Made by a program: the position numbers and the translations under genes
The notes under the pieces: generated by a model
Seen by the model: the letters and a program-made list of their open reading frames with translations, nothing else
Told to the model about the DNA's origin: nothing
Database searches by the model: none
Source of the DNA: a virus
Taxonomy: Duplodnaviria; Heunggongvirae; Uroviricota; Caudoviricetes
Length of the DNA stretch: 16,544 bases
Strand: one strand, 5' to 3'
IMG/VR virus record: IMGVR_UViG_2695420569_000027
Shown here: piece by piece, positions 1 through 16,544 of the stretch
Position numbering within the stretch: the stretch's first letter is position 1
Layout: each line of letters starts with the position of its first letter

Positions 1-243
1 TCAGAAGTGACCGTCCAGGCGGTCACCGAACTCGATAATAAAGCGGCTCATTGCCATACGCCAGTCCCGCAGTGGCATCGTCCATTTCTGTGAAGCCGCC
101 TGGATTGCCAGCCACACGACCTTTTTCACTGAGTCATCCGTCGGGAACACCTTGCGTTTTTTGATGGCATGCCGGATTACGCTGTTCAGCGACTCGATGG
201 CGTTGGTTGTGTAGATGACTAGACTGGCCCCCTGAATCTCCAG
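1..243 (-). pseudogene. IS256-family (Mutator-type) transposase, 3'-terminal fragment; 5' part missing
   Basis: Minus-strand ORF ending at base 1; the C-terminal ~70 aa (YTTNAIESLNSVIRHAIKKRKVFPTDDSVKKVVWLAIQAASQKWTMPLRDWRMAMSRFIIEFGDRL) look like the conserved C-terminus of IS256-family transposases. The N-terminal 47 aa of the track ORF are low-complexity read-through. Fragment boundary is approximate. Confidence 0.55.
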
Positions 244-310
244 ACAACCAGTATCACTTAAATAAGTGATAGTCTTAATACTAGTTTTTAGACTAGTCAT
301 TGGAGAACAG

Positions 311-493
311 ATGATTGATGTCTTAGGGCCGGAGAAACGCAGACGGCGTACCACACAGGAAAAGATCGCAATTGTTCAGCAGAGCTTTGAACCGGGGATG
401 ACGGTCTCCCTCGTTGCCCGGCAACATGGTGTAGCAGCCAGCCAGTTATTTCTCTGGCGTAAGCAATACCAGGAAGGAAGTCTTACACATTGA
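311..493 (+). pseudogene. IS66-family accessory protein TnpA (orfA), 3'-truncated
   Basis: From the internal Met: [59 protein letters not shown], which matches my recollection of IS66/ISEc8-type orfA N-terminal halves. GGAG lies upstream of the ATG at 311. The reading frame stops 2 codons after the point where phoP sequence begins, so only ~60 of ~120 codons remain. Confidence 0.55.
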
Positions 494-593
494 TGTACTG
501 ATGGGACGTCTGCGCAAAAAAATTCAGGCACAATATCCGCAAGAAGTGATTACTACCGTTCGCGGCCAGGGCTATTTGTTCGAATTGCGCTGA
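488..593 (+). pseudogene. phoP: phoP 3'-terminal remnant (last ~35 codons of the PhoP response regulator)
   Basis: Codons 501-590 translate to [30 protein letters not shown] followed by TGA. This is the OmpR-family winged-helix C-terminus of PhoP, and its stop overlaps the phoQ ATG (ATGA at 591-595) as in the native operon. No receiver domain is present upstream. Confidence 0.75.
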
Positions 594-2053
594 TGAAAAA
601 ATTACTGCGTCTTTTTTTCCCGCTCTCACTGCGGGTACGTTTTCTGTTGGCAACGGCTGCGGTAGTACTGGTGCTTTCGCTTGCCTACGGAATGGTCGCG
701 CTGATCGGTTATAGCGTCAGTTTCGATAAAACTACGTTTCGGCTGTTACGTGGCGAGAGCAATCTGTTCTATACCCTTGCGAAGTGGGAAAACAATAAGT
801 TGCATGTCGAGTTACCCGAAAATATCGACAAGCAAAGCCCCACCATGACGCTAATTTATGATGAGAACGGGCAGCTTTTATGGGCGCAACGTGACGTGCC
901 CTGGCTGATGAAGATGATCCAGCCTGACTGGCTGAAATCGAATGGTTTTCATGAAATTGAAGCGGATGTTAACGATACCAGCCTCTTGCTGAGTGGAGAT
1001 CATTCGATACAGCAACAGTTGCAGGAAGTGCGGGAAGATGATGACGACGCGGAGATGACCCACTCGGTGGCAGTAAACGTCTACCCGGCAACATCGCGGA
1101 TGCCAAAATTAACCATTGTGGTGGTGGATACCATTCCGGTGGAGCTAAAAAGTTCCTATATGGTCTGGAGCTGGTTTATCTATGTGCTCTCAGCCAATCT
1201 GCTGTTAGTGATCCCGCTGCTGTGGGTCGCCGCCTGGTGGAGTTTACGCCCCATCGAAGCCCTGGCAAAAGAAGTCCGCGAACTGGAAGAACATAACCGC
1301 GAATTGCTCAATCCAGCCACAACGCGAGAACTGACCAGTCTGGTACGAAACCTGAACCGATTGTTAAAAAGTGAACGCGAACGTTACGACAAATACCGTA
1401 CGACGCTCACCGACCTGACCCATAGTCTGAAAACGCCACTGGCGGTGCTGCAAAGTACGCTGCGTTCTCTGCGTAGTGAAAAGATGAGCGTCAGTGATGC
1501 TGAGCCGGTAATGCTGGAGCAAATCAGCCGCATTTCACAGCAAATTGGCTACTACCTGCATCGTGCCAGTATGCGCGGCGGGACATTGCTCAGCCGCGAG
1601 CTGCATCCGGTCGCCCCACTGCTGGACAATCTCACCTCAGCGCTGAACAAAGTGTATCAACGCAAAGGGGTCAATATCTCTCTCGATATTTCGCCAGAGA
1701 TCAGCTTTGTCGGTGAGCAGAACGATTTTGTCGAGGTGATGGGCAACGTGCTGGATAATGCCTGTAAATATTGCCTCGAGTTTGTCGAAATTTCTGCAAG
1801 GCAAACCGACGAGCATCTCTATATTGTGGTCGAGGATGATGGCCCCGGTATTCCATTAAGCAAGCGAGAGGTCATTTTCGACCGTGGTCAACGGGTTGAT
1901 ACTTTACGCCCTGGGCAAGGTGTAGGGCTGGCGGTAGCCCGCGAAATCACCGAGCAATATGAGGGTAAAATCGTCGCCGGAGAGAGCATGCTGGGCGGTG
2001 CGCGGATGGAGGTGATTTTTAGTCGCCAGCATTCTGCGCCGAAAGATGAATAA
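593..2053 (+). CDS. phoQ: Sensor histidine kinase PhoQ
   Basis: 486-aa ORF with two transmembrane segments, a periplasmic acidic patch (EDDDDAE), a HAMP region, the H-box ([11 protein letters not shown]) and HATPase N/G boxes ([24 protein letters not shown]). It matches E. coli PhoQ essentially end to end. Confidence 0.97.
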
Positions 2054-2176
2054 ATATGTCCTTTTATCACCACACCAAGACAAGCCATTGATTTAATTAA
2101 ATAATCTTCACTGAAAAAAGTGCCAAAAATCGCAAATTGACTACACCATTAACTACACCGTTCGGTGCACCGTATG

Positions 2177-2202
2177 AAACAACGTGGAACAAATAGACAC
2201 AA
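2177..2202. repeat. Three GAACAA-type hexamers phased at 10 bp (site C), near the island's left end
   Basis: aaacaa at 2177, gaacaa at 2187, acacaa at 2197. The 15-mer aacaacgtggaacaa (2178-2192) is identical to 9642-9656. Confidence 0.35.
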
Positions 2203-2515
2203 GAAATATACAGGCGGATCATCTTTCCAGGGGGAAGCGCACCAATTCATGAGGGGCGTTAATGTCTATATGGGGATCCCCACCTACCGGAATTTTTTTC
2301 CGGTTAAACGTTAATCAGGCTGGTGGGCTTTACCTGTTCGGTAGGTGTTATGATTATCGTAATACCTTTCCCCCAATGGGGTAAAAGCATCAACCGTAAC
2401 GAAAGTCGTTATGGTTGCCACTGATACCCCAAATTTGGGTATCACGAGTAAGCCCCAAAATCTGGGTGTTACTCTTACTACCCAAACTACGGGTAGTTTC
2501 CGTAGTTTCATGGTC

Positions 2516-2535
2516 GAGTTGCAGATCTGCAACTC
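2516..2535. repeat. Perfect 20-bp palindrome GAGTTGCAGATCTGCAACTC
   Basis: Direct reading; the second half is the reverse complement of the first. It sits in a palindrome-dense non-coding stretch (2270-2640). Confidence 0.6.
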
Positions 2536-2789
2536 CCCCATTAACCACAGGCGAATTTCCGCCTTCGGTCATTCCTTAATCATCTGCGTAATCATAATGA
2601 TTATTCAGCAAGCGCAATTTTGCGCTTTGCTTAAAGTTCAGCGAGTTACCGCGCCGACTTCCTCAAATTGAGGTTTCCGAAAATATCAGCGGGTTAGCGA
2701 TTAAGCTGACCATTAATTAAACTGCGAAAATGTCGTAGTTGTGAGGGGTGTAGCCAACCCATTTTTGGGCCGTCGGGAATATCAACCAG

Positions 2790-3071
2790 TTACCGCCGCA
2801 ACCGCTCCGGCTTCTTCCAGTGGTACGTTATTTTCTCCTTCTCCCGATACATCTCCACGCGGCGACGGTAGGCCAGCAACTCAAGAACTCTGGTTCGTAT
2901 GTTGCGCATATCCACGCCATTAAGTTCTATACCATCACGGCGCATCACCTCAGCAACAACACGCGCATAGTTTTCGGCTGTCACGCTGTCCGGCTGCGTG
3001 GCCTGTTCGTCAGCCTGCTGGCTGATTCCGGCAACGCGGCGGATTAATCCCGTTATTTCGGCTTCTGTCAT
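2790..3071 (-). CDS. Hypothetical protein (93 aa) immediately downstream of terL
   Basis: ATG at 3071 with GAGG about 9 nt upstream; 13-nt gap after the terL stop. No family recognised. Confidence 0.4.
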   Translation of the reverse strand: MTEAEITGLIRRVAGISQQADEQATQPDSVTAENYARVVAEVMRRDGIELNGVDMRNIRTRVLELLAYRRRVEMYREKEKITYHWKKPERLRR

Positions 3072-3084
3072 GCTGCTGACCTCA

Positions 3085-4746
3085 TTACACCCCGCTAAAT
3101 TCTTCCAGTTTCTGGCGGTGGCTGTCGCTTATATCAAAAGCAAAATCCTCATGCTCTGCCTGGAATGTACCAAACGCCATCAGCGCCGCCACGCTCGGGT
3201 CTATCTTGTTCGGTGATTTTTTCTTGTTCGGCTTGATATTGGCGTTCGCGTCACTCTGCATCACGACGTTACTCATCGACCAGGACAACACCGGATCGCC
3301 ACGATGCACAATCACCCTGCGGTTAACAAAAACTTCGAACGATTTCGCCGCCGGACTGAATCTGAGGTAGGTTTGCGGGAACGGCTCCACCTCAAAACCT
3401 GCCCCCTGTAATTGCGTTCTGAGATGCGTGGCGTTCCACGTATCAAAGCCCACCAGCCTGATATTAAATTTCTCCGCGTCCTGCATGATGTCATCTCTGA
3501 TCCGGTCGTAATCAATGCAGTCGCCAGGCGTTGTGCGTATCCAGCCTGCTTTAGCCCACTGACGATAGATGGCGCGGTTTTTATTGGCGGGGTTCTGTAG
3601 CTGGAACTCCGGCAGATAATGACGGGAAACCAGCATAATGGTTTTACCTACCGGAAAGGCATAGCACACGCTGGAAATATCGCTTGTGGATGATAAATCC
3701 AGCCCCGCGTAACACTCCTGGCCGTGTAAATCTTCCTCCGTGAACGTTCCGGCACACTCAGCCCATGCGCCGTTACCCATCCACGGGGTAGTCCCCTGAC
3801 ACCAGATATTAAATCGCTTTGTCATCATCTCCACCCACTGCGACGGAATACCCCGCGCTTTCTGGATGGTTGAGGCCAGTTTTTCACGATCCACGGAAAC
3901 ATCAATATTAGGGTTCGCCTTTATCCACATCGCCGGATCATCAACCTCGTTTTCGTCGTCCAGTTCGTAAATCAGTACAAAAATTGAATCGTTAACCTCT
4001 TCGCCGTCCAGGATCTGGCAGCAATAATCATAGTGCTGCTTACAGGCTGAAACGACGTTGCTGCCTGATGTGGTAATGGCAAATAACAGCCCTTCGGGAC
4101 GTGCGCCCATCCCCAGCTCAAGCGCGGAATAAACGCCGTTATCGGGGTGCAAGTGGTATTCGTCCACGATGGAAAGGCTGGGGTTTGTTCCCTCGATGGT
4201 TGCCGCTTTTGCTGCCAGCGGCTTTAACAGGCTGTTGCTTTTCGGGTGTATCACCTTATGCGCCTGAATATTCACCCGCCTGCGTAACGGTCGGGATAAA
4301 AGGCACATCTGACGCGCATCATCAAAGACGATCCGCGCCTGGTCACGGCTCACCGCTGCGGTGTAGATATCCTGCTGACCGTTCTCCATAATCAGAAACC
4401 AGTTAGCCAGAATCGCGGCGGTCGTTGATTTCGCATTTTTGCGCGGCACTTCGATAAAGGCGCTCGTATATTTGCGCCGTCCGGTGGCCTTAACCTTAAA
4501 GCCGAGGATGCACGCAAAGGCGAACTGCTGCCACGGCTCCAGCTCAATGGGTCTGCCACGCATCGGCCCTTTTACGTGCGGGCACACCCTGGAAAAGGCA
4601 ATAAACCGATCCACAACCTCACGATCGAACGTGTAAAGGGGGCTTTTAAGGTCCGAAAAGTACCGTTTAACGGCCTGTTTCAGCCGTTTACAGGCCGGAA
4701 TTTTGCCCGTTTTTACGTCTTCTGCGTACTTATTCCAGGCGGTCAA
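3085..4746 (-). CDS. terL: Terminase large subunit (TerL), HK97-like
   Basis: 553 aa; N-terminal ATPase with a Walker A-like motif (VPRKNAKST) and a C-terminal nuclease region typical of Terminase_1-type TerL. The start is TTG at 4746 with GAGGA 5 nt upstream, overlapping the terS 3' end by 17 nt. Confidence 0.92.
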   Translation of the reverse strand: MTAWNKYAEDVKTGKIPACKRLKQAVKRYFSDLKSPLYTFDREVVDRFIAFSRVCPHVKGPMRGRPIELEPWQQFAFACILGFKVKATGRRKYTSAFIEVPRKNAKSTTAAILANWFLIMENGQQDIYTAAVSRDQARIVFDDARQMCLLSRPLRRRVNIQAHKVIHPKSNSLLKPLAAKAATIEGTNPSLSIVDEYHLHPDNGVYSALELGMGARPEGLLFAITTSGSNVVSACKQHYDYCCQILDGEEVNDSIFVLIYELDDENEVDDPAMWIKANPNIDVSVDREKLASTIQKARGIPSQWVEMMTKRFNIWCQGTTPWMGNGAWAECAGTFTEEDLHGQECYAGLDLSSTSDISSVCYAFPVGKTIMLVSRHYLPEFQLQNPANKNRAIYRQWAKAGWIRTTPGDCIDYDRIRDDIMQDAEKFNIRLVGFDTWNATHLRTQLQGAGFEVEPFPQTYLRFSPAAKSFEVFVNRRVIVHRGDPVLSWSMSNVVMQSDANANIKPNKKKSPNKIDPSVAALMAFGTFQAEHEDFAFDISDSHRQKLEEFSGV

Positions 4747-5086
4747 GCTCGTCCTCTTCTTCTGTTTCCGGTGGATTTTTACGGCGGCTTATCGGGTCAA
4801 AACCGAGCAAGGAGGCCATTTTTATCATCACTCTTTCCGCGTCGGATTTCGCGCTTAATGCGGGGTTTCTGCTCTCTCCGCCCTGACTGTTAACAATGCT
4901 GAACCCGCGCGCCGCAAGGTCTGCGACGGCTTTCCGGTATATCGAGTAATTGACGCAATACAGTTCCAGATTGCTCCAGTCGGCGGGAGTCAGGTCACCC
5001 CGTTCCGCAAGCTGCCGCGATTTTTCCCGCCACTGCTTCACGGCGATATCATCCAGGTAGGCGGGGGCTTTCGGTGGTCTTGCCAT
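4730..5086 (-). CDS. terS: Terminase small subunit (TerS), P27-family-like
   Basis: 118 aa, acidic C-terminus; the position directly upstream of and overlapping terL, and the sequence character, fit phage P27-family small terminases. Confidence 0.8.
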   Translation of the reverse strand: MARPPKAPAYLDDIAVKQWREKSRQLAERGDLTPADWSNLELYCVNYSIYRKAVADLAARGFSIVNSQGGESRNPALSAKSDAERVMIKMASLLGFDPISRRKNPPETEEEDELDRLE

Positions 5087-5089
5087 GCT

Positions 5090-5375
5090 TATTTTTTCGC
5101 CAGATTATTTTTCAAAAAATTCCCGTGCATAAAAATTTGAGGAGGCGGTCGGTGCCCGGCGGGGTCGGGTTTGTCCTGAAAACGCCCCCCACCCCGTCAT
5201 ACAGCCTCATCAGCGATTGCGGAAACATTCCATAACCTCGCGGTCACGGTCGGTTAATCGCTTCGCTGTGATGCGTTCTGCGCATCCTGACGCTTTATCT
5301 TTATGCCCTGTTTCCTGTGTCTTCCATGCGTCACGCTGCCTTATAAGTCCACGGATAAGGCGGTTTTGTTCCCGC
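5090..5375. other. Candidate cos / packaging-initiation region between HNH and terS
   Basis: A 290-bp non-coding gap with a GC-rich core (gaggaggcggtcggtgcccggcggggtcgggtttgtcc, ~5139-5177) flanked by AT-rich tracts. HK97-type cos phages place cos upstream of terS and need the adjacent HNH nuclease. This is inference only. Confidence 0.3.
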
Positions 5376-5816
5376 TCATTCATCAGCGTCATACATCCAG
5401 TTATTGCGGTTAGCGGCCCGTTCTTCCTCTTCACGAAATCCACCTGCGGCACGCTTACTTTTTGTTGCCGGATCAAGCCATTTCGTTTTCTGGTTATGGC
5501 ACGCCTGACACAATGGTTGATGGTTCCATTCGGGCCAGAAGAGAACATCATCACCGCCATTAATCGGGATAATGTGATCCACCACCACGGCGGGCGTATA
5601 TATCCCCTTCTCAAGGCATCGCACGCATAACGGGTTTTTACTCAGATACATGGCGCGGTATTTGTCCCACTGTCTGGAGTACCCACGCGCGCGGCGGTGT
5701 CCTCGTCTGGCATCCTCTGCACGCCATGCCGCCCGCCTGTGCTCCTCACACTTGCCGGACTTCACGCGCCTGTTACAGCCTGGTTCTGTGCATCGTCTTA
5801 ATGGTTGCCACGGCAT
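5376..5816 (-). CDS. HNH endonuclease (phage packaging-associated)
   Basis: 146 aa with Cys-rich zinc-binding motifs (CTEPGC, CVRC, CQAC) and the HNH core (VVVDHIIPINGG ... CHNQKT). The start overlaps the stop of the connector gene (TGATG). Confidence 0.88.
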   Translation of the reverse strand: MPWQPLRRCTEPGCNRRVKSGKCEEHRRAAWRAEDARRGHRRARGYSRQWDKYRAMYLSKNPLCVRCLEKGIYTPAVVVDHIIPINGGDDVLFWPEWNHQPLCQACHNQKTKWLDPATKSKRAAGGFREEEERAANRNNWMYDADE

Positions 5817-6112
5817 CAGTACACCCCCACATCACGGTAAGCCGTCCAGAGTGCACCAATCGTCATGGGTACGCGTGTTTTTGCGTTATCCGCGACAATC
5901 TGGCGATTTTCATACAGGTGAGCGATAAACATCATGCAGCCAATCTTTATGGCTGGCGTGAACTCCAGCCCGTCATCAAAGCGCCTGCCTATGTGTATCT
6001 GGCACGCCTCAAGCGATGCGGCAATGTATCCGCTGATTAACTGGTCTTCCTCGTCGCCATCGATGCGGCAATGGAGTTTCACTTCTTCCAGGGTGATAAG
6101 TTCTTCTGTCAT
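5816..6112 (-). CDS. Head-tail connector protein (gp6-like)
   Basis: 98 aa; the N-terminus LITLEEVKLHCRIDGDEED is typical of phage gp6-like head-tail connector (Phage_connect_1-type) proteins. ATGA overlap with the upstream gene. Confidence 0.7.
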   Translation of the reverse strand: MTEELITLEEVKLHCRIDGDEEDQLISGYIAASLEACQIHIGRRFDDGLEFTPAIKIGCMMFIAHLYENRQIVADNAKTRVPMTIGALWTAYRDVGVY

Positions 6113-6447
6113 TTTTCCGCGCCCTCACGACAAAGAATTTCAAGGCGTGTCCTGGCGGCATCCGGCAGCGGCTGCCCGATGATATTCAGTACACGCCCCG
6201 CCAGCGGCCCCGTATTGACCTTTATCCGGCTGGTGGCGTTGATGTCCTTCCTGTAGCGTATCCATACCCTTACCGTTCCAGTCGCCAGTTCTGCACCCGA
6301 TGAAATGGCCTCCTTGCTGCTGATCATGTTCACGCTTGCCCAGAGTGTGTGACCGTCCACCCACGTTTCGAGTATTTCGCCCGTCATGGCTCTGGTCTGT
6401 TTCAGGGTCTGAATCGTTACCCTGTCACGCAGTCGCCCTATGTTCAT
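6109..6447 (-). CDS. Head closure / head-tail adaptor protein (HK97 gp7-like)
   Basis: Start moved to the internal ATG at 6447 (MNIGRLRDRVTIQ...), which overlaps the portal stop (ATGA) and has GGGAGA about 10 nt upstream. Size and position fit a head-tail joining protein. Confidence 0.65.
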   Translation of the reverse strand: MNIGRLRDRVTIQTLKQTRAMTGEILETWVDGHTLWASVNMISSKEAISSGAELATGTVRVWIRYRKDINATSRIKVNTGPLAGRVLNIIGQPLPDAARTRLEILCREGAEK

Positions 6448-7655
6448 TCCGGTTTTTCTCCCTCGCTGATTTTTACTTCCTGTTTCCATGCCTGGCTGAA
6501 CTCATCACCACCATCACGCGGTGACAGTCCTTCACGTTCGCGGGCTTCGTTCGGACACATAACGCCGGATTTGATGCCGCGCTCATAGGTGGCAAAGCGT
6601 TCGCCAGGTGTGGCCCGTAACAGGTCCGCGCTGTCAAACTCCACCTGATACCGGATACCAGGTACAGGCGAGGCCACCAGCAGGGCGTTTTTTATCTGCT
6701 GCTCAAAGTTCGCCAGCCACGGGCGCATCGTCATGGTGAGAAATGCGCGGCTTGCCTCGCTGAAATTGCTGTAGGTGCTGTTGCTGTATTCCTGCAAAAA
6801 AATCGGCGAGACGTTGAACATTCTGGCGATGTCTTCAATGGTGAAGCGACGGGAGGCCAGCCATTCAGCATCCTGATTACTCATGCCCAGCTGCTGATAG
6901 CTCATACCCCCTTCAAGGATGGGCGTTTTTCCGGCGTTTCTGGCCCCTTTGTAGCGTTCCAGTGCGGCTAATGCCTGTTTGCCCTTCACGCCGTCCAGCC
7001 ATTCGCCTGACGTGATAACCCCTGCCGCCATCATGCCATCACGCATCACGCTCGCGCCGTGGCGTTGTTGGGCCAGCCCAAGCCCCAGCGATTCGCGGCA
7101 GATGGTTACAGGTGAGCGCCCCATAAAACCGTCATCCGTGGAGTAACGAAGGTGGAGAACCTCCCACGGTAAATAGTTGCGGGTGTTTCCGGTGTAGGCG
7201 TCAGTGATGCAGTAGCGCCAGTTATGCTCACCTGTCTGCTCAACGTTCACCGACTGCGGCGGGTAAGGATGCAAAGCGACCGGAAAACCATCACGCCCCC
7301 ACTGAATCACCGCATAAGCATTACCGTTTAACAGGCAGTGGCGGATCATCATTCGCTTAAACTGGTAGGGGGTTTGCCATGCGTTCGGGCGCTCGTTGAG
7401 GATGTGATCGACCGGATGAGAATCAAGCCACTCGCGGGCCTCCTTCCCCTTCTCATTGCGTACCAGGTACAGGTAACACGGCATGGTAGCCACCGCCTCA
7501 GAGATGACCGTCACGGCGTTCATGACGGCGGGCAGTGATTCCGCTGTCCCCGATGATACGTACTCACCCGCCCCCGTGTTCGATGTGCCAGCCAGCGCCA
7601 TAAACTCATCAAGCGTCATGCTGCGCTGCTCTTTTTTTCTTCTGAAAGGCCACAT
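6444..7655 (-). CDS. Portal protein, HK97 family
   Basis: 403 aa; its position between protease and adaptor and its sequence character fit HK97-family portals. Confidence 0.9.
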   Translation of the reverse strand: MWPFRRKKEQRSMTLDEFMALAGTSNTGAGEYVSSGTAESLPAVMNAVTVISEAVATMPCYLYLVRNEKGKEAREWLDSHPVDHILNERPNAWQTPYQFKRMMIRHCLLNGNAYAVIQWGRDGFPVALHPYPPQSVNVEQTGEHNWRYCITDAYTGNTRNYLPWEVLHLRYSTDDGFMGRSPVTICRESLGLGLAQQRHGASVMRDGMMAAGVITSGEWLDGVKGKQALAALERYKGARNAGKTPILEGGMSYQQLGMSNQDAEWLASRRFTIEDIARMFNVSPIFLQEYSNSTYSNFSEASRAFLTMTMRPWLANFEQQIKNALLVASPVPGIRYQVEFDSADLLRATPGERFATYERGIKSGVMCPNEAREREGLSPRDGGDEFSQAWKQEVKISEGEKPE

Positions 7656-7656
7656 A

Positions 7657-8229
7657 TCACCCCCCCGCTAAATCCGCCCACCAGCGGCGATTATCCGCAC
7701 GCGGCATTTTTTCGGGGTGCTGCTCATACAGGGAACGGCGGGCCAGCTCCACGTCGGAATCAGGGTAAGCCGGTACGGATGTGACGGTAATTTCGTACAG
7801 TTCCGCCACCAGCACGGTGCGCACGCATGGATCTGTTGTGGTATCCCATACATCCTTACGGGAACGAAAGCCAAAGCTCATGCCGGATATATCACCTCGT
7901 TTAACCAGTTCGATAACGTCGCGCCCTGTACTGGTATCCGGTGGGGTCAGTTCAAAGCGTAACCCTGTTTCGTCCTCTTCCAGTTTCAGCGTGCCGGAAC
8001 GGGTGCGCCCCAGTAACATGCTGTGGTCATGCTCATACAGGCCGCGAACGTCATTACCCGCCGCAAGCCATTCAGTAAACGCCCCCCGCTGGAATTTTTC
8101 GTAAAACTCACCCCATAACAGTTCTGAAAGCTTATCCCAGCGAACAATGTAGCCCGTCAGCGTACCGGCTCCGCTGGTGGTGATTTCCGATGACCGGATT
8201 TCCATACTCTTCATAATTTTTTCACCCAT
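7657..8229 (-). CDS. Prohead maturation protease, HK97 family (S78/U35)
   Basis: 190 aa with the GMSFGF motif region typical of HK97 prohead proteases. The start may instead be the ATG at 8214, which has GGTGA upstream. Confidence 0.88.
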   Translation of the reverse strand: MGEKIMKSMEIRSSEITTSGAGTLTGYIVRWDKLSELLWGEFYEKFQRGAFTEWLAAGNDVRGLYEHDHSMLLGRTRSGTLKLEEDETGLRFELTPPDTSTGRDVIELVKRGDISGMSFGFRSRKDVWDTTTDPCVRTVLVAELYEITVTSVPAYPDSDVELARRSLYEQHPEKMPRADNRRWWADLAGG

Positions 8230-8231
8230 AA

Positions 8232-8258
8232 AACACTAAAGGGGCTTTTAAGCCCCTT
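8232..8258 (-). terminator. Stem-loop between capsid and protease genes (possible partial terminator / attenuator)
   Basis: An 8-bp stem (8239-8246 pairs with 8251-8258, core ggggct/agcccc) with loop ttta, followed on the minus strand by UAGUGUUUUAUGGG. Confidence 0.35.
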
Positions 8259-8268
8259 CTGTATGCTA

Positions 8269-9426
8269 TTAATCGTCGTCCTGTGGCAGTTCCAGAATCT
8301 TGATCGCGTTCGAATCCACCACGCCACCGCCTAAATATTTCTGCGCGAAAATTTTGATGAAGCCCGGCTCTGTGAGGTTGTCCGGTCTGGTGCGAACACC
8401 TGTTTCGTGATCAACAATGTAGTAACCGCGTTTGAAGTCACCCAGGGCAATAACGTTATCCGGCATAAACTCCAGATATTCGACCGGAAGGCCCAGCAAC
8501 GTATCAGGATCACCCGCCTGTAAACGGTCACGCCAGATGTAATCACCGTTCGCGTTCTTCACCTTCTGGAGTTTTGCCGCCGTCGTGGAGTTAACCACCC
8601 AGACCGCGTTTTTGCGGTATTTTTTACGTAATGCAAATTTCAGGTCGATCAGCGGGTCCGCAGATGTCCACGCCAGAGATTCGGAAGGTTTAATTACCTG
8701 CAACGTACCAAAATCACGCTCTTTGTCGTTCTTCTCTGCACGGGGTACGGATAAAAAGCCTTTTGCTTTTTTGTCACCGTCGCCCACAACCAGATCGCTT
8801 TCTTCGGTTTCCGTGAAGGTGTCGCCAATCTCGCCCGTCAGCCATGAAAGGATGTCCACATCGGAAAAATCCACGATTTCCTGCGTGGTGCGCGGGTACG
8901 CATAGACCGGATACAGCTTAATGCTCACCTCGTTAATCTGCGGGGTGCTGGTCTGTTCGCGTGCCTTACCCTCTTCACCGTGGTTAACGGTCGCACCGCC
9001 AGCGGAAACAAGCTGCTTAAACTCGTTGCTGCTGATTTTCTTCACGGTACAGATGCGGCGCATGGTGGATTCATCCGTCAGCATTCGCATGATTTCGGTG
9101 TTCAGTTCGGGGATAACGGTATAACCACCATCAGCGGGAACGCCTGTACTCAATGCGCGGGTTTCACCTGTCAGAATGTAGTGACGTAGTTCGGCGGGGT
9201 CAGTGGTCTGGCTGTTTTTGCCTGGTTTACTGCGCTCTTCGTCAGCAACGGCCTCAAGGCGGGAGATGTCTTTATCGAGGGATTCAGCTTTAGCGCGTAA
9301 TTCGTCAAATTTTGCGCCCTCAGCATCGTTAAGGCTGCGGTTTTCTTTTTCCGCGTTCTCCAGCATGTCGCGCATCTGATTTTTAATGGCGGTTTTCTGC
9401 TGGCGTAATTCGATTATTCTCGGCAT
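8269..9426 (-). CDS. Major capsid protein, HK97 fold, with N-terminal delta/scaffold-like domain
   Basis: About 385 aa from the ATG at 9426 (the track ORF begins at an upstream GTG at 9474). The N-terminal ~100 aa are coiled-coil rich, like an HK97 delta domain, followed by a capsid core. Confidence 0.9.
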   Translation of the reverse strand: MPRIIELRQQKTAIKNQMRDMLENAEKENRSLNDAEGAKFDELRAKAESLDKDISRLEAVADEERSKPGKNSQTTDPAELRHYILTGETRALSTGVPADGGYTVIPELNTEIMRMLTDESTMRRICTVKKISSNEFKQLVSAGGATVNHGEEGKAREQTSTPQINEVSIKLYPVYAYPRTTQEIVDFSDVDILSWLTGEIGDTFTETEESDLVVGDGDKKAKGFLSVPRAEKNDKERDFGTLQVIKPSESLAWTSADPLIDLKFALRKKYRKNAVWVVNSTTAAKLQKVKNANGDYIWRDRLQAGDPDTLLGLPVEYLEFMPDNVIALGDFKRGYYIVDHETGVRTRPDNLTEPGFIKIFAQKYLGGGVVDSNAIKILELPQDDD

Positions 9427-9517
9427 AAAAAAAGTCCTGAAGTTAAGTAAGGAACTCCAGGACGCGGCAAACACTCAACCGTTTTTCATAAGGAAATCAG
9501 CAATCGCACCGATCGTT

Positions 9518-9563
9518 TTCCCGCCTGGTAATGAATATTGGCGGGCACATTAACAGGCGGGAA
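9518..9563. promoter_or_regulatory. 10-bp inverted repeat (ttcccgcctg / caggcgggaa) in the capsid-operon leader
   Basis: 9518-9527 is the exact reverse complement of 9554-9563; the 26-bp spacer contains a partial ggcggg copy. Confidence 0.25.
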
Positions 9564-9640
9564 AGTGGCCCCAGCGTCCTGGCACCACGGGCGAGAATAA
9601 TCATGATTCAGTTCGGGTAAAATATGCCGATCCGGTCAGC

Positions 9641-9666
9641 GAACAACGTGGAACAACCACGAACAA
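9641..9666. repeat. Three GAACAA hexamers at exact 10-bp phasing (site B), upstream of the capsid operon
   Basis: gaacaa at 9641, 9651 and 9661. 17 of 18 bases match the reverse complement of 15223-15240, and 15 of 15 match 2178-2192. Confidence 0.4.
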
Positions 9667-9684
9667 ATAATTTACAAAACATGA

Positions 9685-9707
9685 CAAAAAGCCGGATTGC
9701 TCCGGCT
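9685..9707 (-). terminator. Rho-independent terminator after the PerC-like gene
   Basis: Minus-strand RNA AGCCGGA-GCAA-UCCGGCU (7-bp GC-rich stem, GNRA-type loop) followed by UUUUUGU. Confidence 0.55.
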
Positions 9708-9713
9708 GTGTGA

Positions 9714-9986
9714 TTATCTGTCCTGGTAATTTCGCCATATTTCATCACCAGCACCATCCATACCCATTTCGGCATAAGTGCGATCGACCGCCTTTTTCAG
9801 GTCTCCGTAATTATCCGGCGGCTCCGGTGGCCTCTGTGCCTTCCTGGAACATTCCAGCCGTCGCATCGTGATGTGATGCCGTTCCTTGTCTGTCTCCACC
9901 AGTTGCATGACTTCACCCCATCGCGCCGACGCTCTCCGGTAAAAGCCTTTCGCCTCCAGTTCTTCCGCTATGCGGTCATGTACCAT
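9714..9986 (-). CDS. PerC-family-like transcriptional activator (putative)
   Basis: From the ATG at 9986: MVHDRIAEELEAKGFYRRASARWGEVM..., which matches my recollection of the PerC/Pch signature (LE.KG..RRA..RW). The ssb stop is 13 nt upstream. Confidence 0.5.
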   Translation of the reverse strand: MVHDRIAEELEAKGFYRRASARWGEVMQLVETDKERHHITMRRLECSRKAQRPPEPPDNYGDLKKAVDRTYAEMGMDGAGDEIWRNYQDR

Positions 9987-9998
9987 CGTCCCCACCCC

Positions 9999-10409
9999 TC
10001 AGAACGGAATATCATCACCGTAAGGGTCATCGCCTCCCGCTGGTGGCTGATTACCCTGTGTGCCTGTGGTCTTGCGTCGGCTCCCACCAAGACGTGCCGC
10101 ACGGGCACTGATTACGCTGTCTGCAATAACCTGATAACCCTGCCGCGTTTCCCCGTTCTGTCCGGTCCACTGGCTGACCTGCATCGTGCCGGATACGCTG
10201 GCAACGTCGCCTTTTTGATGTTTAGCCAGGAAGTCGGCCTGCTTACCAAATGCGATGACCGATAGCCATAACGTCGCCTGTCCATCCTGTGCCTGGCTGC
10301 ATGGCAGCGATACCGCCATACGCGCCAGCGTCATCGGTGTACCCTTGCTGGTCTGTTTTACCTGCGGGTCGTCCACCAGCCGCCCGTAAGCTGCAATTTG
10401 TGCTGTCAT
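9999..10409 (-). CDS. ssb: Single-stranded DNA-binding protein
   Basis: 136 aa with an OB-fold-like N-terminus, a Gly/Pro-rich linker and the hallmark acidic tail ending DDIPF. GAGGTG lies 6 nt upstream of the ATG. Confidence 0.92.
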   Translation of the reverse strand: MTAQIAAYGRLVDDPQVKQTSKGTPMTLARMAVSLPCSQAQDGQATLWLSVIAFGKQADFLAKHQKGDVASVSGTMQVSQWTGQNGETRQGYQVIADSVISARAARLGGSRRKTTGTQGNQPPAGGDDPYGDDIPF

Positions 10410-10418
10410 ATTGCCACC

Positions 10419-10724
10419 TCAGTGAAGCGATCCGGCGTTGTTCTTTTTCATCTCTTCCATCATTTTTTCAGTGAGCATTACGCACTGAAAACCCATGTTT
10501 TTGATGTCTACGGGCTTCATGCCTTTATCAGTGGATATCACAGGCAGAATATCCTGATACACATCGCGGTCAGGGTAACTAAGCACACAAAGCGCCCATG
10601 ATGCCACGGGTGAGGATCCTTCGTCTGTTTCAACCCACCAGCCTGGTGTAGCTGCGCTTATTTGCTGAATCGTGATCCGTCCGTTGTGCTTGTAAAGTTT
10701 TTCACCAAATTTTGGTTCGCTCAT
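10419..10724 (-). CDS. Hypothetical protein (101 aa)
   Basis: ATG at 10724 with GGAGAG 8 nt upstream, overlapping the upstream stop (ATGA). No family recognised. Confidence 0.5.
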   Translation of the reverse strand: MSEPKFGEKLYKHNGRITIQQISAATPGWWVETDEGSSPVASWALCVLSYPDRDVYQDILPVISTDKGMKPVDIKNMGFQCVMLTEKMMEEMKKNNAGSLH

Positions 10725-10972
10725 GATTCCAACTCTCCGGTTTTAACGTTGATGGTTGTTACCTGTTCCGCTTCGGCAATCTCCCGTTCTGTCAGCGTGG
10801 CAAAGTTTGCCGCCGCCGTGGTCATGAATGCGCTTATCAGGTCGGGATGTTCCTTCGCGTATCCTTCCCGCGTGTGGCGGTCTATCGTTCTGATTGCCAC
10901 CTTTAAGGTGTGCTCAGTCATGTCTAACGCTTTATATTTTGGCTCTGTTCTGTCTCTGCGTTTTTGGGTCAT
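10721..10972 (-). CDS. Hypothetical protein (~83 aa)
   Basis: Start moved to the ATG at 10972 (GAGAGG upstream), because the track's GTG-initiated N-terminus is translated from the iteron repeats. Confidence 0.4.
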   Translation of the reverse strand: MTQKRRDRTEPKYKALDMTEHTLKVAIRTIDRHTREGYAKEHPDLISAFMTTAAANFATLTEREIAEAEQVTTINVKTGELES

Positions 10973-10984
10973 TTCTCGCAACCT

Positions 10985-11174
10985 CTCACTTTTTCGCCTC
11001 ACTTTTTCAAGCGTCTCACTTCGTCGCAGTTGGGATTTTCGGTTTTTCTATGTGTGTGTTTCATAAGTATTTTTTCACCCCTCACTTTTGAGGATGTATA
11101 CAGGTCGAAAAGTGAGGGGGAGCGGGCTAATTTTGGCCCTCTTTCTATCCCCCTCGCTTTTGCTCCTCACTTTT
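10985..11174. repeat. Iteron cluster (CTCACTTTT) flanking an AT-rich core: candidate replication origin
   Basis: CTCACTTTT at 10985, 10998, 11081 and 11166; variants at 11015 and 11153; an inverted copy (aaaagtgag) at 11108. An AT-rich tgtgtgtgtt tract lies between the clusters. The whole region is immediately 3' of the rep gene. Confidence 0.5.
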
Positions 11175-12573
11175 ATAGCGGCGCTACATCATCCCCATCG
11201 ATACGAATAACCCCATCTTTTTCCAGCTTGTACAGCCAGCGCCGGAAGTTTTTCATTTCATACCCCAGCTTTTTCATGTCATCACGTAACATCTGGATCG
11301 TGCACTTGTCGCCGTTCTGTGTGCGTGAACGGATGCACCCCCATAGCGCGGTATGGTTTTCCGTCTTGTTCCCTGCCTCCTCGATGCGCTCCAGTTCAAC
11401 AGGAGGGCGCGGATCATCCACCACCACCAGCGACGTGATTAATTCACCGTCAGCGTCGGTAAAAAGCTCCACCACGCGTAAGTCATATGCGGCTTCTTTG
11501 AGTTCCTCCGCGTCCTTCATTTTGGTGCATGAGATAACCAGCGCTTCGCTTCCTGCGTCCTCCCTGCGTATCCGGTATTCAGCATCCAGCGAAGCACGAA
11601 ATGCACTGGAACCGCGCGCGCCTTTCGTCTCATCCTTGCCGGAATGGTGAACCACCAGCACCGTGGCCCCTGTGCGTCGTTTCAGTTCGTCACAACCACG
11701 GATAAACGCCCCCATATCACGGGAATCATTTTCATCATTCCCACCAAAGCAACGCGCCAGCGTATCCAGAATAATCATGCGTACAGGTTTACCCGTTTCC
11801 CGCTCCACCTGACGGGCAGCGATAACCATTTCATCAACATCAAGCGGGGCAGCCGGAAAGATGGGGCGGTTTACCAGATACAGATTTTTCACCTGCTCAT
11901 CGTGCACAACCTCCCAGGCTTTTACACGACGCGGAACACCTATACCGCCTTCACCAACCACATAGAGAACCGCACCATGTGCAACCCTGCGGCCTCCCCA
12001 CTGGCGACCAGTGGCAACATGGCACGCCCACGATCCGGCAAGGAATGATTTATAGGACCCGCTAGCCCCGTATATGCTGCATAGCGATACCGCCGGAATA
12101 ATCCCCTTAACCACGTAATCCAGTTGCGTGTCGTATCCGGTAGATCCAACGCTCATCGGTAGCGTGGTTTTTCGCTGGTGGTTTTTTTCTTCCGCCGGCT
12201 CTTTCCCGCGCACCCGTTCCAGGTATTCGCGCCAGTTCTCCCGCATATGGCTGTGCATCCCTTCGGGGTAATAATTCGCATCAGTTACGCCCGCCGCCGC
12301 CAGCTTGTGCGCAATGGCATTAATATTTGATGGCCTGATGTGGCCTGCCTTGTACAGCCGGACACAATAGCGCCCCTCGTCGATGATTCTCAGGTCTGCC
12401 AGTTCATCCAGTTGATCATCAGCCAGCACAATGGGAGGCACATTATCGCCAGCCAGTCGCCCGTCCTGTTCCTGCCACTGTTTCGCATGTGCCCACGCAT
12501 CACTACCCGCAAAAATGATGACTTCGGTCATCTTGTCGTAAGGCTGTTTTTTTAAGTTCGGTGCGCTTTTCAT
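11173..12573 (-). CDS. Replication initiator with AAA_25 / RecA-like ATPase domain (PICI Rep-like)
   Basis: 466 aa with Walker A (GASGSYKSF), Walker B-like (MIILDTLARCF) and the HHSGKD motif typical of RepA/AAA_25 replication ATPases. Which satellite Rep subfamily it belongs to is not resolved. Confidence 0.8.
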   Translation of the reverse strand: MKSAPNLKKQPYDKMTEVIIFAGSDAWAHAKQWQEQDGRLAGDNVPPIVLADDQLDELADLRIIDEGRYCVRLYKAGHIRPSNINAIAHKLAAAGVTDANYYPEGMHSHMRENWREYLERVRGKEPAEEKNHQRKTTLPMSVGSTGYDTQLDYVVKGIIPAVSLCSIYGASGSYKSFLAGSWACHVATGRQWGGRRVAHGAVLYVVGEGGIGVPRRVKAWEVVHDEQVKNLYLVNRPIFPAAPLDVDEMVIAARQVERETGKPVRMIILDTLARCFGGNDENDSRDMGAFIRGCDELKRRTGATVLVVHHSGKDETKGARGSSAFRASLDAEYRIRREDAGSEALVISCTKMKDAEELKEAAYDLRVVELFTDADGELITSLVVVDDPRPPVELERIEEAGNKTENHTALWGCIRSRTQNGDKCTIQMLRDDMKKLGYEMKNFRRWLYKLEKDGVIRIDGDDVAPL

Positions 12574-12869
12574 TTCTTGCCCCTGAATCCGTTAACCATG
12601 GTTTTCAGCTTCTGGATGTTTGCCCGTGCCCTGGCGTTGCTGGTGGGCACGTTATGCGGCGCGGTCTGTACCAGAGAAAAATCACGCCGGAACTGATAAA
12701 CAGGCATCACGCAATCATATTCGTAACCTTCACGGCGGTAGGTTACGCGCCGTTCTTCCACGCCCTTAATCATTACCGTGCCGCCGTACTGGTCGCGGTA
12801 AATATCACCGCGCGTAAATTTAGGGTGAGTGTTGCCACTGGCAGTTAAGCCAGAATATTTAAGTTTCAT
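12570..12869 (-). CDS. Hypothetical protein (99 aa)
   Basis: Stop overlaps the rep start (ATGA); part of the tightly packed operon. Confidence 0.5.
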   Translation of the reverse strand: MKLKYSGLTASGNTHPKFTRGDIYRDQYGGTVMIKGVEERRVTYRREGYEYDCVMPVYQFRRDFSLVQTAPHNVPTSNARARANIQKLKTMVNGFRGKK

Positions 12870-12874
12870 TATTT

Positions 12875-13108
12875 TTATTCTCCGGTGTGCTGTTCTTTAT
12901 ATCTGTCGTGCAATAGATCTATTTCTTGCAGTTCCATTATTACAGGCTCAAGAAGCGTTATTAATGCCGTGGCAATTCTTGATTTTTGTTTGTCGCGTTC
13001 ATTGTCGCCAAGTGTTTCAAGCCATATGCGCAATATTTCCAGCATGTTTTCACTGTGAGAAAGTGCAAGAAATGCGCGGTCTATTGTTTGGTGGTAAATA
13101 TCACGCAT
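12875..13108 (-). CDS. Hypothetical protein (77 aa)
   Basis: Overlaps the upstream gene by 8 nt; predicted helical. Confidence 0.45.
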   Translation of the reverse strand: MRDIYHQTIDRAFLALSHSENMLEILRIWLETLGDNERDKQKSRIATALITLLEPVIMELQEIDLLHDRYKEQHTGE

Positions 13109-13565
13109 GGCTTACATCCTCAGGAAATTTTCTTCTATAACGCGCCTCTGCCACATATTCCGCATAATCGGCGGCGATATTCAGTACATCAAGCCCCGTT
13201 GATTTATATTCTCTCGTGGAAAGTAAGAAAAAAGCCGCTCTAATAAGTTCTGGCATTGACGAAAGCGCATCAGCCGCATCATCAGGAACGCCGGAAAATT
13301 CCTGTTTCAGGGAATTAAAACGATCATCACGCATAACCCCCCCATTTTCACAATCAGCAATCAGGATAGCTTTGGCCTCATTCAGCGCCGTATCAGCACT
13401 AAATTGCATGACAGCCAGTGAGTGAGGAACGAAAGCACCGGCATATTCTGTTTCGCTGGTGGCGTGCTTATGTGCCCTGTCCGCGATAACAGAAATATCA
13501 ATCAGCGCGTGCATCAGCGTTTTGATGGCTTCGGCGGCTGCGTCCGGTGTGGTTTTATTGTGCAT
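13101..13565 (-). CDS. Hypothetical protein (154 aa)
   Basis: Largest unassigned ORF in the early operon; start overlaps the upstream gene's 3' end. Confidence 0.55.
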   Translation of the reverse strand: MHNKTTPDAAAEAIKTLMHALIDISVIADRAHKHATSETEYAGAFVPHSLAVMQFSADTALNEAKAILIADCENGGVMRDDRFNSLKQEFSGVPDDAADALSSMPELIRAAFFLLSTREYKSTGLDVLNIAADYAEYVAEARYRRKFPEDVSHA

Positions 13566-13767
13566 AAAGCATCCCCTGAATATTCGTGTTAATCATTCCG
13601 GCACGTTTTGTGATTTCCTGTAATGATTCCCTTGTGGCGACAATTGCTTCATCTGGTAAGTGGTAATTACACACCACGCGACCTTTATCCACATTGACCA
13701 GTAGCTGCCCTGTGAATTTCTCACGAAACTGAATGCGGTTAAGGTCAGTAAGTGACAGATTAATCAT
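13555..13767 (-). CDS. Hypothetical protein (~70 aa)
   Basis: Start at the internal ATG at 13767 (MINLSL...) with AGGAGG 6 nt upstream; the track ORF extends further upstream. Confidence 0.45.
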   Translation of the reverse strand: MINLSLTDLNRIQFREKFTGQLLVNVDKGRVVCNYHLPDEAIVATRESLQEITKRAGMINTNIQGMLYAQ

Positions 13768-13957
13768 GGCGCACCTCCTGACGAATACGGGCGGCAAATA
13801 CAGCAACACAACCGGACGGGCAACGGTTACGCGCTTCGCGTTCCGTCCAGGCGGTTACGTGGATGATTTGAGATTCTCCGGCACTCAGTGCCAGAAAACG
13901 CCACACAAAGGCCGTTTGTGTGTGTACAAGGTGTGGTATATGATTTACGGCAACCAT
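13760..13957 (-). CDS. Small hypothetical protein (~65 aa), first gene of the minus-strand early operon
   Basis: ATG at 13957 preceded by AGGAG 5 nt upstream; the stop overlaps the next start. The remainder of the 314-aa track ORF upstream is judged spurious. Confidence 0.3.
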   Translation of the reverse strand: MVAVNHIPHLVHTQTAFVWRFLALSAGESQIIHVTAWTEREARNRCPSGCVAVFAARIRQEVRHD

Positions 13958-14045
13958 AACGGCTCCTAGTTTACGTTGTTGGTTAGACGCCCCGTATGTG
14001 TTCCCAGCACTGCGGGGCGTTGATTTTTGTGTAATGGCAAGTACA

Positions 14046-14090
14046 ATGGTAATTACCATGTAGGTATAGTAATAAAGGGTAATTACCATG
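14046..14090. promoter_or_regulatory. Paired palindromic operators (GGTAATTACC core) overlapping the divergent promoter region
   Basis: ATGGTAATTACCAT at 14046-14059 is a perfect 14-bp palindrome; GGTAATTACC recurs at 14078-14087 directly before the ATG at 14088 (30 bp centre to centre). A TATAGT -10-like hexamer at 14065-14070 lies between them. Confidence 0.5.
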
Positions 14091-14261
14091 TCAACACCAT
14101 TAGAAAAACGTTCGCCTCCATACCAAATGCGATTACCGGAAGACTTCAGAGCGCAGCTAGAAGAAGCAGCTAAGGCCGATGGCGACACATCTTTAGCCAC
14201 TTGGATTAAACGCGTTCTCCGCAAAGAATTACAGCAACGCGGCATAGAACCCAAAGGATAA
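14088..14261 (+). CDS. Arc/MetJ-type ribbon-helix-helix DNA-binding protein (57 aa), putative repressor
   Basis: Not in the ORF track (under 60 aa). MSTPLEKRSPPYQMRLPEDFRAQLEEAAKADGDTSLATWIKRVLRKELQQRGIEPKG has the beta-strand/helix/helix pattern of Arc-like repressors, and the start codon is embedded in the operator palindrome. Confidence 0.6.
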   Translation: MSTPLEKRSPPYQMRLPEDFRAQLEEAAKADGDTSLATWIKRVLRKELQQRGIEPKG

Positions 14262-14318
14262 AAACTATCAGCGCCGTGGTGTGAGGTATTACGGCGCATT
14301 GCTATGCAGGACAACACA

Positions 14319-14492
14319 ATGACCGATAAAGAATTGACCAAAACATTATCACCGGCACGGAAAAGACGGCGCAGAAAGATAGAGCATGAATCAGAAAGAT
14401 TCGCGCCATGTGCTTTTGCCCTTGAGCAATTCCTTAAAGAGTACAGGGAAACGCGCCCATTGCAGGTATGGCAACGAACTGAACCAGACTGA
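14319..14492 (+). CDS. Small basic protein (57 aa), co-oriented with the RHH gene
   Basis: Internal ATG at 14319 with AGGA 8 nt upstream (MTDKELTKTLSPARKRRRRKIEH...). No family recognised; it may be non-coding. Confidence 0.3.
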   Translation: MTDKELTKTLSPARKRRRRKIEHESERFAPCAFALEQFLKEYRETRPLQVWQRTEPD

Positions 14493-14587
14493 TAGCATTG
14501 CCCACCAGCCTGATAGCGGCTATCATCCCCGTGCTTATGTTTGGGATCATATACACATAAGGCGCAGCGGGTTATCTGTTCAGAAAG

Positions 14588-14615
14588 GCGGCTCCATTTC
14601 GGGGCCGCTTTTTTT
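14588..14615 (+). terminator. Rho-independent terminator for the plus-strand RHH module
   Basis: GCGGCUCC-AUUUC-GGGGCCGC (8-bp stem with one G-U pair) followed by seven T. Confidence 0.55.
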
Positions 14616-14761
14616 ATGCCTGAAAAACCCCAATTTTGTGGTTTTCCAGTCTCACCAGGGCGAACGAATCCCCGCCCACGTTCTGGCGTATATTCAATCT
14701 TCATGGTTATAGCTCTGTGTTCAGATGATTGATGTGTGGCGGCTGTGTGCCGCCAGCGTGA

Positions 14762-14950
14762 TTAATGAACTGCCTTGCAGCTATCCTTCCAGGCCAGAAC
14801 CTCGGATAAAGACCAGCCAACGGAACGACCGCCAAGTTTACGACGTGATGGGAATTGTCCGGCCTTTTCCAGGCGGTAGCGACACGTACGGCTAAGGCCG
14901 GTTAGTTTTTCGCATTCTTTTTCACGTATAAACCGATCAGTGCTTAACAC
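14762..14950 (-). CDS. alpA: AlpA-family transcriptional regulator / excisionase-like protein
   Basis: 62 aa; EKLTGLSRTCRYRLEKAGQFPSRRKLGGRSVGWSLSEVLAWK matches the AlpA (Phage_AlpA) winged-helix signature. GTG start with GGGGG upstream. Confidence 0.88.
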   Translation of the reverse strand: MLSTDRFIREKECEKLTGLSRTCRYRLEKAGQFPSRRKLGGRSVGWSLSEVLAWKDSCKAVH

Positions 14951-15222
14951 TATTGCCCCCTTTCGTTTCTTAAAGAGTCATCAGGTGTCTTATTGTGTCG
15001 TATTGTTCCCGCTAGAGTGATGAATGGCAAATACTGAGGATGTATGATTTACAGAAAATGAAAAAGTAAGAATAAAATCTTTTAAATTCATGTTAATACA
15101 AAGGCATAAAATATTGTTCCATGCCTTTTTTCTCGCTCTTTAAAGAGTGATTCGCTAGTGTATAAAAAACCAGTAACACATTAAAAATCAGCTACTTATA
15201 AATCCGTACGCTTTTTCGCCTC

Positions 15223-15275
15223 TTGTTCGTAGTTGTTCCACATTGTTGCTCATTGTTGCACGTTGTATCTGTTCG
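15223..15275. repeat. Five to six TTGTTC-type hexamers at exact 10-bp phasing (site A), in the int-alpA intergenic region
   Basis: ttgttc at 15223 and 15233, ttgttg at 15243 and 15253, ttgtat at 15263, tgttc at 15270. The first 18 bp are the reverse complement of site B with one mismatch. Confidence 0.45.
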
Positions 15276-15314
15276 CATATCCAGTATGCGCATACTGAAA
15301 AAACACGAAAAAAA

Positions 15315-16544
15315 TTATTTTCTTCTGGCTACTGGTAGCGTGGTTACGTTTTCATGTGTTCCCGCCAGTATCCCTAACCGCTCCGTCCACATATCCAGCG
15401 CATTGCGTTTCGCATCCAGATAACGGGAATGATTATAAACTCGCTGCATTCCTGGCATCTGGTGGCCTGTAAGCTGCTCCACGACATGCGGATCAACGCC
15501 TAAATCGTTCAGCATGGTTGTAAAGGTGCGCCGGATGTCATGCAGTGACCAGTGAGGGTGATTAAGCCTCCTGTGCGCTAATCTTCCATACTGCGATACG
15601 CTGGCCTCCTGTTTCACTTCCCCCAGCAATAAGCCCGTGTGCCTGTTCTGCTCCACCAGCTGCGTGATGAACGGCAGTATTGCTTCCGGTATAGGCCGGA
15701 ATATGGCTACCTTCGTTTTGCTGTGCTCCTTCGGAACGGTCCAGAGCATTTCGGTAAAATCCCACTCGCTGATCTCCGATAACCTCAGTTCTACCGTCCG
15801 GCATCCGAACACAATCAGGAGGCGGATTAACGCGATGTAGTAGGGGGAGAATATTTTTTTGTCCAGTGCCTGCAATAATTCGCCCAGTTCTTTGGTGCTT
15901 AAGACACGCTCGCTTATATCCGGTTTTTTCCCAACGTCCGCCACACTCATATCATCAAGAACGTTGCTGATTGCATAGCGCCGCCTCCGGCAGAACTTAA
16001 GCGCCTGTTTGCACGTCTGTAGCAAGAATCCGGCAGTAACAGGCGTTCGCTTTGCCACCTGGTCAAAACAGGCCAGCCAGTGCCGTAGCTCGCATTTATC
16101 CAGCGGCATAGCACCAATGTGCTGTATTACGTGATTATTAAGGCGCTTTTTCAGGGCGGCATAATCCACGCGGTTTTCCTTTGCGTACGACTCAAGCCAG
16201 TAGGTGAGCGCATCGCCAACCGTTACCGGCTTTAACGCTTCCTGTACGGTGTAATTAAGCTCATGACGTGGATTTTTCCCCTCTGCCAGCCATGCGCGAC
16301 ACTGGGCGGCTTTTTCCCTGGCTGATTTCAGGCTCAGATCAGGATAATTTCCCAGCTTAATGCGTTCCGGTGGTGCCCCCCTTCCCGTTCCGGCCCTGTA
16401 AGTGAAATACCAGGTTAAAAGGCCACTGGTTGAATGCCTGACGCTCAGGTTTCCACCGTCATTAAGAAAGGCTGTTTTTTGGGCGGGTGTGCCGTTGATT
16501 TTCCTCAGCTGTGTATCGCTCAGTTTGTTAAGTGCTCTGCTCAT
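15315..16544 (-). CDS. int: Tyrosine integrase, P4-type (N-terminal arm-binding domain)
   Basis: 409 aa; the start codon is the final three bases of the window. N-terminal arm-DNA-binding-like region (LSVRHSTSGLLTWYFTYR) and catalytic residues in the C-terminal half (HDIRRTF, then Y in VYNHSRYL). Confidence 0.93.
   Translation of the reverse strand: MSRALNKLSDTQLRKINGTPAQKTAFLNDGGNLSVRHSTSGLLTWYFTYRAGTGRGAPPERIKLGNYPDLSLKSAREKAAQCRAWLAEGKNPRHELNYTVQEALKPVTVGDALTYWLESYAKENRVDYAALKKRLNNHVIQHIGAMPLDKCELRHWLACFDQVAKRTPVTAGFLLQTCKQALKFCRRRRYAISNVLDDMSVADVGKKPDISERVLSTKELGELLQALDKKIFSPYYIALIRLLIVFGCRTVELRLSEISEWDFTEMLWTVPKEHSKTKVAIFRPIPEAILPFITQLVEQNRHTGLLLGEVKQEASVSQYGRLAHRRLNHPHWSLHDIRRTFTTMLNDLGVDPHVVEQLTGHQMPGMQRVYNHSRYLDAKRNALDMWTERLGILAGTHENVTTLPVARRK

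Follow-up and report, generated by a model that had tools for sequence, protein, structure and literature searches.

Identity and boundaries of the island

The stretch of DNA analysed here (16,544 nucleotides in full, referred to below as the window) raises the question of what kind of element occupies about 14.7 kb downstream of phoQ, with all of its genes on the minus strand (Table 1). A first-pass annotation had proposed a capsid-forming satellite of the cf-PICI type, leaving undecided whether the island and its insertion site were already catalogued. They are: judged by its sequence, the element is already known as a close variant of EcCIEDL933 (Alqurainy et al., bioRxiv 10.1101/2022.09.08.507074), which has been catalogued since 2001 under the names CP-933C and O-island 51 (OI-51) in E. 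coli O157:H7 EDL933 and Sp7 in Sakai. We are highly confident that the island is a capsid-forming phage-inducible chromosomal island (cf-PICI) of the EcCIEDL933 lineage, whose P4-type integrase inserted it at a 10-bp core, AAATATGTCC. EcCIEDL933 (the prototype) shares with it the roxA(ycfD)-phoQ site, the att core and the gene order, as well as near-identical proteins (Int 99.5%, AlpA 100%, SSB 97.8%, Icd 95%, packaging proteins 94.6 to 100%).

The core places the start of the island at 2052-2061 rather than at 2100, where it had been drawn at first reading. A second copy of this 10-mer lies 172 bp past the ATG of int in E. coli FORC_042 (L001 22838) and likewise in EDL933, where the core-to-core length of 15,461 bp agrees with the published 15.4 kb of EcCIEDL933; the empty K-12 site reads AAATATGCCC. 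In the FORC_042 island (NZ_CP025318.1, 2872003-2886788), which shares the site and the RepA module and is 98.5% identical in DNA over 98% of its length, the second core is followed directly by roxA, which starts 249 bp beyond int, and in EDL933 roxA also lies directly after int. The window ends exactly at the int start codon, with some 180 bp of island (arm repeats and second att core) beyond it. We infer the int-side boundary, together with a second core and flanking gene beyond this window, from the near-identical islands, which gives an island of about 14,664 bp, some 800 bp shorter than the prototype (15,461 bp). The direct repeat anticipated past 16544 was thus located in FORC_042 and EDL933, while the corresponding flank of this genome lies outside the window. 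That neighborhood could also differ here because the host locus is rearranged: a truncated phoP is fused to an IS2 fragment, whereas phoP is intact in FORC_042. Close to the phoQ-side core, tandem repeats (TTGACTACACC / TTAACTACACC) form a doublet that L001 and L003 also carry between int and their second core and that recurs next to the att site of an unrelated PICI; these repeats are likely arm-binding sites of the integrase.

Table 1. Features of the window, in order of position
Feature	Coordinates	Strand	Basis and remarks
phoQ	593-2053	+	486-aa ORF; 97-99% alignment to phoQ of EDL933 and FORC_042
att core, phoQ-side island end	2052-2061		Overlaps phoQ TAA stop codon
Tandem arm-type repeats	2137-2159	+	TRF, period 12
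Array of five adjacent hairpins	2377-2575		Fold z-scores -7.0 and -7.6, two strands
ATCARCNRGTTA repeats	2637-2792	+	Repeat search; three copies, spacing 48 and 96 bp
93-aa protein after terL	2790-3071	-	phrog_1561, E 3e-56; 87% identical to EDL933 counterpart
Large terminase TerL	3085-4746	-	Pfam TerL_ATPase 1e-25, TerL_nuclease 1e-50; 98.4% identical to EcCIEDL933 TerL
Small terminase TerS, P27 family	4730-5086	-	Terminase_4 1e-23, NCBIfam sm_term_P27; 100% identical to EcCIEDL933 TerS
Putative cos region	5087-5209	-	Inferred from conservation and ends of one database record
60-aa protein, EcCIEDL933 gene 1792 counterpart	5210-5392	-	phrog_3173; 98.3% identical to prototype
HNH endonuclease	5376-5816	-	Pfam HNH; 99.3% identical to prototype
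Head-tail connector, gp6-like	5816-6112	-	Pfam Phage_connect_1, TIGR01560; 100% identical to prototype
Head closure / head-tail adaptor	6109-6447	-	Pfam Phage_HCP, TIGR01563; 94.6% identical to prototype
Portal protein	6444-7655	-	Pfam Phage_portal, E 9e-91; 99.5% identical to prototype
Prohead serine protease	7657-8229	-	Pfam Peptidase_S78, 2e-48; 96.8% identical to prototype
Major capsid protein, HK97 fold	8269-9426	-	Phage_capsid 1e-61; NCBIfam major_cap_HK97 2e-88
PerC-family (PchE-like) transcriptional activator, cargo or regulator	9714-9986	-	Pfam PerC, E 3e-43
Single-stranded DNA-binding protein (SSB)	9999-10409	-	Pfam SSB; 97.8% identical to prototype
Small protein	10419-10724	-	phrog_27268; no EDL933 counterpart
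Small protein	10721-10972	-	phrog_1231; 90% identical to an EDL933 protein
Iterons 3' of rep, putative replication origin	10975-11172		Exact repeats plus degenerate and inverted copies
RepA-family helicase (AAA_25)	11173-12573	-	Pfam AAA_25, E 2e-43; 466 aa
DUF4222 protein, RgdR family	12570-12869	-	Pfam DUF4222; RGD motif at residues 20-22
Three accessory proteins (12875-13108, 13101-13565, 13555-13767)	12875-13767	-	PHROGs without assigned function
Icd-like cell-division inhibitor	13760-13957	-	NCBIfam phage_ICD_like, E 5e-18; 95% identical to EDL933 copy
Leader between alpA and icd, probably non-coding	13958-14761	-	RefSeq label: hypothetical protein
AlpA, regulator/excisionase	14762-14950	-	Pfam Phage_AlpA, E 5e-17; 100% identical to EcCIEDL933 AlpA
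Tyrosine integrase, P4-type	15315-16544	-	Pfam Arm-DNA-bind_3 and Phage_integrase; 99.5% identical to EcCIEDL933 Int

Head and packaging operon

All genes listed at first reading (int, alpA, AAA_25 Rep, ssb and the head and cos-packaging genes) were recovered by Pfam on the minus strand. Nine of them form an HK97-type operon (capsid, protease, portal, head closure, connector, HNH, small ORF, TerS, TerL), and all nine products are full length. The capsid matches PDB 9GYI, described by its authors as the cryo-EM capsid of EcCIEDL933, at 380 of 385 residues (98.7%), and portal and TerL, likewise singled out beforehand for comparison with a characterised cf-PICI, are equally close to the prototype (99.5 and 98.4%). 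The five capsid differences (V60I, N71S, H82N, A155T, A361T) miss every residue found essential by mutagenesis of the prototype (D257, K290, D295, E319, R345) as well as the essential loop 227-248. The delta domain recognised at first reading comprises residues 1-92 (window 9151-9426), directly ahead of an SxGxxAD motif (S93-T-G-V-P-A-D) that in the prototype marks the N-terminus of the mature capsid protein. Most substitutions relative to EDL933 fall on third codon positions (positions 1/2/3: terL 8/1/59, portal 2/1/18, capsid 4/1/20), a bias that indicates purifying selection.

The class assignment was supported throughout. Of the SatelliteFinder cfPICI model, the island has 11 of 11 core components and neither forbidden class (tails, holins). 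The backbone consists of an integrase (Phage_integrase and Arm-DNA-bind_3), a Phage_AlpA protein, a RepA replication gene (AAA_25) with its iteron cluster, and ssb; five head-gene families were matched by both Pfam and NCBIfam (94.6 to 100% identical to the prototype), and the island has its own HNH, TerS and TerL (98.4 to 100%). Its inferred size falls within the ∼10 to 16 kb of att-bounded cf-PICIs. From 9426 down to 3085 the order is capsid-protease-portal-connectors-hnh-terS-terL, the published order of proteobacterial cf-PICIs, as the first-pass annotation had suggested in noting a gene order unlike that of HK97. Its observation that tail, tape-measure, baseplate and lysis genes are missing also held: Pfam, NCBIfam and PHROG searches returned no tail, tape-measure, baseplate, holin or lysin family in any island ORF, gap ORFs included.

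The cos site lies probably at 5087-5209. This region holds inverted G-run and C-run arms and an A/T-rich block, CAAATTTTTATGCACGGGAATTTTTTGAAAAATAA, that is conserved with the Pasteurella element Pmp8, and both ends of the linear record vB_KppS-Ant lie inside the homologous gap. The HNH endonuclease is required for HK97-type cos cleavage, and mutation of gene 1792 in the prototype severely impairs transfer. Both vB_KppS-Ant (LR881103, 16.5 kb) and Pmp8 (OR544139, 15.3 kb) are proteobacterial cf-PICIs deposited as phages; they share with the present island the module order, a satellite-sized genome, a capsid of 59 to 66% identity and the conserved HNH-terS motif block, but differ in integrases, replication genes, cargo and host genera.

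Replication module, accessory genes and non-coding regions

What sets the present island apart from the prototype is mainly its exchanged replication module. Its 466-aa RepA is intact (1401 bp, equal to the FORC_042 annotation) and replaces the 710-aa DUF927 Rep of EDL933, with which only a stretch of 125 aa can be aligned; the origin region differs as well. Among complete E. coli genomes, 505 carry this RepA module. Four exact copies of CCTCACTT, all within 10997-11172, bear out the iterons reported at first reading (chance expectation 0.30; none of 200 shuffles reached four); the cluster is a putative replication origin. Three to four accessory genes (window 10419-10724 and 12875-13767) are unmatched or weakly matched in EDL933: the 154-aa and 70-aa proteins found no EDL933 match and the 77-aa protein a weak one (26% over 58 aa), and a PADLOC search gave zero matches for the accessory proteins in 12875-13767. 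The DUF4222/RgdR-family and PerC-family proteins are 80.8 and 87.6% identical to their EDL933 copies; in OI-51 the latter has been named PchE, and RgdR activates LEE1. In its replication module and part of its accessory genes the island departs from the prototype, and the transfer experiments cited here concern the prototype and Sp7 rather than this variant.

Between alpA and icd, two ORFs that look like separate annotations run together in a single frame (13760-14704); apart from the icd-like portion, 13760-13957, this frame does not look coding. The adjoining 13958-14761 is a probable non-coding leader: its substitutions relative to EDL933 are spread over the codon positions (38/42/50, with 47 gap columns, versus 8/1/59 in terL), its RNA fold z-score is -3.7, and profile searches gave no family match. 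An indel or variable patch within it (window 14335-14564) distinguishes the island from that of FORC_042.

The terminal block beyond terL is identical in FORC_042 and was found in no phage record. A 123-bp part of its hairpin array is 94% common to a classical PICI at an equal relative position, whereas the array is absent from EcCIEDL933, in which the equivalent region carries six instead of three copies of the 12-mer ATCARCNRGTTA (none of 100 shuffles arrived at 7 matches). It is conceivable, though doubtful, that the block (2377-2575 and 2637-2792) represents a feature of enterobacterial PICIs as yet undescribed, either a cis-acting element or a non-coding RNA. Such an element might serve late-operon transcript processing or termination, or act as a protein-binding array for packaging or excision, and would be separate from the known cos, ori and att sites.

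Alternative explanations

The alternative that survives best accepts descent from a cf-PICI and holds that the island is immobile in its present host, a fossil that mainly carries RgdR-family and PerC/PchE-like regulators. This seems unlikely to us. EDL933 has 17 resident prophages, of which none induces the prototype, and transductants are few; the phenotype of an OI-51 deletion concerns LEE expression and colonisation rather than transfer; IS elements have rearranged the adjacent host locus, and the int-side att lies beyond the window. However, the core genes are all full length and show the third-position bias, RepA is intact, the prototype makes tail-less capsids without a helper, and Sp7, despite its fragmented rep, still spontaneously excises, replicates and gets packaged, as has been demonstrated.

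Far less probable is that the island is a degraded remnant, the head half of an HK97-like prophage whose tail and lysis genes were lost by deletion, even though descriptions of Sp7 / CP-933C before 2022 spoke of a “highly degraded prophage”. The head proteins do belong to HK97-type families: the capsid has the HK97 fold with delta domain and SxGxxAD maturation site, and S78 protease, portal, gp6-like connector, head closure and HNH-dependent cos packaging all have HK97 counterparts. Yet sequence identity to HK97 is low, the genes run in the opposite order to HK97 and in the order of cf-PICIs, and capsids of the prototype are T=4 and lack the K169-N356 crosslink, whereas those of HK97 are T=7. 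The first-pass annotation had named two observations that would favor a prophage, tail or lysis genes just beyond int and head proteins grouping with an ordinary prophage. Neither was made: because the second core lies 172 bp past int and is followed by roxA, the FORC_042 island lies inside its att bounds without tail or lysis genes, and among 50,697 phage records the capsid has its closest relatives in satellite-sized ones of 15 to 16.5 kb (59 to 66% identity), with true phages at ≤40%. At the DNA level, coverage of the island by any phage record stays at or below 14%, at least 80% of it is held in one place in 162 of 5,426 complete E. coli genomes, with equal gene set and boundaries, its int-alpA-icd-DUF4222-rep-ssb half is a PICI backbone, and the prototype is a functional satellite by experiment. 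An HK97-like temperate prophage was rejected as a candidate, the full virion module, tape measure, lysis cassette and repressor switch being absent from the att-bounded element.

Classical PICIs (EcCICFT073 / CP073-3; the clpS-adjacent element of strain 1919D62) share the backbone, the arm repeats TTAACTACACC and the terminal hairpin block, but are without portal, protease, connectors, HNH and TerL and use helper capsids and a lambda-type cosN. That the island is such a non-capsid-forming PICI, or a P4-like satellite remodelling helper capsids, is barely tenable: the P4-type integrase, AlpA, icd-like, DUF4222 and replication layout and the chromosomal site, identical to that of the CFT073 PICI, agree with it, but the PICI model forbids portal, connector, adaptor and TerL genes, all of which the island has, its cos region does not resemble in sequence the lambda cosN of a classical PICI, and the family searches yielded no match to Psu, Sid, Delta or P4 alpha-primase. 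A P4-like satellite was also rejected as a candidate, its likeness to P4 being restricted to integrase and AlpA.

Proposed life cycle and significance

For the cf-PICI, the following life cycle can be proposed by homology with the prototype. A helper phage would trigger expression of alpA; AlpA is 100% identical to that of the prototype, in which an alpA mutant shows neither induction nor transfer. The island would then excise and replicate from the iteron origin with its own RepA helicase and SSB, while the nine-gene operon would supply small T=4 HK97-fold procapsids from which the S78 protease removes the delta domain. TerS, TerL and HNH would cut and package unit-length island DNA (∼14.7 kb) at cos, probably within 5087-5209. 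Lysis of the cell by a phage would release DNA-filled heads without tails, which would turn infectious on joining free siphovirus tails via the adaptor and connector proteins. Own small capsids packaging island DNA alone, with a helper needed for tails only, have been demonstrated by experiment for the prototype, and the near-identity of the proteins suggests the same mode here; activity of the present copy as a cf-PICI, and its helper and tail specificity, would likewise be expected to follow.

As a discovery the island carries little weight, being an allelic variant of the best-studied cf-PICI in the same site, and one that is common in sequenced E. coli; reading the sequence alone nevertheless sufficed to recognise a cf-PICI. 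Precise coordinates for the att core, arm repeats and probable cos are now given for the EcCIEDL933 lineage. RgdR-family and PerC/PchE-like regulators influence LEE type III secretion in EHEC, and presence of the island is relevant to strain annotation because it carries both. Finally, with head and packaging proteins 95 to 100% identical to those of the prototype and rep and ori swapped, the island illustrates how PICI and cf-PICI backbones exchange replication modules.

Gene content and identity of the island

The cf-PICI (capsid-forming phage satellite) interpretation of the first-pass annotation was correct, and the checks that it proposed bore it out: the island proved to be a close variant of EcCIEDL933, the prototype cf-PICI from Escherichia coli EDL933, and sits at the prototype's own site. 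From ~2050 to the end of the window nearly all coding lies on the minus strand, and GC skew is negative throughout. Functions were named on the basis of Pfam, NCBIfam or PHROG matches, all well over threshold, and confirmed the genes that had been read from the sequence, with small corrections to their coordinates. The iterons proposed as a replication origin were also statistically sound, with four copies of CCTCACTT within 176 bp just 3′ of rep (0.30 expected). No tail, tape-measure, baseplate, holin or endolysin family was found in any open reading frame (ORF) of the window, including gap and opposite-strand ORFs, and gap ORFs had zero matches to PHROGs, so the gaps hide no tail or lysis gene. 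Accessory proteins had no match among known anti-phage defence systems (PADLOC).

Features of the window and protein identity to the EDL933 copy of EcCIEDL933
Feature	Coordinates	Strand	Identity to EDL933	Remark
phoQ	593-2053	plus		Host flank
93-aa ORF	2790-3071	minus		Last gene of operon
TerL	3085-4746	minus	98.4%	
TerS	4730-5086	minus	100%	
60-aa ORF ("1792")	5210-5392	minus	98.3%	
HNH	5376-5816	minus	99.3%	
Connector, gp6-like	5816-6112	minus	100%	
Head closure	6109-6447	minus	94.6%	
Portal	6444-7655	minus	99.5%	
S78 prohead protease	7657-8229	minus	96.8%	
Major capsid	8269-9426	minus	98.7%	First gene of tight head/packaging operon
PerC family	9714-9986	minus		
SSB	9999-10409	minus	97.8%	
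Two small unknown genes	Between SSB and iteron cluster	minus		
Iteron cluster	10975-11172			Intergenic
RepA/AAA_25 helicase	11173-12573	minus		
DUF4222	12570-12869	minus		
Three small unknown genes	Between DUF4222 and Icd-like genes	minus		
Icd-like	13760-13957	minus	95%	Separated from AlpA by ~800 bp
AlpA	14762-14950	minus	100%	
P4-type tyrosine integrase (Int)	15315-16544	minus	99.5%	Window ends exactly at its ATG

The capsid protein was identical at 380 of 385 residues to PDB chain 9GYI_B, from an entry whose depositors describe it as the EcCIEDL933 capsid modelled by cryo-EM. The prototype lies between roxA (ycfD) and phoQ of the EDL933 chromosome (NZ_CP008957.1), the window's own locus. 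Identity to the solved structure and to the prototype genome was taken as settling the identity of the element. Substitutions relative to EDL933 fell overwhelmingly at third codon positions (first/second/third: terL 8/1/59; capsid 4/1/20; portal 2/1/18; int 2/0/20), which indicates purifying selection on these genes. None of the five capsid differences (V60I, N71S, H82N, A155T and A361T) touches the residues or the loop that mutagenesis showed to be essential in the prototype. The SxGxxAD maturation motif begins at capsid residue 93, as in the prototype; residues 1-92 therefore form the delta domain that the first-pass annotation had described. After the prototype, the closest solved capsid came from the gene transfer agent of Rhodobacter capsulatus (6TB9/6TBA, E = 4e-47), and the portal of this agent was also among the PDB matches of the window portal (E = 8e-20); these similarities point to a common small-capsid HK97 lineage.

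Boundaries and insertion site

Comparison of the empty K-12 site (AAATATGCCC) with two occupied genomes gave a 10-bp att core, AAATATGTCC, located at 2052-2061 and overlapping the phoQ TAA. In both EDL933 and FORC_042 (NZ_CP025318.1), a second core follows 172 bp past the ATG of int; FORC_042 is an E. coli strain whose island matches that of the window at 98.5% identity across 98% of the length. The core-to-core distance is 15,461 bp in EDL933, 14,785 bp in FORC_042 and, by extrapolation, ~14,664 bp for the window island; the EDL933 value agrees with the published prototype length of 15.4 kb, which validates the core assignment. The direct repeat expected to be shared with the 2054-2170 region was found as a tandem TTAACTACACC doublet at both island ends (window copy 2137-2159), the doublets being putative integrase arm sites. 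No tRNA gene lies within the window, ruling out a tRNA as integration target; the island's target is the 3′ end of phoQ.

Satellite or degraded prophage

Two alternatives were considered: that tail or lysis genes follow contiguously on the same element, and that the head module belongs to an ordinary degraded prophage. Against the first, roxA begins 249 bp past int in FORC_042 (the int-side flank of the window's own genome lies outside the window). Among 50,697 phage genomes, DNA-level matches covered at most 14% of the island per record, at ~78% identity. The four nearest capsids from phage records had 59-66% protein identity: two came from satellite-sized records with the same int-rep-head-terminase layout (vB_KppS-Ant, 16.5 kb, and Pasteurella Pmp8, 15.3 kb), one from a 3.8-kb fragment (Salmonella S.Kent 1-2-1) and one from a 106.5-kb record (Klebsiella phage P12620-1). 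The next-ranked capsids, from ~40-kb phages (e.g., ST64B and Yersinia YeP phages), were at most 40% identical. This comparison reproduces a published result: the relationship between the head genes of cf-PICIs and phage genes is only distant. The island has each of the 11 core components that the SatelliteFinder cfPICI model lists, and neither of its forbidden classes; gene order was that published for proteobacterial cf-PICIs, and int-alpA-icd-DUF4222-rep-ssb, which make up the left half, form the backbone of classical E. coli PICIs.

The vB_KppS-Ant record (LR881103.1, "Escherichia phage") itself has a cf-PICI layout. Directly after terL it carries a 765-aa ORF (2036-4333) annotated as "tail length tape measure protein", where the window has just the 93-aa ORF. 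Either the annotation is wrong or a cf-PICI carries an unusual cargo gene here.

A known and widespread element with a different replication module

The element is already known, and this variant is widespread in public genomes. The EDL933 copy has been on record since 2001 as cryptic prophage CP-933C or O-island 51 (OI-51), and as Sp7 in strain Sakai (SpLE2, considered as the Sakai name, is wrong, being located at cobU-yeeB). A 2009 study showed excision, replication and packaging of Sp7 despite its "highly degraded" appearance, and OI-51 was shown in 2011 to promote LEE expression and sheep colonization through RgdR, a 99-aa DUF4222-family protein. A classical PICI in CFT073 occupies the identical insertion site, a 10.4-kb "prophage" has been listed at roxA-phoQ in O157 outbreak genomes, and SatelliteFinder has identified 969 cfPICIs, in 13% of Enterobacteriaceae genomes. 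At least 80% of the island was found in one place in 162 of 5,426 complete E. coli genomes.

The main difference from the prototype concerns the rep-ori module: EcCIEDL933 encodes a 710-aa DUF927 Rep protein, whereas the window island encodes a 466-aa RepA helicase accompanied by the CCTCACTT iterons, and just 125 residues of the two proteins align. The RepA module was at least 80% present in 505 complete E. coli genomes and reached ≥99% identity in 305 of these; its swap is an instance of the shuffling between PICI and cfPICI backbones already described. The two elements also differ in the small genes at 10419-10724 and 12875-13767 and in the terminal non-coding region, and between perC and the capsid gene the EDL933 copy is longer by ~330 bp, which include a 74-aa ORF. 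Two regulators are carried as cargo, an RgdR-family DUF4222 protein and a PerC/PchE-like protein. The RgdR homologue retains the functionally important RGD motif at residues 20-22; in EHEC, OI-51 and RgdR have a positive effect on LEE type III secretion and on the colonization of ruminants, and OI-51 also encodes PchE.

Candidate cos site

Cos probably lies in the 123-bp gap between the 60-aa ORF and terS (5087-5209). EDL933 has a nearly identical gap. Within it are G-run and C-run arms in inverted orientation (GGGGTGGGGGG ... CCCGACCCCGCC) as well as a block rich in A/T (CAAATTTTTATGCACGGGAATTTTTTGAAAAATAA) that is kept in a Pasteurella cf-PICI-like element, and both ends of the linear vB_KppS-Ant record fall inside the homologous gap. 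These features are suggestive rather than proof; the ends of packaged DNA are predicted to lie within this gap, near GGGGTGGGGGGCGTTTTCAGGAC|AAACCCGACCCCGCC.

Non-coding or probably non-coding stretches and the phoP flank

The stretch at 13958-14761 (minus strand) is annotated by RefSeq as a 247-286-aa hypothetical protein in related genomes. Compared with EDL933, it showed no codon-position bias (38/42/50 substitutions) and 47 gap columns; it has an unusual positive AT skew and an RNA fold z-score of -3.7, and matched no family. This stretch probably codes for no protein and forms a leader between alpA and the icd-like gene. An Rfam scan of the whole window (E ≤ 0.1) returned no family, hence neither a C4/CI-type antisense RNA upstream of the icd-like gene nor any known RNA within the hairpin block at 2377-2575.

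That block comprises five back-to-back hairpins (fold z -7.0 and -7.6 on the two strands against shuffled sequence). For 123 bp of its length it matches, at 94% identity, a classical PICI next to clpS (strain 1919D62) at the same relative position, after the last gene and before att. The block occurs in 664 of 5,426 E. coli genomes, never annotated, and is absent from EcCIEDL933. With a median of one copy per genome, located at satellite ends, it is not a dispersed repeat such as REP or ERIC. At 2637-2792, directly after the packaging operon, the 12-mer ATCARCNRGTTA occurs three times (spacing 48 and 96 bp); six copies occupy the same place in the prototype (15859-16249 of L003, the EDL933 copy) and one follows the hairpin block in the classical PICI. 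Because copy number varies, this looks like a protein-binding array. Neither hairpin nor repeat block matched any phage record; their reading as a cos site, whether the island's own or a lambda-type remnant, was rejected for the classical PICI, where lambda cosN GGGCGGCGACCT lies upstream of terS. Terminator-like hairpins on the minus strand directly after perC (9690-9707), immediately before the capsid start (9434-9463) and directly after the capsid stop (8238-8259), which are consensus matches only, suggest transcriptional insulation between the replication module and the head operon, with attenuated read-through beyond the capsid gene.

On the host side, the C-terminal part of an IS256-like transposase (1-354, minus strand) and the left IS2 end, which includes the beginning of orfA (220-486), precede a truncated phoP (within 1-595), whose last ~36 codons are fused to IS2 at 478-486 (9-bp overlap, AAGTCTTAC). 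The host thus seems to have no complete phoP ahead of phoQ. This junction was found in none of 5,426 complete E. coli genomes nor in GTDB representative genomes, and could reflect IS-mediated deletion or rearrangement, or an assembly chimera.

Life cycle expected from the prototype

EcCIEDL933 is induced by helper phages HK106 and HK446 via alpA. Each of its packaging-operon genes is needed for transfer and not for replication, gene 1792 being a partial exception in that transfer of the mutant is severely impaired, not abolished. Helper mutations in capsid and terminase leave the prototype unaffected, whereas those in the tail abolish transfer of the island. Its capsid has the HK97 fold with T=4 symmetry, measures 47.5 nm and lacks HK97's covalent crosslink, and packaging is of the HNH-dependent cos type. 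Tail-less filled capsids form even without a helper, and free tails are joined after release, with specificity set by the adaptor and connector proteins: HK106 tails fit EcCIEDL933 and HK022 tails do not. The window island would work in the same way. Because its connector is identical to that of the prototype and its adaptor 94.6% identical, we predict that it would show the same tail preference.

Follow-up and report, generated by a model that had tools for sequence, protein, structure and literature searches.

With a probability that we put at roughly 0.93, positions 2052–2061 of the DNA analysed here (16,544 nucleotides, called the window throughout) are the recombinant junction between a chromosome and a capsid-forming PICI (cf-PICI), inserted at the attB site between phoQ and roxA (ycfD) that is the known site of EcCICFT073 and EcCIEDL933. 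By PICI map convention, which draws int at the left, this junction is attR, the integrase-distal one. The feature at the phoQ side is thus the already known ycfD-phoQ attachment site of PICIs, and because both the site and its core were published in 2018, current understanding is unchanged. What we gain is one island boundary fixed to within a few bases, just clear of a phoQ that the satellite leaves intact. The anatomy of attP that we propose below would add a modest amount of novelty.

phoQ is a 486-aa ORF on the plus strand (593–2053) that ends in a TAA stop codon at 2051–2053, and it is annotated in all of the relatives that we fetched, K-12 EC600 and FORC_042 included. Window positions 1800–3100 and 1960–2200 were compared against 5,426 complete E. 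coli genomes. The end of phoQ was matched in every one of them (5,426/5,426), and in the island-free genomes the match to the window ends at 2061 (allele ..ATATGTCC) or at 2058 (the K-12 allele, ..ATATGCCC). The empty K-12 site reads gaaTAAATATGCCCatacttcacg—or at greater length ...GATGAATAAATATGCCCATACTTCACGCATTACG..., with roxA reached 75 bp past the phoQ stop—and the window reads ...GATGAATAAATATGTCC|TTTTATCACCACACC... across the junction; everything from 2062 to 2135 is missing from K-12. An earlier note on this DNA had asked for just such an alignment to island-free genomes, and the alignment places the breakpoint at 2058/2061. The note had claimed that the junction lies within about 120 bp of the phoQ stop, and had named, as what would overturn this, an island-free genome with 2054–2790 following phoQ; none exists among the 5,426, and none of the island-free ones continues past 2061 with window sequence. 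The claim stands, with the junction at the far left edge of 2054–2170.

Island DNA starts, then, at 2062 at the latest, and only the first 8 bases of 2054–2170 do not belong to the island; the crossover lies 0–8 bp past the phoQ stop. Since empty sites match only to 2058 or 2061, 2062–2170 is island DNA, the integrase-distal arm of attP, rather than a gap in the chromosome. It is kept across classical and capsid-forming PICIs at the phoQ-roxA site (alignment A2). The earlier statement that island-type sequence is present by 2177 was true, if over-cautious. The exact phoQ-side junction had no match in a scan of one genome per species, and a synthetic query for it with the C allele (discussed below) found a best match of 95.6% identity; the window has private SNPs near the junction.

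All of the genes from about 2062 to the end of the window are on the minus strand, in keeping with the observation that no plus-strand gene follows phoQ, and the annotation of relatives has no CDS between phoQ and a 93-aa ORF at 2790–3071. ARAGORN detected neither tRNAs nor tmRNAs, whether in the window or at the empty site of K-12, and no Rfam family reached its gathering score in the window. With insertion in the phoQ-roxA (ycfD) intergenic region, the proposal that this satellite uses an att site near a protein gene, and not a tRNA gene, is upheld. A scan of 1900–3100 for promoters and terminators gave chance levels of each (2 versus 1.7 expected, and 1 versus 1.4 expected, respectively).

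The att identity block is AAATATGTCC, which occurs once in the window (2052–2061), its first two bases being also the final two of the phoQ stop. In FORC_042, FRIK944, CFT073 and EDL933 the block is found at both island ends, as a direct repeat. It had been thought that the att core could not be delimited without the right flank; this holds for the window alone, which stops at the int start codon and so contains one copy and no second junction, but not for complete relatives, in which the repeat pair is seen and delimits AAATATGTCC. In FORC_042 the island lies between phoQ and roxA, its int-side end abutting roxA, and the distance from core to core is 14,785 bp. AAATATGTCC is the reverse complement of the att core GGACATATTT that is listed at 'ycfD-phoQ' for EcCICFT073 by Fillol-Salom et al. 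2018 (PMC6092414, Table S1). PCR results reported there support excision and circularisation, and integration of a plasmid was found to depend on int-attP (PMC6092414). cf-PICIs use six attB sites in E. coli, and have four of these in common with classical PICIs (cf-PICI paper). Of the 5,426 complete E. coli genomes, 600 (about 11%) carry an insertion at the phoQ-roxA site.

To look at the fine structure of the core, we reconstructed attP from two arms, the integrase-side one of FORC_042 and the one in the window. The junction of the rebuilt attP coincides exactly with a perfect inverted repeat of 8 bp, TGATAAAA/TTTTATCA, whose halves are separated by the 7-bp spacer TATGTCC. Such a repeat landed on the junction in 18 of 20,000 shuffles of the central 130 bp, and the whole window contains only two other perfect 8-bp inverted repeats with spacers of 6–8 bp. 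We infer that TGATAAAA and TTTTATCA are core-type sites and that TATGTCC is the overlap. Three features, to none of which a strand is assigned (nor to the identity block), would then succeed one another in the window: a chromosomal half-site B, TGAATAAA, at 2047–2054, which matches TGATAAAA at 6/8 positions and contains the phoQ stop codon; the putative overlap, or strand-exchange region, at 2055–2061; and a likely island half-site C', TTTTATCA, at 2062–2069, which is the inverted partner of TGATAAAA in the integrase-side arm and comprises the first island-only bases. The overlap is common to attP and attB, the K-12 T/C variant excepted. Two observations count against this arrangement: the chromosomal B' half-site, ATACTTCA, matches C' at only 4/8 positions, which weakens the core model, and K-12, with TATGCCC, has one mismatch inside the proposed overlap, which weakens its placement.

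The mismatch is at position 2059, which carries T in the majority of E. coli; the C of K-12-like strains is found in about one fifth of genomes, a figure from identity bands that is a rough guide. The recipients in published experiments were DH5alpha and 594. Both of these are K-12 derivatives. Since K-12 carries the mismatch and K-12-type strains are recipients all the same, either one mismatch is tolerated or the exchange takes place further left, within AAATATG. We fetched the genomes of NCTC86 and MEI4BO-21 to settle which alleles occur at natural junctions. Most are T/T; NCTC86 has C at both (L006 5853–5870 and 17034–17050), and in MEI4BO-21 the phoQ-side junction carries T and the roxA-side one C (L007 5787–5805 and 17034–17050). 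Evidently, a T/C mismatch inside the att core is tolerated or resolved by integration. The mixture is compatible with a heteroduplex within the 7-bp overlap, and compatible, too, with exchange further left in AAATATG.

This second reading, in which the junction is right but strands are exchanged in AAATATG (2052–2058) and not in TATGTCC (2055–2061), strikes us as unlikely, although three observations speak for it. AAATATG is the only stretch identical across all attB alleles; K-12-type sites read AAATATGCCC and yet have been recipients in published work; and the pair of alleles in MEI4BO-21, T next to phoQ and C next to roxA, is the outcome to be expected from exchange left of 2059. AAATATG, however, lacks flanking inverted half-sites, and it is TATGTCC that has the halves of a perfect 8-bp inverted repeat on either side. 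A centre at 2058, moreover, gives the published 81/132 bp geometry described below, and in an element that is inserted in tqsA, the corresponding block, TGCTGTTAT, starts right after TGATAAAA, in register with TATGTCC. The C at both junctions of NCTC86 also fits heteroduplex segregation inside the overlap. We continue, for these reasons, with TATGTCC as the probable overlap.

At 2140–2159, on the plus strand of the integrase-distal arm, is a doubled 8-mer, ACTACACC-ATTA-ACTACACC, whose halves are candidate arm-type sites for the integrase. The two copies of ACTACACC, at 2140 and 2152, are the only ones in the window (0.27 expected), and every complete relative has a co-oriented copy of the doublet beside int. 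Measured from the centre of the overlap, the doublet starts 82 bp away on the integrase-distal arm and ends 132 bp away on the integrase-side arm. We examined nine complete elements in all; seven of the phoQ type and the tqsA type display both distances, and an IS110-type element has 132 bp on its integrase-side arm, the one arm that could be measured. The window itself has 82 bp on its one arm. PICIs that are embedded in their helpers, studied by the Williams laboratory, carry a doubled motif at 81±2 and 132±2 bp (PMC10111431), and this agreement in geometry supports both the placement of the overlap and the assignment of the doublets as arm sites. Binding of AlpA or some other protein to the doublet is an alternative possibility, one that the authors of that work raise as well (PMC10111431). 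A scan for the doubled motif produced 17 matches where about 4 would be expected by chance, an estimate based on 19 specified bases. Two of these are in Shigella flexneri SFBU1023, in a related island 93–97% identical to the window; the other 15, mostly in metagenome-assembled genomes of unrelated phyla, we presume to be due to chance.

The helper-embedded PICIs, too, have a doubled 8-mer arranged 8 + 4 + 8 and present in two co-oriented copies, at about 81 bp to one side of the centre of attP and about 132 bp to the other, as opposed to exactly 82 and 132 bp here. The 8-mers differ—ACTACACC in the element of the window, and TGTATTGC in theirs (doublet tgTGTATTGCantgTGTATTGCa)—and so do the targets, which are prophage late genes for helper-embedded PICIs and a chromosomal intergenic site in the present case. 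Their motif was stated not to be found in other PICIs (PMC10111431).

Between the core and the doublet, at 2081–2093 on the minus strand, is a match to the IHF consensus, WATCAANNNNTTR (AATCAATGGCTTG), a candidate bending site. The window contains three matches to this consensus versus 0.56 expected by chance, and the one at 2081–2093 is kept in the tqsA element despite different flanks. To its left, a part of the arm at 2062–2087 (no strand assigned) is site-specific and differs in the otherwise ~98% identical tqsA cf-PICI. To its right, a segment of about 80 bp at 2136–2210, on the plus strand, resembles the integrase-side arm when both arms are aligned (alignment A1). We considered that this segment might be the remnant of a second, tandem island, and rejected the idea: it is collinear, kept in every element, and at fixed distances from the junction. 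Read from the sequence, the segment includes three repeats at 10-bp spacing, TGAAACAA / TGGAACAA / AGACACAA, at 2175–2202; they are probably the 'phased repeats' of the earlier note. Judged by the sites that it contains, 2062–2170 would be a functional arm of attP and not spacer DNA.

Could the island end further right, at the 26-bp direct repeat AATTAACTACACCATTAACTACACCG (about 2136–2161), leaving 2054–2135 as chromosomal DNA or the remnant of another element? AATTAACTACACCATTAACTACACCG is, after all, a direct repeat at both ends of these elements, and the published table of cores (PMC6092414, Table S1) gives its reverse complement for EcCIDI14, under 'att site core'. We consider both halves of this proposal extremely improbable. 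Empty sites part from the window at 2059 or 2062, and not at 2136, and 2062–2135 is wholly absent from K-12, so that the comparison of empty sites by itself already refutes the repeat as an island end. In EcCIDi14, furthermore, the repeat lies inside the annotated edges of the interrupted IS110-family gene fragments, by about 63 bp at the integrase-distal end and about 116 bp at the integrase end. Its constant distances from the junction, 82 and 132 bp, are what one would expect of arm sites and not of a crossover site.

For EcCIDI14 (L009, E. coli clone D i14), the published core CGGTGTAGTTAATGGTGTAGTTAATT is thus the doubled arm motif in reverse complement, and its position, well within the element, means that it is not where crossover takes place. 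The cores published for yejM (TTTGTAGTTATACG twice) have the same tandem form and may, by analogy, be arm repeats as well. Some caution is in order, for direct repeats near the ends of islands can be arm sites rather than the crossover site.

If TATGTCC is the overlap, integration might proceed as follows. The 409-aa tyrosine integrase would bind the inverted core sites TGATAAAA and TTTTATCA in attP, and exchange strands across the 7-bp TATGTCC that the chromosome carries right after the phoQ stop. Its N-terminal arm-binding domain would bind the doubled ACTACACC at 82 bp on the arm in the window and at 132 bp on the integrase-side arm, and an IHF-type bend at 2081–2093 would join arm to core. 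This scheme makes three predictions: that the sequence beyond 16544 reads ...CACTAATTGATAAAATATG(T/C)CCATACTTCACG and then enters roxA; that the junction of the excised circle is TGATAAAATATGTCCTTTTATCA; and that the empty site is GAATAAATATG(T/C)CCATACTTCA. Because the crossover follows the stop codon, the reading frame and stop codon of phoQ should be unchanged by the insertion. roxA should retain 67 bp of native upstream sequence, parted from phoPQ by about 14.8 kb.

Phage lambda attP combines inverted core sites and a 7-bp overlap with arm-type sites on both arms, a separate N-terminal integrase domain, and IHF between. The attP proposed here, as predicted from sequence, is alike in the inverted core sites, the 7-bp overlap, the arm sites and the position of IHF. 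It differs in that its integrase is of another group, with an Arm-DNA-bind_3 N-terminal domain, and in its arm motifs, which are tandem doublets with the same orientation on either arm.

Strain 10159 has a nearly identical cf-PICI that splits tqsA (L003 17968–18000 and 32838–32860). The repeat derived independently for it, TGCTGTTAT, equals the core ATAACAGCA given for tqsA in the published list (PMC6092414, Table S1). This element aligns with the arm in the window only from 2088 onward, and when its attP is compared with ours, only about 30 bp around the crossover and the doublet spacer differ, the latter being AGTG instead of ATTA in both arms. Between the two integrases, identity is 91% overall and falls to 65% over the first 40 residues. 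A reading that we favor by a small measure is that PICIs of the phoQ-roxA site and helper-embedded PICIs share one attP scaffold, with doublets at 82/132 bp, in which the arms and the left half-site (TGATAAAA or TTATAAAA) are constant. A cassette of only about 30 bp, consisting of the overlap and right half-site (2055–2087), would be swapped, and would retarget 91% identical integrases to phoQ-roxA, to tqsA, or to an IS110 gene. As a corollary, one or more of the published PICI 'att cores' (that of EcCIDI14, possibly also those at yejM) would be an arm repeat and not the crossover site. If this anatomy of attP is confirmed, this group of integrases would lend itself to studying how a short cassette reprograms the choice of target.

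The EcCIEDL933-like element to which this junction belongs occupies 2062–16544, on the minus strand, and runs off the end of the window, which stops short of the second junction and of some 250 bp of the arm on the integrase side. The last gene before the junction is the conserved 93-aa ORF mentioned above, also on the minus strand. It is kept in classical and capsid-forming PICIs at phoQ-roxA and at tqsA, and matches no family in Pfam or NCBIfam. Then come, all on the minus strand, TerL (3085–4746, with Pfam ATPase and nuclease domains of TerL); genes for a P27-type TerS (Pfam Terminase_4), an HNH protein, a head-tail connector and a head closure protein, named with the help of the FORC_042 gene list; a portal (6444–7655); and a major capsid protein (8269–9474; Pfam Phage_capsid) accompanied by an HK97 protease. 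Genes of PerC type, SSB type and RepA-helicase type (the last with Pfam AAA_25) are present on the same strand, as are an AlpA-family regulator (14762–14950; PF05930, E = 5e-17), a family with a role in PICI induction (PMC6092414), and the complete 409-aa tyrosine integrase (15315–16544), for which the window's final triplet serves as start codon. The integrase matches Phage_integrase (PF00589, E = 1.5e-16) and Arm-DNA-bind_3 (PF13356, E = 5.3e-18); its match to Phage_int_M (PF22022, E = 1.6e-4), at 22.3 bits, is under the Pfam gathering cut-off of 27 bits. Genes for tails or lysis are missing, as they are from the complete list for the FORC_042 element (98.9% identical). By its genes the element is a capsid-forming PICI, and the earlier view of it as a satellite is supported by int, alpA, the RepA-type helicase, and the HK97-type head and terminase genes.

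EcCIEDL933, of E. coli O157:H7 EDL933, is the prototype cf-PICI. It occupies the same roxA-phoQ site in the same orientation, with int beside roxA and the same 10-bp repeat at both ends, and it has the packaging module in common (major capsid protein, protease, portal, head closure, connector, HNH, TerS and TerL), at 97% DNA identity over window 2778–9709. Their replication modules differ: a RepA-family helicase in the window versus a DUF927 protein in EDL933. Induction by a helper, and packaging in small capsids that are joined to helper tails, have been demonstrated for EcCIEDL933 only (cf-PICI paper). EcCICFT073, the model classical Gram-negative PICI, shares the attB and core of the island in the window, its integrase is 96.8% identical, its integrase-distal arm is the same as far as about window 2333, and it keeps the 93-aa terminal ORF. 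Unlike the island in the window, it lacks genes for terminase, portal, protease and HNH, and is 11.4 kb long as against about 14.8 kb.

FORC_042 carries the closest complete relative, at 98.9% identity over window 478–14335 and 96.7% over 14564–16544. The packaging half of the island, 2088–9709, is 98–99% identical to the tqsA cf-PICI of strain 10159, and 10721–16477 is 99.7% identical to a classical PICI of O157:H7 FRIK944. The island is a mosaic, and these identities imply recent recombination between the two kinds of PICI. A 314-aa ORF at 13760–14704 (minus strand) has an Icd-like cell-division-inhibitor domain only at its C-terminus, residues 266–309. It may be a fusion; the matching region of FORC_042 is annotated as two genes.

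The non-coding DNA at 2334–2777, between the attP arm and the 93-aa ORF, has no counterpart in EcCICFT073. It is 98% common with the tqsA cf-PICI, and absent or replaced in classical PICIs at the same site. It contains inverted repeats at 2377–2431, 2425–2495 and 2477–2506, with perfect 8-bp ones at 2422 and 2485. Because classical PICIs carry a cos site at the matching position (according to the literature), 2334–2777 is a candidate cos or packaging site for the island's TerS-TerL-HNH machinery.

The junction might be real and yet a scar, left by an element no longer able to excise. Some O157:H7 strains have a same-site element whose integrase is broken by an IS3-family insertion; the second junction of the present island is outside the window; and the host genome beside it has been rearranged by IS elements, with phoP cut at 478–486. 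The element in the window, however, has a complete 409-aa int ORF with all three domains, 96.8% identical to the functional integrase of EcCICFT073. alpA is intact, and the core, C' half-site, IHF match and doubled motif are intact, too, and identical to those of relatives. We think a fossil copy quite improbable.

Of phoP, only the last ~116 bases are left, at 478–593 of window 1–593. Upstream of this remnant are a fragment of an IS256-family transposase gene (within 1–354, minus strand) and the left end of IS2 (about 220–486). Window 1–486 is 99.8% identical, in the same orientation, to EDL933 sequence located past espK, some 7 kb outside the roxA-side end of the island and about 24 kb away from the phoP breakpoint; at the joint (478–486), 9 bases are common to both segments. 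This IS2-phoP joint occurs in 0 of the 5,426 complete E. coli genomes. A tandem duplication could have created such a novel joint, as could some other IS-associated rearrangement, and the strain is probably PhoP-deficient.

What the first reader, a model, noticed from the sequence alone, without database searches (positions are those of the whole stretch)
2270..2640. Palindrome-dense non-coding block at the island's left terminus
Within about 370 bp there is a run of strong dyads: GGGGATCCCC (2272-2281), ccggaa/ttccgg (2288-2304), a 10-bp-stem hairpin (2392-2416), a near-perfect 22-bp palindrome around cccaaatttggg (2422-2444), three copies of an ACCC(C)AAA-N-GGGT motif about 27 bp apart, aaactac-ggg-tagttt, the perfect 20-bp palindrome at 2516-2535 and agcgcaa/ttgcgct (2611-2626). 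None looks like a classical terminator and no credible ORF covers them. This could be a structured ncRNA, a set of arm or accessory-protein sites for recombination, or a packaging or immunity element.
Basis: seen in the sequence. Interest (0 to 1): 0.5.

Follow-up and report, generated by a model that had tools for sequence, protein, structure and literature searches.

The report
Conserved hairpin module ending E. coli PICIs
The palindrome-rich stretch is the non-coding tail of a phage satellite (a capsid-forming PICI) inserted next to phoQ, and its centre is a ~120-base module that many E. coli satellites share almost unchanged, for a purpose not yet known.

Summary
Bases 2270-2640 hold 11 dyads with stems of at least 6 bp, against about 1 in shuffles, and no other part of the window comes close. 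It is not one element. The window is E. coli phoQ followed by a capsid-forming PICI. The finding sits in the 737-nt non-coding tail between the island's last gene (orf93, 2790-3071, minus strand) and the int-distal att junction (2052-2061).

The tail has three layers:
- An integrase-specific attP arm (2054-2333).
- A core module (2418-2540). Its inner 84 nt are 96-100% identical in PICIs of different packaging types and insertion sites, while third codon positions of neighbouring orf93 are only 70-75% identical.
- Decayed ~48-nt units of a short hairpin plus an IHF consensus box (2604-2795).

The core always lies downstream of orf93 in the same orientation. In most islands an intrinsic terminator follows it. 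It occurs in about 40% of orf93-bearing tails and is absent from the functional prototype EcCICFT073. It is not cos, not an Rfam family, shows no protein-coding signature and is absent from phage records.

Best reading (confidence about 0.33): an optional structured 3'-UTR and insulator module of the late operon. An IHF-bound DNA site is a close rival.

The parts
2052..2061 (.). att identity block AAATATGTCC at the int-distal junction; it overlaps the phoQ stop codon
   Evidence: The same 10-mer occurs at both island ends in L001 and in EcCICFT073 (L078).
2054..2333 (.). Integrase-specific attP arm block. It contains an IHF consensus (2081-2093, minus strand), tandem arm-type repeats ATTRACTACACC x2 (2136-2159), GGGGATCCCC (2272-2281), hairpin 2286-2304 and a Chi site (2319-2326).
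   Evidence: It is 90% identical to the tail of EcCICFT073 at the same insertion site. The AACTACACC repeats are also found next to int and were detected by TRF. The IHF pattern is and the Chi site.
2370..2416 (.). Lineage-specific hairpins: CCCCCAATGGGG (2370-2381) and a 10-bp-stem hairpin (2392-2416)
   Evidence: They are present only in window-type ('type A') tails. Other PICIs carry unrelated sequence here.
2418..2540 (-). Conserved core module shared by E. coli/Shigella PICIs. Its parts are dyad TGATACCC/GGGTATCA (2422-2444), an IHF-like site AATCTGGGTGTTA (2459-2471), dyad AAACTAC/GTAGTTT (2484-2499), the direct repeat GTAGTTTC x2 (2493-2509) and a 20-bp palindrome (2516-2535).
   Evidence: There are 803 places in 706 of 5426 E. 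coli genomes. The inner 84 nt are 96-100% identical where orf93 third codon positions are 70-75% identical. Searches give the alignment and per-site map. Orientation relative to orf93 is fixed. The strand given is the sense strand of the operon.
2549..2568 (.). GC-rich hairpin remnant: a flipped, tail-less copy of the intrinsic terminator that follows the core in most other PICIs
   Evidence: It matches the L003 terminator in inverted orientation. The terminator itself was detected in L004 and L002.
2604..2795 (.). Four decayed ~48-nt units of a short covarying hairpin plus a box AATATCARCNNGTTA (IHF consensus at 2684-2696 and 2780-2792). The last unit overlaps the orf93 stop codon.
   Evidence: Repeat families D2, D4 and D11 are. 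The IHF pattern gives 6 hits against 1.06 expected. The box lies beside the orf93 stop in all PICI types. The hairpin stems differ between islands but stay complementary.
2790..3071 (-). orf93, the last gene of the late/packaging operon (phrog_1561, function unknown). It is the constant upstream partner of the core.
   Evidence: The family occurs at 2012 places in 1567 E. coli genomes. Only Shigella was found among GTDB species representatives.

Best explanation
The block is the untranslated tail of a capsid-forming PICI. It lies between the last late-operon gene (orf93) and the att junction beside phoQ. Its palindrome density comes from three stacked layers:
- the outer part of the integrase-specific attP arm;
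- a ~120-bp core module that E. coli PICIs exchange horizontally;
- decayed copies of a 'short hairpin + IHF box' unit that normally follows the orf93 stop codon.

The core most likely works in cis as the structured 3' end of the long late transcript. When a helper phage induces the island, RNA polymerase reads through orf93 into the core, which folds into three or four consecutive hairpins. In the common arrangement an intrinsic terminator follows about 35 nt later.

Together with IHF-bent DNA, this module would do two things. It would protect the 3' end of the late mRNA. It would also insulate what lies beyond: host genes while the island is integrated, and attP plus int (about 0.5 kb downstream on the same strand) once it has excised into a circle.

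Shown here: the location, fixed orientation, conservation, fold stability and the terminator in relatives. Inferred: that the core is transcribed, that IHF binds, and the insulating or stabilising role.
For: - The window is phoQ plus a cf-PICI; FORC_042 is 99.5% identical.
- The core always lies 46-786 nt downstream of an orf93 homologue, with the palindrome on the orf93 side, in 66 of 68 loci.
- In L004 and L002 the scan finds an intrinsic terminator-like site on the operon-sense strand just after the core: 11 pairs, 8 of them G-C, tail TACTTATTGT. The same GC hairpin lies beside the core in 31 of 49 distinct variants.
- The core folds far better than shuffles in all three lineages, with z between -3.2 and -8.3.
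- The three dyads survive in the 75%-identical helper-embedded lineage. One change there is a G-C to A-T double substitution. The base of the palindrome hairpin is extended by different flanking bases in different lineages.
- No promoter-like site lies in or next to the core, so it would be transcribed only by read-through.
- In the excised 10.8-kb circle (L004) the core and terminator sit about 0.5 kb upstream of int on the same strand.
- In L075 the core lies between convergent genes, abi and orf93.
- The core is optional, which fits a modular tail rather than an essential site: 803 places against 2012 for orf93, and none in EcCICFT073.
Against: - Conservation is uniform over the inner 84 nt, linkers included. 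A stabiliser or terminator needs only stems, so something reads the primary sequence.
- The core hairpins have no U-tracts. In this window no terminator follows the core; the GC hairpin is flipped and lies on the other side.
- G.U versus A.C asymmetries do not consistently favour either strand.
- RNAalifold gives different structures for the two strands, with almost no true covariation.
- The long hairpin and the inner stem predicted in this window are broken in the diverged lineage.
- Perfect palindromes with zero or 2-nt centres, together with clustered IHF consensus sites, are more typical of DNA sites.
- No expression data were available.
Confidence: 0.33

Rival explanations
1. The core is a double-stranded DNA site. 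It would be a nucleoprotein platform in which IHF bends the DNA between palindromes bound by dimeric proteins, for example orf93 or another protein common to E. coli PICIs. Such a platform might help a DNA transaction such as transfer, concatemer processing or recombination.
For: - The IHF consensus WATCARNNNNTTR is about 60-fold enriched in the tail: 3 of the 6 window hits, with 1.06 expected for the whole window.
- A consensus box sits at the orf93 stop in every PICI type.
- The site in the middle of the core has one mismatch to the consensus in most variants and none in the diverged lineage.
- Palindromes with zero or 2-nt centres are kept as palindromes.
- Conservation is uniform at the primary-sequence level.
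- The motifs occur only once in the island.
- The core is constantly linked to orf93.
- A packaging-module 'hypothetical gene 1792' of EcCIEDL933 is needed for efficient transfer, though it is not established that this gene is orf93.
Against: - Three different palindromes would need three specificities.
- Distances to att (about 0.2 to 1 kb) and to orf93 (46-786 nt) vary freely.
- A 9-bp indel between two of the dyads is tolerated.
- EcCICFT073 excises, replicates and transfers without the core.
- The orf93 model has low confidence (pLDDT 70) and no fold match.
- The first dyad is missing in some copies.
Confidence: 0.27
2. The core is a trans-acting non-coding RNA carried as optional cargo. 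It would be a 3'-UTR-derived small RNA released from the late transcript on induction, acting on helper-phage or host mRNAs.
For: - It is optional and horizontally exchanged, like accessory cargo.
- It sits at the accessory hotspot after the packaging module that the cf-PICI authors describe.
- Primary sequence is conserved beyond what the structure needs.
- In most islands it lies just upstream of an intrinsic terminator, the usual layout of 3'-UTR small RNAs.
- A satellite small RNA acting on its helper is known for the Vibrio PLE (abstract listed).
Against: - The terminator tail is not a clean U-run.
- In this window the core is not followed by a terminator.
- About 85 invariant nucleotides is far more than a seed region needs.
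- No phage record shows similarity on either strand.
- No expression data were available, and there is no Rfam family.
Confidence: 0.1
3. The core has no function of its own. It would be a shared stretch that persists because PICIs recombine through it, and the surrounding dyads would be scars of repeated module swapping.
For: - The breakpoints of the mosaic fall at the edges of the core.
- The orf93 3' flank is present as several decayed copies.
- Some islands carry tandem copies of the core 434 nt apart.
- Hairpins are found flipped.
- A Chi site adjoins the core in many tails, and the island as a whole is Chi-rich.
- The core is absent from 60% of tails.
Against: Recombination alone does not prevent drift. 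The inner core is 96-100% identical where synonymous sites 50-300 nt away are 25-30% diverged. Even the 75%-identical lineage keeps all three dyads.
Confidence: 0.15
4. The core encodes a small protein on the plus strand: 2411-2671 here (86 aa), and 50-61 aa in other lineages, with the conserved part ..TDT..LGI.SKPQNLGVTLTTQTTGSF..VELQICNS.
For: - This is the only one of six frames open in all 49 variants, including the 75%-identical lineage.
- The 9-nt indel seen in two lineages keeps the frame.
- Three changes inside the palindrome in the diverged lineage are synonymous in this frame.
- An ATG is present in the three main lineages.
Against: - 18 substitutions are synonymous and 43 are not, against 22.8% synonymous expected by chance, so dN/dS is about 0.7.
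- There is no Shine-Dalgarno sequence.
- The start is missing in some copies and the stop position is not conserved.
- Gene finders rarely call it: 16 small clusters, mostly at contig ends, all from E. coli.
- There are no Pfam or PHROG hits.
- The 9-nt indel equals one unit of a 9-nt direct repeat, so it keeps the frame by construction.
Confidence: 0.06
5. The core belongs to attP as arm or accessory sites, or to the packaging site.
For: - The core contains four ACTAC half-sites resembling the AACTACACC arm-type repeats.
- IHF sites are typical of both attP and cosB.
Against: - The same core occurs at several different insertion sites: phoQ, clpS, fis, thiM, tqsA and prophage late genes.
- The AACTACACC repeats are found in only a minority of core-bearing loci.
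- An abi gene separates the core from att in L075.
- cos probably maps to the HNH-terS gap or, in other types, to lambda-like cosN sites elsewhere.
- EcCICFT073 integrates and packages without the core.
Confidence: 0.04

Closest known systems
Intrinsic terminators and structured 3' UTRs at the ends of phage and satellite late operons; lambda sib retroregulation as the classic att-linked case (own knowledge)
   Same: It is a cluster of stable stem-loops at the 3' end of a long operon, next to att. Like sib, its linkage to int differs between the integrated and excised states. A terminator follows the core in most relatives.
   Different: The core hairpins have no U-tracts. In PICIs int points inward, so the module lies upstream of int in the circle, not downstream as sib does. 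Conservation is at the level of primary sequence. No RNase III-type long duplex is present.
IHF-containing nucleoprotein sites: lambda attP arms, cosB (R3-I1-R2-R1), P1 parS, and E. coli RIP/BIME elements (palindrome-IHF-palindrome) (own knowledge)
   Same: Dyads flank a central IHF-like site, further IHF consensus boxes lie nearby, and the module sits at the 3' end of a transcription unit, as RIP elements do.
   Different: There is no sequence similarity to REP, cosB or parS. The core is not at a fixed distance from att or cos. It is restricted to PICIs rather than dispersed in the chromosome.
EcCICFT073 and EcCIEDL933, the prototype E. coli PICI and cf-PICI (PMC6092414, PMC6739421, bioRxiv 10.1101/2022.09.08.507074)
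   Same: The island type is the same. EcCICFT073 has the same insertion site (phoQ-roxA), the same attP arm (90% identity over 2054-2333) and the same last gene, orf93. O157:H7 genomes carry a 98.9% match to almost the whole tail.
   Different: EcCICFT073 lacks the core module. None of the papers I could read describes or prints this non-coding element.
P4 CI/seqA immunity RNA (Rfam C4, isrK), reported in some Gram-negative PICIs (PMC10111431)
   Different: There is no Rfam hit at gathering or relaxed thresholds. CI/seqA lie in the early 'Bro' zone near alpA, not at the late end.

Membership tests
Rho-independent (intrinsic) terminator | G+C-rich stem-loop immediately followed by a U-run on the transcribed strand | tested here: not met
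   The scan of 2000-3100 finds none inside 2270-2640. The feature is met by the hairpin that follows the core in relatives L004 and L002, but the copy in this window (2549-2568) is flipped and has no tail.
attP arm of a tyrosine integrase | Arm-type repeats on both sides of the core, IHF sites, and sequence that co-varies with integrase and insertion site | tested here: met
   This is met for 2054-2333. AACTACACC x2 occurs at 2136-2159 and again next to int, an IHF consensus lies at 2081-2093, and the block is shared only with islands at the same site. Only 2270-2333 of the finding falls in this block.
attP arm of a tyrosine integrase | The same criteria applied to the core module 2418-2540 | tested here: not met
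   The core is the same at six or more different insertion sites. Its distance from att varies, and an abi gene lies between them in L075.
cos packaging site (lambda type or HK97/HNH type) | cosN sequence or mapped genome ends, and a position next to terS | tested here: not met
   No lambda cosN is present in the window tail. Lambda-like cosN lies upstream of terS/rpp in L002 and L078. The virion-derived record LR881103.1 starts 22 nt before terS, which places cos near 5087-5210. This assumes that the record starts at a physical DNA end.
Known RNA families (Rfam 15, including C4/isrK) | Covariance-model score at or above the gathering threshold | tested here: not met
   There are no hits at gathering threshold in the whole window. 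At E <= 10 only two chance-level hits appear.
Structured RNA in general | Compensatory base changes that support a common fold | tested here: inconclusive
   Only two or three double changes were seen: the outermost pair of the first dyad, the central pair of the palindrome, and the short hairpin next to orf93. The family is limited to Escherichia/Shigella and has three shallow lineages.
Protein-coding gene | Excess of synonymous change, a conserved start and stop, and homologues | tested here: not met
   Synonymous to non-synonymous changes are 18 to 43, against 22.8% synonymous expected. Ends are variable. Only 16 clusters exist, all E. coli. There are no Pfam or PHROG hits.
IHF binding site | Match to WATCARNNNNTTR with an A/T-rich 5' flank, and binding by IHF | tested here: inconclusive
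   The consensus is matched at 2081, 2684 and 2780 and is enriched. The site inside the core has one mismatch here and none in L075. Binding cannot be tested with these tools.
Iteron-type replication origin | Direct repeats next to the rep gene, specific to the Rep type | tested here: not met
   The core is shared by islands with RepA-helicase, P4-type primase and DUF5906 replication genes. It lies about 8.6 kb from rep, and the motifs occur only once.

The most novel reading that the evidence does not exclude
The core, with its terminator, could be a switch that senses the topological state of the island. While the island is integrated it simply ends the late operon. After excision the same module sits about 0.5 kb upstream of int-alpA on the same strand. 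There it would decide whether late transcripts run across attP into the integration and regulation genes of the circle or concatemer. This would be the geometric mirror of lambda sib retroregulation. A variant of the idea is a put-like RNA that lets polymerase ignore the terminator that follows it. A further variant is that orf93 binds the core to boost satellite transfer.
Probability: 0.12. Interest if true: 0.7.

Novelty: new variant of a known kind. Interest (0 to 1): 0.4.

Why it matters
PICIs and cf-PICIs are major vehicles of gene transfer and anti-phage defence in E. coli. Their cis-acting sites other than att, ori and cos are essentially unmapped.

The core is an ~85-120-bp non-coding module kept nearly base-for-base across satellites that differ in integrase, replicase and packaging strategy. 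It occurs in about 13% of complete E. coli genomes. That makes it a clear, cheap target for experiment: delete it in EcCIEDL933 and measure late-mRNA 3' ends, int read-through and transfer.

It also marks the inner boundary of the accessory-gene hotspot at the end of these islands, which helps annotation and the engineering of synthetic PICIs.

If the core turns out to be only a tail, terminator or recombination linker, the finding is ordinary. The practical value is then the corrected map of the island end.

Tried and rejected
- **Rfam.** No family matched at gathering or relaxed thresholds.
- **tRNA/tmRNA.** None found.
- **Phage records.** No similarity to 50,697 records, so this is not a borrowed helper site.
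- **Plasmids.** Hits were only chromosomal fragments or an excised PICI circle.
- **orf93 function.** Pfam gave nothing and PHROG only an unknown family. The AlphaFold model had pLDDT 70 and Foldseek against PDB gave nothing below E = 2.
- **Wider orf93 relatives for covariation.** The family is essentially Escherichia/Shigella. There are 36 representatives at 50% identity, mostly fragments, and one locus among GTDB species representatives.
- **More divergent cores by pattern scans of viral contigs.** Only three lineages turned up; the other 16-mer hits were chance matches.
- **RNAalifold on 28 variants.** The structures were unstable and strand-dependent.
- **Motif recurrence elsewhere in the island.** None found, so no second site or operator set.
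- **TRF for the ~48-nt units.** They are too decayed to score.
- **Coding tests.** These are given under the small-protein rival. The minus-strand ORF (2541-2311) is truncated in other lineages.
- **Logan contigs carrying the ORF.** They are genomic, not transcripts.
- **Literature.** No paper held in the library prints the core sequence or describes it. I could not establish whether 'gene 1792' of EcCIEDL933 is orf93.
- **Considered from memory and dropped for lack of any match.** These were LexA, CRP and lambda/434 operators, dif/cer, Ter, oriT nic regions, integron attC and P1 pac/parS.

Full report
**1. What the window is**

Bases 593-2053 encode phoQ. From about 2052 to the end of the window runs an island whose genes are all on the minus strand:
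- integrase (15315-16544) and a RepA-type helicase;
- HK97-type capsid, protease and portal; head-closure and connector proteins;
- HNH endonuclease, P27-family TerS and TerL (3085-4746);
- a last 93-codon gene, here called orf93 (2790-3071).

E. coli FORC_042 carries the same arrangement at 99.5% identity between phoQ and roxA. This gene set is that of a capsid-forming phage-inducible chromosomal island, or cf-PICI (bioRxiv 10.1101/2022.09.08.507074). The prototype PICI EcCICFT073 sits at the same chromosomal site. The finding lies inside the 737-nt non-coding stretch between the phoQ stop codon and orf93.

**2.

All the listed dyads are present. The interval 2270-2640 has 11 distinct dyads with stems of at least 6 bp, against 1.07 +/- 1.06 in 2000 dinucleotide shuffles. 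Four have stems of at least 8 bp, against 0.07 expected. The densest windows of the whole 16.5 kb all fall here. Single-strand folding of 2370-2545 gives z-scores of -8.1 and -9.7 on the two strands.

**3. The island end and the attP arm**

The 10-mer AAATATGTCC occurs at 2052-2061, overlapping the phoQ stop codon. It occurs again between int and roxA in both FORC_042 and CFT073, so it is the att identity block.
- An IHF consensus lies at 2081-2093.
- A tandem pair of AACTACACC-type repeats lies at 2136-2159, with a second pair directly upstream of int. This is the layout of arm-type integrase sites.
- The whole of 2054-2333 is 90% identical to the EcCICFT073 tail and to nothing else in islands at other sites, apart from the short arm-repeat region.

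So the first about 60 nt of the finding, with GGGGATCCCC and the ccggaa/ttccgg hairpin, belong to an integrase-specific attP arm. GGGGATCCCC is kept in EcCICFT073; the ccggaa/ttccgg dyad is not.

**4. The core module**

A megablast of the tail against 5,426 complete E. coli genomes showed that one piece, 2418-2540, is found alone at about 94% identity in hundreds of genomes. It lies at the int-distal end of quite different islands:
- a TerS/capsid/decoration PICI beside clpS that has a lambda-type cosN elsewhere (L002);
- a cf-PICI at fis (L003) and another at thiM (L077);
- a 10.8-kb circular 'plasmid' that is an excised PICI carrying a DUF1441-family gene (L004);
- helper-embedded PICIs inside prophage capsid or terminase genes (L075, L079).

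A dedicated search counts 803 places in 706 genomes. In 66 of 68 loci recovered by pattern search, an orf93 homologue lies 46-786 nt to the right, most often 46-49 nt, always in the same relative orientation.

The inner 84 nt (2452-2535) are 96-100% identical in loci where orf93 is only about 80-85% identical and its third codon positions are 70-75% identical. A per-site map shows only four commonly variable positions. The module therefore evolves more slowly than both synonymous and non-synonymous positions of the gene beside it.

It is nevertheless optional. orf93 homologues occur at 2,012 places in 1,567 genomes. EcCICFT073, which excises, replicates and transfers (PMC6092414, PMC6739421), lacks the core.

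**5. What inside the core is conserved**

Three lineages exist: the window type, a commoner 'type B', and a 75%-identical lineage in helper-embedded PICIs. The diverged lineage keeps these features:
- the arms GATACC/GGTATC of the first dyad, with a variable A/T-rich centre;
- AAACTAC-NN-GTAGTTT;
- the 20-bp palindrome, including a G-C to A-T double change at its centre;
- the stretch TTACTACCCAAACTAC.

It loses the second and third ACCC-N7-GGGT copies and the long hairpin predicted in the window.

Other points:
- The central AATCTGGGTGTTA is one mismatch from the IHF consensus. In the diverged lineage it matches fully.
- A 9-nt unit of the direct repeat GTAGTTTC(C/A) is missing in two lineages. 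The first dyad is replaced in a few copies.
- The 2-nt centre of one dyad and the whole GC hairpin are found flipped in some variants. This points to palindrome-mediated inversion at the DNA level.

**6. The rest of the tail**

In type B an intrinsic terminator-like hairpin (11 pairs, tail TACTTATTGT) follows the core on the operon-sense strand. The core therefore lies in the 3' UTR of orf93. In the window this hairpin is flipped, has no tail, and lies on the orf93 side of the core (2549-2568).

Between it and orf93 lie four decayed ~48-nt units. Each has a short hairpin whose stem differs between islands but stays complementary (ACGCA/TGCGT, GTGCA/TGCAC, ACCCA/TGGGT, CCTCA/TGAGG). Each also has a box AATATCARCNNGTTA. 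This box matches the IHF consensus. It lies at the orf93 stop codon in every PICI type, and EcCICFT073 has three copies. The tail is thus a mosaic, and its breakpoints lie at the edges of the core.

**7. What it is not**

*cos.* A virion-derived cf-PICI record starts 22 nt upstream of terS, which places cos in the HNH-terS gap (about 5087-5210 here). Lambda-type cosN sites of other PICIs lie upstream of their terS/rpp genes.

*A known RNA family or a sequence shared with phages.* There are no such matches.

*Part of attP.* See section 4.

*An origin.* The core is independent of Rep type and occurs only once in the island.

*A convincing gene.* The plus-strand ORF 2411-2671 is the only frame open in all variants. 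However:
- substitutions are 18 synonymous to 43 non-synonymous, against 22.8% synonymous expected;
- starts and stops are not conserved;
- gene finders almost never call it;
- there are no homologues outside E. coli.

**8. How it most likely works**

I cannot settle this with sequence alone. The facts to explain are these:
- fixed co-orientation downstream of the last late gene;
- a terminator after the core in most islands;
- no promoter of its own;
- stable hairpins in every lineage;
- optional presence;
- a position at the inner edge of the variable region after the packaging module, where accessory genes are expected and where L075 carries a convergent abi gene.

The most economical reading is a structured 3'-end and insulator module of the late operon, as set out under the best explanation (confidence about 0.33).

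The weak point is the uniform conservation of primary sequence, which stems alone do not explain. The enrichment of IHF consensus sites also points to DNA. An IHF-bent DNA site bound by orf93 or another shared protein is therefore a close rival (about 0.27). The remaining options are:
- a trans-acting 3'-UTR-derived RNA (about 0.10);
- a functionless recombination linker (about 0.15);
- a small protein (about 0.06);
- attP or cos roles (about 0.04).

**9. Comparison and novelty**

The island type, its insertion site and its attP arm are known biology. None of the papers I could read describes the core module. No paper in the library prints its sequence, and it has no Rfam family.

I rate it a new variant of a known kind: a non-coding terminal module of a phage satellite. 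Interest is moderate at 0.4. The conservation is striking and directly testable, but the module is lineage-restricted, optional and of unproven function.

Noticed in passing
window 2319-15660: Chi (GCTGGTGG) occurs 17 times inside the island, 8 on the plus strand and 9 on the minus, and not at all in the phoP-phoQ part of the window (1-2053). Shuffles give 0.64. About 3 would be expected at the E. coli average of one per ~4.5 kb (from memory). EcCICFT073 (11 in 11.3 kb) and the excised circle L004 (9 in 10.8 kb) are also enriched, against 3 in 15 kb of host flank. This may protect linear or rolling-circle satellite DNA from RecBCD. I found no report of it.
   Followed up: partly
window 2604-2795; L078 14389-14560: A perfect IHF consensus box (TATCAACCAGTTA and variants) overlaps or directly follows the orf93 stop codon in every E. 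coli PICI type examined. It is repeated 2-4 times in some tails together with a short covarying hairpin.
   Followed up: partly
window ~5087-5210: The HNH-terS gap probably holds the cos site of the cf-PICI. The record LR881103.1 ('phage vB_KppS-Ant', 16.5 kb) is itself a cf-PICI deposited as a phage. It starts 22 nt before terS and lacks both orf93 and the core.
   Followed up: partly
L004 (NZ_CP148328.1, whole record): A 10,790-bp 'plasmid' of E. coli Z1323HEC0475 is an excised, circular PICI with int, primase, a protease-capsid fusion, DUF1441 and orf93. It shows the attP joint and places the core about 0.5 kb upstream of int.
   Followed up: partly
L011, L021, L033, L050 (viral contigs): Some islands carry two copies of the core 434 nt apart in the same orientation, with different flanks. 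These look like remnants of tandem islands or module stacking.
   Followed up: no
L075 5103-5864; L075 6001-6109: A helper-embedded PICI inside a prophage major-capsid gene carries an 'abortive infection family' gene between att and the core, convergent with orf93. This shows that the accessory hotspot lies outside the core.
   Followed up: no
window 2516-2535: Because the 20-bp palindrome reads the same on both strands, both strands encode the peptide ELQICNS in one frame. The plus-strand ORF (2411-2671) and the minus-strand ORF (2541-2311) share third codon positions, so codon-phase arguments cannot separate them.
   Followed up: yes
L101 versus L075; L003 and window 2549-2568: The 2-nt centre of AAACTAC-NN-GTAGTTT is CT in some helper-embedded variants and AG, its reverse complement, in others. 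The GC-rich terminator hairpin also occurs in both orientations. Both suggest hairpin-mediated inversion.
   Followed up: no
proteins P0139, P0147: Two proteins of about 2,100-2,200 residues match orf93 residues ~8-66 in 8-11 repeated stretches at 27-31% identity. I did not examine them, and the match may be a compositional artefact.
   Followed up: no
window 2541-2549: TTAACCACA, 8 of 9 matches to the DnaA box TTATCCACA (consensus from memory), directly follows the palindrome in window-type tails only.
   Followed up: no

Follow-up and report, generated by a model that had tools for sequence, protein, structure and literature searches.

A non-coding stretch of 123 nt (5087-5209), located between the HNH endonuclease gene and terS of an Escherichia coli cf-PICI, very probably holds the island's own cos site, laid out like the cos of phage HK97. 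The window, meaning the whole 16,544-nt stretch of DNA that was analysed, is E. coli chromosome beside phoQ (593-2053) carrying a cf-PICI of the EcCIEDL933 type. The cos reading is based on the HNH-terS-terL context of the stretch, the conservation of two blocks within it, the ends of a linear relative that fall 10 nt apart at this point, the 69 nt missing across the same point in the record vB_KppS-Ant, and the register in which the mapped HK97 cos junction matches the region. The available text of two preprints states that cf-PICI packaging is cos-type, exclusive and HNH-dependent (10.1101/2022.09.08.507074; 10.1101/2025.02.11.637232), and no mapped cos sequence or termini for cf-PICIs were found in the literature, where the cf-PICI papers were available in part and as preprint versions.

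Island identity and packaging genes

The element has the gene content that defines a cf-PICI: an integrase, a replication module, capsid, protease, portal, two head-tail connectors, HNH, terS and terL within approximately 15 kb. Neither tail nor lysis genes are present according to Pfam and the NCBI annotation of an identical E. coli record. The same annotations place the following genes on the minus strand, in an order that matches the one described for Proteobacterial cf-PICIs such as EcCIEDL933 in the available text of bioRxiv 10.1101/2022.09.08.507074.

9474-8269, minus strand, capsid
8229-7657, minus strand, prohead protease
7655-6444, minus strand, portal
6489-6109, minus strand, head closure protein
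6112-5816, minus strand, connector
5376..5816, minus strand, HNH endonuclease, a terminase packaging co-factor (Pfam HNH; phrog_144, E=8e-45)
4730..5086, minus strand, terS, a P27-family small terminase (Pfam Terminase_4, E=1e-23; TIGR01558)
3085..4746, minus strand, terL, large terminase with ATPase and nuclease domains (Pfam TerL_ATPase, TerL_nuclease)

The island's HNH, terS and terL genes sit in a single operon and make up a complete packaging set of the HNH-dependent cos type. No sequence relatives of its TerS were found among solved structures. The region from 4700 to 5850 matches E. coli FORC_042 at 100% identity and the O157:H7 copies at 99.4%, and it is present in 533 of 5,426 complete E. 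coli genomes, in every case on the chromosome. Between phoQ and terL lies approximately 1 kb (2054-3084), mostly without annotation, plus a 93-aa ORF (2790-3071, minus strand) that has a weak relative in the linear contig 3300022664_000095 discussed below. This stretch presumably holds an island end or attachment site.

A small conserved ORF occupies part of the HNH-terS interval

The HNH ORF (5816-5376) and terS (5086-4730), both on the minus strand, are separated by 289 nt (5087-5375). The original prediction described 5090-5375 as the only sizeable non-coding gap in the packaging module. It is the sole long interval there, the next being the 39 nt between capsid and protease, but more than half of it belongs to a small conserved gene, and the true intergenic part is 5087-5209.

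5210..5392, minus strand, small conserved ORF encoding a basic protein, conserved ATG at 5383 (NCBI annotation; phrog_3173, E=5e-36)

This ORF overlaps the HNH stop and takes up 166 nt of 5090-5375. Its product has 60 aa in the annotation, or 57 aa when counted from the conserved ATG, with a pI of approximately 10; the identical E. coli record labels it hypothetical protein (WP_072127963.1). Of 113 unique relatives, nearly all keep the ORF intact, at lengths of 50, 57 or 58 aa, so that its indels are multiples of three and remain in frame, and the C-terminus RDRE[VL]MECFRNR is invariant among them. Column identity is 0.56 at codon position 3, versus 0.65 and 0.69 at positions 1 and 2. No named relatives of the protein were found; its homologues are all unnamed and close. 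The ORF was seen only in cf-PICI-type elements, being absent from the true phages in the phage collection searched, and the Pasteurella element Pmp8 is without it. It is possible that the protein has an accessory role in packaging.

Base composition also departs in part from what had been proposed, namely a GC-rich core flanked by AT-rich tracts. The core is present, with a GC content of 0.63-0.77 across about 5141-5205, but an AT-rich tract (GC 0.27-0.33, 5085-5140) is found on the terS side only, the opposite side having ordinary coding composition.

Two non-coding blocks are conserved between HNH and terS

Relatives of the island were drawn from IMG/VR, GTDB genomes, E. coli genomes and phage records, and aligned. 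Column identities are mean pairwise values from a set of sequences chosen solely by their terS start, the blocks described here being unused for selection. Every aligned copy showed the same layout of segments on the element strand.

5209-5196, minus strand, small-ORF stop followed by approximately 14 variable nt
5195-5173, minus strand, block A, GGGGTGGGGGGCGTTTTCAGGAC, given in the alignment layout as GGGGTGGGGGnnGTTTTCAGGAC
5172-5155, minus strand, spacer of 18 nt, conserved in length and variable in sequence (column identity 0.64)
5154-5104, minus strand, block B, CACCGACCGCCTCCTCAAATTTTTATGCACGGGAATTTTTTGAAAAATAAT, given in the alignment layout as CACCGnCCGCCnCCTCAAATTTTTnnGCACGGnnATTTTTT(T)GAAAATAA
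5087 to about 5104, minus strand, terS leader and ribosome-binding region, about 17-25 variable nt (column identity 0.53)

In the set selected by terS start, block A reaches a column identity of 0.89 and block B one of 0.88, compared to 0.52-0.54 at unconstrained intergenic and third codon positions. Since codon positions 1, 2 and 3 of the HNH gene give 0.81, 0.80 and 0.54, the two non-coding blocks are under stronger constraint than even the first two positions of that gene. Blocks A and B are under strong purifying selection, far beyond chance. Each is unique within the window, and neither occurs in the true phage records of the phage collection searched, where matches came from cf-PICI-derived records only. 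Exact copies of block A occur in seven species-representative genomes, which belong to six genera: Shigella, Erwinia, Kluyvera, Pluralibacter, Klebsiella (two species) and Pectobacterium. The blocks span 5105-5195, between the HNH gene and terS, where the original prediction, by analogy with HK97-like phages, placed a cos site. As for the candidate site itself, 5090-5375, the cos reading is supported, but the site shrinks to approximately 90 of those 286 nt.

In Pasteurella, the cf-PICI-like element Pmp8, with a TerS 66% identical to that of the window, has the same architecture with spacing within 1 nt, so the cos architecture spans Enterobacteriaceae and Pasteurellaceae. Pmp8 (OR544139.1, locus 752-880) was deposited as a phage, and its 127-nt HNH-terS gap reads G-run, C-rich stretch, CAAATTTTT and T-tract. 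A 10-nt inverted repeat in the window (5160-5169 / 5187-5196, 90% complementary), which flanks TTTTCAGGAC and has its downstream arm inside the variable spacer, was considered as a conserved feature and rejected, as it is not kept in relatives.

The stretch is intergenic and directly upstream of terS, with an AT-rich tract adjoining the ribosome-binding site, so it was also considered whether the blocks are a regulatory element for terS/terL (a promoter or operator, a terminator or antiterminator, or an mRNA leader) rather than a packaging site. This is very unlikely. The positions nearest the terS start codon are the least conserved, a scan of the coding strand of the gap for sigma-70-like promoters and intrinsic terminators found neither, and a search of the gap against Rfam gave zero matches at E<=1. 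RNA structure was examined using the consensus fold of 94 gap variants and rejected: the fold pairs only the invariant G-run and C-run and shows zero compensatory changes. A regulatory element would also fail to explain why linear genome ends fall in the gap, as they do in the relatives described next.

DNA ends of relatives fall within the conserved region

IMG/VR contig 3300022664_000095 is a linear metagenomic contig of 15,518 bp containing a complete excised cf-PICI, with a TerS 83% identical to that of the window. It runs from terS at 61 through terL, int (3207-4427) and capsid to portal, ending with HNH (14872-15309) and the small ORF. Host genes and a terminal overlap were looked for in this contig and neither was found. 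The contig starts with CTCAAATTTTTACGCACGG (5' tip CTCAAATTTTT) and ends in ...CAGGACAAAACCCAAGCCGCAAGGCAC, the last bases being GGCAC. In all integrated relatives exactly 10 nt, C[G/A][A/C]CCGCC[T/C]C, lie between GGCAC and CTCAAA. In assemblies, cos ends come to lie at the limits of contigs, and 3' overhangs are lost during end repair whereas 5' overhangs are duplicated (PMC5557969). Since 3' overhangs are trimmed in this way, a unit-length genome minus 10 nt is what would be expected from an element with a 10-nt 3' cos. When mapped onto the window, the right end (...GGCAC) extends to 5152, the cohesive sequence occupies 5151-5142, and the left end (CTCAAATTTTT) begins at 5141, which places the terS ATG at +56 from the deduced cut.

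5142..5151, minus strand, deduced cohesive-end sequence CGACCGCCTC (from the contig ends of the relative and the HK97 register)
5105..5141, minus strand, left-end conserved block, +1 to +37, CTCAAATTTTTATGCACGGGAATTTTTTGAAAAATAA (column identity 0.90-0.93)

The predicted nicks, mapped in this relative, would thus lie at 5152/5151 on the bottom strand and 5142/5141 on the top strand, and block A occupies -54 to -32 relative to the deduced cut in the top strand, on the last-packaged end.

A second linear record, vB_KppS-Ant (GenBank LR881103.1), ends in ...GGTTTTCAGGAC and begins 22 nt before terS. It was assembled with SPAdes from a Nextera XT library of K. pneumoniae DSM 30104 lysate DNA, and the 16.5-kb record was published as a filamentous ssDNA phage of a novel genus (PMC8006926). 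It is a cf-PICI, that of K. pneumoniae DSM 30104 / ATCC 13883 in its particle form. Compared to the chromosome of K. pneumoniae ATCC 13883 (the same strain), vB_KppS-Ant is without 69 nt spanning the deduced cut, consisting of 21 nt of right end, the 10 nt, and 38 nt of left end. Loss of sequence at the tips is to be expected when linear DNA is tagmented. A unit-length genome with fixed ends at the site is thus seen in the relative 3300022664_000095, and the linear vB_KppS-Ant record brackets the same point; for the window element itself such ends are predicted. Past terL, vB_KppS-Ant has a 2.3-kb gene (2036-4333) annotated as a tape measure protein, which the E. coli island is without.

Two viral-contig scans and a metagenome scan (81 loci) revealed no additional true ends at the site. 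One further contig end, in L068, lies 1 nt further on than the end of 3300022664_000095 and may be a provirus-trimming boundary. Apparent ends in L027/L141, L127/L161, L215/L151, L207, L114 and L231 were edges of stored data pieces and were discarded. Locus L338 spans one such edge, and edges of this kind can mimic termini in contig-end evidence. Klebsiella phage P12620-1 was rejected as a locator of the cut, the cf-PICI part of that record starting inside terS and stopping inside the small ORF. P12620-1 (GenBank PQ569648.1, L004 / L177) is a 106.5-kb "complete genome" with a whole cf-PICI fused at its 3' end (90.6-106.5 kb); the phage/cf-PICI junction lies inside the start of terS, and the record has the appearance of a chimera, assembled from a phage and a satellite packaged along with it. 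A 1.6-kb unverified wastewater record, "Escherichia phage ECO95 1-6-1" (GenBank OR845787.1, L003), is the HNH-terS region of a Klebsiella-type cf-PICI with the full cos gap.

The same ends bear on headful packaging, under which the gap would merely hold a pac recognition site. Such sites often lie next to, or inside, small terminase genes. Against this, the unit-length contig 3300022664_000095 has unique ends with zero terminal redundancy. HNH-dependent terminases are cos systems (PMC11331095; available text of 10.1101/2022.09.08.507074), and for cf-PICIs, cohesive ends of the particle DNA have been reported, through which concatemers form (available text of bioRxiv 10.1101/2025.02.11.637232). 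Headful packaging is, in our judgement, extremely improbable for this island.

The region matches the HK97 cos junction in register

The cos of HK97 has mapped ends with a 10-nt 3' overhang. The site that its TerS ring recognises is 15 bp long (+15 to +29) and consists of a C:G step followed by an A/T tract, and TerL acts with the HNH protein gp74 to cut the two strands at staggered positions (PMC11331095). The mapped HK97 junction (-70 to +49) was slid ungapped across 301 offsets of the cf-PICI region. For the window, the best match was at offset 0, which is the cut deduced from the contig ends, with 48 of 119 positions matching against a background of 29.6 +/- 5.1. Offset 0 was also best in four diverged relatives (48-54 matches). 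A gapped local alignment of the gap with the HK97 cos junction scored 17, a value matched by 408 of 1000 dinucleotide shuffles and not significant, so only the ungapped register comparison with HK97 is informative.

HK97 and the window agree in several further respects. In both, cos lies between hnh and terS, and the HNH proteins are homologous (gp74 and the window HNH share 39% identity, E=2e-19). A G-run is shared in position at about -55 to -44; it covers -56 to -43 in HK97 and lies within block A of the cf-PICI. Both have a C-rich cohesive region, and both have a GC step and T-tract at about +18 to +29, the T-tract itself at about +23 to +29. The overhang is 10 nt in HK97 (mapped) and 10 nt in the cf-PICI (deduced), and the terS ATG lies at +50 in HK97 versus +56 in the window. 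The element corresponding in position to the HK97 TerS site, which is also the most conserved one of the left end, is as follows.

5128-5113, minus strand, candidate TerS recognition site, +14 to +29, GCACGGGAATTTTTTG (conserved form GCACGGnnATTTTTT(T)G)

HK97 gp1 itself has no detectable similarity to the window TerS (BLASTP E=2.4) and matches no Pfam family, so the analogy between the TerS sites is one of position and sequence pattern. Judged by its sequence, the window site is an HK97 kind of site with a different TerS lineage. Since the TerS families differ, the similar layouts could reflect either shared ancestry of the TerL-HNH-cos part or convergence. The two also differ in spacing, the HNH stop and terS being 368 nt apart in HK97, versus a 123-nt non-coding region preceded by a small extra gene in the window, and in kind, HK97 being a phage and the window element a 15-kb satellite that makes T=4 capsids.

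It is conceivable that cos lies in the gap but is cut differently, with nicks elsewhere in the spacer or block B, or with another overhang length or polarity. The ends are defined by a single complete linear contig, the L068 end lies 1 nt further on, and anchoring the nick after CAAA by sequence alone (gapped alignment) shifts the top nick 5 nt downstream. The missing 10 nt, however, equal the overhang length of HK97, and the HK97 register peaks exactly at offset 0 in five sequences and scores less at the runner-up offsets. Had the overhang been 5', a terminal duplication would be expected, which contig 3300022664_000095 does not show. We consider different cutting unlikely and favour the nicks given above. 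Given the behaviour of end repair, and subject to the library method of that source metagenome, the 10-nt overhang would be 3'.

Proposed packaging mechanism and significance

The following model combines the conserved elements with the HK97 system; the assignment of blocks to proteins is inferred from position and conservation. The P27-family TerS of the island would recognise the GC-step and T-tract element at approximately +14 to +29 (5128-5113). TerL, aided by the HNH nuclease, would nick at 5152/5151 and 5142/5141, and these staggered nicks would leave 10-nt 3' cohesive ends (CGACCGCCTC). Packaging would then proceed from terS through the island into the small island-made capsid and stop at the next cos. 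Block A (5195-5173), on the end packaged last, probably helps in termination cutting; by its position and conservation it may act as a termination aid like lambda cosQ, or in positioning the nuclease. The distinct TerS and TerS-site sequence fit the satellite/helper packaging exclusivity reported in the available text of 10.1101/2022.09.08.507074.

A more speculative extension, which on balance we regard as rather doubtful, is that the cf-PICI cos is a three-part signal in which block A (the G-run and TTTTCAGGAC, -54 to -32) is a new termination or nuclease-positioning element, with the phrog_3173 protein acting on it as a satellite-specific packaging accessory. If true, such action would help to keep satellite and helper packaging mutually exclusive.

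A cos site at the HNH-terS position is where a specialist would expect it, and the present analysis fills in the detail of a known system without altering the overall view of it. What is added is the correction that the "gap" is mostly a gene, candidates at the level of single bases for the cut (5152/5151 and 5142/5141), the TerS site (5113-5128) and the upstream block (5173-5195), and the finding that this upstream G-run block is as conserved as the block on the terminase side and matched in position to HK97. Elements of the cf-PICI type are common. They spread across genera in capsids of their own making, into which nothing but their own DNA is packaged, and the cis signal underlying this exclusivity is their cos site. 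A base-level candidate provides a handle for cos-plasmid transduction tests and for engineered cf-PICI delivery particles, and helps in recognising packaged cf-PICI genomes in viromes. It also allows a P27-family TerS to be compared with the unrelated HK97 TerS on similarly laid-out sites.

Relation to other packaging systems

Besides HK97, the closest known systems include the cf-PICIs EcCIEDL933 and KpCIDSM30104 (Alqurainy et al. preprint 2022; He et al. preprint 2025), which have the same gene order and content as the window. Phage lambda cos (cosQ-cosN-cosB) is also arranged like the window site, with a conserved upstream element on the last-packaged end, then a region in which nicks are made, and on the first-packaged end an element that terminase binds. 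Both lambda cosB and the candidate TerS element of the window adjoin terS. The IHF consensus that would mark a lambda-type 5' cos is absent from the gap, even when one mismatch is allowed, and there is no sign of a lambda-type 12-nt 5' overhang, as contig 3300022664_000095 ends without terminal duplication. The terminase families of lambda and the window differ, and an HNH protein is required in the window system. The cos-type SaPIs and P4 resemble the window element in being satellites that carry a cos for packaging into small capsids. SaPIs and P4, however, carry the cos of their helper, whereas the window cos is matched to the TerS, TerL and HNH that the satellite itself encodes (for the concept, see the available text of 10.1101/2022.09.08.507074).

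What the first reader, a model, noticed from the sequence alone, without database searches (positions are those of the whole stretch)
9714..9986. PerC-like regulator encoded inside the satellite, just upstream of the late operon
The N-terminus resembles PerC/Pch-family activators, which in pathogenic E. coli activate chromosomal virulence regulons. Its position, followed by a strong terminator and then the phased-repeat site and capsid operon, suggests it could be the late-gene activator or a cargo regulator acting on host genes.
Basis: partly seen in the sequence, partly recalled or inferred. Interest (0 to 1): 0.5.

Follow-up and report, generated by a model that had tools for sequence, protein, structure and literature searches.

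The report
PerC-family regulator PchE in satellite
The ORF is a real, conserved 90-residue PerC-family regulator gene, the already described pchE of E. coli capsid-forming phage satellites. Comparison of related islands suggests it is an optional accessory regulator, not the switch that turns on the satellite's capsid genes.

Summary
Observation confirmed. Window 9714-9986 (- strand) encodes a 90-aa protein that matches Pfam PerC (PF06069) over its full length (146.6 bits, E 2.7e-43). An intrinsic terminator (9690-9707) follows it, then three phased TTGTTC repeats (9641-9666), then an HK97-type capsid operon.

The element is a ~14.5-kb capsid-forming PICI (EcCIEDL933 / OI-51 / Sp7 type) at the phoQ-roxA site. 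The gene is the orthologue of pchE (87% identical to Sakai ECs1588) and RefSeq already annotates it as PerC family. Published work shows that overexpressed PchE represses csgD/curli and activates flagella but barely affects LEE1. So the "cargo regulator" reading has published support.

The "late-gene activator" reading is not supported:
- 15 of 53 related islands with the identical capsid promoter have no PerC gene. The slot is empty or holds a ProQ/FinO-like gene.
- cf-PICIs of other genera and a second E. coli lineage also lack PerC.
- PerC occurs in PICIs with unrelated late promoters, or with no capsid genes.
- The TTGTTC arrays recur upstream of alpA and beside the att core, and they track the AlpA allele, not PerC.

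AlpA is therefore the likelier late activator (inferred). The finding is already known and of low to moderate interest.

The parts
9714..9986 (-). perC/pchE-type CDS of 90 aa. It has a basic TPR-like three-helix N-domain (residues 5-50), a Pro-rich linker (51-59) and an acidic helical tail.
9987..9998 (-). 12-nt ssb-perC spacer with an SD-like G-run (GGGGTGGGGACG). The tight spacing suggests translational and operon coupling to ssb.
   Evidence: Read directly from the sequence.
9685..9707 (-). Intrinsic terminator that closes the perC transcript (7-bp GC-rich stem, 4-nt loop, T5).
   Evidence: dG -13.2, z -3.72. The same hairpin follows perC in EcCICFT073, Sakai and L025.
9999..10409 (-). ssb, the cistron immediately upstream. 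The ssb-perC pair is conserved across several PICI types.
10419..10972 (-). orf101 (10419-10724) and orf83 (10721-10972, ECs1586 homologue). They are the probable first cistrons of the orf83-orf101-ssb-perC operon.
   Evidence: Overlapping or tightly spaced same-strand ORFs. In PA20, RACE mapped the pchE transcript start 10 nt upstream of ECs1586 (PMC7369912).
9641..9679 (-). Capsid-operon promoter module, adjacent to perC but NOT part of the gene: TTTTGTAAATTA plus TTGTTC x3 at 10-bp phase. The third repeat would serve as the -35.
   Evidence: The module always abuts the capsid leader, whatever lies between it and perC.
9594..9624 (-). Two candidate weak -10 hexamers: TATTTT (9624-9619), 16 nt after repeat 3, and TATTCT (9599-9594), 16 nt after TTTACC.
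   Evidence: Read from the sequence. The arrangement is conserved in L006 despite a diverged spacer. No consensus sigma-70 promoter was found.
14762..14950 (-). alpA (Pfam Phage_AlpA), the candidate binder of the TTGTTC arrays and candidate late activator.
   Evidence: 61.8 bits. Co-occurrence with the arrays. Its role as the PICI activator is described in PMC6092414.

Best explanation
The ORF is a functional PerC-family gene, the orthologue of pchE of E. coli O157:H7. It lies on a ~14.5-kb capsid-forming phage-inducible chromosomal island of the EcCIEDL933 / OI-51 / Sp7 type, integrated between phoQ and roxA.

Shown:
- It is the last cistron of the replication-module transcription unit (orf83-orf101-ssb-perC), and an intrinsic terminator closes that unit.
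- It occupies a variable accessory slot between the replication and packaging modules. In related islands the slot holds PerC, PerC plus one or two other genes, a ProQ/FinO-like gene, or nothing.

Inferred:
- The protein is a small all-helical, TPR-like molecule with a basic N-domain and an acidic tail and no recognisable HTH. It therefore most likely acts in trans by protein-protein contacts or by remodelling nucleoprotein complexes. This mechanism was shown for group-1 Pch, which displaces H-NS/StpA at LEE1.
- Low constitutive expression from the integrated island would retune host surface and motility regulons. Published PchE overexpression data show csgD/curli down and flhDC/flagella up.
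- It is not the dedicated activator of the capsid operon. The late promoter's phased TTGTTC boxes are most likely AlpA boxes, so AlpA, the known PICI master activator, probably drives the late operon directly.
For: Identity:
- Pfam PerC 146.6 bits over the full length.
- 87% identical to Sakai PchE at the same locus and island.
- 42% identical to EPEC PerC next to perA, and 43% to a Pch group-1-like gene.
- dN/dS 0.21-0.40.

Operon and terminator:
-.
- RACE start upstream of ECs1586 (PMC7369912).

Accessory slot:
- 63 IMG/VR loci carry the exact capsid-promoter motif, and 53 of them have >=1.5 kb of upstream sequence.
- Of those 53, 19 have PerC alone, 19 have PerC plus an orf82-type gene, and 15 have no PerC in any frame (best HMM E 0.18).
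- In the PerC-less loci the slot is empty (L043) or holds a ProQ/FinO-like gene (L034, L049; Pfam PF04352).
- A Shigella island has an in-frame SSB::PerC C-terminal fusion that deletes the PerC N-domain.
- cf-PICIs of Rosenbergiella, Citrobacter, Erwinia and Gilliamella lack PerC. So does a second E. coli lineage at yhdJ-fis.
- The preprint 10.1101/2025.02.11.637232 calls the region before the packaging module variable.

No PerC-promoter linkage:
- The same PerC N-domain is found upstream of four different things: a lambda-type capsid/decoration module with a palindromic operator and no TTGTTC (EcCICFT073); a protease-capsid fusion module; only Mor; extra PerC paralogues plus Q.

AlpA link:
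- TTGTTC-N4-TTGTTC (up to 2 mismatches) gives 14 matches in the window against 1.9 expected, reached by 0 of 200 shuffles.
- Arrays lie at 9641-9666, at 15212-15258 and 14985-15010 upstream of alpA, and at 2177-2202 beside the att core.
- 15 of 19 loci with type-A AlpA have an array within 500 nt of alpA.
- Arrays are absent from PerC-positive PICIs that carry other AlpA types (L002, L007, L025/26).
- AlpA auto-activates and is the PICI activator (PMC6092414).

Fold:
- No PDB sequence relative was found.

Host effects of PchE: PMC6265319, PMC7369912, PMC5931665. Pch anti-H-NS mechanism: PMC4764244.
Against: - No experiment has tested a perC mutant for capsid-operon expression or island transfer.
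- The position of ssb-perC at the boundary with the morphogenesis module is conserved in several E. coli PICI lineages. That is also where phage late activators typically sit.
- PerC-less lineages could use a different activator or be less active.
- Both the pchE operon and the capsid operon are expressed at a basal level without a helper, so a supporting role is possible.
- The host phenotypes come from plasmid overexpression of the O157 orthologue (87% identical), not from this allele.
- The AlpA-box assignment is inferential. Integrase arm-type sites or a helper-phage protein could bind the repeats instead.
- The anti-H-NS mechanism is extrapolated from group-1 Pch (about 43% identical). 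PchE's effects (stpA down, motility up) do not look like simple H-NS antagonism.
Confidence: 0.6

Rival explanations
1. PerC is the direct late-gene activator. It is made from the replication operon after induction, binds at or near the phased-repeat promoter, and turns on the capsid operon.
For: - It lies immediately upstream of the late operon behind a terminator.
- The late promoter is weak and has no consensus -35, so it looks activator-dependent.
- The ssb-perC position before morphogenesis modules is conserved in E. coli PICIs.
- The family is named for transcriptional activation.
Against: - 15 of 53 islands with the identical promoter lack PerC.
- Other cf-PICI lineages with the same promoter architecture lack it.
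- Islands with near-identical PerC N-domains have unrelated late promoters.
- The repeats recur at alpA and the att arm, and they track the AlpA type.
- No DNA-binding fold was detected.
- In Sakai and others, one or two genes and a second terminator separate perC from the promoter.
Confidence: 0.1
2. PerC is a dispensable helper of island expression. As an anti-silencer or nucleoid modulator it relieves H-NS-type silencing of the AT-rich island promoters. These would include the late promoter that gives helper-independent tail-less capsids. The host-gene effects would be by-products.
For: - Group-1 Pch acts by displacing H-NS/StpA (PMC4764244).
- PchE targets (csgD, flhDC, stpA, ler, eae, lpfA) are H-NS-regulon genes by my own knowledge, and are listed in PMC7369912.
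- Capsids are made without a helper (10.1101/2025.02.11.637232), and both pchE and the capsid operon have basal transcripts.
- The promoter region is AT-rich with a conserved TTTTGTAAATTA element.
Against: - There is no direct evidence.
- PerC-less islands keep the same promoter.
- The direction of the PchE effects (stpA down, motility up) is not that of simple H-NS antagonism.
- The PA20 RNA-seq data are uninformative, because the flanking chromosomal genes fall in parallel.
Confidence: 0.2
3. PerC targets the helper phage, either interfering with helper gene expression or trans-activating helper tail and lysis genes, as P4 Delta does for P2.
For: - Related PICIs carry other phage-type transcription regulators at the same slot: Mor and Q plus extra PerC paralogues.
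- The EcCIMP1 study links a PerC-bearing PICI to helper phage replication (PMC11773190).
Against: - When the EcCICFT073 genes located after the ori were expressed one by one, only c1503 (rpp) inhibited lambda (PMC6739421). PerC lies in that region.
- pchE is expressed in the uninduced state and falls on SOS induction.
- tblastn found no relatives in bona fide phage genomes, apart from one 1.5-kb fragment.
Confidence: 0.07
4. The ORF is a decaying or functionless remnant.
For: Truncated, frameshifted or fused alleles exist: P0039 and P0045, the Shigella SSB::PerC fusion and the 82-aa CFT073 allele.
Against: - dN/dS is 0.21-0.40.
- 32 residues are invariant across 18 alleles.
- 793 of 5426 complete E. 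coli genomes hold a >=80%-length copy.
- The orthologue gives strong phenotypes.
Confidence: 0.03

Closest known systems
PchE (ECs1588) of E. coli O157:H7 Sakai/EDL933, on OI-51 / CP-933C / Sp7 = cf-PICI EcCIEDL933
   Same: - Same island type, same integration site (phoQ-roxA) and same position after ssb.
- 90 aa, 87% identical.
[quoted passage not shown]
   Different: - 12 substitutions.
- In Sakai a 74-aa gene (ECs1589) and a second copy of the terminator lie between pchE and the capsid promoter. In the window they are absent.
- The replication module differs: primase with TAACCCGCA iterons in Sakai, RepA-type helicase with AAGTGAGG iterons here.
PerC of the EPEC EAF plasmid (perABC)
   Same: Same Pfam family, same size, carried on a mobile element; 42% identity over residues 2-89.
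   Different: - PerC activates LEE1/ler, whereas PchE has a <2-fold effect (PMC5931665).
- Different genetic context: a plasmid operon with the AraC-type regulator PerA.
PchA/B/C (group-1 Pch) of EHEC lambdoid prophages
   Same: PerC family, ~43% identity. They are small trans-acting regulators carried by prophages.
   Different: - Group 1 is ~104 aa, is encoded after the lysis genes next to effector genes, is SOS-induced, activates LEE1 and displaces H-NS (PMC4764244).
- pchE sits in a satellite's replication operon and falls on SOS induction.
EcCIMP1_025, the PerC-like protein of PICI EcCIMP1
   Same: A PICI-encoded PerC-family protein, reported as ~40% identical to the EcCIEDL933 and EcCICFT073 proteins (PMC11773190).
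   Different: It silences LEE1 in C. rodentium. Its authors suspect ANR-like behaviour.
ANR (AraC negative regulator, Aar) family
   Same: A small helical protein. There is a weak similarity of residues 7-52 to NF033650.
   Different: The score is 19.1 bits against a cut-off of 32, so this is not a member.

Membership tests
PerC family (Pfam PF06069) | Profile match above the curated gathering score | tested here: met
   146.6 bits against a cut-off of 22.6, E 2.7e-43.
PerC family (Pfam PF06069) | Single-domain protein of ~90 aa that covers the whole profile | tested here: met
   Residues 1-89 match profile positions 1-89 of 90. Conserved YRRAAARW core.
PerC/Pch as functionally defined (LEE activators) | Activates the LEE1/ler promoter | not testable with these tools
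PchE (group-3 Pch) orthologue | Same locus (after ssb in the phoQ-roxA island) and high identity to ECs1588 | tested here: met
   Synteny; 87% identity by count on the sequences printed; a database entry named PchE among the close hits (P0035).
ANR family (NCBIfam NF033650) | Profile match above the curated cut-off | tested here: not met
   19.1 bits against a cut-off of 32.
cf-PICI (the host element) | int + alpA + replication genes, plus its own capsid, protease, portal, connectors, HNH, TerS and TerL; no tail or lysis genes; ~10-15 kb; a dedicated att site | tested here: met
   ORFs and annotation. A 21-bp att core direct repeat bounds ~14.5 kb. The island is described as EcCIEDL933-type in 10.1101/2022.09.08.507074.
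Known phage late regulators (Mor/C, Q, Ogr/Delta, RinA/ArpU) | Profile match to one of these families | tested here: not met
   PerC is the only Pfam hit at E <= 1.
Dedicated activator of the cf-PICI capsid promoter (functional class) | Obligate co-occurrence with the promoter it controls | tested here: not met
   15 of 53 loci with the identical promoter have no PerC in any frame. Further cf-PICI lineages also lack PerC.
Dedicated activator of the cf-PICI capsid promoter (functional class) | Activates the promoter in a reporter assay, or a mutant loses late transcription | not testable with these tools
   No published perC mutant or reporter test was found.

The most novel reading that the evidence does not exclude
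PerC-family proteins carried at the ssb-perC slot of enterobacterial PICIs might be satellite-encoded nucleoid or anti-silencing modulators. Expressed constitutively from the integrated island, they would license the helper-independent basal transcription of the capsid operon that yields tail-less capsids. The retuning of host curli and flagella would then be a side effect. On this reading PerC would be a non-essential co-factor of AlpA at the late promoter.
Probability: 0.15. Interest if true: 0.55.

Novelty: already known. Interest (0 to 1): 0.2.

Why it matters
The gene, its family, its island and its host-directed phenotypes are already published, so the finding adds little. The useful results here are two.

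First, a negative one: natural variation argues that PerC is an exchangeable accessory gene, not the late switch of capsid-forming satellites.

Second, a testable alternative: the phased TTGTTC arrays at the capsid promoter, upstream of alpA and beside the att core look like AlpA boxes. If AlpA directly activates the packaging operon, that would explain how one helper-induced protein coordinates excision, replication and capsid production in cf-PICIs. The literature I could search has not defined this regulatory step.

Tried and rejected
- tblastn of the protein against 50,697 phage records gave one hit, a 1.5-kb unannotated fragment. Phage context could not be used.
- Rfam on the whole window gave nothing.
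- The first literature search was wasted on word-start matching.
- Porter et al. 2005 (PMC543544) is not held, so its result is cited second-hand.
- I read the PA20 RNA-seq supplement to see whether pchE and the capsid genes move apart on induction. All Sp7 genes and the flanking chromosomal genes fall together at 12 h, so it is uninformative.
- I tried to equate the Citrobacter locus L012 with the experimentally active EcCIGN02175. This was not confirmed: only ~82% identity to E. coli islands.
- 'Hypothetical gene 1792' of the cf-PICI paper could not be mapped to a specific ORF.
- I considered the phased repeats as a cos/TerS site or as ori iterons and rejected both. The ori iterons (AAGTGAGG) lie at 10975-11170. 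The repeats also recur at alpA and att.
- Integrase arm-type sites remain a possible alternative for the att-proximal array only.

Full report
**What is at the coordinates.** On the minus strand, an ATG at 9986 opens a 90-codon ORF that ends with TGA at 9716-9714. It follows the ssb stop codon after a 12-nt G-rich spacer. The protein matches Pfam PerC (PF06069) over its full length: 146.6 bits, E 2.7e-43, residues 1-89 of 90. It also matches PHROG 994. The ANR family match is below threshold, at 19.1 bits against a cut-off of 32. RefSeq annotates the same gene in a 98.5%-identical island of E. coli FORC_042 as 'PerC family transcriptional regulator'. dN/dS against seven homologues is 0.21-0.40, and 32 residues are invariant in 18 alleles. 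This is a real gene under selection.

**What the element is.** The window runs from a truncated phoP and phoQ into an island on the minus strand. In order of transcription it encodes:
- int (15315-16544) and alpA (14762-14950, Pfam Phage_AlpA)
- several small ORFs
- DUF4222/RgdR (12570-12869)
- a RepA-type helicase (11173-12573)
- orf83, orf101, ssb and perC
- an HK97-type capsid, protease, portal, head closure protein, connector, HNH, TerS and TerL, then a 93-aa ORF

A 21-bp direct repeat (ACTACACCATTAACTACACCG) bounds ~14.5 kb. There are no tail or lysis genes. This is a capsid-forming PICI of the EcCIEDL933 type (10.1101/2022.09.08.507074). It corresponds to O-island 51 / CP-933C / Sakai Sp7, which lies between ycfD (roxA) and phoQ. 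[quoted passage not shown] The Sakai orthologue ECs1588 is annotated pchE and is 87% identical. True EPEC PerC, next to perA on an EAF plasmid, is 42% identical. A Pch group-1-like gene is 43% identical.

**What is already known about PchE.**
- PchE has minimal effect on ler/LEE (PMC5931665; PMC6265319).
- Plasmid expression strongly represses csgD/csgA, curli and biofilm.
- Plasmid expression activates flhDC, fliC and motility, and lowers stpA, eae and lpfA1 (PMC7369912).
- pchE is transcribed at a low steady level in the lysogen, and expression falls after SOS induction.
- RACE placed the transcript start 10 nt upstream of ECs1586, giving a polycistronic ECs1586-ssb-pchE RNA.
- PICI papers note that some E. 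coli PICIs carry PerC alleles (PMC6092414). A PICI PerC-like protein, EcCIMP1_025, represses LEE1 (PMC11773190).
- Group-1 Pch works by displacing H-NS/StpA from LEE1 (PMC4764244).

So the family assignment and the 'cargo regulator on host genes' idea are already in the literature.

**Is PerC the late-gene activator? Gene context.** The ssb-perC pair ends the replication module in at least five PICI architectures:
- cf-PICIs (L006, L028, Sakai)
- EcCICFT073, with a lambda-type capsid and decoration module
- islands with a protease-capsid fusion
- small islands that end with PerC-Mor
- islands with extra PerC paralogues and a Q antiterminator

The boundary position is therefore conserved, which is mildly in favour of the activator idea. 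But what lies downstream is not conserved. EcCICFT073 has the same AlpA allele and a nearly identical PerC N-domain. Its late region, however, has a near-consensus sigma-70 promoter overlapped by a perfect palindrome and no TTGTTC array.

**The promoter belongs to the capsid operon, not to perC.** In every cf-PICI examined, the module TTTTGTAAATTA + TTGTTC x3 + N16 + TATTTT abuts the capsid leader. This holds whether zero, one or two genes lie between it and perC, including a reverse-oriented gene. In Sakai the perC terminator hairpin occurs twice, after pchE and after ECs1589. The window has one copy and lacks ECs1589.

**Phyletic test.** An exact-match scan of IMG/VR for the 28-nt promoter core returned 63 loci. 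Of the 53 with at least 1.5 kb of upstream sequence:
- 19 have PerC only. One of these PerC calls (L060) is a 53-aa SSB::PerC remnant, like the Shigella fusion below.
- 19 have PerC plus the orf82-type gene.
- 15 have no PerC.

A six-frame, unfiltered HMM search of those 15 loci found nothing better than E 0.18. In them the slot is empty (L043) or holds a ProQ/FinO-like gene (L034, L049). Further cases point the same way:
- A Shigella flexneri island with 98-99% identical int, alpA and packaging genes carries an in-frame SSB::PerC C-terminal fusion that lacks the PerC N-domain.
- cf-PICIs from Rosenbergiella, Citrobacter, Erwinia and Gilliamella lack PerC. The first three keep TGTAAATTAT followed by phased hexamers of a different sequence, (G/T)TACCC.
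- A second E. coli lineage at yhdJ-fis also lacks PerC.

A dedicated activator should co-occur with its promoter. PerC does not.

**Who binds the phased repeats?** TTGTTC-N4-TTGTTC (up to 2 mismatches) occurs 14 times in the window against 1.9 expected, and none of 200 shuffles reached that count. Arrays lie at four places:
- the capsid promoter
- 15212-15258, five to six repeats between int and alpA
- 14985-15010, just upstream of alpA
- 2177-2202, which is 17-42 bp from the att core

EcCICFT073, Sakai, L010 and L028 also carry an array between int and alpA, and EcCICFT073 also has the att-proximal arrays. L006 has the capsid-promoter and att-arm arrays, and L027 has one just downstream of alpA. 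Of 19 IMG/VR loci with type-A AlpA, 15 have an array within 500 nt of alpA. PerC-positive PICIs that carry other AlpA types have none (L002, L007, L025/26). AlpA activates its own promoter and is the activator of the Gram-negative PICI cycle (PMC6092414). alpA overexpression is used to drive EcCIEDL933 production (10.1101/2025.02.11.637232). From my own knowledge, Xis/Cox/Vis-type winged-helix proteins, to which AlpA is related, bind helically phased direct repeats. I therefore infer that the phased-repeat site is an AlpA box array and that AlpA, not PerC, is the likely direct late activator. This is an inference. Integrase arm sites or a helper-encoded inducer remain possible binders.

**How PerC most likely works.**
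- The AlphaFold2 model (pLDDT 82.9) has three confident helices (5-13, 16-27, 33-50), a Pro-rich linker and two weaker C-terminal helices.
- The N-domain is net basic and the tail is acidic (counted from the sequence).
- No solved relative exists by sequence.
- With no HTH, and by analogy with group-1 Pch, the best reading is a small adaptor that alters transcription through protein or nucleoprotein contacts.
- Tested singly, the EcCICFT073 genes located after the ori (other than rpp) did not block lambda (PMC6739421). That argues against helper interference.

**What stays open.** A non-essential supporting role at island promoters remains open. Capsids are produced without a helper, and both operons have basal transcripts. 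The available RNA-seq cannot separate them, because the flanking chromosomal genes fall in parallel.

**Verdict.** The family assignment is right and already known: this is pchE. The host-regulator reading has published support. The late-activator reading is not supported by natural variation, but it has not been tested experimentally. Novelty: already known. Interest is low to moderate. The main value lies in redirecting attention to AlpA and the TTGTTC boxes.

Noticed in passing
window 9641-9666(-), 15212-15258(+), 14985-15010, 2177-2202(-); also L001 ~17030-17060, outside the island next to roxA: Helically phased TTGTTC arrays occur at the capsid promoter, twice upstream of alpA, and 17-42 bp from the att core. 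A similar array flanks the other att core copy on the chromosomal side. They co-occur with AlpA type A/B, so they are candidate AlpA (or RDF) boxes.
   Followed up: yes
window 9424-9625(-): The ~200-nt capsid-operon leader is unusually structured (MFE -69 kcal/mol, z -4.57). A terminator-like hairpin plus a U7 run (9463-9434) ends two bases before the capsid ATG (9426), which has no SD. An upstream CCAGGACGC (9582-9574) can pair with the left arm of that hairpin (9465-9457), so this may be an attenuator/antiterminator arrangement. There is no Rfam match.
   Followed up: partly
window 9680-9714, compared with L024 8046-8440: The window lacks the 74-82-aa gene (ECs1589 type) that sits directly upstream of the capsid promoter in Sakai and in cf-PICIs of four other genera. 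Sakai has the perC terminator hairpin on both sides of that gene, which suggests the gene was deleted by recombination between the two copies. This gene is more widely conserved with the capsid operon than PerC is.
   Followed up: partly
L034 2803-3381, L049 4051-4629: In some cf-PICIs with the same capsid promoter, a ~190-aa ProQ/FinO-family protein occupies the slot after ssb instead of PerC (Pfam PF04352, E 7.8e-07).
   Followed up: partly
window 1-592: phoP is truncated and only its last ~115 bp (478-592) remain. Upstream lie an IS2-like OrfA fragment (266-477, HTH_Tnp_1) and the C-terminus of a Mutator/IS256-family transposase (1-354, minus strand). The PhoPQ system of this strain is therefore probably broken.
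   Followed up: partly
window 10975-11170(-): An iteron field (AAGTGAGG repeated about six times in both orientations) lies between the RepA-type helicase gene and orf83. It is the probable island ori. Sakai has different iterons (TAACCCGCA) together with a primase-type replicase.
   Followed up: no
L023 8860-8935 (EcCICFT073): The late operon of EcCICFT073 has a near-consensus promoter (TTGCTC-N16-TATAAT) overlapped by a perfect palindrome (TCATAACTGGATG/CATCCAGTTATGA). This looks like a repressor operator. It shares the 12-mer AATCATGATTAT with the window's late region (9607-9596).
   Followed up: no
L002 8370-8740: Downstream of PerC in a DUF927-primase PICI there is an array of about five ~24-nt repeats (GGGCAACTGGAGCCCTCTGTACAG-like) at ~60-bp spacing. 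Its nature is unknown.
   Followed up: no
window 2210-2790: About 580 bp of apparently non-coding, structured sequence lies between the att-proximal array and the last island ORF (2790-3071). It contains several inverted repeats (for example GGGGATCCCC and CCGGAAAAAAATTCCGG). Other work calls the region after the packaging module variable.
   Followed up: no

Follow-up and report, generated by a model that had tools for sequence, protein, structure and literature searches.

Nucleotides 10977-11175 of the window (the whole stretch of 16,544 nucleotides that was analysed) are very probably the origin from which a phage-inducible chromosomal island (PICI) of the capsid-forming kind (cf-PICI) replicates vegetatively, driven by the Rep protein of the island as had been proposed. 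Every in silico test run supports this probable satellite origin: the position of the repeats, their concerted change, their covariation with Rep, the exchange of the cassette among islands, and the occupation of the slot that holds the origin in EcCICFT073. Because the origin layout has already been described for such elements, the finding is correct but largely expected.

The iteron array and the island around it

The repeat CTCACTTTT is seen five times as an exact copy in the window, four times directly and once inverted. All five copies are inside 10985-11174, and a search of the 16,544 bases found no exact copy outside this interval. The direct copies start at 10985, 10998, 11081, and 11166 on the plus strand, and the minus-strand copy is at 11108-11116. 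Two degenerate copies, CTCGCTTTT at 11153 with one mismatch and CTCACTTCG at 11015 with two mismatches, complete the array, in agreement with the original prediction of at least six copies, one inverted and some degenerate. In shuffled sequences, 3.65 matches with up to one mismatch are expected per whole window, or 0.042 per 190 nt, against six observed in 190 nt (Poisson P(>=6) = 7e-12). No second iteron cluster was found anywhere in the 16.5-kb window. The extended consensus of the iteron is the 10-mer CCTCACTTTT, which reads 5'-AAAAGTGAGG-3' on the rep-sense strand. Tandem iterons are spaced by 13 nt, and three 17-nt "anchor" copies are spaced by 83 and 85 nt.

The seven copies form three groups. 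Cluster B, the rep-distal one, is at 10985-11023 (plus strand) and consists of CTCACTTTT at 10985-10993 and 10998-11006 and CTCACTTCG at 11015-11023. The presumed unwinding region at 11030-11079, between cluster B and the inverted pair, is an AT-rich stretch, though moderately so (65-75% A+T), and its plus strand is rich in T. The central dyad at 11081-11116 is composed of CTCACTTTT at 11081-11089 and its inverted copy AAAAGTGAG at 11108-11116, placed around the palindrome TGTATACA at 11095-11102. Its arms reach 12 bp (11078-11119) as a 100% complementary inverted repeat, and as single-stranded DNA the dyad is predicted to form a hairpin of -11.8 kcal/mol (z -4.2). Cluster A, the rep-proximal one, is at 11153-11174 (plus strand), with CTCGCTTTT at 11153-11161 followed, at a spacing of 13 nt, by CTCACTTTT at 11166-11174. 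The one inverted copy is therefore half of a head-to-head pair across the TGTATACA core, and both outer clusters are oriented alike. The original prediction described two clusters around an AT-rich core. The AT-rich stretch does lie between groups of iterons, but there are three groups and not two. The array was also predicted to be directly downstream of the AAA_25 Rep gene, and the last copy of cluster A indeed shares 2 nt with the rep stop codon (11173-11175).

The whole 200-bp gap from the rep stop codon to the next gene is occupied by the array, and the genes around it are all on the minus strand. The next gene (10721-10972, minus strand) encodes an 83-aa hypothetical protein matching phrog_1231 and is the outer boundary of the origin. 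Its start is ATG 10972 according to the RefSeq annotation of locus L001 described below. The homology break-points agree with this start: similarity to islands carrying other rep types resumes at ~10975. With ATG 10972 as the real start, all iterons are intergenic. The leftmost iterons had been described as overlapping the next ORF. This holds for the GTG-start ORF 10721-11002, which covers two of them, but the real start excludes them. The outermost iteron contains the probable Shine-Dalgarno sequence of the 83-aa gene, GAGAGG, which precedes ATG 10972 by 9 nt (window 10973-10995, minus strand). Binding by Rep could therefore be linked to expression of the operon downstream.

Scans of 10960-11200 for DnaA boxes, IHF and Fis sites, and GATC gave only one non-conserved DnaA-like site with one mismatch. 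As these scans were essentially empty, the array is not an origin of the DnaA/Dam type. Neither a sigma-70-like promoter in 10600-11500 nor a terminator on the gene strand of that region was found, and a reading of the array as transcription signals was dropped. Rfam searches with the array gave matches at chance level, far below gathering scores.

The region 10700-12600 of the window matches E. coli FORC_042 (locus L001) at 99.7% identity. According to RefSeq, the island in that genome is located between phoQ and roxA. Its genes are, in order, an integrase, an HTH regulator, an Icd-like protein, small hypotheticals, DUF4222, and a "helicase RepA family protein", then the 200-bp gap, then 83-aa and 101-aa hypotheticals, SSB, PerC, the major capsid protein, HK97 prohead protease, portal, head closure, connector, HNH, TerS, and TerL. 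Besides AAA_25, Pfam confirms the SSB, PerC, DUF4222, and integrase domains in the window. Judged by this gene set, which matches that of cf-PICIs (bioRxiv 10.1101/2022.09.08.507074), the island is a cf-PICI integrated between phoQ and roxA. In the window, phoQ is at 593-2053 and the integrase gene at 15315-16544, its start codon coinciding with the end of the window. The phoQ/roxA site is the same attachment site as that of EcCICFT073. The island SSB gene is at 9999-10409 on the minus strand (Pfam SSB, E 4e-17), and its product is likely an accessory factor at the melted origin. An SSB gene is kept beside the rep-ori cassette in EcCICFT073, EcCIEDL933, and others. Cassettes with at least 80% query coverage are present in 551 of 5,426 complete genomes.

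Conservation of the array and its covariation with Rep

The rep gene (11173-12573, minus strand) encodes a 466-aa initiator-helicase, matching Pfam AAA_25 (E 2.4e-43) and named "helicase RepA family protein" in RefSeq. Three parts of the protein can be told apart: residues ~1-130 are an N-terminal alpha/beta domain, residues ~148-390 the ATPase core, which has a RecA fold and is AAA_25/RepA-like, and residues 405-465 a C-terminal winged helix. The nearest solved structure of the core is RSF1010 RepA (PDB 1g8y), with a marginal E-value of 0.005. Foldseek relates the core to RadA/Rad51, KaiC, DnaB, and T7 gp4, which are generic RecA-fold matches obtained with a low-confidence full-length AlphaFold2 model (mean pLDDT 66 in the helicase core). 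No AAA+ SF3/SF6 core was found in Rep; Pfam, PDB, and Foldseek point to a RecA-like fold.

The C-terminal domain is confidently predicted to be a winged helix, based on an AlphaFold2 model of Rep residues 358-466 built with 30 homologues. The pLDDT is >90 at residues 405-465, with helices at 405-419, 426-435, and 443-452 and a beta hairpin at 456-465. This part of rep (residues 405-466, window 11176-11361, minus strand) encodes the predicted reader of the iterons. Its best PDB matches in Foldseek are mostly winged-helix nucleic-acid binders (probability 0.9-0.99), including HrcA, MotA, IclR-type PcaR, LexA-DNA, Fur, DtxR/IdeR, linker histone, and ORC/MCM winged helices, at an rmsd of 2-3 A over 60-77 columns and, for this small domain, with weak E-values (>= 0.04). 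Sequence searches of Pfam, NCBIfam, and PDB with Rep residues 1-139 and 365-466 revealed no significant family, the sole weak match being the MCM5_C winged helix (E 0.04). In the phage collection, only the helicase core was matched, and no full-length relative with the winged helix was found.

Residues 1-130 of Rep (window 12182-12573) show 77% DNA and 62-72% protein identity to the "DNA primase family"/DUF5906 Pri-Rep alleles of other islands, and the N-terminal ~130 residues match the start of PHROG 864 (DNA primase). AlphaFold2 predicts a small alpha/beta fold here (pLDDT 70-90), to which Foldseek gives no identity. Since most cross-species homologues align only from residue ~104-135 onward, this domain is mosaic.

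Seven E. coli homologues, with Rep identities of 77-99.8%, have a ~200-bp gap after rep with the same arrangement. In two of them (L003 from O111:H8 and L006), every copy has CCCAC in place of CTCAC, which is a concerted change. Conservation sits in the repeats, while the spacers diverge with indels. The original prediction named a position of the repeats inside a conserved coding sequence in homologues as evidence against it. This is not the case, because the gap is unannotated across the seven E. coli homologues, apart from a 50-aa, probably spurious CDS in one of them.

A scan of Enterobacterales with one genome per species found 80 loci with Rep homologues of 50-72% identity, and in most of them, a repeat array comes straight after the rep stop codon. 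The iteron core is AAGTGAGG in Xenorhabdus, AAGTGGGG in Pectobacterium, Serratia, Morganella, Pantoea, and others, and AAGTGCGG in Kosakonia, Phytobacter, Enterobacter soli, and Citrobacter amalonaticus. Klebsiella is also among the array-bearing genera. The concerted variants across genera are of the form AAGTG-A/G/C-GG, with GTGGGG or GTGCGG outside E. coli.

The same geometry is seen in 62 of 85 Rep-homologue loci of Enterobacterales, where 62 is the number of regex matches, 59 of them having the 22/24-nt spacing; the other three (L004, L005, and L007) are false matches at the stop codon, and these loci do carry a dyad further downstream. In the remaining 23 loci, the pattern used did not recognise a dyad. 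The shared order is a direct cluster over the rep stop, an inverted pair 22-24 nt apart with a TGTATATAC core, an AT-rich stretch, and another direct cluster. In the 62 loci, the distance from the rep stop codon to the head-to-head pair is 42-68 nt, and the stop codon is at a median of 71 nt before the dyad centre. The 6-nt cores of the dyad are spaced by 22 nt in 53 loci and by 24 nt in the E. coli clade, with a TGTATATAC-like centre. Measured from the dyad centre, the equivalents of cluster A are at -69/-57/-48, the pair at -15/+15, and the equivalents of cluster B at +75 to +120. The A+T content is 95% at the dyad centre and 61-84% between +25 and +70. In these 62 loci, iteron cores are essentially restricted to the array, except for a few minor secondary positions and a reverse-oriented core in rep. 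The latter, seen in 13 of the 62 loci, has a fixed offset of ~105 nt from the dyad centre on the upstream side, which places it within the 3' end of rep.

Some loci are peculiar. Two have a tandem second origin-like array. In L009 (Xenorhabdus beddingii), the second array is ~225 nt past the first dyad and has G-type iterons (GTGGGG) beside an A-type (Asn442) Rep, so it is apparently an orphan origin of foreign specificity. In L007 (E. coli CFSAN018748), the extra array is of the same iteron type and lies in a 476-bp gap (1550-2025). CP018459.1 (L091), deposited as the Klebsiella pneumoniae "plasmid" pKp_Goe_795-4, is a circle of 16,971 bp. Its rep encodes a Rep homologue with the motif K-S-F and is followed by a GTGCGG array, and integrase, capsid, and terminase genes are present as well. 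The record resembles a cf-PICI-like island in its excised, circular form, and the homologous cassette that it carries lends indirect support to autonomous replication driven by rep-ori. The E. coli "plasmid" records NZ_CP031350.1 (187 kb) and CP061267.1 (171 kb) contain Reps 97-99% identical to that of the window, beside DUF4222.

Alignment of the seven E. coli Reps revealed a single column that splits the iteron types, with Asn442 accompanying CTCAC and His accompanying CCCAC. In these Reps, the column lies in the motif K-N/H-F-R-R-W-L. The codon of Asn442 is at 11248-11250 (minus strand), within the winged-helix part of rep, and in the predicted winged helix residue 442 caps the N-terminus of the third (recognition) helix. 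The variable iteron base and residue 442 correspond with no exceptions: A with Asn in 25/25, C with Ser in 7/7, and G with His or Lys in 41/41. Among 335 aligned C-terminal columns in 69 typed loci, only residue 442 fully determines the base, and its mutual information, 1.348 bits, equals the entropy of the base. A neighbour-joining tree built from the helicase core shows ~9 changes of the base and ~8 of the residue, occurring together, which corresponds to ~8-9 independent switches. The pairings of Asn with adenine and of Lys or His with guanine are classical side-chain/base pairings. The covariation is inflated by linkage, as the winged-helix domain and the iterons are within 300 bp, but linkage does not account for the perfection of only this one column. 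The predicted fold and this correspondence suggest that the winged helix of Rep may read the iterons, with residue 442 as the putative reader of the variable base.

Exchange of the replication cassette and comparison with known replicons

EcCIEDL933 (L088), the prototype cf-PICI (Alqurainy et al., bioRxiv 10.1101/2022.09.08.507074), resembles the island of the window in the packaging module, SSB/PerC, and the 83-aa gene, and differs in the replication cassette. Its identity to the window is 97% over portal, protease, and capsid, 93.6% over PerC/SSB, and 92.5% over the 83-aa gene. Similarity is absent over 10975-12433 and is back in the first ~46 rep codons and DUF4222. In place of the missing part, EcCIEDL933 has a DUF927 Rep (710 aa) and a 370-bp gap with 11 copies of TAACCCGCA. 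Two further alleles have a "DNA primase family" Rep followed by arrays of CTGTTCACC or CCTCTACC; CTGTTCACC is repeated eight times in the E. coli island allele L089. EcCICFT073 (L094) has a primase-family Pri-Rep and then a 288-bp gap with at least 10 CTGTCTACC/GGTAGAYA repeats. Among the compared islands (L088, L089, L090, and L094), the flanks are 83-97% identical, the Reps are unrelated, and each has its own iteron array, CTGTCTACC and CCTCTACC being among them. By these sequence comparisons, the origin together with rep codons ~47-466 is a sharply bounded exchangeable cassette. The boundaries of the cassette in the sister islands indicate that the iterons travel with rep and not with the downstream or packaging genes.

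The original prediction compared the layout to that of SaPI-type satellites. The comparison is right, and it had already been extended to Gram-negative PICIs, whose rep-then-iteron origin was published by Fillol-Salom et al. 2018, ISME J (PMC6092414). There, the rep-ori segment of EcCICFT073 drives plasmid replication, mutation of rep abolishes it, and deletion of ori reduces it. Autonomous replication by rep-ori was shown only for EcCICFT073, SaPIbov1, SaPI1, and EfCIV583 (PMC6092414). The island of the window shares with EcCICFT073 the roxA/phoQ site and a backbone of int, HTH regulator, Icd-like protein, DUF4222, rep, gap, 83-85-aa gene, SSB, and PerC. The origin immediately 3' of rep, the short iteron sets around an AT-rich region, and the allelic rep-ori cassettes are also common to both. 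The cassettes themselves differ: EcCICFT073 has a 584-aa "DNA primase family" Pri-Rep, CTGTCTACC/GGTAGAYA repeats, and a 288-bp gap, while the window has CCTCACTTTT and a 466-aa RepA-family helicase without a recognisable primase domain. Of the two cassettes, that of EcCICFT073 is the experimentally tested one. The supplement of PMC6092414 gives four Pri-Rep accessions and no iteron sequences, the cf-PICI papers have no description of an origin, and among the papers searched, the iteron string occurs only in unrelated primers.

SaPI Reps are SF3/SF6 helicases that load themselves, and with their C-terminal winged helix they read 6-12 iterons just downstream of rep; in SaPI origins, the melting region separates iterons of opposite direction (Qiao et al. 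2022, PMC9371898). The window resembles SaPI origins in the short iterons right downstream of rep and the AT-rich centre (Ubeda et al.; PMC9371898), and its Rep resembles SaPI Reps in combining initiator and helicase in one protein with a C-terminal winged helix, here a predicted one. SaPI Reps are AAA+ SF3/SF6 helicases of 3'-5' polarity, whereas the Rep of the window has a RecA-fold AAA_25/RepA core, the fold of 5'-3' SF4 helicases. In contrast to the opposed iterons of SaPIs, the window has one inverted copy only, in a dyad of fixed 22-24-nt spacing. Because the outer clusters of the window share their orientation, the likeness in orientation is only partial.

RSF1010 and the IncQ plasmids are iteron-based replicons, and the RepA ATPase core (1g8y) is the nearest structure. 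IncQ plasmids divide the task between RepC, which binds the iterons, and RepA, which is a helicase only. Unlike in IncQ, the winged helix is fused to the helicase in the Rep of the window, and the similarity to RSF1010 RepA is marginal (E 0.005). Satellite phage P4 (alpha protein, ori/crr) is likewise a satellite replicon with a multifunctional protein binding short repeats. However, alpha is a primase with an SF3 helicase, and the P4 repeats are different and absent from the window. The octamer TGTTCACC within the CTGTTCACC repeats of L089 is what we take to be the P4 type I repeat. Classical iteron plasmids have a Rep_3/RepA initiator that is a WH1-WH2 non-helicase dimer, iterons of 17-22 bp usually upstream of rep, DnaA boxes, and Dam sites. 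Assignment to this class was rejected, as the window has a helicase-fusion initiator, iterons of ~10 bp downstream of rep, and no conserved DnaA, IHF, or GATC sites.

Interpretation and alternatives

The proposed origin would function as follows. Upon induction, Rep would be made, and its C-terminal winged helix would bind the 10-bp iterons AAAAGTGAGG, with Asn442 at the start of the recognition helix reading the variable seventh base. Rep bound to the two direct clusters and the head-to-head pair would distort the DNA, which may open at the TGTATACA core, at the adjacent AT-rich stretch, or at both. The RecA-fold, RepA-like helicase part of Rep could then load itself onto the single strands, by analogy, since the SaPI Reps in which self-loading was shown belong to a different helicase superfamily. 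The polarity of the helicase would presumably be 5'-3', as in helicases of the same fold. The island SSB would coat the strands, and host primase and polymerase would finish replication.

It is improbable that the repeats are instead Rep-binding sites for control, acting in copy number or incompatibility by titration or handcuffing or blocking read-through downstream, with the origin elsewhere. Plasmid iterons serve both initiation and control, and the covariation with Rep speaks to binding specificity and not to initiation. The overlap of the outermost iteron with the Shine-Dalgarno sequence of the next gene would also suit such a role. Against it, the full anatomy of an origin, that is a dyad, an AT-rich stretch, and two flanking clusters, is present at fixed spacing, the 16.5-kb window contains no second iteron cluster, and deleting the equivalent region of EcCICFT073 reduced the function of the replicon (PMC6092414).

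Still less probable, indeed very unlikely, is that the repeats are operators of a transcription factor or a cos/pac site recognised by the island terminase. The array does precede the SSB-PerC-capsid-terminase operon, and terminase small subunits often recognise repeated motifs. Yet the capsid, portal, and protease genes of EcCIEDL933 are 97% identical to those of the window, and its gap is without these repeats. Conversely, the array goes with the RepA-type rep beside quite different downstream and packaging genes in L003, L004, L006, and L007. The repeats covary with Rep and not with the neighbouring genes, and the gene strand offers neither a sigma-70-like promoter nor a terminator. A derivation of the repeats from chance or low-complexity sequence, from coding sequence, or from a structured RNA has next to no probability, and the sequence comparisons already refute it. 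The repeats do overlap two ORFs, a mechanical one on the plus strand (10964-11650) and the GTG-extended 10721-11002, and one homologue has the annotated 50-aa CDS, but RefSeq leaves the gap unannotated in 6/7 homologues, and the repeats are conserved where the spacers accumulate indels. Chance is opposed by P ~7e-12, and RNA by Rfam matches far below gathering scores.

The reading of the array as a Rep-driven origin leaves the current picture of PICI replication unchanged. It locates the origin of an E. coli satellite that is very common, and it precisely delimits a minimal fragment (~10975-11180) with which vectors could be built or function tested. Three points go beyond the literature consulted: the three-part geometry fixed across Enterobacterales, the RecA-fold rather than AAA+ core, and the rule of one residue for one base. 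The comparative data turn this last point into a simple, testable specificity rule between Rep residue 442 and iteron base 7. The swapping of PICI rep-ori cassettes as units with sharp boundaries helps in annotating satellites and in considering the incompatibility of co-resident islands.

It can be tentatively suggested, with somewhat more doubt than confidence, that these Reps constitute a distinct class of self-loading initiators, in which a RecA-fold (SF4-like, presumably 5'-3') helicase is joined to a winged helix and specificity is essentially set by one residue (Asn for A, His or Lys for G, and Ser for C at iteron position 7). If so, satellite replicons of this kind would be orthogonal by nature and could be re-programmed. 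The ways in which islands residing together avoid, or make use of, the Rep of one another would then be explained too, as the second origin of foreign specificity in Xenorhabdus beddingii (L009) may illustrate.

Follow-up and report, generated by a model that had tools for sequence, protein, structure and literature searches.

The immI region of phage P22 combines two RHH repressors, Arc and Mnt, with the overlapping face-to-face promoters Pant and Pmnt and with the sar antisense RNA. In phage P1, a block of icd translation causes polarity on the downstream genes. The Stl/Rpr regulators of Gram-positive PICIs (SaPIs) are larger, helix-turn-helix proteins, which are inactivated by helper-phage proteins. 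For Gram-negative PICIs, AlpA has been described as the activator, while the presence of a global repressor was called 'unclear' (PMC6092414), and this is also how a first-pass annotation of the DNA studied here had characterised these islands. Induction of PICIs and capsid-forming PICIs (cf-PICIs) strictly requires AlpA and a helper phage, and AlpA was both necessary and sufficient to induce the published systems (PMC6092414; 10.1101/2022.09.08.507074). Some Gram-negative PICIs carry RNAs of the C4/isrK type (PMC10111431). The slot of cf-PICIs that holds the RHH gene described below has been reported as a variable region without known function (10.1101/2025.02.11.637232).

The DNA that we analysed (the window, 16,544 nucleotides) is a capsid-forming PICI, situated between phoQ and its own integrase gene. 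It encodes TerL, TerS, portal, protease, capsid, a RepA-type helicase, integrase and AlpA, and O157:H7 genomes match the region at 99.7%. The leftward operon begins with a recognisable Icd-like gene, which matches PHROG 29966/1743 and is annotated by PGAP in an identical genome. Between this gene and alpA lies a small inverted unit (Table 1), and all elements that had been described there in the first-pass annotation were found at their places. This region is probably the maintenance (immunity-like) switch of the island, in which an RHH repressor would act on two operators, O1 and O2, together with an antisense RNA.

Table 1. Features of the region from the Icd-like gene to alpA, in order of position
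Feature	Position	Strand	Basis and details
Icd-like gene, 65 aa	13760..13957	-	First recognisable gene of the leftward operon; NCBIfam NF033153, E 5e-18
Antisense RNA promoter (predicted)	13916..13944	+	TTGTGT, 17-nt spacer, TATGAT; within the first codons of the Icd-like gene
Conserved structured RNA, ~80 nt	13950..14032	+	Covariation, folding energy, covariance model
Stop-free frame bridging alpA and icd	13958..14761	-	Stop count; antisense to RNA, operators, RHH gene, ORF2 and terminator
RHH promoter (predicted)	14020..14047	+	TTGATT, 16-nt spacer, TACAAT; 9/12
Operator O1 (predicted)	14046..14059	.	Perfect 14-bp palindrome ATGGTAATTACCAT; repeat search, conserved position
Leftward promoter PL (predicted)	14066..14094	-	TTGACA 14094-14089, 17-nt spacer, TACTAT 14071-14066; 10/12
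Operator O2 (predicted)	14078..14087	.	GGTAATTACC; in PL spacer, abutting the RHH ATG
RHH (Arc-like) gene, candidate repressor, 57 aa	14088-14261	+	Homologues, codon pattern, AF2, Foldseek, PHROG
ORF2, 57-aa basic protein, pI 9.7	14319..14492	+	phrog_21027, E 3e-16
Intrinsic terminator of the RHH-ORF2 transcript	14583..14615	+	Folding
alpA, 62 aa	14762..14950	-	Pfam PF05930, E 5e-17; convergent with the RHH-ORF2 unit

P22 immI resembles this locus in its small Arc-type RHH repressor, in operators that lie within two overlapping opposed promoters and in a small antisense RNA over the first ribosome-binding site of the repressed operon; autoregulation and repression of the opposing operon are predicted here as well. 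The locus differs from immI in having one RHH gene rather than two, two separate palindromes of 10-14 bp about 30 bp apart rather than a single 21-bp operator, and an operon of Icd-like, satellite replication and satellite packaging genes rather than an antirepressor. With the Stl/Rpr islands it shares an oppositely transcribed regulator at the integrase-side/operon junction (PMC6092414), as gene order and promoters place the divergent RHH gene next to the replication and packaging operon. Unlike in those islands, only the small RHH unit is inverted here, and integrase and alpA run in the direction of the operon. An Icd-family gene in first place and an RNA at its translation start are also found in the C4 RNA-icd-ant organisation of P1/P7 immI and in the CI RNA immunity of P4, whereas the RNA described here is cis-antisense, has its own terminator and is not leader-processed.

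Genes of the YlcI/YnfO family (NF041551) stand in exactly the place of the RHH gene in other E. coli PICIs, with the Icd-like operon on one side and alpA on the other. They are co-oriented with ORF2, have the same RNA motif upstream and carry palindromic repeats of their own. By eye, we read three such repeats around a TTGACG box, compared with two here, and their sequences differ. The RHH protein scored 18.7 bits (E 1.4e-3) against NF041551, under the 30-bit cut-off, and an hhalign comparison of the RHH family with the YlcI/YnfO proteins of E. coli PICIs was collinear and not significant (probability 4%, E 0.01). Our literature searches on repressors of Gram-negative satellites (RHH or master), on YlcI/YnfO function and on the operator string returned nothing relevant. 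The regulatory DNA had no blastn match in phage genomes, nor did PADLOC match the RHH protein, ORF2 or any of five leftward-operon products.

The RHH gene, its predicted operators and the flanking promoters

The 57-aa Arc-like ORF that the first-pass annotation had reported to point away from the early operon is a real gene. Its homologues form 93 clusters from at least 10 genera (Enterobacterales, Pasteurellaceae, Aeromonas, Oceanimonas, Gilliamella), in which the length of 57 aa is kept and 20 alignment columns are invariant. Pairwise differences are distributed over codon positions 1, 2 and 3 as 27:13:60%, with position 2 the least variable, and the substitutions fit the coding pattern of a single plus-frame gene. 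The gene is preceded by a weak Shine-Dalgarno sequence.

The predicted fold of the protein is RHH-like. RHH domains consist of about 45 residues, with an N-terminal beta-strand followed by two helices, and the AF2 model (mean pLDDT 77) agrees with this topology, with helices at residues 18-31 and 36-50 and an extended N-terminus in place of the strand, which can form only in the dimer. All 44 Foldseek matches in the PDB were RHH proteins, including AmrZ, NikR, Arc, CopG and antitoxins, with TM scores of 0.45-0.61 and E-values that all exceeded 1, owing to the small size of the protein. The best of them was AmrZ (PDB 3qoq), with 37% identity over 38 aligned residues and an rmsd of 1.3 Å. A profile search of PDB sequences likewise yielded AmrZ as its only RHH protein, with a weak E-value of 0.82, next to designed helical repeats, which we rejected as a composition artefact. 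The closest solved structure is AmrZ, an Arc-like RHH regulator of Pseudomonas aeruginosa, by a match that is not statistically significant; AmrZ differs in that it acts globally from a chromosomal gene and has a C-terminal domain for oligomerisation. The profile searches that had been proposed gave a divided answer for this protein. It matched PHROG 228 'Arc-like repressor' (E 1.5e-6), but its sequence similarity to Arc is below the Pfam gathering threshold (PF03869; 14.3 bits, E 0.038, versus 20.4 bits). Pfam Arc was the top family for nine of 25 members of the family (best E 2.5e-4).

Twin palindromes 30 bp apart, one of them at the RHH start, had been noted before, and exact copies of GGTAATTACC indeed occur at 14048-14057 and at the position of O2, separated by 30 bp from start to start. 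Allowing up to one mismatch, this string has three matches in the whole window compared with 0.41 expected, and the two copies remain identical over 14 bases, GGTAATTACCATGT. O1 lies at about +1 of PL and also at -10/+1 of the RHH promoter, whose -10 box abuts and overlaps it. The RHH gene has therefore the palindromic, repeated operators overlapping its own promoter that are looked for in genes of RHH repressors. The two-site operator/promoter layout is found again in about 50 loci from other genera, in which O1 and O2 are spaced by 27-35 bp, mostly by 30-31 bp. Moreover, operator variants follow variants of the beta-strand that would read the DNA: YQMRL or FQMRL goes with GGTAATTACC, FPMRL with GGTATATACC, YQ[IL]RL with TGTAATTACA and FQFRL with operators of the GTGTAATTACAC type. 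There is at least one partial exception (locus L030, with YQMRL and TGTAATTACA at O1), and since operators and proteins alike are inherited with the clade, the association of their variants is no independent proof.

A promoter of the minus-strand operon had been expected in the palindrome region, and the predicted PL lies between and over the palindromes, which bracket its -10 box. Its -35 box is built from the first codons of the RHH gene. In most loci, PL consists of TTGACA and a TAnnnT box at a spacing of 16-18 nt, with 10-11 of 12 positions matching. All 39 of 39 unique sequences use TCA for serine 2 of the RHH protein, which shows that the DNA itself is constrained at the PL -35 box. On the plus strand, a TAnAAT box is located directly 5' of O1 in many loci. 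In other genera, the genes downstream of PL include a P4 alpha-like primase, which follows the promoter directly.

The conserved protein with its coding pattern and RHH fold, the recurring layout and the tracking of operators and strand together support the island repressor proposed in the first-pass annotation. That the RHH protein represses its own promoter and the leftward operon of Icd-like, replication and packaging genes is a prediction well supported by comparison of sequences. It is unlikely that the protein is instead a local autoregulator of an accessory cassette (with ORF2, for example for a moron function or helper interference), with the operon driven solely by AlpA read-through. 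Such a role would agree with the necessity and sufficiency of AlpA in published systems (PMC6092414; 10.1101/2022.09.08.507074), with the overlap of O1 and the gene's own promoter and with the variability reported for the slot (10.1101/2025.02.11.637232). However, it does not account well for a PL that is conserved in most loci (TTGACA-17-TAnnnT, 10-11/12), with a -35 box fixed by the invariant TCA codon and with O2 inside its spacer. In addition, the RHH gene is solitary with its own terminator in many genera, so that there is no cassette to regulate in those loci.

The antisense RNA and the open minus frame

Beside the candidate repressor gene, the plus strand contains a conserved structured RNA. 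Antisense to the Icd-like gene, it covers the Shine-Dalgarno sequence, start codon and most of the 5' UTR of that gene; its parts are a 5' hairpin with an anti-Shine-Dalgarno loop and an intrinsic terminator (hairpin 13986-14021, followed by a U-rich tail). Across loci, its 23 base pairs are 93% paired and 15 of them show compensatory changes, which was reached by none of 500 shuffles. The folding energy is -33.6 kcal/mol (z -3.8), and a covariance model scored 67 bits at 13950-14041 and also matched held-out loci. The strand is indicated by 57 G-U versus 8 A-C pairs and by a T-rich tail on the plus strand only. The hairpin 13986-14021 had also been considered as a C4- or CI-like RNA in the icd leader on the minus strand, and this reading was dropped because the G-U pairs and the U-tail belong to the plus strand. 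No Rfam family was found for the RNA, with the whole window searched at E <= 1 and positions 13900-14100 at E <= 10, and the C4 and isrK models (RF01695, RF01394) had no match in the same searches. The lax Rfam matches GlsR14, CRISPR-DR32 and ZFAT-AS1 were considered as noise.

The promoter at the start of the Icd-like gene may drive the antisense RNA. In about half of the unique loci, the best promoter-like site on the plus strand has a -10 box that ends 36-37 nt ahead of a GGTYAGA motif, or 10 nt ahead of the CAT of the start codon; most of the remaining loci show a TAnnnT box at this position.

Neither this RNA nor the long open minus frame was part of the first-pass annotation. There, the minus-strand operon had been taken to begin at 13957; the ATG at this position does start the Icd-like gene, but the minus frame continues without a stop up to the stop codon of alpA at 14762. 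Over these 804 nt no stop occurs compared with 8.5 expected (P < 2e-4), and the frame is also free of stops in 10 of 10 loci with an adjacent alpA. Most of it is part of a mechanical ORF of 314 aa (13760-14704).

We consider it very improbable that this long minus ORF ('Icd-like / Ash family') is the real gene and that the plus-strand ORFs are its shadows. In favour of this reading, besides the absence of stops, gene callers predict the minus ORF in 951 clusters, and in some variants an ATG behind a strong Shine-Dalgarno sequence follows right after alpA. In the identical genome PGAP annotates the minus frame, as a pseudogene, and leaves out the RHH gene and ORF2; in the RefSeq genomes inspected, a minus-strand 'Icd-like' gene or pseudogene likewise covers the region and the RHH gene is omitted. 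Codon-usage log-odds cannot separate plus and minus frames on stretches so short. On the other side, the minus frame shows no constraint at the amino-acid level: in the stretch without a plus-strand gene, the ratio of synonymous to non-synonymous changes is about 4:8 and the three codon positions are affected evenly, while the substitutions within the RHH gene match one plus-frame gene. The RHH gene is kept where the minus frame is broken, for example in Yersinia and Pectobacterium. The conceptual product contains 4.4% Cys, 12% Ser and 2% Glu, its family matches are confined to the Icd part, and strand specificity is seen in the two plus-strand terminators as well as in the RNA motif. Expression may occur from both strands, and the only role of the open minus frame may be that transcripts reading through from alpA stay translated.

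ORF2 and the plus-strand terminator

The second 57-aa basic ORF of the first-pass annotation corresponds to ORF2 when this is read from Met6 of a mechanical span of 62 aa (14304-14492), the residue from which both the PHROG match and the alignment of the family start. ORF2 looks coding, judged by its substitution pattern: codon position 2 is the least variable, and a core ESERFAPCAFALE.FLKEY is conserved with in-frame indels. Its homologues, 38 clusters, are all from E. coli/Shigella, and only some RefSeq genomes have it annotated as a plus-strand gene. In phage genomes, tblastn gave no match. Profile searches were again divided, as phrog_21027 was matched but no Pfam, NCBIfam or PADLOC family, and no toxin or defence family was among the results. 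The AF2 model is a helical hairpin of two helices (pLDDT 69, low to moderate confidence).

The strong intrinsic terminator reported downstream is present as a GC-rich stem (14588-14608), which A-U pairs extend to 14583-14613, followed by seven T. Its folding energy is -22.4 kcal/mol on the plus strand versus -14.6 kcal/mol on the minus strand, where the U tail is absent. At the same position, other E. coli islands have a different hairpin, GGCGACCGC...CGGTCGCC, followed by TTTGTTTT.

The first-pass annotation had offered an antitoxin-toxin pair as its second reading. A type II addiction module of RHH gene and ORF2 that stabilises the island would be in line with the frequency of RHH proteins among antitoxins, the name 'HicB family antitoxin' given to RHH homologues in some database sources, Foldseek matches to the antitoxins CopASO, MazE9, VapB and AtaR and the order of two small co-oriented ORFs and a terminator, yet we reject it as the least credible of the readings: in other genera, none of 60 loci has ORF2 beside the RHH gene, and in many of them this gene forms a monocistronic unit, its stop codon being followed by a terminator after 30-48 nt; in E. 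coli, ORF2 is preceded by at least three different first genes; the two ORFs are separated by 57 nt; the RHH protein has a tail of only seven residues after helix 2 and hence no C-terminal toxin-binding extension; and ORF2, with its hairpin model, matches no toxin family in Pfam, NCBIfam or PADLOC.

The proposed switch and its significance

Taken together, the conservation of the operators, of both promoter motifs, of both terminators and of the RNA structure is best explained by a maintenance switch. We infer that the RHH protein binds DNA and acts as a repressor and that the RNA is transcribed. RHH dimers would bind O1 and O2, palindromes about three helical turns apart. O2 is in the spacer of PL and adjoins the -35 box made by the repressor's own first codons, and O1 would cover the start site of PL as well as -10/+1 of the repressor promoter. 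With both sites occupied, the leftward operon would be off and the repressor autoregulated. As a second layer, the plus-strand RNA of about 80 nt would be made constitutively; it is fully complementary to the 5' UTR, Shine-Dalgarno sequence and start codon with which the first leftward gene begins, and would block the translation of any leftward transcript or cause its cleavage. The repressor mRNA would also carry ORF2, a small basic accessory protein in E. coli/Shigella only, and would end at the one-way terminator ahead of the convergent alpA.

This switch may be connected to AlpA-dependent induction, and the RHH protein may have the status of a master repressor. Since induction strictly needs AlpA and a helper, PL and the repressor may alternatively be a secondary rather than the master control. 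More tentatively, Gram-negative PICIs, cf-PICIs and P4-like islands could share a switch of three parts. The first would be swappable small RHH-type repressors, represented here by the 57-aa family and in other islands by YlcI/YnfO types, each paired with its own operators on PL, and the second a conserved RNA that is cis-antisense to the gene at the head of the leftward operon. The third would be the stop-free minus frame, which would keep AlpA-driven read-through translated, and protected from Rho, across the inverted cassette. The RHH protein would then be the 'missing' master repressor, and AlpA induction would run over the repressor cassette and silence it.

Overall, our analysis adds a repressor candidate, exact operator and promoter coordinates and an uncatalogued RNA with strong covariation. 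Since 2018, Gram-negative PICIs have been viewed as switched on by AlpA (PMC6092414), and the RHH candidate would add the repressor side to this view. In the RHH gene, Gram-negative satellites of this type have a candidate, open to testing, for the repressor that they were believed to lack. The prototype EcCIEDL933 would be a natural test system, if the module is present there. With the module found in at least 10 genera, the silence of satellites and their helper-specific induction become testable.

An Arc-like gene on a capsid-forming island

The window holds an E. coli chromosomal island between phoQ and a tyrosine integrase gene, and the region of interest is 100% identical to O55:H7 and O145 genomes and 99.7% identical to O157:H7 genomes. 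The minus-strand genes encode TerL, TerS, HNH, a head closure protein, portal, protease, major capsid protein, SSB, a RepA-type helicase, DUF4222 and the Icd-like protein, and AlpA adjoins the integrase. On account of this gene set the island is a capsid-forming PICI. In Gram-negative PICIs AlpA is the activator and a global repressor has been called 'unclear' (PMC6092414), in agreement with the premise of our first-pass annotation. The slot studied here was described as variable and of unknown function (10.1101/2025.02.11.637232), and we found no description of this regulatory module in the searchable literature.

The first-pass annotation proposed that a 57-aa Arc/MetJ-type gene in this slot is either an island repressor or part of an addiction module. 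The gene is present and its ribbon-helix-helix (RHH) product falls into 93 database clusters, nearly all of 57 aa, from Escherichia, Salmonella, Enterobacter, Yersinia, Xenorhabdus, Photorhabdus, Serratia, Pantoea, Pasteurella, Aeromonas, Oceanimonas, Gilliamella and others, with 20 invariant alignment columns. Codon positions 1:2:3 carry 27:13:60% of the pairwise differences among 26 distinct ungapped DNA sequences, which at the sequence level marks a single plus-frame gene under purifying selection. The AF2 model shows helices at 18-31 and 36-50 after an extended N-terminus. All 44 Foldseek matches in the PDB are ribbon-helix-helix proteins, the best being AmrZ (37% identity), with E-values >1 because the protein is so small. 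Profile searches matched PHROG 228 'Arc-like repressor' (E 1.5e-6), and the top Pfam family was Arc with a score below threshold; we file the protein as an Arc-like RHH fold, not as a certified Pfam Arc member.

Features of the regulatory region and its flanks (window positions)
Feature	Position	Strand	Sequence or score
phoQ	593-2053	+	
Third operator-like copy	13662-13671	+	GGTAATTACA
Icd-like gene	13760-13957	-	
Predicted RNA promoter	13916-13944	+	TTGTGT-17-TATGAT
Predicted RNA	about 13950-14032	+	-33.6 kcal/mol, z -3.8
Open minus-strand frame	13958-14761	-	804 nt
Conserved RNA element	13981-14032	+	GGTYAGA, long hairpin, T-rich tract
RHH gene promoter (promoter scan)	14020-14047	+	TTGATT-16-TACAAT
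Upstream palindrome (O1)	14048-14057		GGTAATTACC, exact
Palindrome at start codon (O2)	14078-14087		GGTAATTACC, exact
RHH gene	14088-14261	+	57 aa
Leftward promoter (promoter scan)	14094-14066	-	TTGACA-17-TACTAT
Minus-strand pseudogene annotation	14111-14704	-	'Icd-like' or 'BRO-N'
ORF2	14319-14492	+	
Repeats at ORF2 3' end	14483-14530	+	ACCAGACTGATAGC, ACCAGCCTGATAGC
Intrinsic terminator of RHH-ORF2	14583-14615	+	-22.4 kcal/mol, seven U
Hairpin past alpA stop	14737-14757	-	GGCGGCTGTGTGCCGCC
alpA	14762-14950		PF05930, E 5e-17
Integrase gene	15315-16544	-	

The genome of comparison locus L001 is 100% identical over 13700-14800, and its island is ~3.4 kb shorter between phoQ and that stretch. 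Its annotated packaging genes differ from those of the window, with a head decoration protein present but neither TerL nor a portal annotated, so that islands with different packaging modules have this regulatory module in common.

Candidate operators between predicted opposed promoters

The two palindrome copies noticed in the first pass, on the RHH start codon and 30 bp upstream, were recovered exactly. Allowing <=1 mismatch, GGTAATTACC occurs three times in the window where 0.41 matches would be expected. In its longer form the repeat reads GGTAATTACCATGT, and copy one is a 14-bp palindrome without mismatches. The one-mismatch copy, ~390 bp into the leftward operon, may represent a third, distal site or, with 0.41 matches expected per window, a coincidence.

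The promoter scan places the leftward and RHH promoters face to face across the palindromes. O2 occupies the spacer of the leftward promoter, and O1 covers its start site together with the -10/+1 region of the RHH gene's own promoter, which is classic repressor geometry.

This layout is repeated in almost all of 60 loci obtained by scanning genome contigs: one palindrome abuts the start codon and the second lies 27-35 bp upstream, mostly 30-31. The RHH first codons, ATG TCA A.., read as TTGACA on the opposite strand in almost all of these loci, and a TAnnnT box follows 16-18 nt beyond, between the palindromes, giving a combined 10-11/12 match in most loci; in many, a plus-strand TAnAAT box abuts the upstream palindrome. 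All 39 distinct sequences use TCA for Ser codon 2, also with a GTG or TTG start, and selection therefore acts on the DNA itself. Behind the leftward promoter, other genera carry an Icd-like gene or, in Xenorhabdus, directly a P4 alpha-like primase. The gene order is unchanged in the packaged Pasteurella element Pmp8, where the RHH gene is annotated as hypothetical.

Across genera, the operator type follows the predicted DNA-reading strand of the RHH protein: YQMRL/FQMRL occurs with GGTAATTACC, FPMRL with GGTATATACC, YQ[IL]RL with TGTAATTACA and FQFRL with GTGTAATTACAC-like operators. Since the association runs along clades, with a partial exception in at least one locus (L030), it is supportive rather than conclusive.

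The second ORF and a possibly exchangeable slot

The second small ORF (ORF2) and the strong terminator after it were also confirmed; the minus strand of the terminator folds weakly. ORF2 is found in 38 clusters, from E. coli or Shigella only. Its core is conserved (ESERFAPCAFALE.FLKEY), the ends are variable, indels are in-frame and codon position 2 is the least variable. It appears as an annotated plus-strand gene in some RefSeq genomes, and its structure model is a two-helix hairpin. ORF2 is probably a real small basic protein.

A toxin-antitoxin pair of RHH protein and ORF2, the other half of the first-pass proposal, was rejected because ORF2 is absent beside the RHH gene in 60 of 60 loci from other genera, where in many cases the RHH stop is followed by a terminator at 30-48 nt with no second ORF, because ORF2 has other partners, and because it matched none of the toxin/defence families searched. 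E. coli genomes with the ORF2 segment outnumber those with the RHH gene by about 900, and in seven fetched ORF2 loci without the RHH gene, a 59-aa or 101-aa YlcI/YnfO-type gene precedes ORF2, with nothing between them in five and an extra module between them in two. ORF2 is an accessory passenger on the repressor transcript.

Read by eye, the YlcI/YnfO-type loci each have a palindrome set of their own flanking a TTGACG box, such as three copies of GTGTTGAACAC, which suggests that the slot holds exchangeable repressor-operator 'immunity' types.

At the 3' end of ORF2 there is a pair of direct repeats, ACCAGACTGATAGC and ACCAGCCTGATAGC, with 21-bp spacing, and a small inverted repeat, GATAGCGGCTATC, comes next. 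This segment is kept in related E. coli islands and could be a protein-binding site, e.g. for AlpA or integrase.

Predicted antisense RNA, open minus frame and the candidate repressor

Just upstream of the RHH promoter lies a conserved RNA element. RNAalifold on 33 aligned loci gave 13 pairs, with compensatory changes in 10. We also specified a three-helix structure, adding a 5' hairpin whose loop is complementary to the Shine-Dalgarno sequence; it is 93% paired with double changes at 15 pairs, was equalled in 0 of 500 shuffles, and slid controls reached <=48% pairing. The structure is assigned to a plus-strand RNA ending in an intrinsic terminator, because G-U pairs exceed A-C pairs (57 vs 8) and because, per 10 nt of the tail after the stem, the plus strand has 6.1 T and the minus strand 1.3. 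In many loci a TAnnnT box is found 10 nt upstream of the position complementary to the leftward start codon. From the conserved structure, terminator and upstream box, we infer that a plus-strand RNA of ~80 nt is transcribed, which would show full complementarity to the Icd-like gene's 5' UTR, Shine-Dalgarno sequence and start codon. With a covariance model of the element the window gave a single match (67 bits), and held-out loci were matched too, including all YlcI/YnfO-type E. coli islands and Pmp8; no Rfam family matches the element.

The element was present in every island type examined. In some E. coli islands it is doubled (L065, 725-815 and 1471-1563; L066), with a small plus-strand gene after each copy, in the order YlcI/YnfO, 59-aa hypothetical protein, ORF2 homologue; the arrangement resembles a regulatory module that was duplicated or recombined. 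Five Photorhabdus loci (L033-L037) carry the RHH gene twice, ~1.2 kb apart (about 1630-1940 and 2851-3156), in L034-L037 with the RNA motif before each copy, which suggests tandem modules or tandem islands.

Between the alpA stop codon and the icd start codon, the minus frame has no stops where 8.5 would be expected (P < 2e-4; P = 0.001 when only the non-coding parts are counted), and it runs opposite the RHH gene, ORF2, the operators and both terminators. It is stop-free in 10 of 10 loci with alpA directly downstream, despite differing first gene, operators and terminator, and in each is fused to icd or ends near its start. There are 951 clusters in which gene callers have predicted this ORF, with product names including 'Icd-like' and 'Ash family'. 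A functional protein is argued against by the Cys/Ser-rich, Glu-poor composition, family searches without a match beyond the Icd part, no detected amino-acid constraint in the stretch without an overlapping plus-strand gene, and broken frames in genera without adjacent alpA. Our working idea is that the frame is kept translatable, so that AlpA-driven read-through could cross the inverted cassette without Rho-dependent termination.

In a genome identical to the window, RefSeq leaves the RHH gene unannotated, and PGAP gives the minus ORF as a pseudogene in place of both plus-strand genes, so that the candidate regulator is hidden; such pseudogenes occur in L001, L063 and L064. In one terminator variant (L064, L067, L069) the long minus ORF starts at an ATG immediately after alpA behind a strong Shine-Dalgarno sequence (TAAAGGGGAGCATATG), which would suit translational coupling to alpA. 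The hairpin just past the alpA stop is GC-rich and lacks a U-tract.

In the immI region of P22, Arc and Mnt are repressors acting on opposed promoters that overlap, and the sar antisense RNA is a further component. This region is the closest working likeness to the proposed switch, although Arc itself has a different operator design. Stl/Rpr of Gram-positive PICIs share the logical place but differ in fold. The predicted RNA differs in strand and family from the C4 and CI immunity RNAs that have been reported in some Gram-negative PICIs (PMC10111431).

Overall, the comparative evidence for the repressor half of the first-pass proposal is strong, and the toxin-antitoxin half is rejected. We consider it rather probable that the RHH protein binds the palindromes and represses the leftward promoter. 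That it may be, like Stl, the master repressor of its island we put forward only tentatively, because induction is known to require AlpA. The original observation is confirmed, and the region is richer than it had appeared, with an uncatalogued putative antisense RNA and a non-random antisense open frame.

Follow-up and report, generated by a model that had tools for sequence, protein, structure and literature searches.

Six arrays of short direct repeats, distributed over both attachment-site arms, the region upstream of alpA and the region upstream of the capsid operon of a phage satellite of Escherichia coli, are probably (we put the probability at about 0.7) head-to-tail operators of the satellite's AlpA protein, which would serve as directionality factor at the arms, as autoregulator at the two arrays ahead of its own gene and as regulator of the capsid operon at the array that precedes it. 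Phage-inducible chromosomal islands (PICIs) of Gram-negative bacteria have AlpA as their master switch. The literature searched yielded neither AlpA footprints or EMSA in PICIs, nor hexamer arrays, nor AlpA operators, and it reports no DNA targets of AlpA; what is presented here is a candidate operator map of six arrays that have the core nnACAA and a 10-bp period in common. If the map is right, excision and the induction of alpA, and in capsid-forming islands the production of the satellite capsid as well, are tied together by a single protein of 62 residues. The map would also separate directionality-factor sites from integrase arm sites and assign a formerly ambiguous doubled attP motif to the integrase, that motif not being restricted to helper-embedded PICIs (HE-PICIs). 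The arrays, finally, are targets for reporter and mutational tests and for the engineering of widely transferred elements.

The DNA analyzed (the window, in what follows) is a stretch of 16,544 nucleotides that is identified by its gene set as the capsid-forming satellite EcCIEDL933 of E. coli O157:H7, inserted between phoQ and roxA; its int-alpA region is 100% identical to E. coli O157:H7 chromosomes. The phoQ gene (593-2053, plus strand) is host DNA and every island gene is on the minus strand. Apart from int and alpA, the island encodes a RepA-type helicase, an SSB, a PerC-like protein and a set of late functions: an HK97-type capsid protein, protease, portal, connectors, HNH protein, TerS and TerL. 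The att core was located by comparing both junctions with the empty phoQ-roxA site of K-12, and its second copy lies beyond the window, ~175 bp upstream of the start of int. Since the core overlaps the phoQ stop codon (TAA, 2051-2053), insertion of the island regenerates the end of phoQ. A search against Rfam returned zero matches within the window. The landmarks referred to throughout are:

2052-2061, plus strand: identity block AAATATGTCC of the att core.
14762-14950, minus strand: alpA, 62 amino acids (Pfam PF05930, E = 5e-17).
15315-16544, minus strand: int, for a tyrosine integrase of the P4 type that has an arm-binding domain at its N terminus (Pfam PF13356, Arm-DNA-bind_3, and PF00589, Phage_integrase).

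The arrays consist of 3-6 hexamers of the GAACAA type at an exact spacing of 10 bp. Four of them lie within the window; D and E lie beyond its right end and were read from the closely related strain FORC_042 (L001):

15223-15268, minus strand: array A, five units (ATACAA, CAACAA, CAACAA, GAACAA, GAACAA; pattern nnACAA), between the int stop codon and alpA.
9641-9666, plus strand: array B, GAACAA three times; with its conserved A/T-rich flank ATAATTTACAAAA it spans 9641-9679.
2177-2202, plus strand: array C (AAACAA, GAACAA, ACACAA), on the att arm distal to int.
Outside the window, int-core interval, 87-122 bp from the core centre: array D (GCACAA, CTACAA, AAACAA, GAACAA).
Outside the window, int-core interval, 25-50 bp from the core centre: array E (GAACAA, AAACAT, AAACGG), weaker than D.
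14983-15008, minus strand: array F, weak (GAACAA, ACACAA, ACACCT), overlapping the -10 and start region of a predicted alpA-proximal promoter.

Arrays A, B and C had been picked out in the initial annotation of this DNA, at the positions at which they are found here; D and E, and the weak F, had been missed. Array A had been credited with 5 to 6 copies between 15223 and 15275; five of these are in phase, but the sixth, a GAACAG at 15269-15274, is only 6 bp from its neighbour and therefore out of phase. Array A extends 40-92 bp past the int stop codon and 273-318 bp ahead of the alpA start. Array B, ~215 bp ahead of the capsid ATG (9426), has the terminator of the PerC-like gene on one side and the capsid operon on the other, with TTGTTC on the capsid sense strand. 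Array C is 116-150 bp inside the att core (120-146 bp from the core centre). The inversion of A relative to B and C, already pointed out, is confirmed, and B is also opposite to A relative to the genes downstream. Two longer matches that had been adduced to show that the sites are one element are reproduced as well: an exact 15/15 match, AACAACGTGGAACAA, between C (2178-2192) and B (9642-9656), and a 17/18 match between TGGAACAACTACGAACAA (A, reverse complement) and TGGAACAACCACGAACAA (B).

The accompanying claim that the three sites are a single shared element and not a product of chance holds up: the window contains 3 phased runs, whereas 300 Markov shuffles gave a mean of 0.027 and a maximum of 1. 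On a weight-matrix scan for three consecutive units, the arrays score 24-31 against a shuffle 95th percentile of 17; array F, at 14.4, is at chance level taken alone. The same matrix, run over the island, detected no array besides those listed. No specific words other than those of the arrays recur in all of the alpA-upstream region, the two arms and the capsid-upstream region; three further words that the int-proximal arm has in common with the capsid-upstream region (CACCGATCGTT, TAAAATATG and TCCGGTCA) do not occur in collinear order and are shared at about the level that chance predicts. Between the int stop codon and array A (15282-15297) there is a perfect 16-bp palindrome, CAGTATGCGCATACTG; EcCICFT073-type islands have an extra hexamer unit at its place, and the islands with the second AlpA type, to be described below, have a different palindrome there.

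The alpA region is matched in 904 of 5,426 complete E. coli genomes. Relatives of the island were examined at five insertion sites (phoQ/roxA, tqsA, abgR/smrA, cspD-yljB and rcnR/thiM), together with 80 IMG/VR loci, and the arrays are kept in islands at all five sites. The 10-bp phasing is conserved in homologous islands: array A is found in all 59 distinct upstream regions of type-1 alpA (the allele of the window), always in alpA sense orientation, with 5 or 6 units exactly 10 bp apart and with a point mutation in a single unit in two of the 59. Among 36 distinct units, ACAA occupies unit positions 3-6 in 35-36, and the spacer positions hold only 0.2-0.3 bit. In L187, 336 bp upstream of alpA, array A has reached six units by duplication of exactly 10 bp (CAACAAtgag), so that a change of copy number can preserve phase. 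At the position of array F (about -68), a phased (A)CACAA array is found in all relatives, and each island of which the ends could be read has arrays C and D.

Array B behaves in the same way within the capsid-forming islands, in all 26 of whose distinct capsid-upstream regions it is present with its 13-bp A/T-rich flank, and with isolated single-base changes only. It is absent from the classical PICIs that were examined, those with the same AlpA and EcCICFT073 included; EcCICFT073 carries A, F, C and D. (Strain ZH063 encodes the same proteins as CFT073.) Gene content varies around persisting arrays: the replication initiator may be a RepA helicase or a primase-family protein, the neighbours of alpA differ, PerC is absent from the island L005 and TerS is absent from EcCICFT073-type islands, and the arrays are kept in each case. 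A scan of GTDB genomes with an AlpA alignment returned one close relative, the remainder being distant alphaproteobacterial proteins.

The case for AlpA as ligand of these arrays begins with what is known and predicted about the protein. In its AF2 model (pLDDT 86.5) the elements follow one another as beta-alpha-alpha-beta-beta-alpha, and among PDB structures Foldseek places the excisionase of GIsul2 (8c3t, TM 0.79-0.85) closest to that model, followed by RdfS (8dgl) and Pukovnik Xis; as modelled, AlpA is an excisionase-fold winged-helix protein. Direct repeats on one face of the helix fit the binding mode of excisionase-type winged-helix proteins, as had been argued from the sequence at the outset, and AlpA (PF05930, with the AF2 model and Foldseek matches just cited) has the fold. 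Searched by sequence against PDB chains at E <= 1, AlpA gave only 8c3t and two endoglucanases; no chain named as Pseudomonas aeruginosa AlpA is among them, nor is one among the top 50 fold matches of the AlpA model, in a copy of the PDB that may lack that chain.

The AlpA of the window is 94% identical to that of EcCICFT073 (L004; the same protein accession in CFT073), which activates its own promoter and leaves Pint unchanged (PMC6092414). Overexpressed without a helper phage, EcCICFT073 AlpA brings about int-dependent excision and replication (PMC6092414). Autoactivation and int-dependent excision together lead one to expect AlpA sites at its own promoter and at att. In EcCIEDL933 itself, mutation of alpA abolishes induction and transfer. 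The initial annotation had included int among the genes that the shared element might activate; that part is not supported, since array A is downstream of int and EcCICFT073 AlpA left Pint unchanged (PMC6092414).

AlpA and the arm-binding domain of the integrase had both been put forward as the binder. The comparison of islands favours the former and disfavours the latter, because the arms carry a second, doubled motif that follows the integrase while the hexamer arrays follow AlpA. Within the window that motif is found once:

2140-2159, plus strand: doubled motif ACTACACC-N4-ACTACACC, 12-bp period; proposed integrase arm-type sites.

Its second copy precedes int by ~25 bp and is thus beyond the window (L001 19214-19233); the two are ~140 bp (int-proximal arm) and ~93 bp (distal arm) from the core centre. 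In each arm a hexamer array starts 18 bp past the doubled motif, and this common offset makes motif and array a shared module of ~65 bp. Going outward from the core, one meets E, D and then the doubled motif on the int-proximal arm, but the doubled motif and then C on the distal arm.

The doubled motif differs by integrase clade: it is ACTACACC in the clade of the window, GACCACAC in L228 and L235 and TGTATTGC in HE-PICIs. L228 and L235 (the latter is the rcnR/thiM island) carry GACCACAC twice on both arms, and their Int differs from that of the window's clade in the beta-strand region of the arm domain. The doubled attP motif of HE-PICIs, tgTGTATTGCantgTGTATTGCa, has been described as a tandem pair with a 12-bp period and as unique to HE-PICIs, with its binder left open between Int and AlpA (PMC10111431). 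Its two co-oriented copies are ~81 and 132 bp from the attP centre, one of them just upstream of int (PMC10111431). The doubled ACTACACC motif resembles it in the 12-bp period and in the layout, with one copy just upstream of int, but is unlike it in sequence and is placed about one helical turn further from the core. The tgTGTATTGCantgTGTATTGCa motif is the counterpart of the companion motif ACTACACC and not of the hexamer arrays. In five HE-PICI loci, which were found via the doubled motif and have an int-alpA gap of only ~65 bp, a strict scan (at least 3 identical 5-mers at a 10- or 11-bp period) detected no att- or alpA-associated array; these loci, having no hexamer arrays, are not usable for array covariation.

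What can be used is a second AlpA allele (type 2, MREINEDRVIREKEC...), 60% identical to the type 1 of the window. Comparison of the window's AlpA with that of a type-2 island, L006, places differences in the recognition helix (SRTCRYRLEK vs CRTTRYEMEK) and in the wing (RRK vs RIS). The arrays differ with the allele, at the promoter and at the arms together: g-nnACAA with type 1 and cGAACnn with type 2. When matrices trained on the alpA-upstream arrays only were used to score the arm units, the mean log-likelihood ratio was +7.4 in type-1 islands (28 of 29 positive) and -1.5 in type-2 islands. As for the base that flanks a unit, G is found in 22 of 29 type-1 units and C in 21 of 22 type-2 units (p = 3e-7, a nominal value, the units not being phylogenetically independent). 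The type-2 arrays at site D are still mostly GAACAA, which makes the shift of specificity a subtle one.

Two dissociations bear on which protein goes with which site. The window and L006 have the ACTACACC motif in common while their AlpA proteins are 60% identical, and their arrays differ accordingly; the shift of the arrays with AlpA type holds in L006 and in L128, both still of the ACTACACC integrase clade. Conversely, L006 and L228 encode what is, but for one substitution, the same AlpA; their integrases differ, and so do their doubled motifs. Pairing Int with the doubled motif and AlpA with the arrays fits both dissociations, and the reverse pairing fits neither. The integrase arm domain and not AlpA binding the doubled motif is part of the best reading, and is covered jointly with AlpA on the arrays by the probability given at the outset. 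A small number of independent lineages underlie the covariation, namely two types of AlpA and three clades of integrase, and attP, int and alpA are physically linked as one module, so that co-inheritance contributes to it. The combination of a type-1 AlpA with the GACCACAC integrase clade was sought, and the sole candidate, strain ST130, has a type-2-like AlpA. L128, from strain A34, has a further peculiarity: its int-proximal island arm (29735-29800) has the ACTACACC doubled motif, and ~14 kb away, near thiM and among pseudogenes and an IS1 fragment, there is a GACCACAC-type arm with an array (~15230-15320). This has the look of a composite, or of what remains of two islands in tandem whose integrases were not the same.

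It is in the light of these comparisons that we consider it unlikely that the arrays are themselves arm-type sites for the N-terminal domain of Int, which would then also bind ahead of alpA and of the capsid operon. The arrays do lie on both arms, flanking the core as arm-type sites would, and Int does have an Arm-DNA-bind_3 domain; adjacent P' sites of phage lambda are, moreover, also about one helical turn apart. Against this, the separate doubled motif already offers four half-sites for an Int tetramer on the two arms and changes with the integrase clade, while the arrays follow the AlpA type and are unchanged across integrase clades. The units, of which the arms have no fewer than 10 and the remaining sites no fewer than 11, are also more than a tetramer could use, and the arrays are not confined to att: the internal sites A, F and B are without a recombination role.

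Another factor might occupy the arrays, with AlpA acting elsewhere: a helper-phage protein (the inducer of alpA, or a phage Xis or Cox) or a host nucleoid protein. Helper phages do switch on alpA transcription through a phage factor (PMC6092414), and among the conserved elements upstream of alpA it is array A that stands out most. The motif of the arrays shifts with the AlpA allele at promoter and arms, however, which would not be expected of a host factor or of a factor common to lambda, phi80 and HK97-like helpers, and EcCICFT073 AlpA alone, with no helper present, gives autoactivation and excision (PMC6092414). We give this explanation about the same small chance as the last one.

How AlpA would act from these sites depends on the promoters and leader elements next to them, which are the following:

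15002-15030, minus strand: predicted alpA-proximal sigma-70 promoter (TTGCCA, 17-bp spacer, AACAAT) from a consensus scan; TTGCCA and the spacing are conserved in relatives.
15159-15191, minus strand: conserved block CTGATT...TTTTATACA, from alignment; a candidate distal promoter, P1.
15100-15128, minus strand: conserved hairpin, with a stem of 12 bp in the window, a preceding A-run and T's after it, between the candidate distal promoter and alpA.
9427-9463, minus strand: hairpin with an 11-bp stem and U7, ending directly ahead of the capsid ATG.

The conserved TGATTTT block that is a candidate for P1 follows the last unit of array A at a distance of 32-34 bp (43 bp in one island), and this near-constancy is compatible with a phase-dependent relation. 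The hairpin that follows the block may serve to attenuate transcription, or a short leader RNA may end there. Two copies of a direct repeat, (C/G)ACTCTTTAA(A/G)A, precede alpA on the minus strand, one past the candidate distal promoter (15137-15149) and one just ahead of the alpA ribosome-binding site (14965-14979), and both are conserved in relatives. Near array B, a consensus scan detected no sigma-70 promoter. The hairpin ahead of the capsid gene folds at -16.6 kcal/mol (z = -4.5) and may function as an intrinsic terminator or else by sequestering the Shine-Dalgarno sequence; most relatives keep a stem of at least 7 bp and a U-run before the capsid ATG, and three divergent capsid-forming islands lack it.

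In the mechanism that we propose, AlpA would bind head to tail, one protomer per helical turn. At the arms (C on one side, D and E on the other), the resulting filaments would act as recombination directionality factor for excision, those on D and E between the Int arm sites and the core, that on C beside the distal arm sites, and so would shape attL and attR. On array A, 5-6 protomers would line one face of the helix ~70-120 bp upstream of the start of the promoter-like block at 15159-15191, and this filament would account for the positive autoregulation of alpA. Array F, which lies over the proximal promoter, could limit or tune the loop. In capsid-forming islands, array B would place the capsid and packaging operon under AlpA: activation of the packaging operon through B, as first suggested for these repeats, is plausible, and AlpA action at B is the weakest and least secure step of the scheme.

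Several observations sit less comfortably with these proposals. Directionality-factor sites on both arms, with C outside the distal arm-type site, are an unusual arrangement. D and E lie between the core and int, and yet EcCICFT073 AlpA left Pint unchanged. B is inverted relative to A and has no consensus promoter near it, and classical PICIs with the same AlpA lack it. A further mode of action, in which AlpA is loaded at the arrays and RNA polymerase then reads through the hairpins that follow, so that the late operon is controlled by antitermination, would resemble lambda PR'-tR' or the P. aeruginosa alp operon. The presence of terminator-like hairpins after both A and B leaves room for read-through control of this kind; as an antiterminator loading site, however, array A is not placed between -35 and -10, and we think the idea improbable.

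Only some of the sites may be functional. It is conceivable that B, and perhaps C, are inert copies of the att-arm module that were acquired with the capsid module, or, in a variant of the same idea, that the arrays confer intrinsic DNA curvature only. The 15/15 match of B with C, its arm orientation and its arm number of units all point in that direction, and classical PICIs manage without B. It is hard to reconcile with the near base-for-base preservation of B and its 13-bp flank in 26 distinct contexts, in three of which the sequence on both sides is wholly unrelated; in L127, genes have been inserted upstream, after the PerC-like gene, and B remains beside the capsid operon. Nor does B have beside it any doubled motif or core-like block beyond words at chance level. 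We rate inert copies slightly below the other alternatives already judged unlikely. Origin iterons (the nearest array is ~1.5 kb from the rep gene, and the same arrays accompany a RepA helicase or a primase), cos/pac sites of the small terminase (no array is near terS, and A, C and D are present in EcCICFT073-type islands without TerS) and sites for the PerC regulator (excluded by distribution and gene content) were considered and rejected.

The closest parallels are with the directionality factors of temperate phages, satellites and integrative elements, proteins that bind head to tail on tandem repeats spaced by one helical turn, put a bend into att DNA and assist Int in assembling the excisive complex (PMC7498355; PMC11963761). 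Apl, Cox and Vis also regulate promoters far from att through like arrays (PMC7498355). The operators of 186 Apl, a small helix-turn-helix protein that binds cooperatively and head to tail, are 6 bp long and directly repeated every 10-11 bp; attP has five of them and the pR-pL switch has seven (PMC7498355). The island arrays resemble those of 186 Apl, and of the Cox proteins of P2 and W-phi, in having direct repeats at one-turn spacing with one set at att and a larger set at a distant promoter region (in the island, a predicted one), the numbers being 3-4 units per arm array and 5-6 upstream of alpA as compared with the five and seven of Apl. They differ in that the main effect of Apl and Cox is repression, at lytic and lysogenic promoters that face each other, while that of PICI AlpA on its own promoter is activation, and in that the island has arrays on both att arms and before the capsid and packaging operon. 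In fold, AlpA groups with the excisionases of the Xis/MerR type; Apl, for its part, stands apart in sequence from other directionality factors.

With P4 Vis, AlpA has in common that it is encoded beside a P4-type integrase in a satellite; Vis has been called a remote relative of the PICI AlpA proteins, with a role that is described as different (PMC6092414). RdfS of ICEMlSymR7A, a winged-helix factor and a structural neighbour of the AlpA model (8dgl), binds attP and its own promoter and so coordinates excision with expression (PMC11963761). Its sites have no recognisable consensus and it oligomerises through an extra N-terminal helix (PMC11963761), in contrast to the sharply defined phased hexamers of the island. 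Lambda Xis provides the most familiar geometry, with three head-to-tail protomers about one turn apart on X1-X1.5-X2 beside an Int arm-type site, where they bend the arm and aid Int (PMC7498355); it does so on a single arm and is not known as an activator of distant operons, unlike what is proposed for the island arrays. The island has what is found in dual-purpose directionality-factor systems: repeats at one-turn spacing, an array beside arm-type sites, a winged-helix factor encoded near int, and covariation of the repeats with the allele of that factor. Repeats are also found at promoter regions away from att (A and F upstream of alpA, B upstream of the capsid operon), those promoters being predicted only. 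Judged by these likenesses, the arrays are the same kind of system as the operators of 186 Apl, P2 Cox and P4 Vis, with cooperative binding predicted here.
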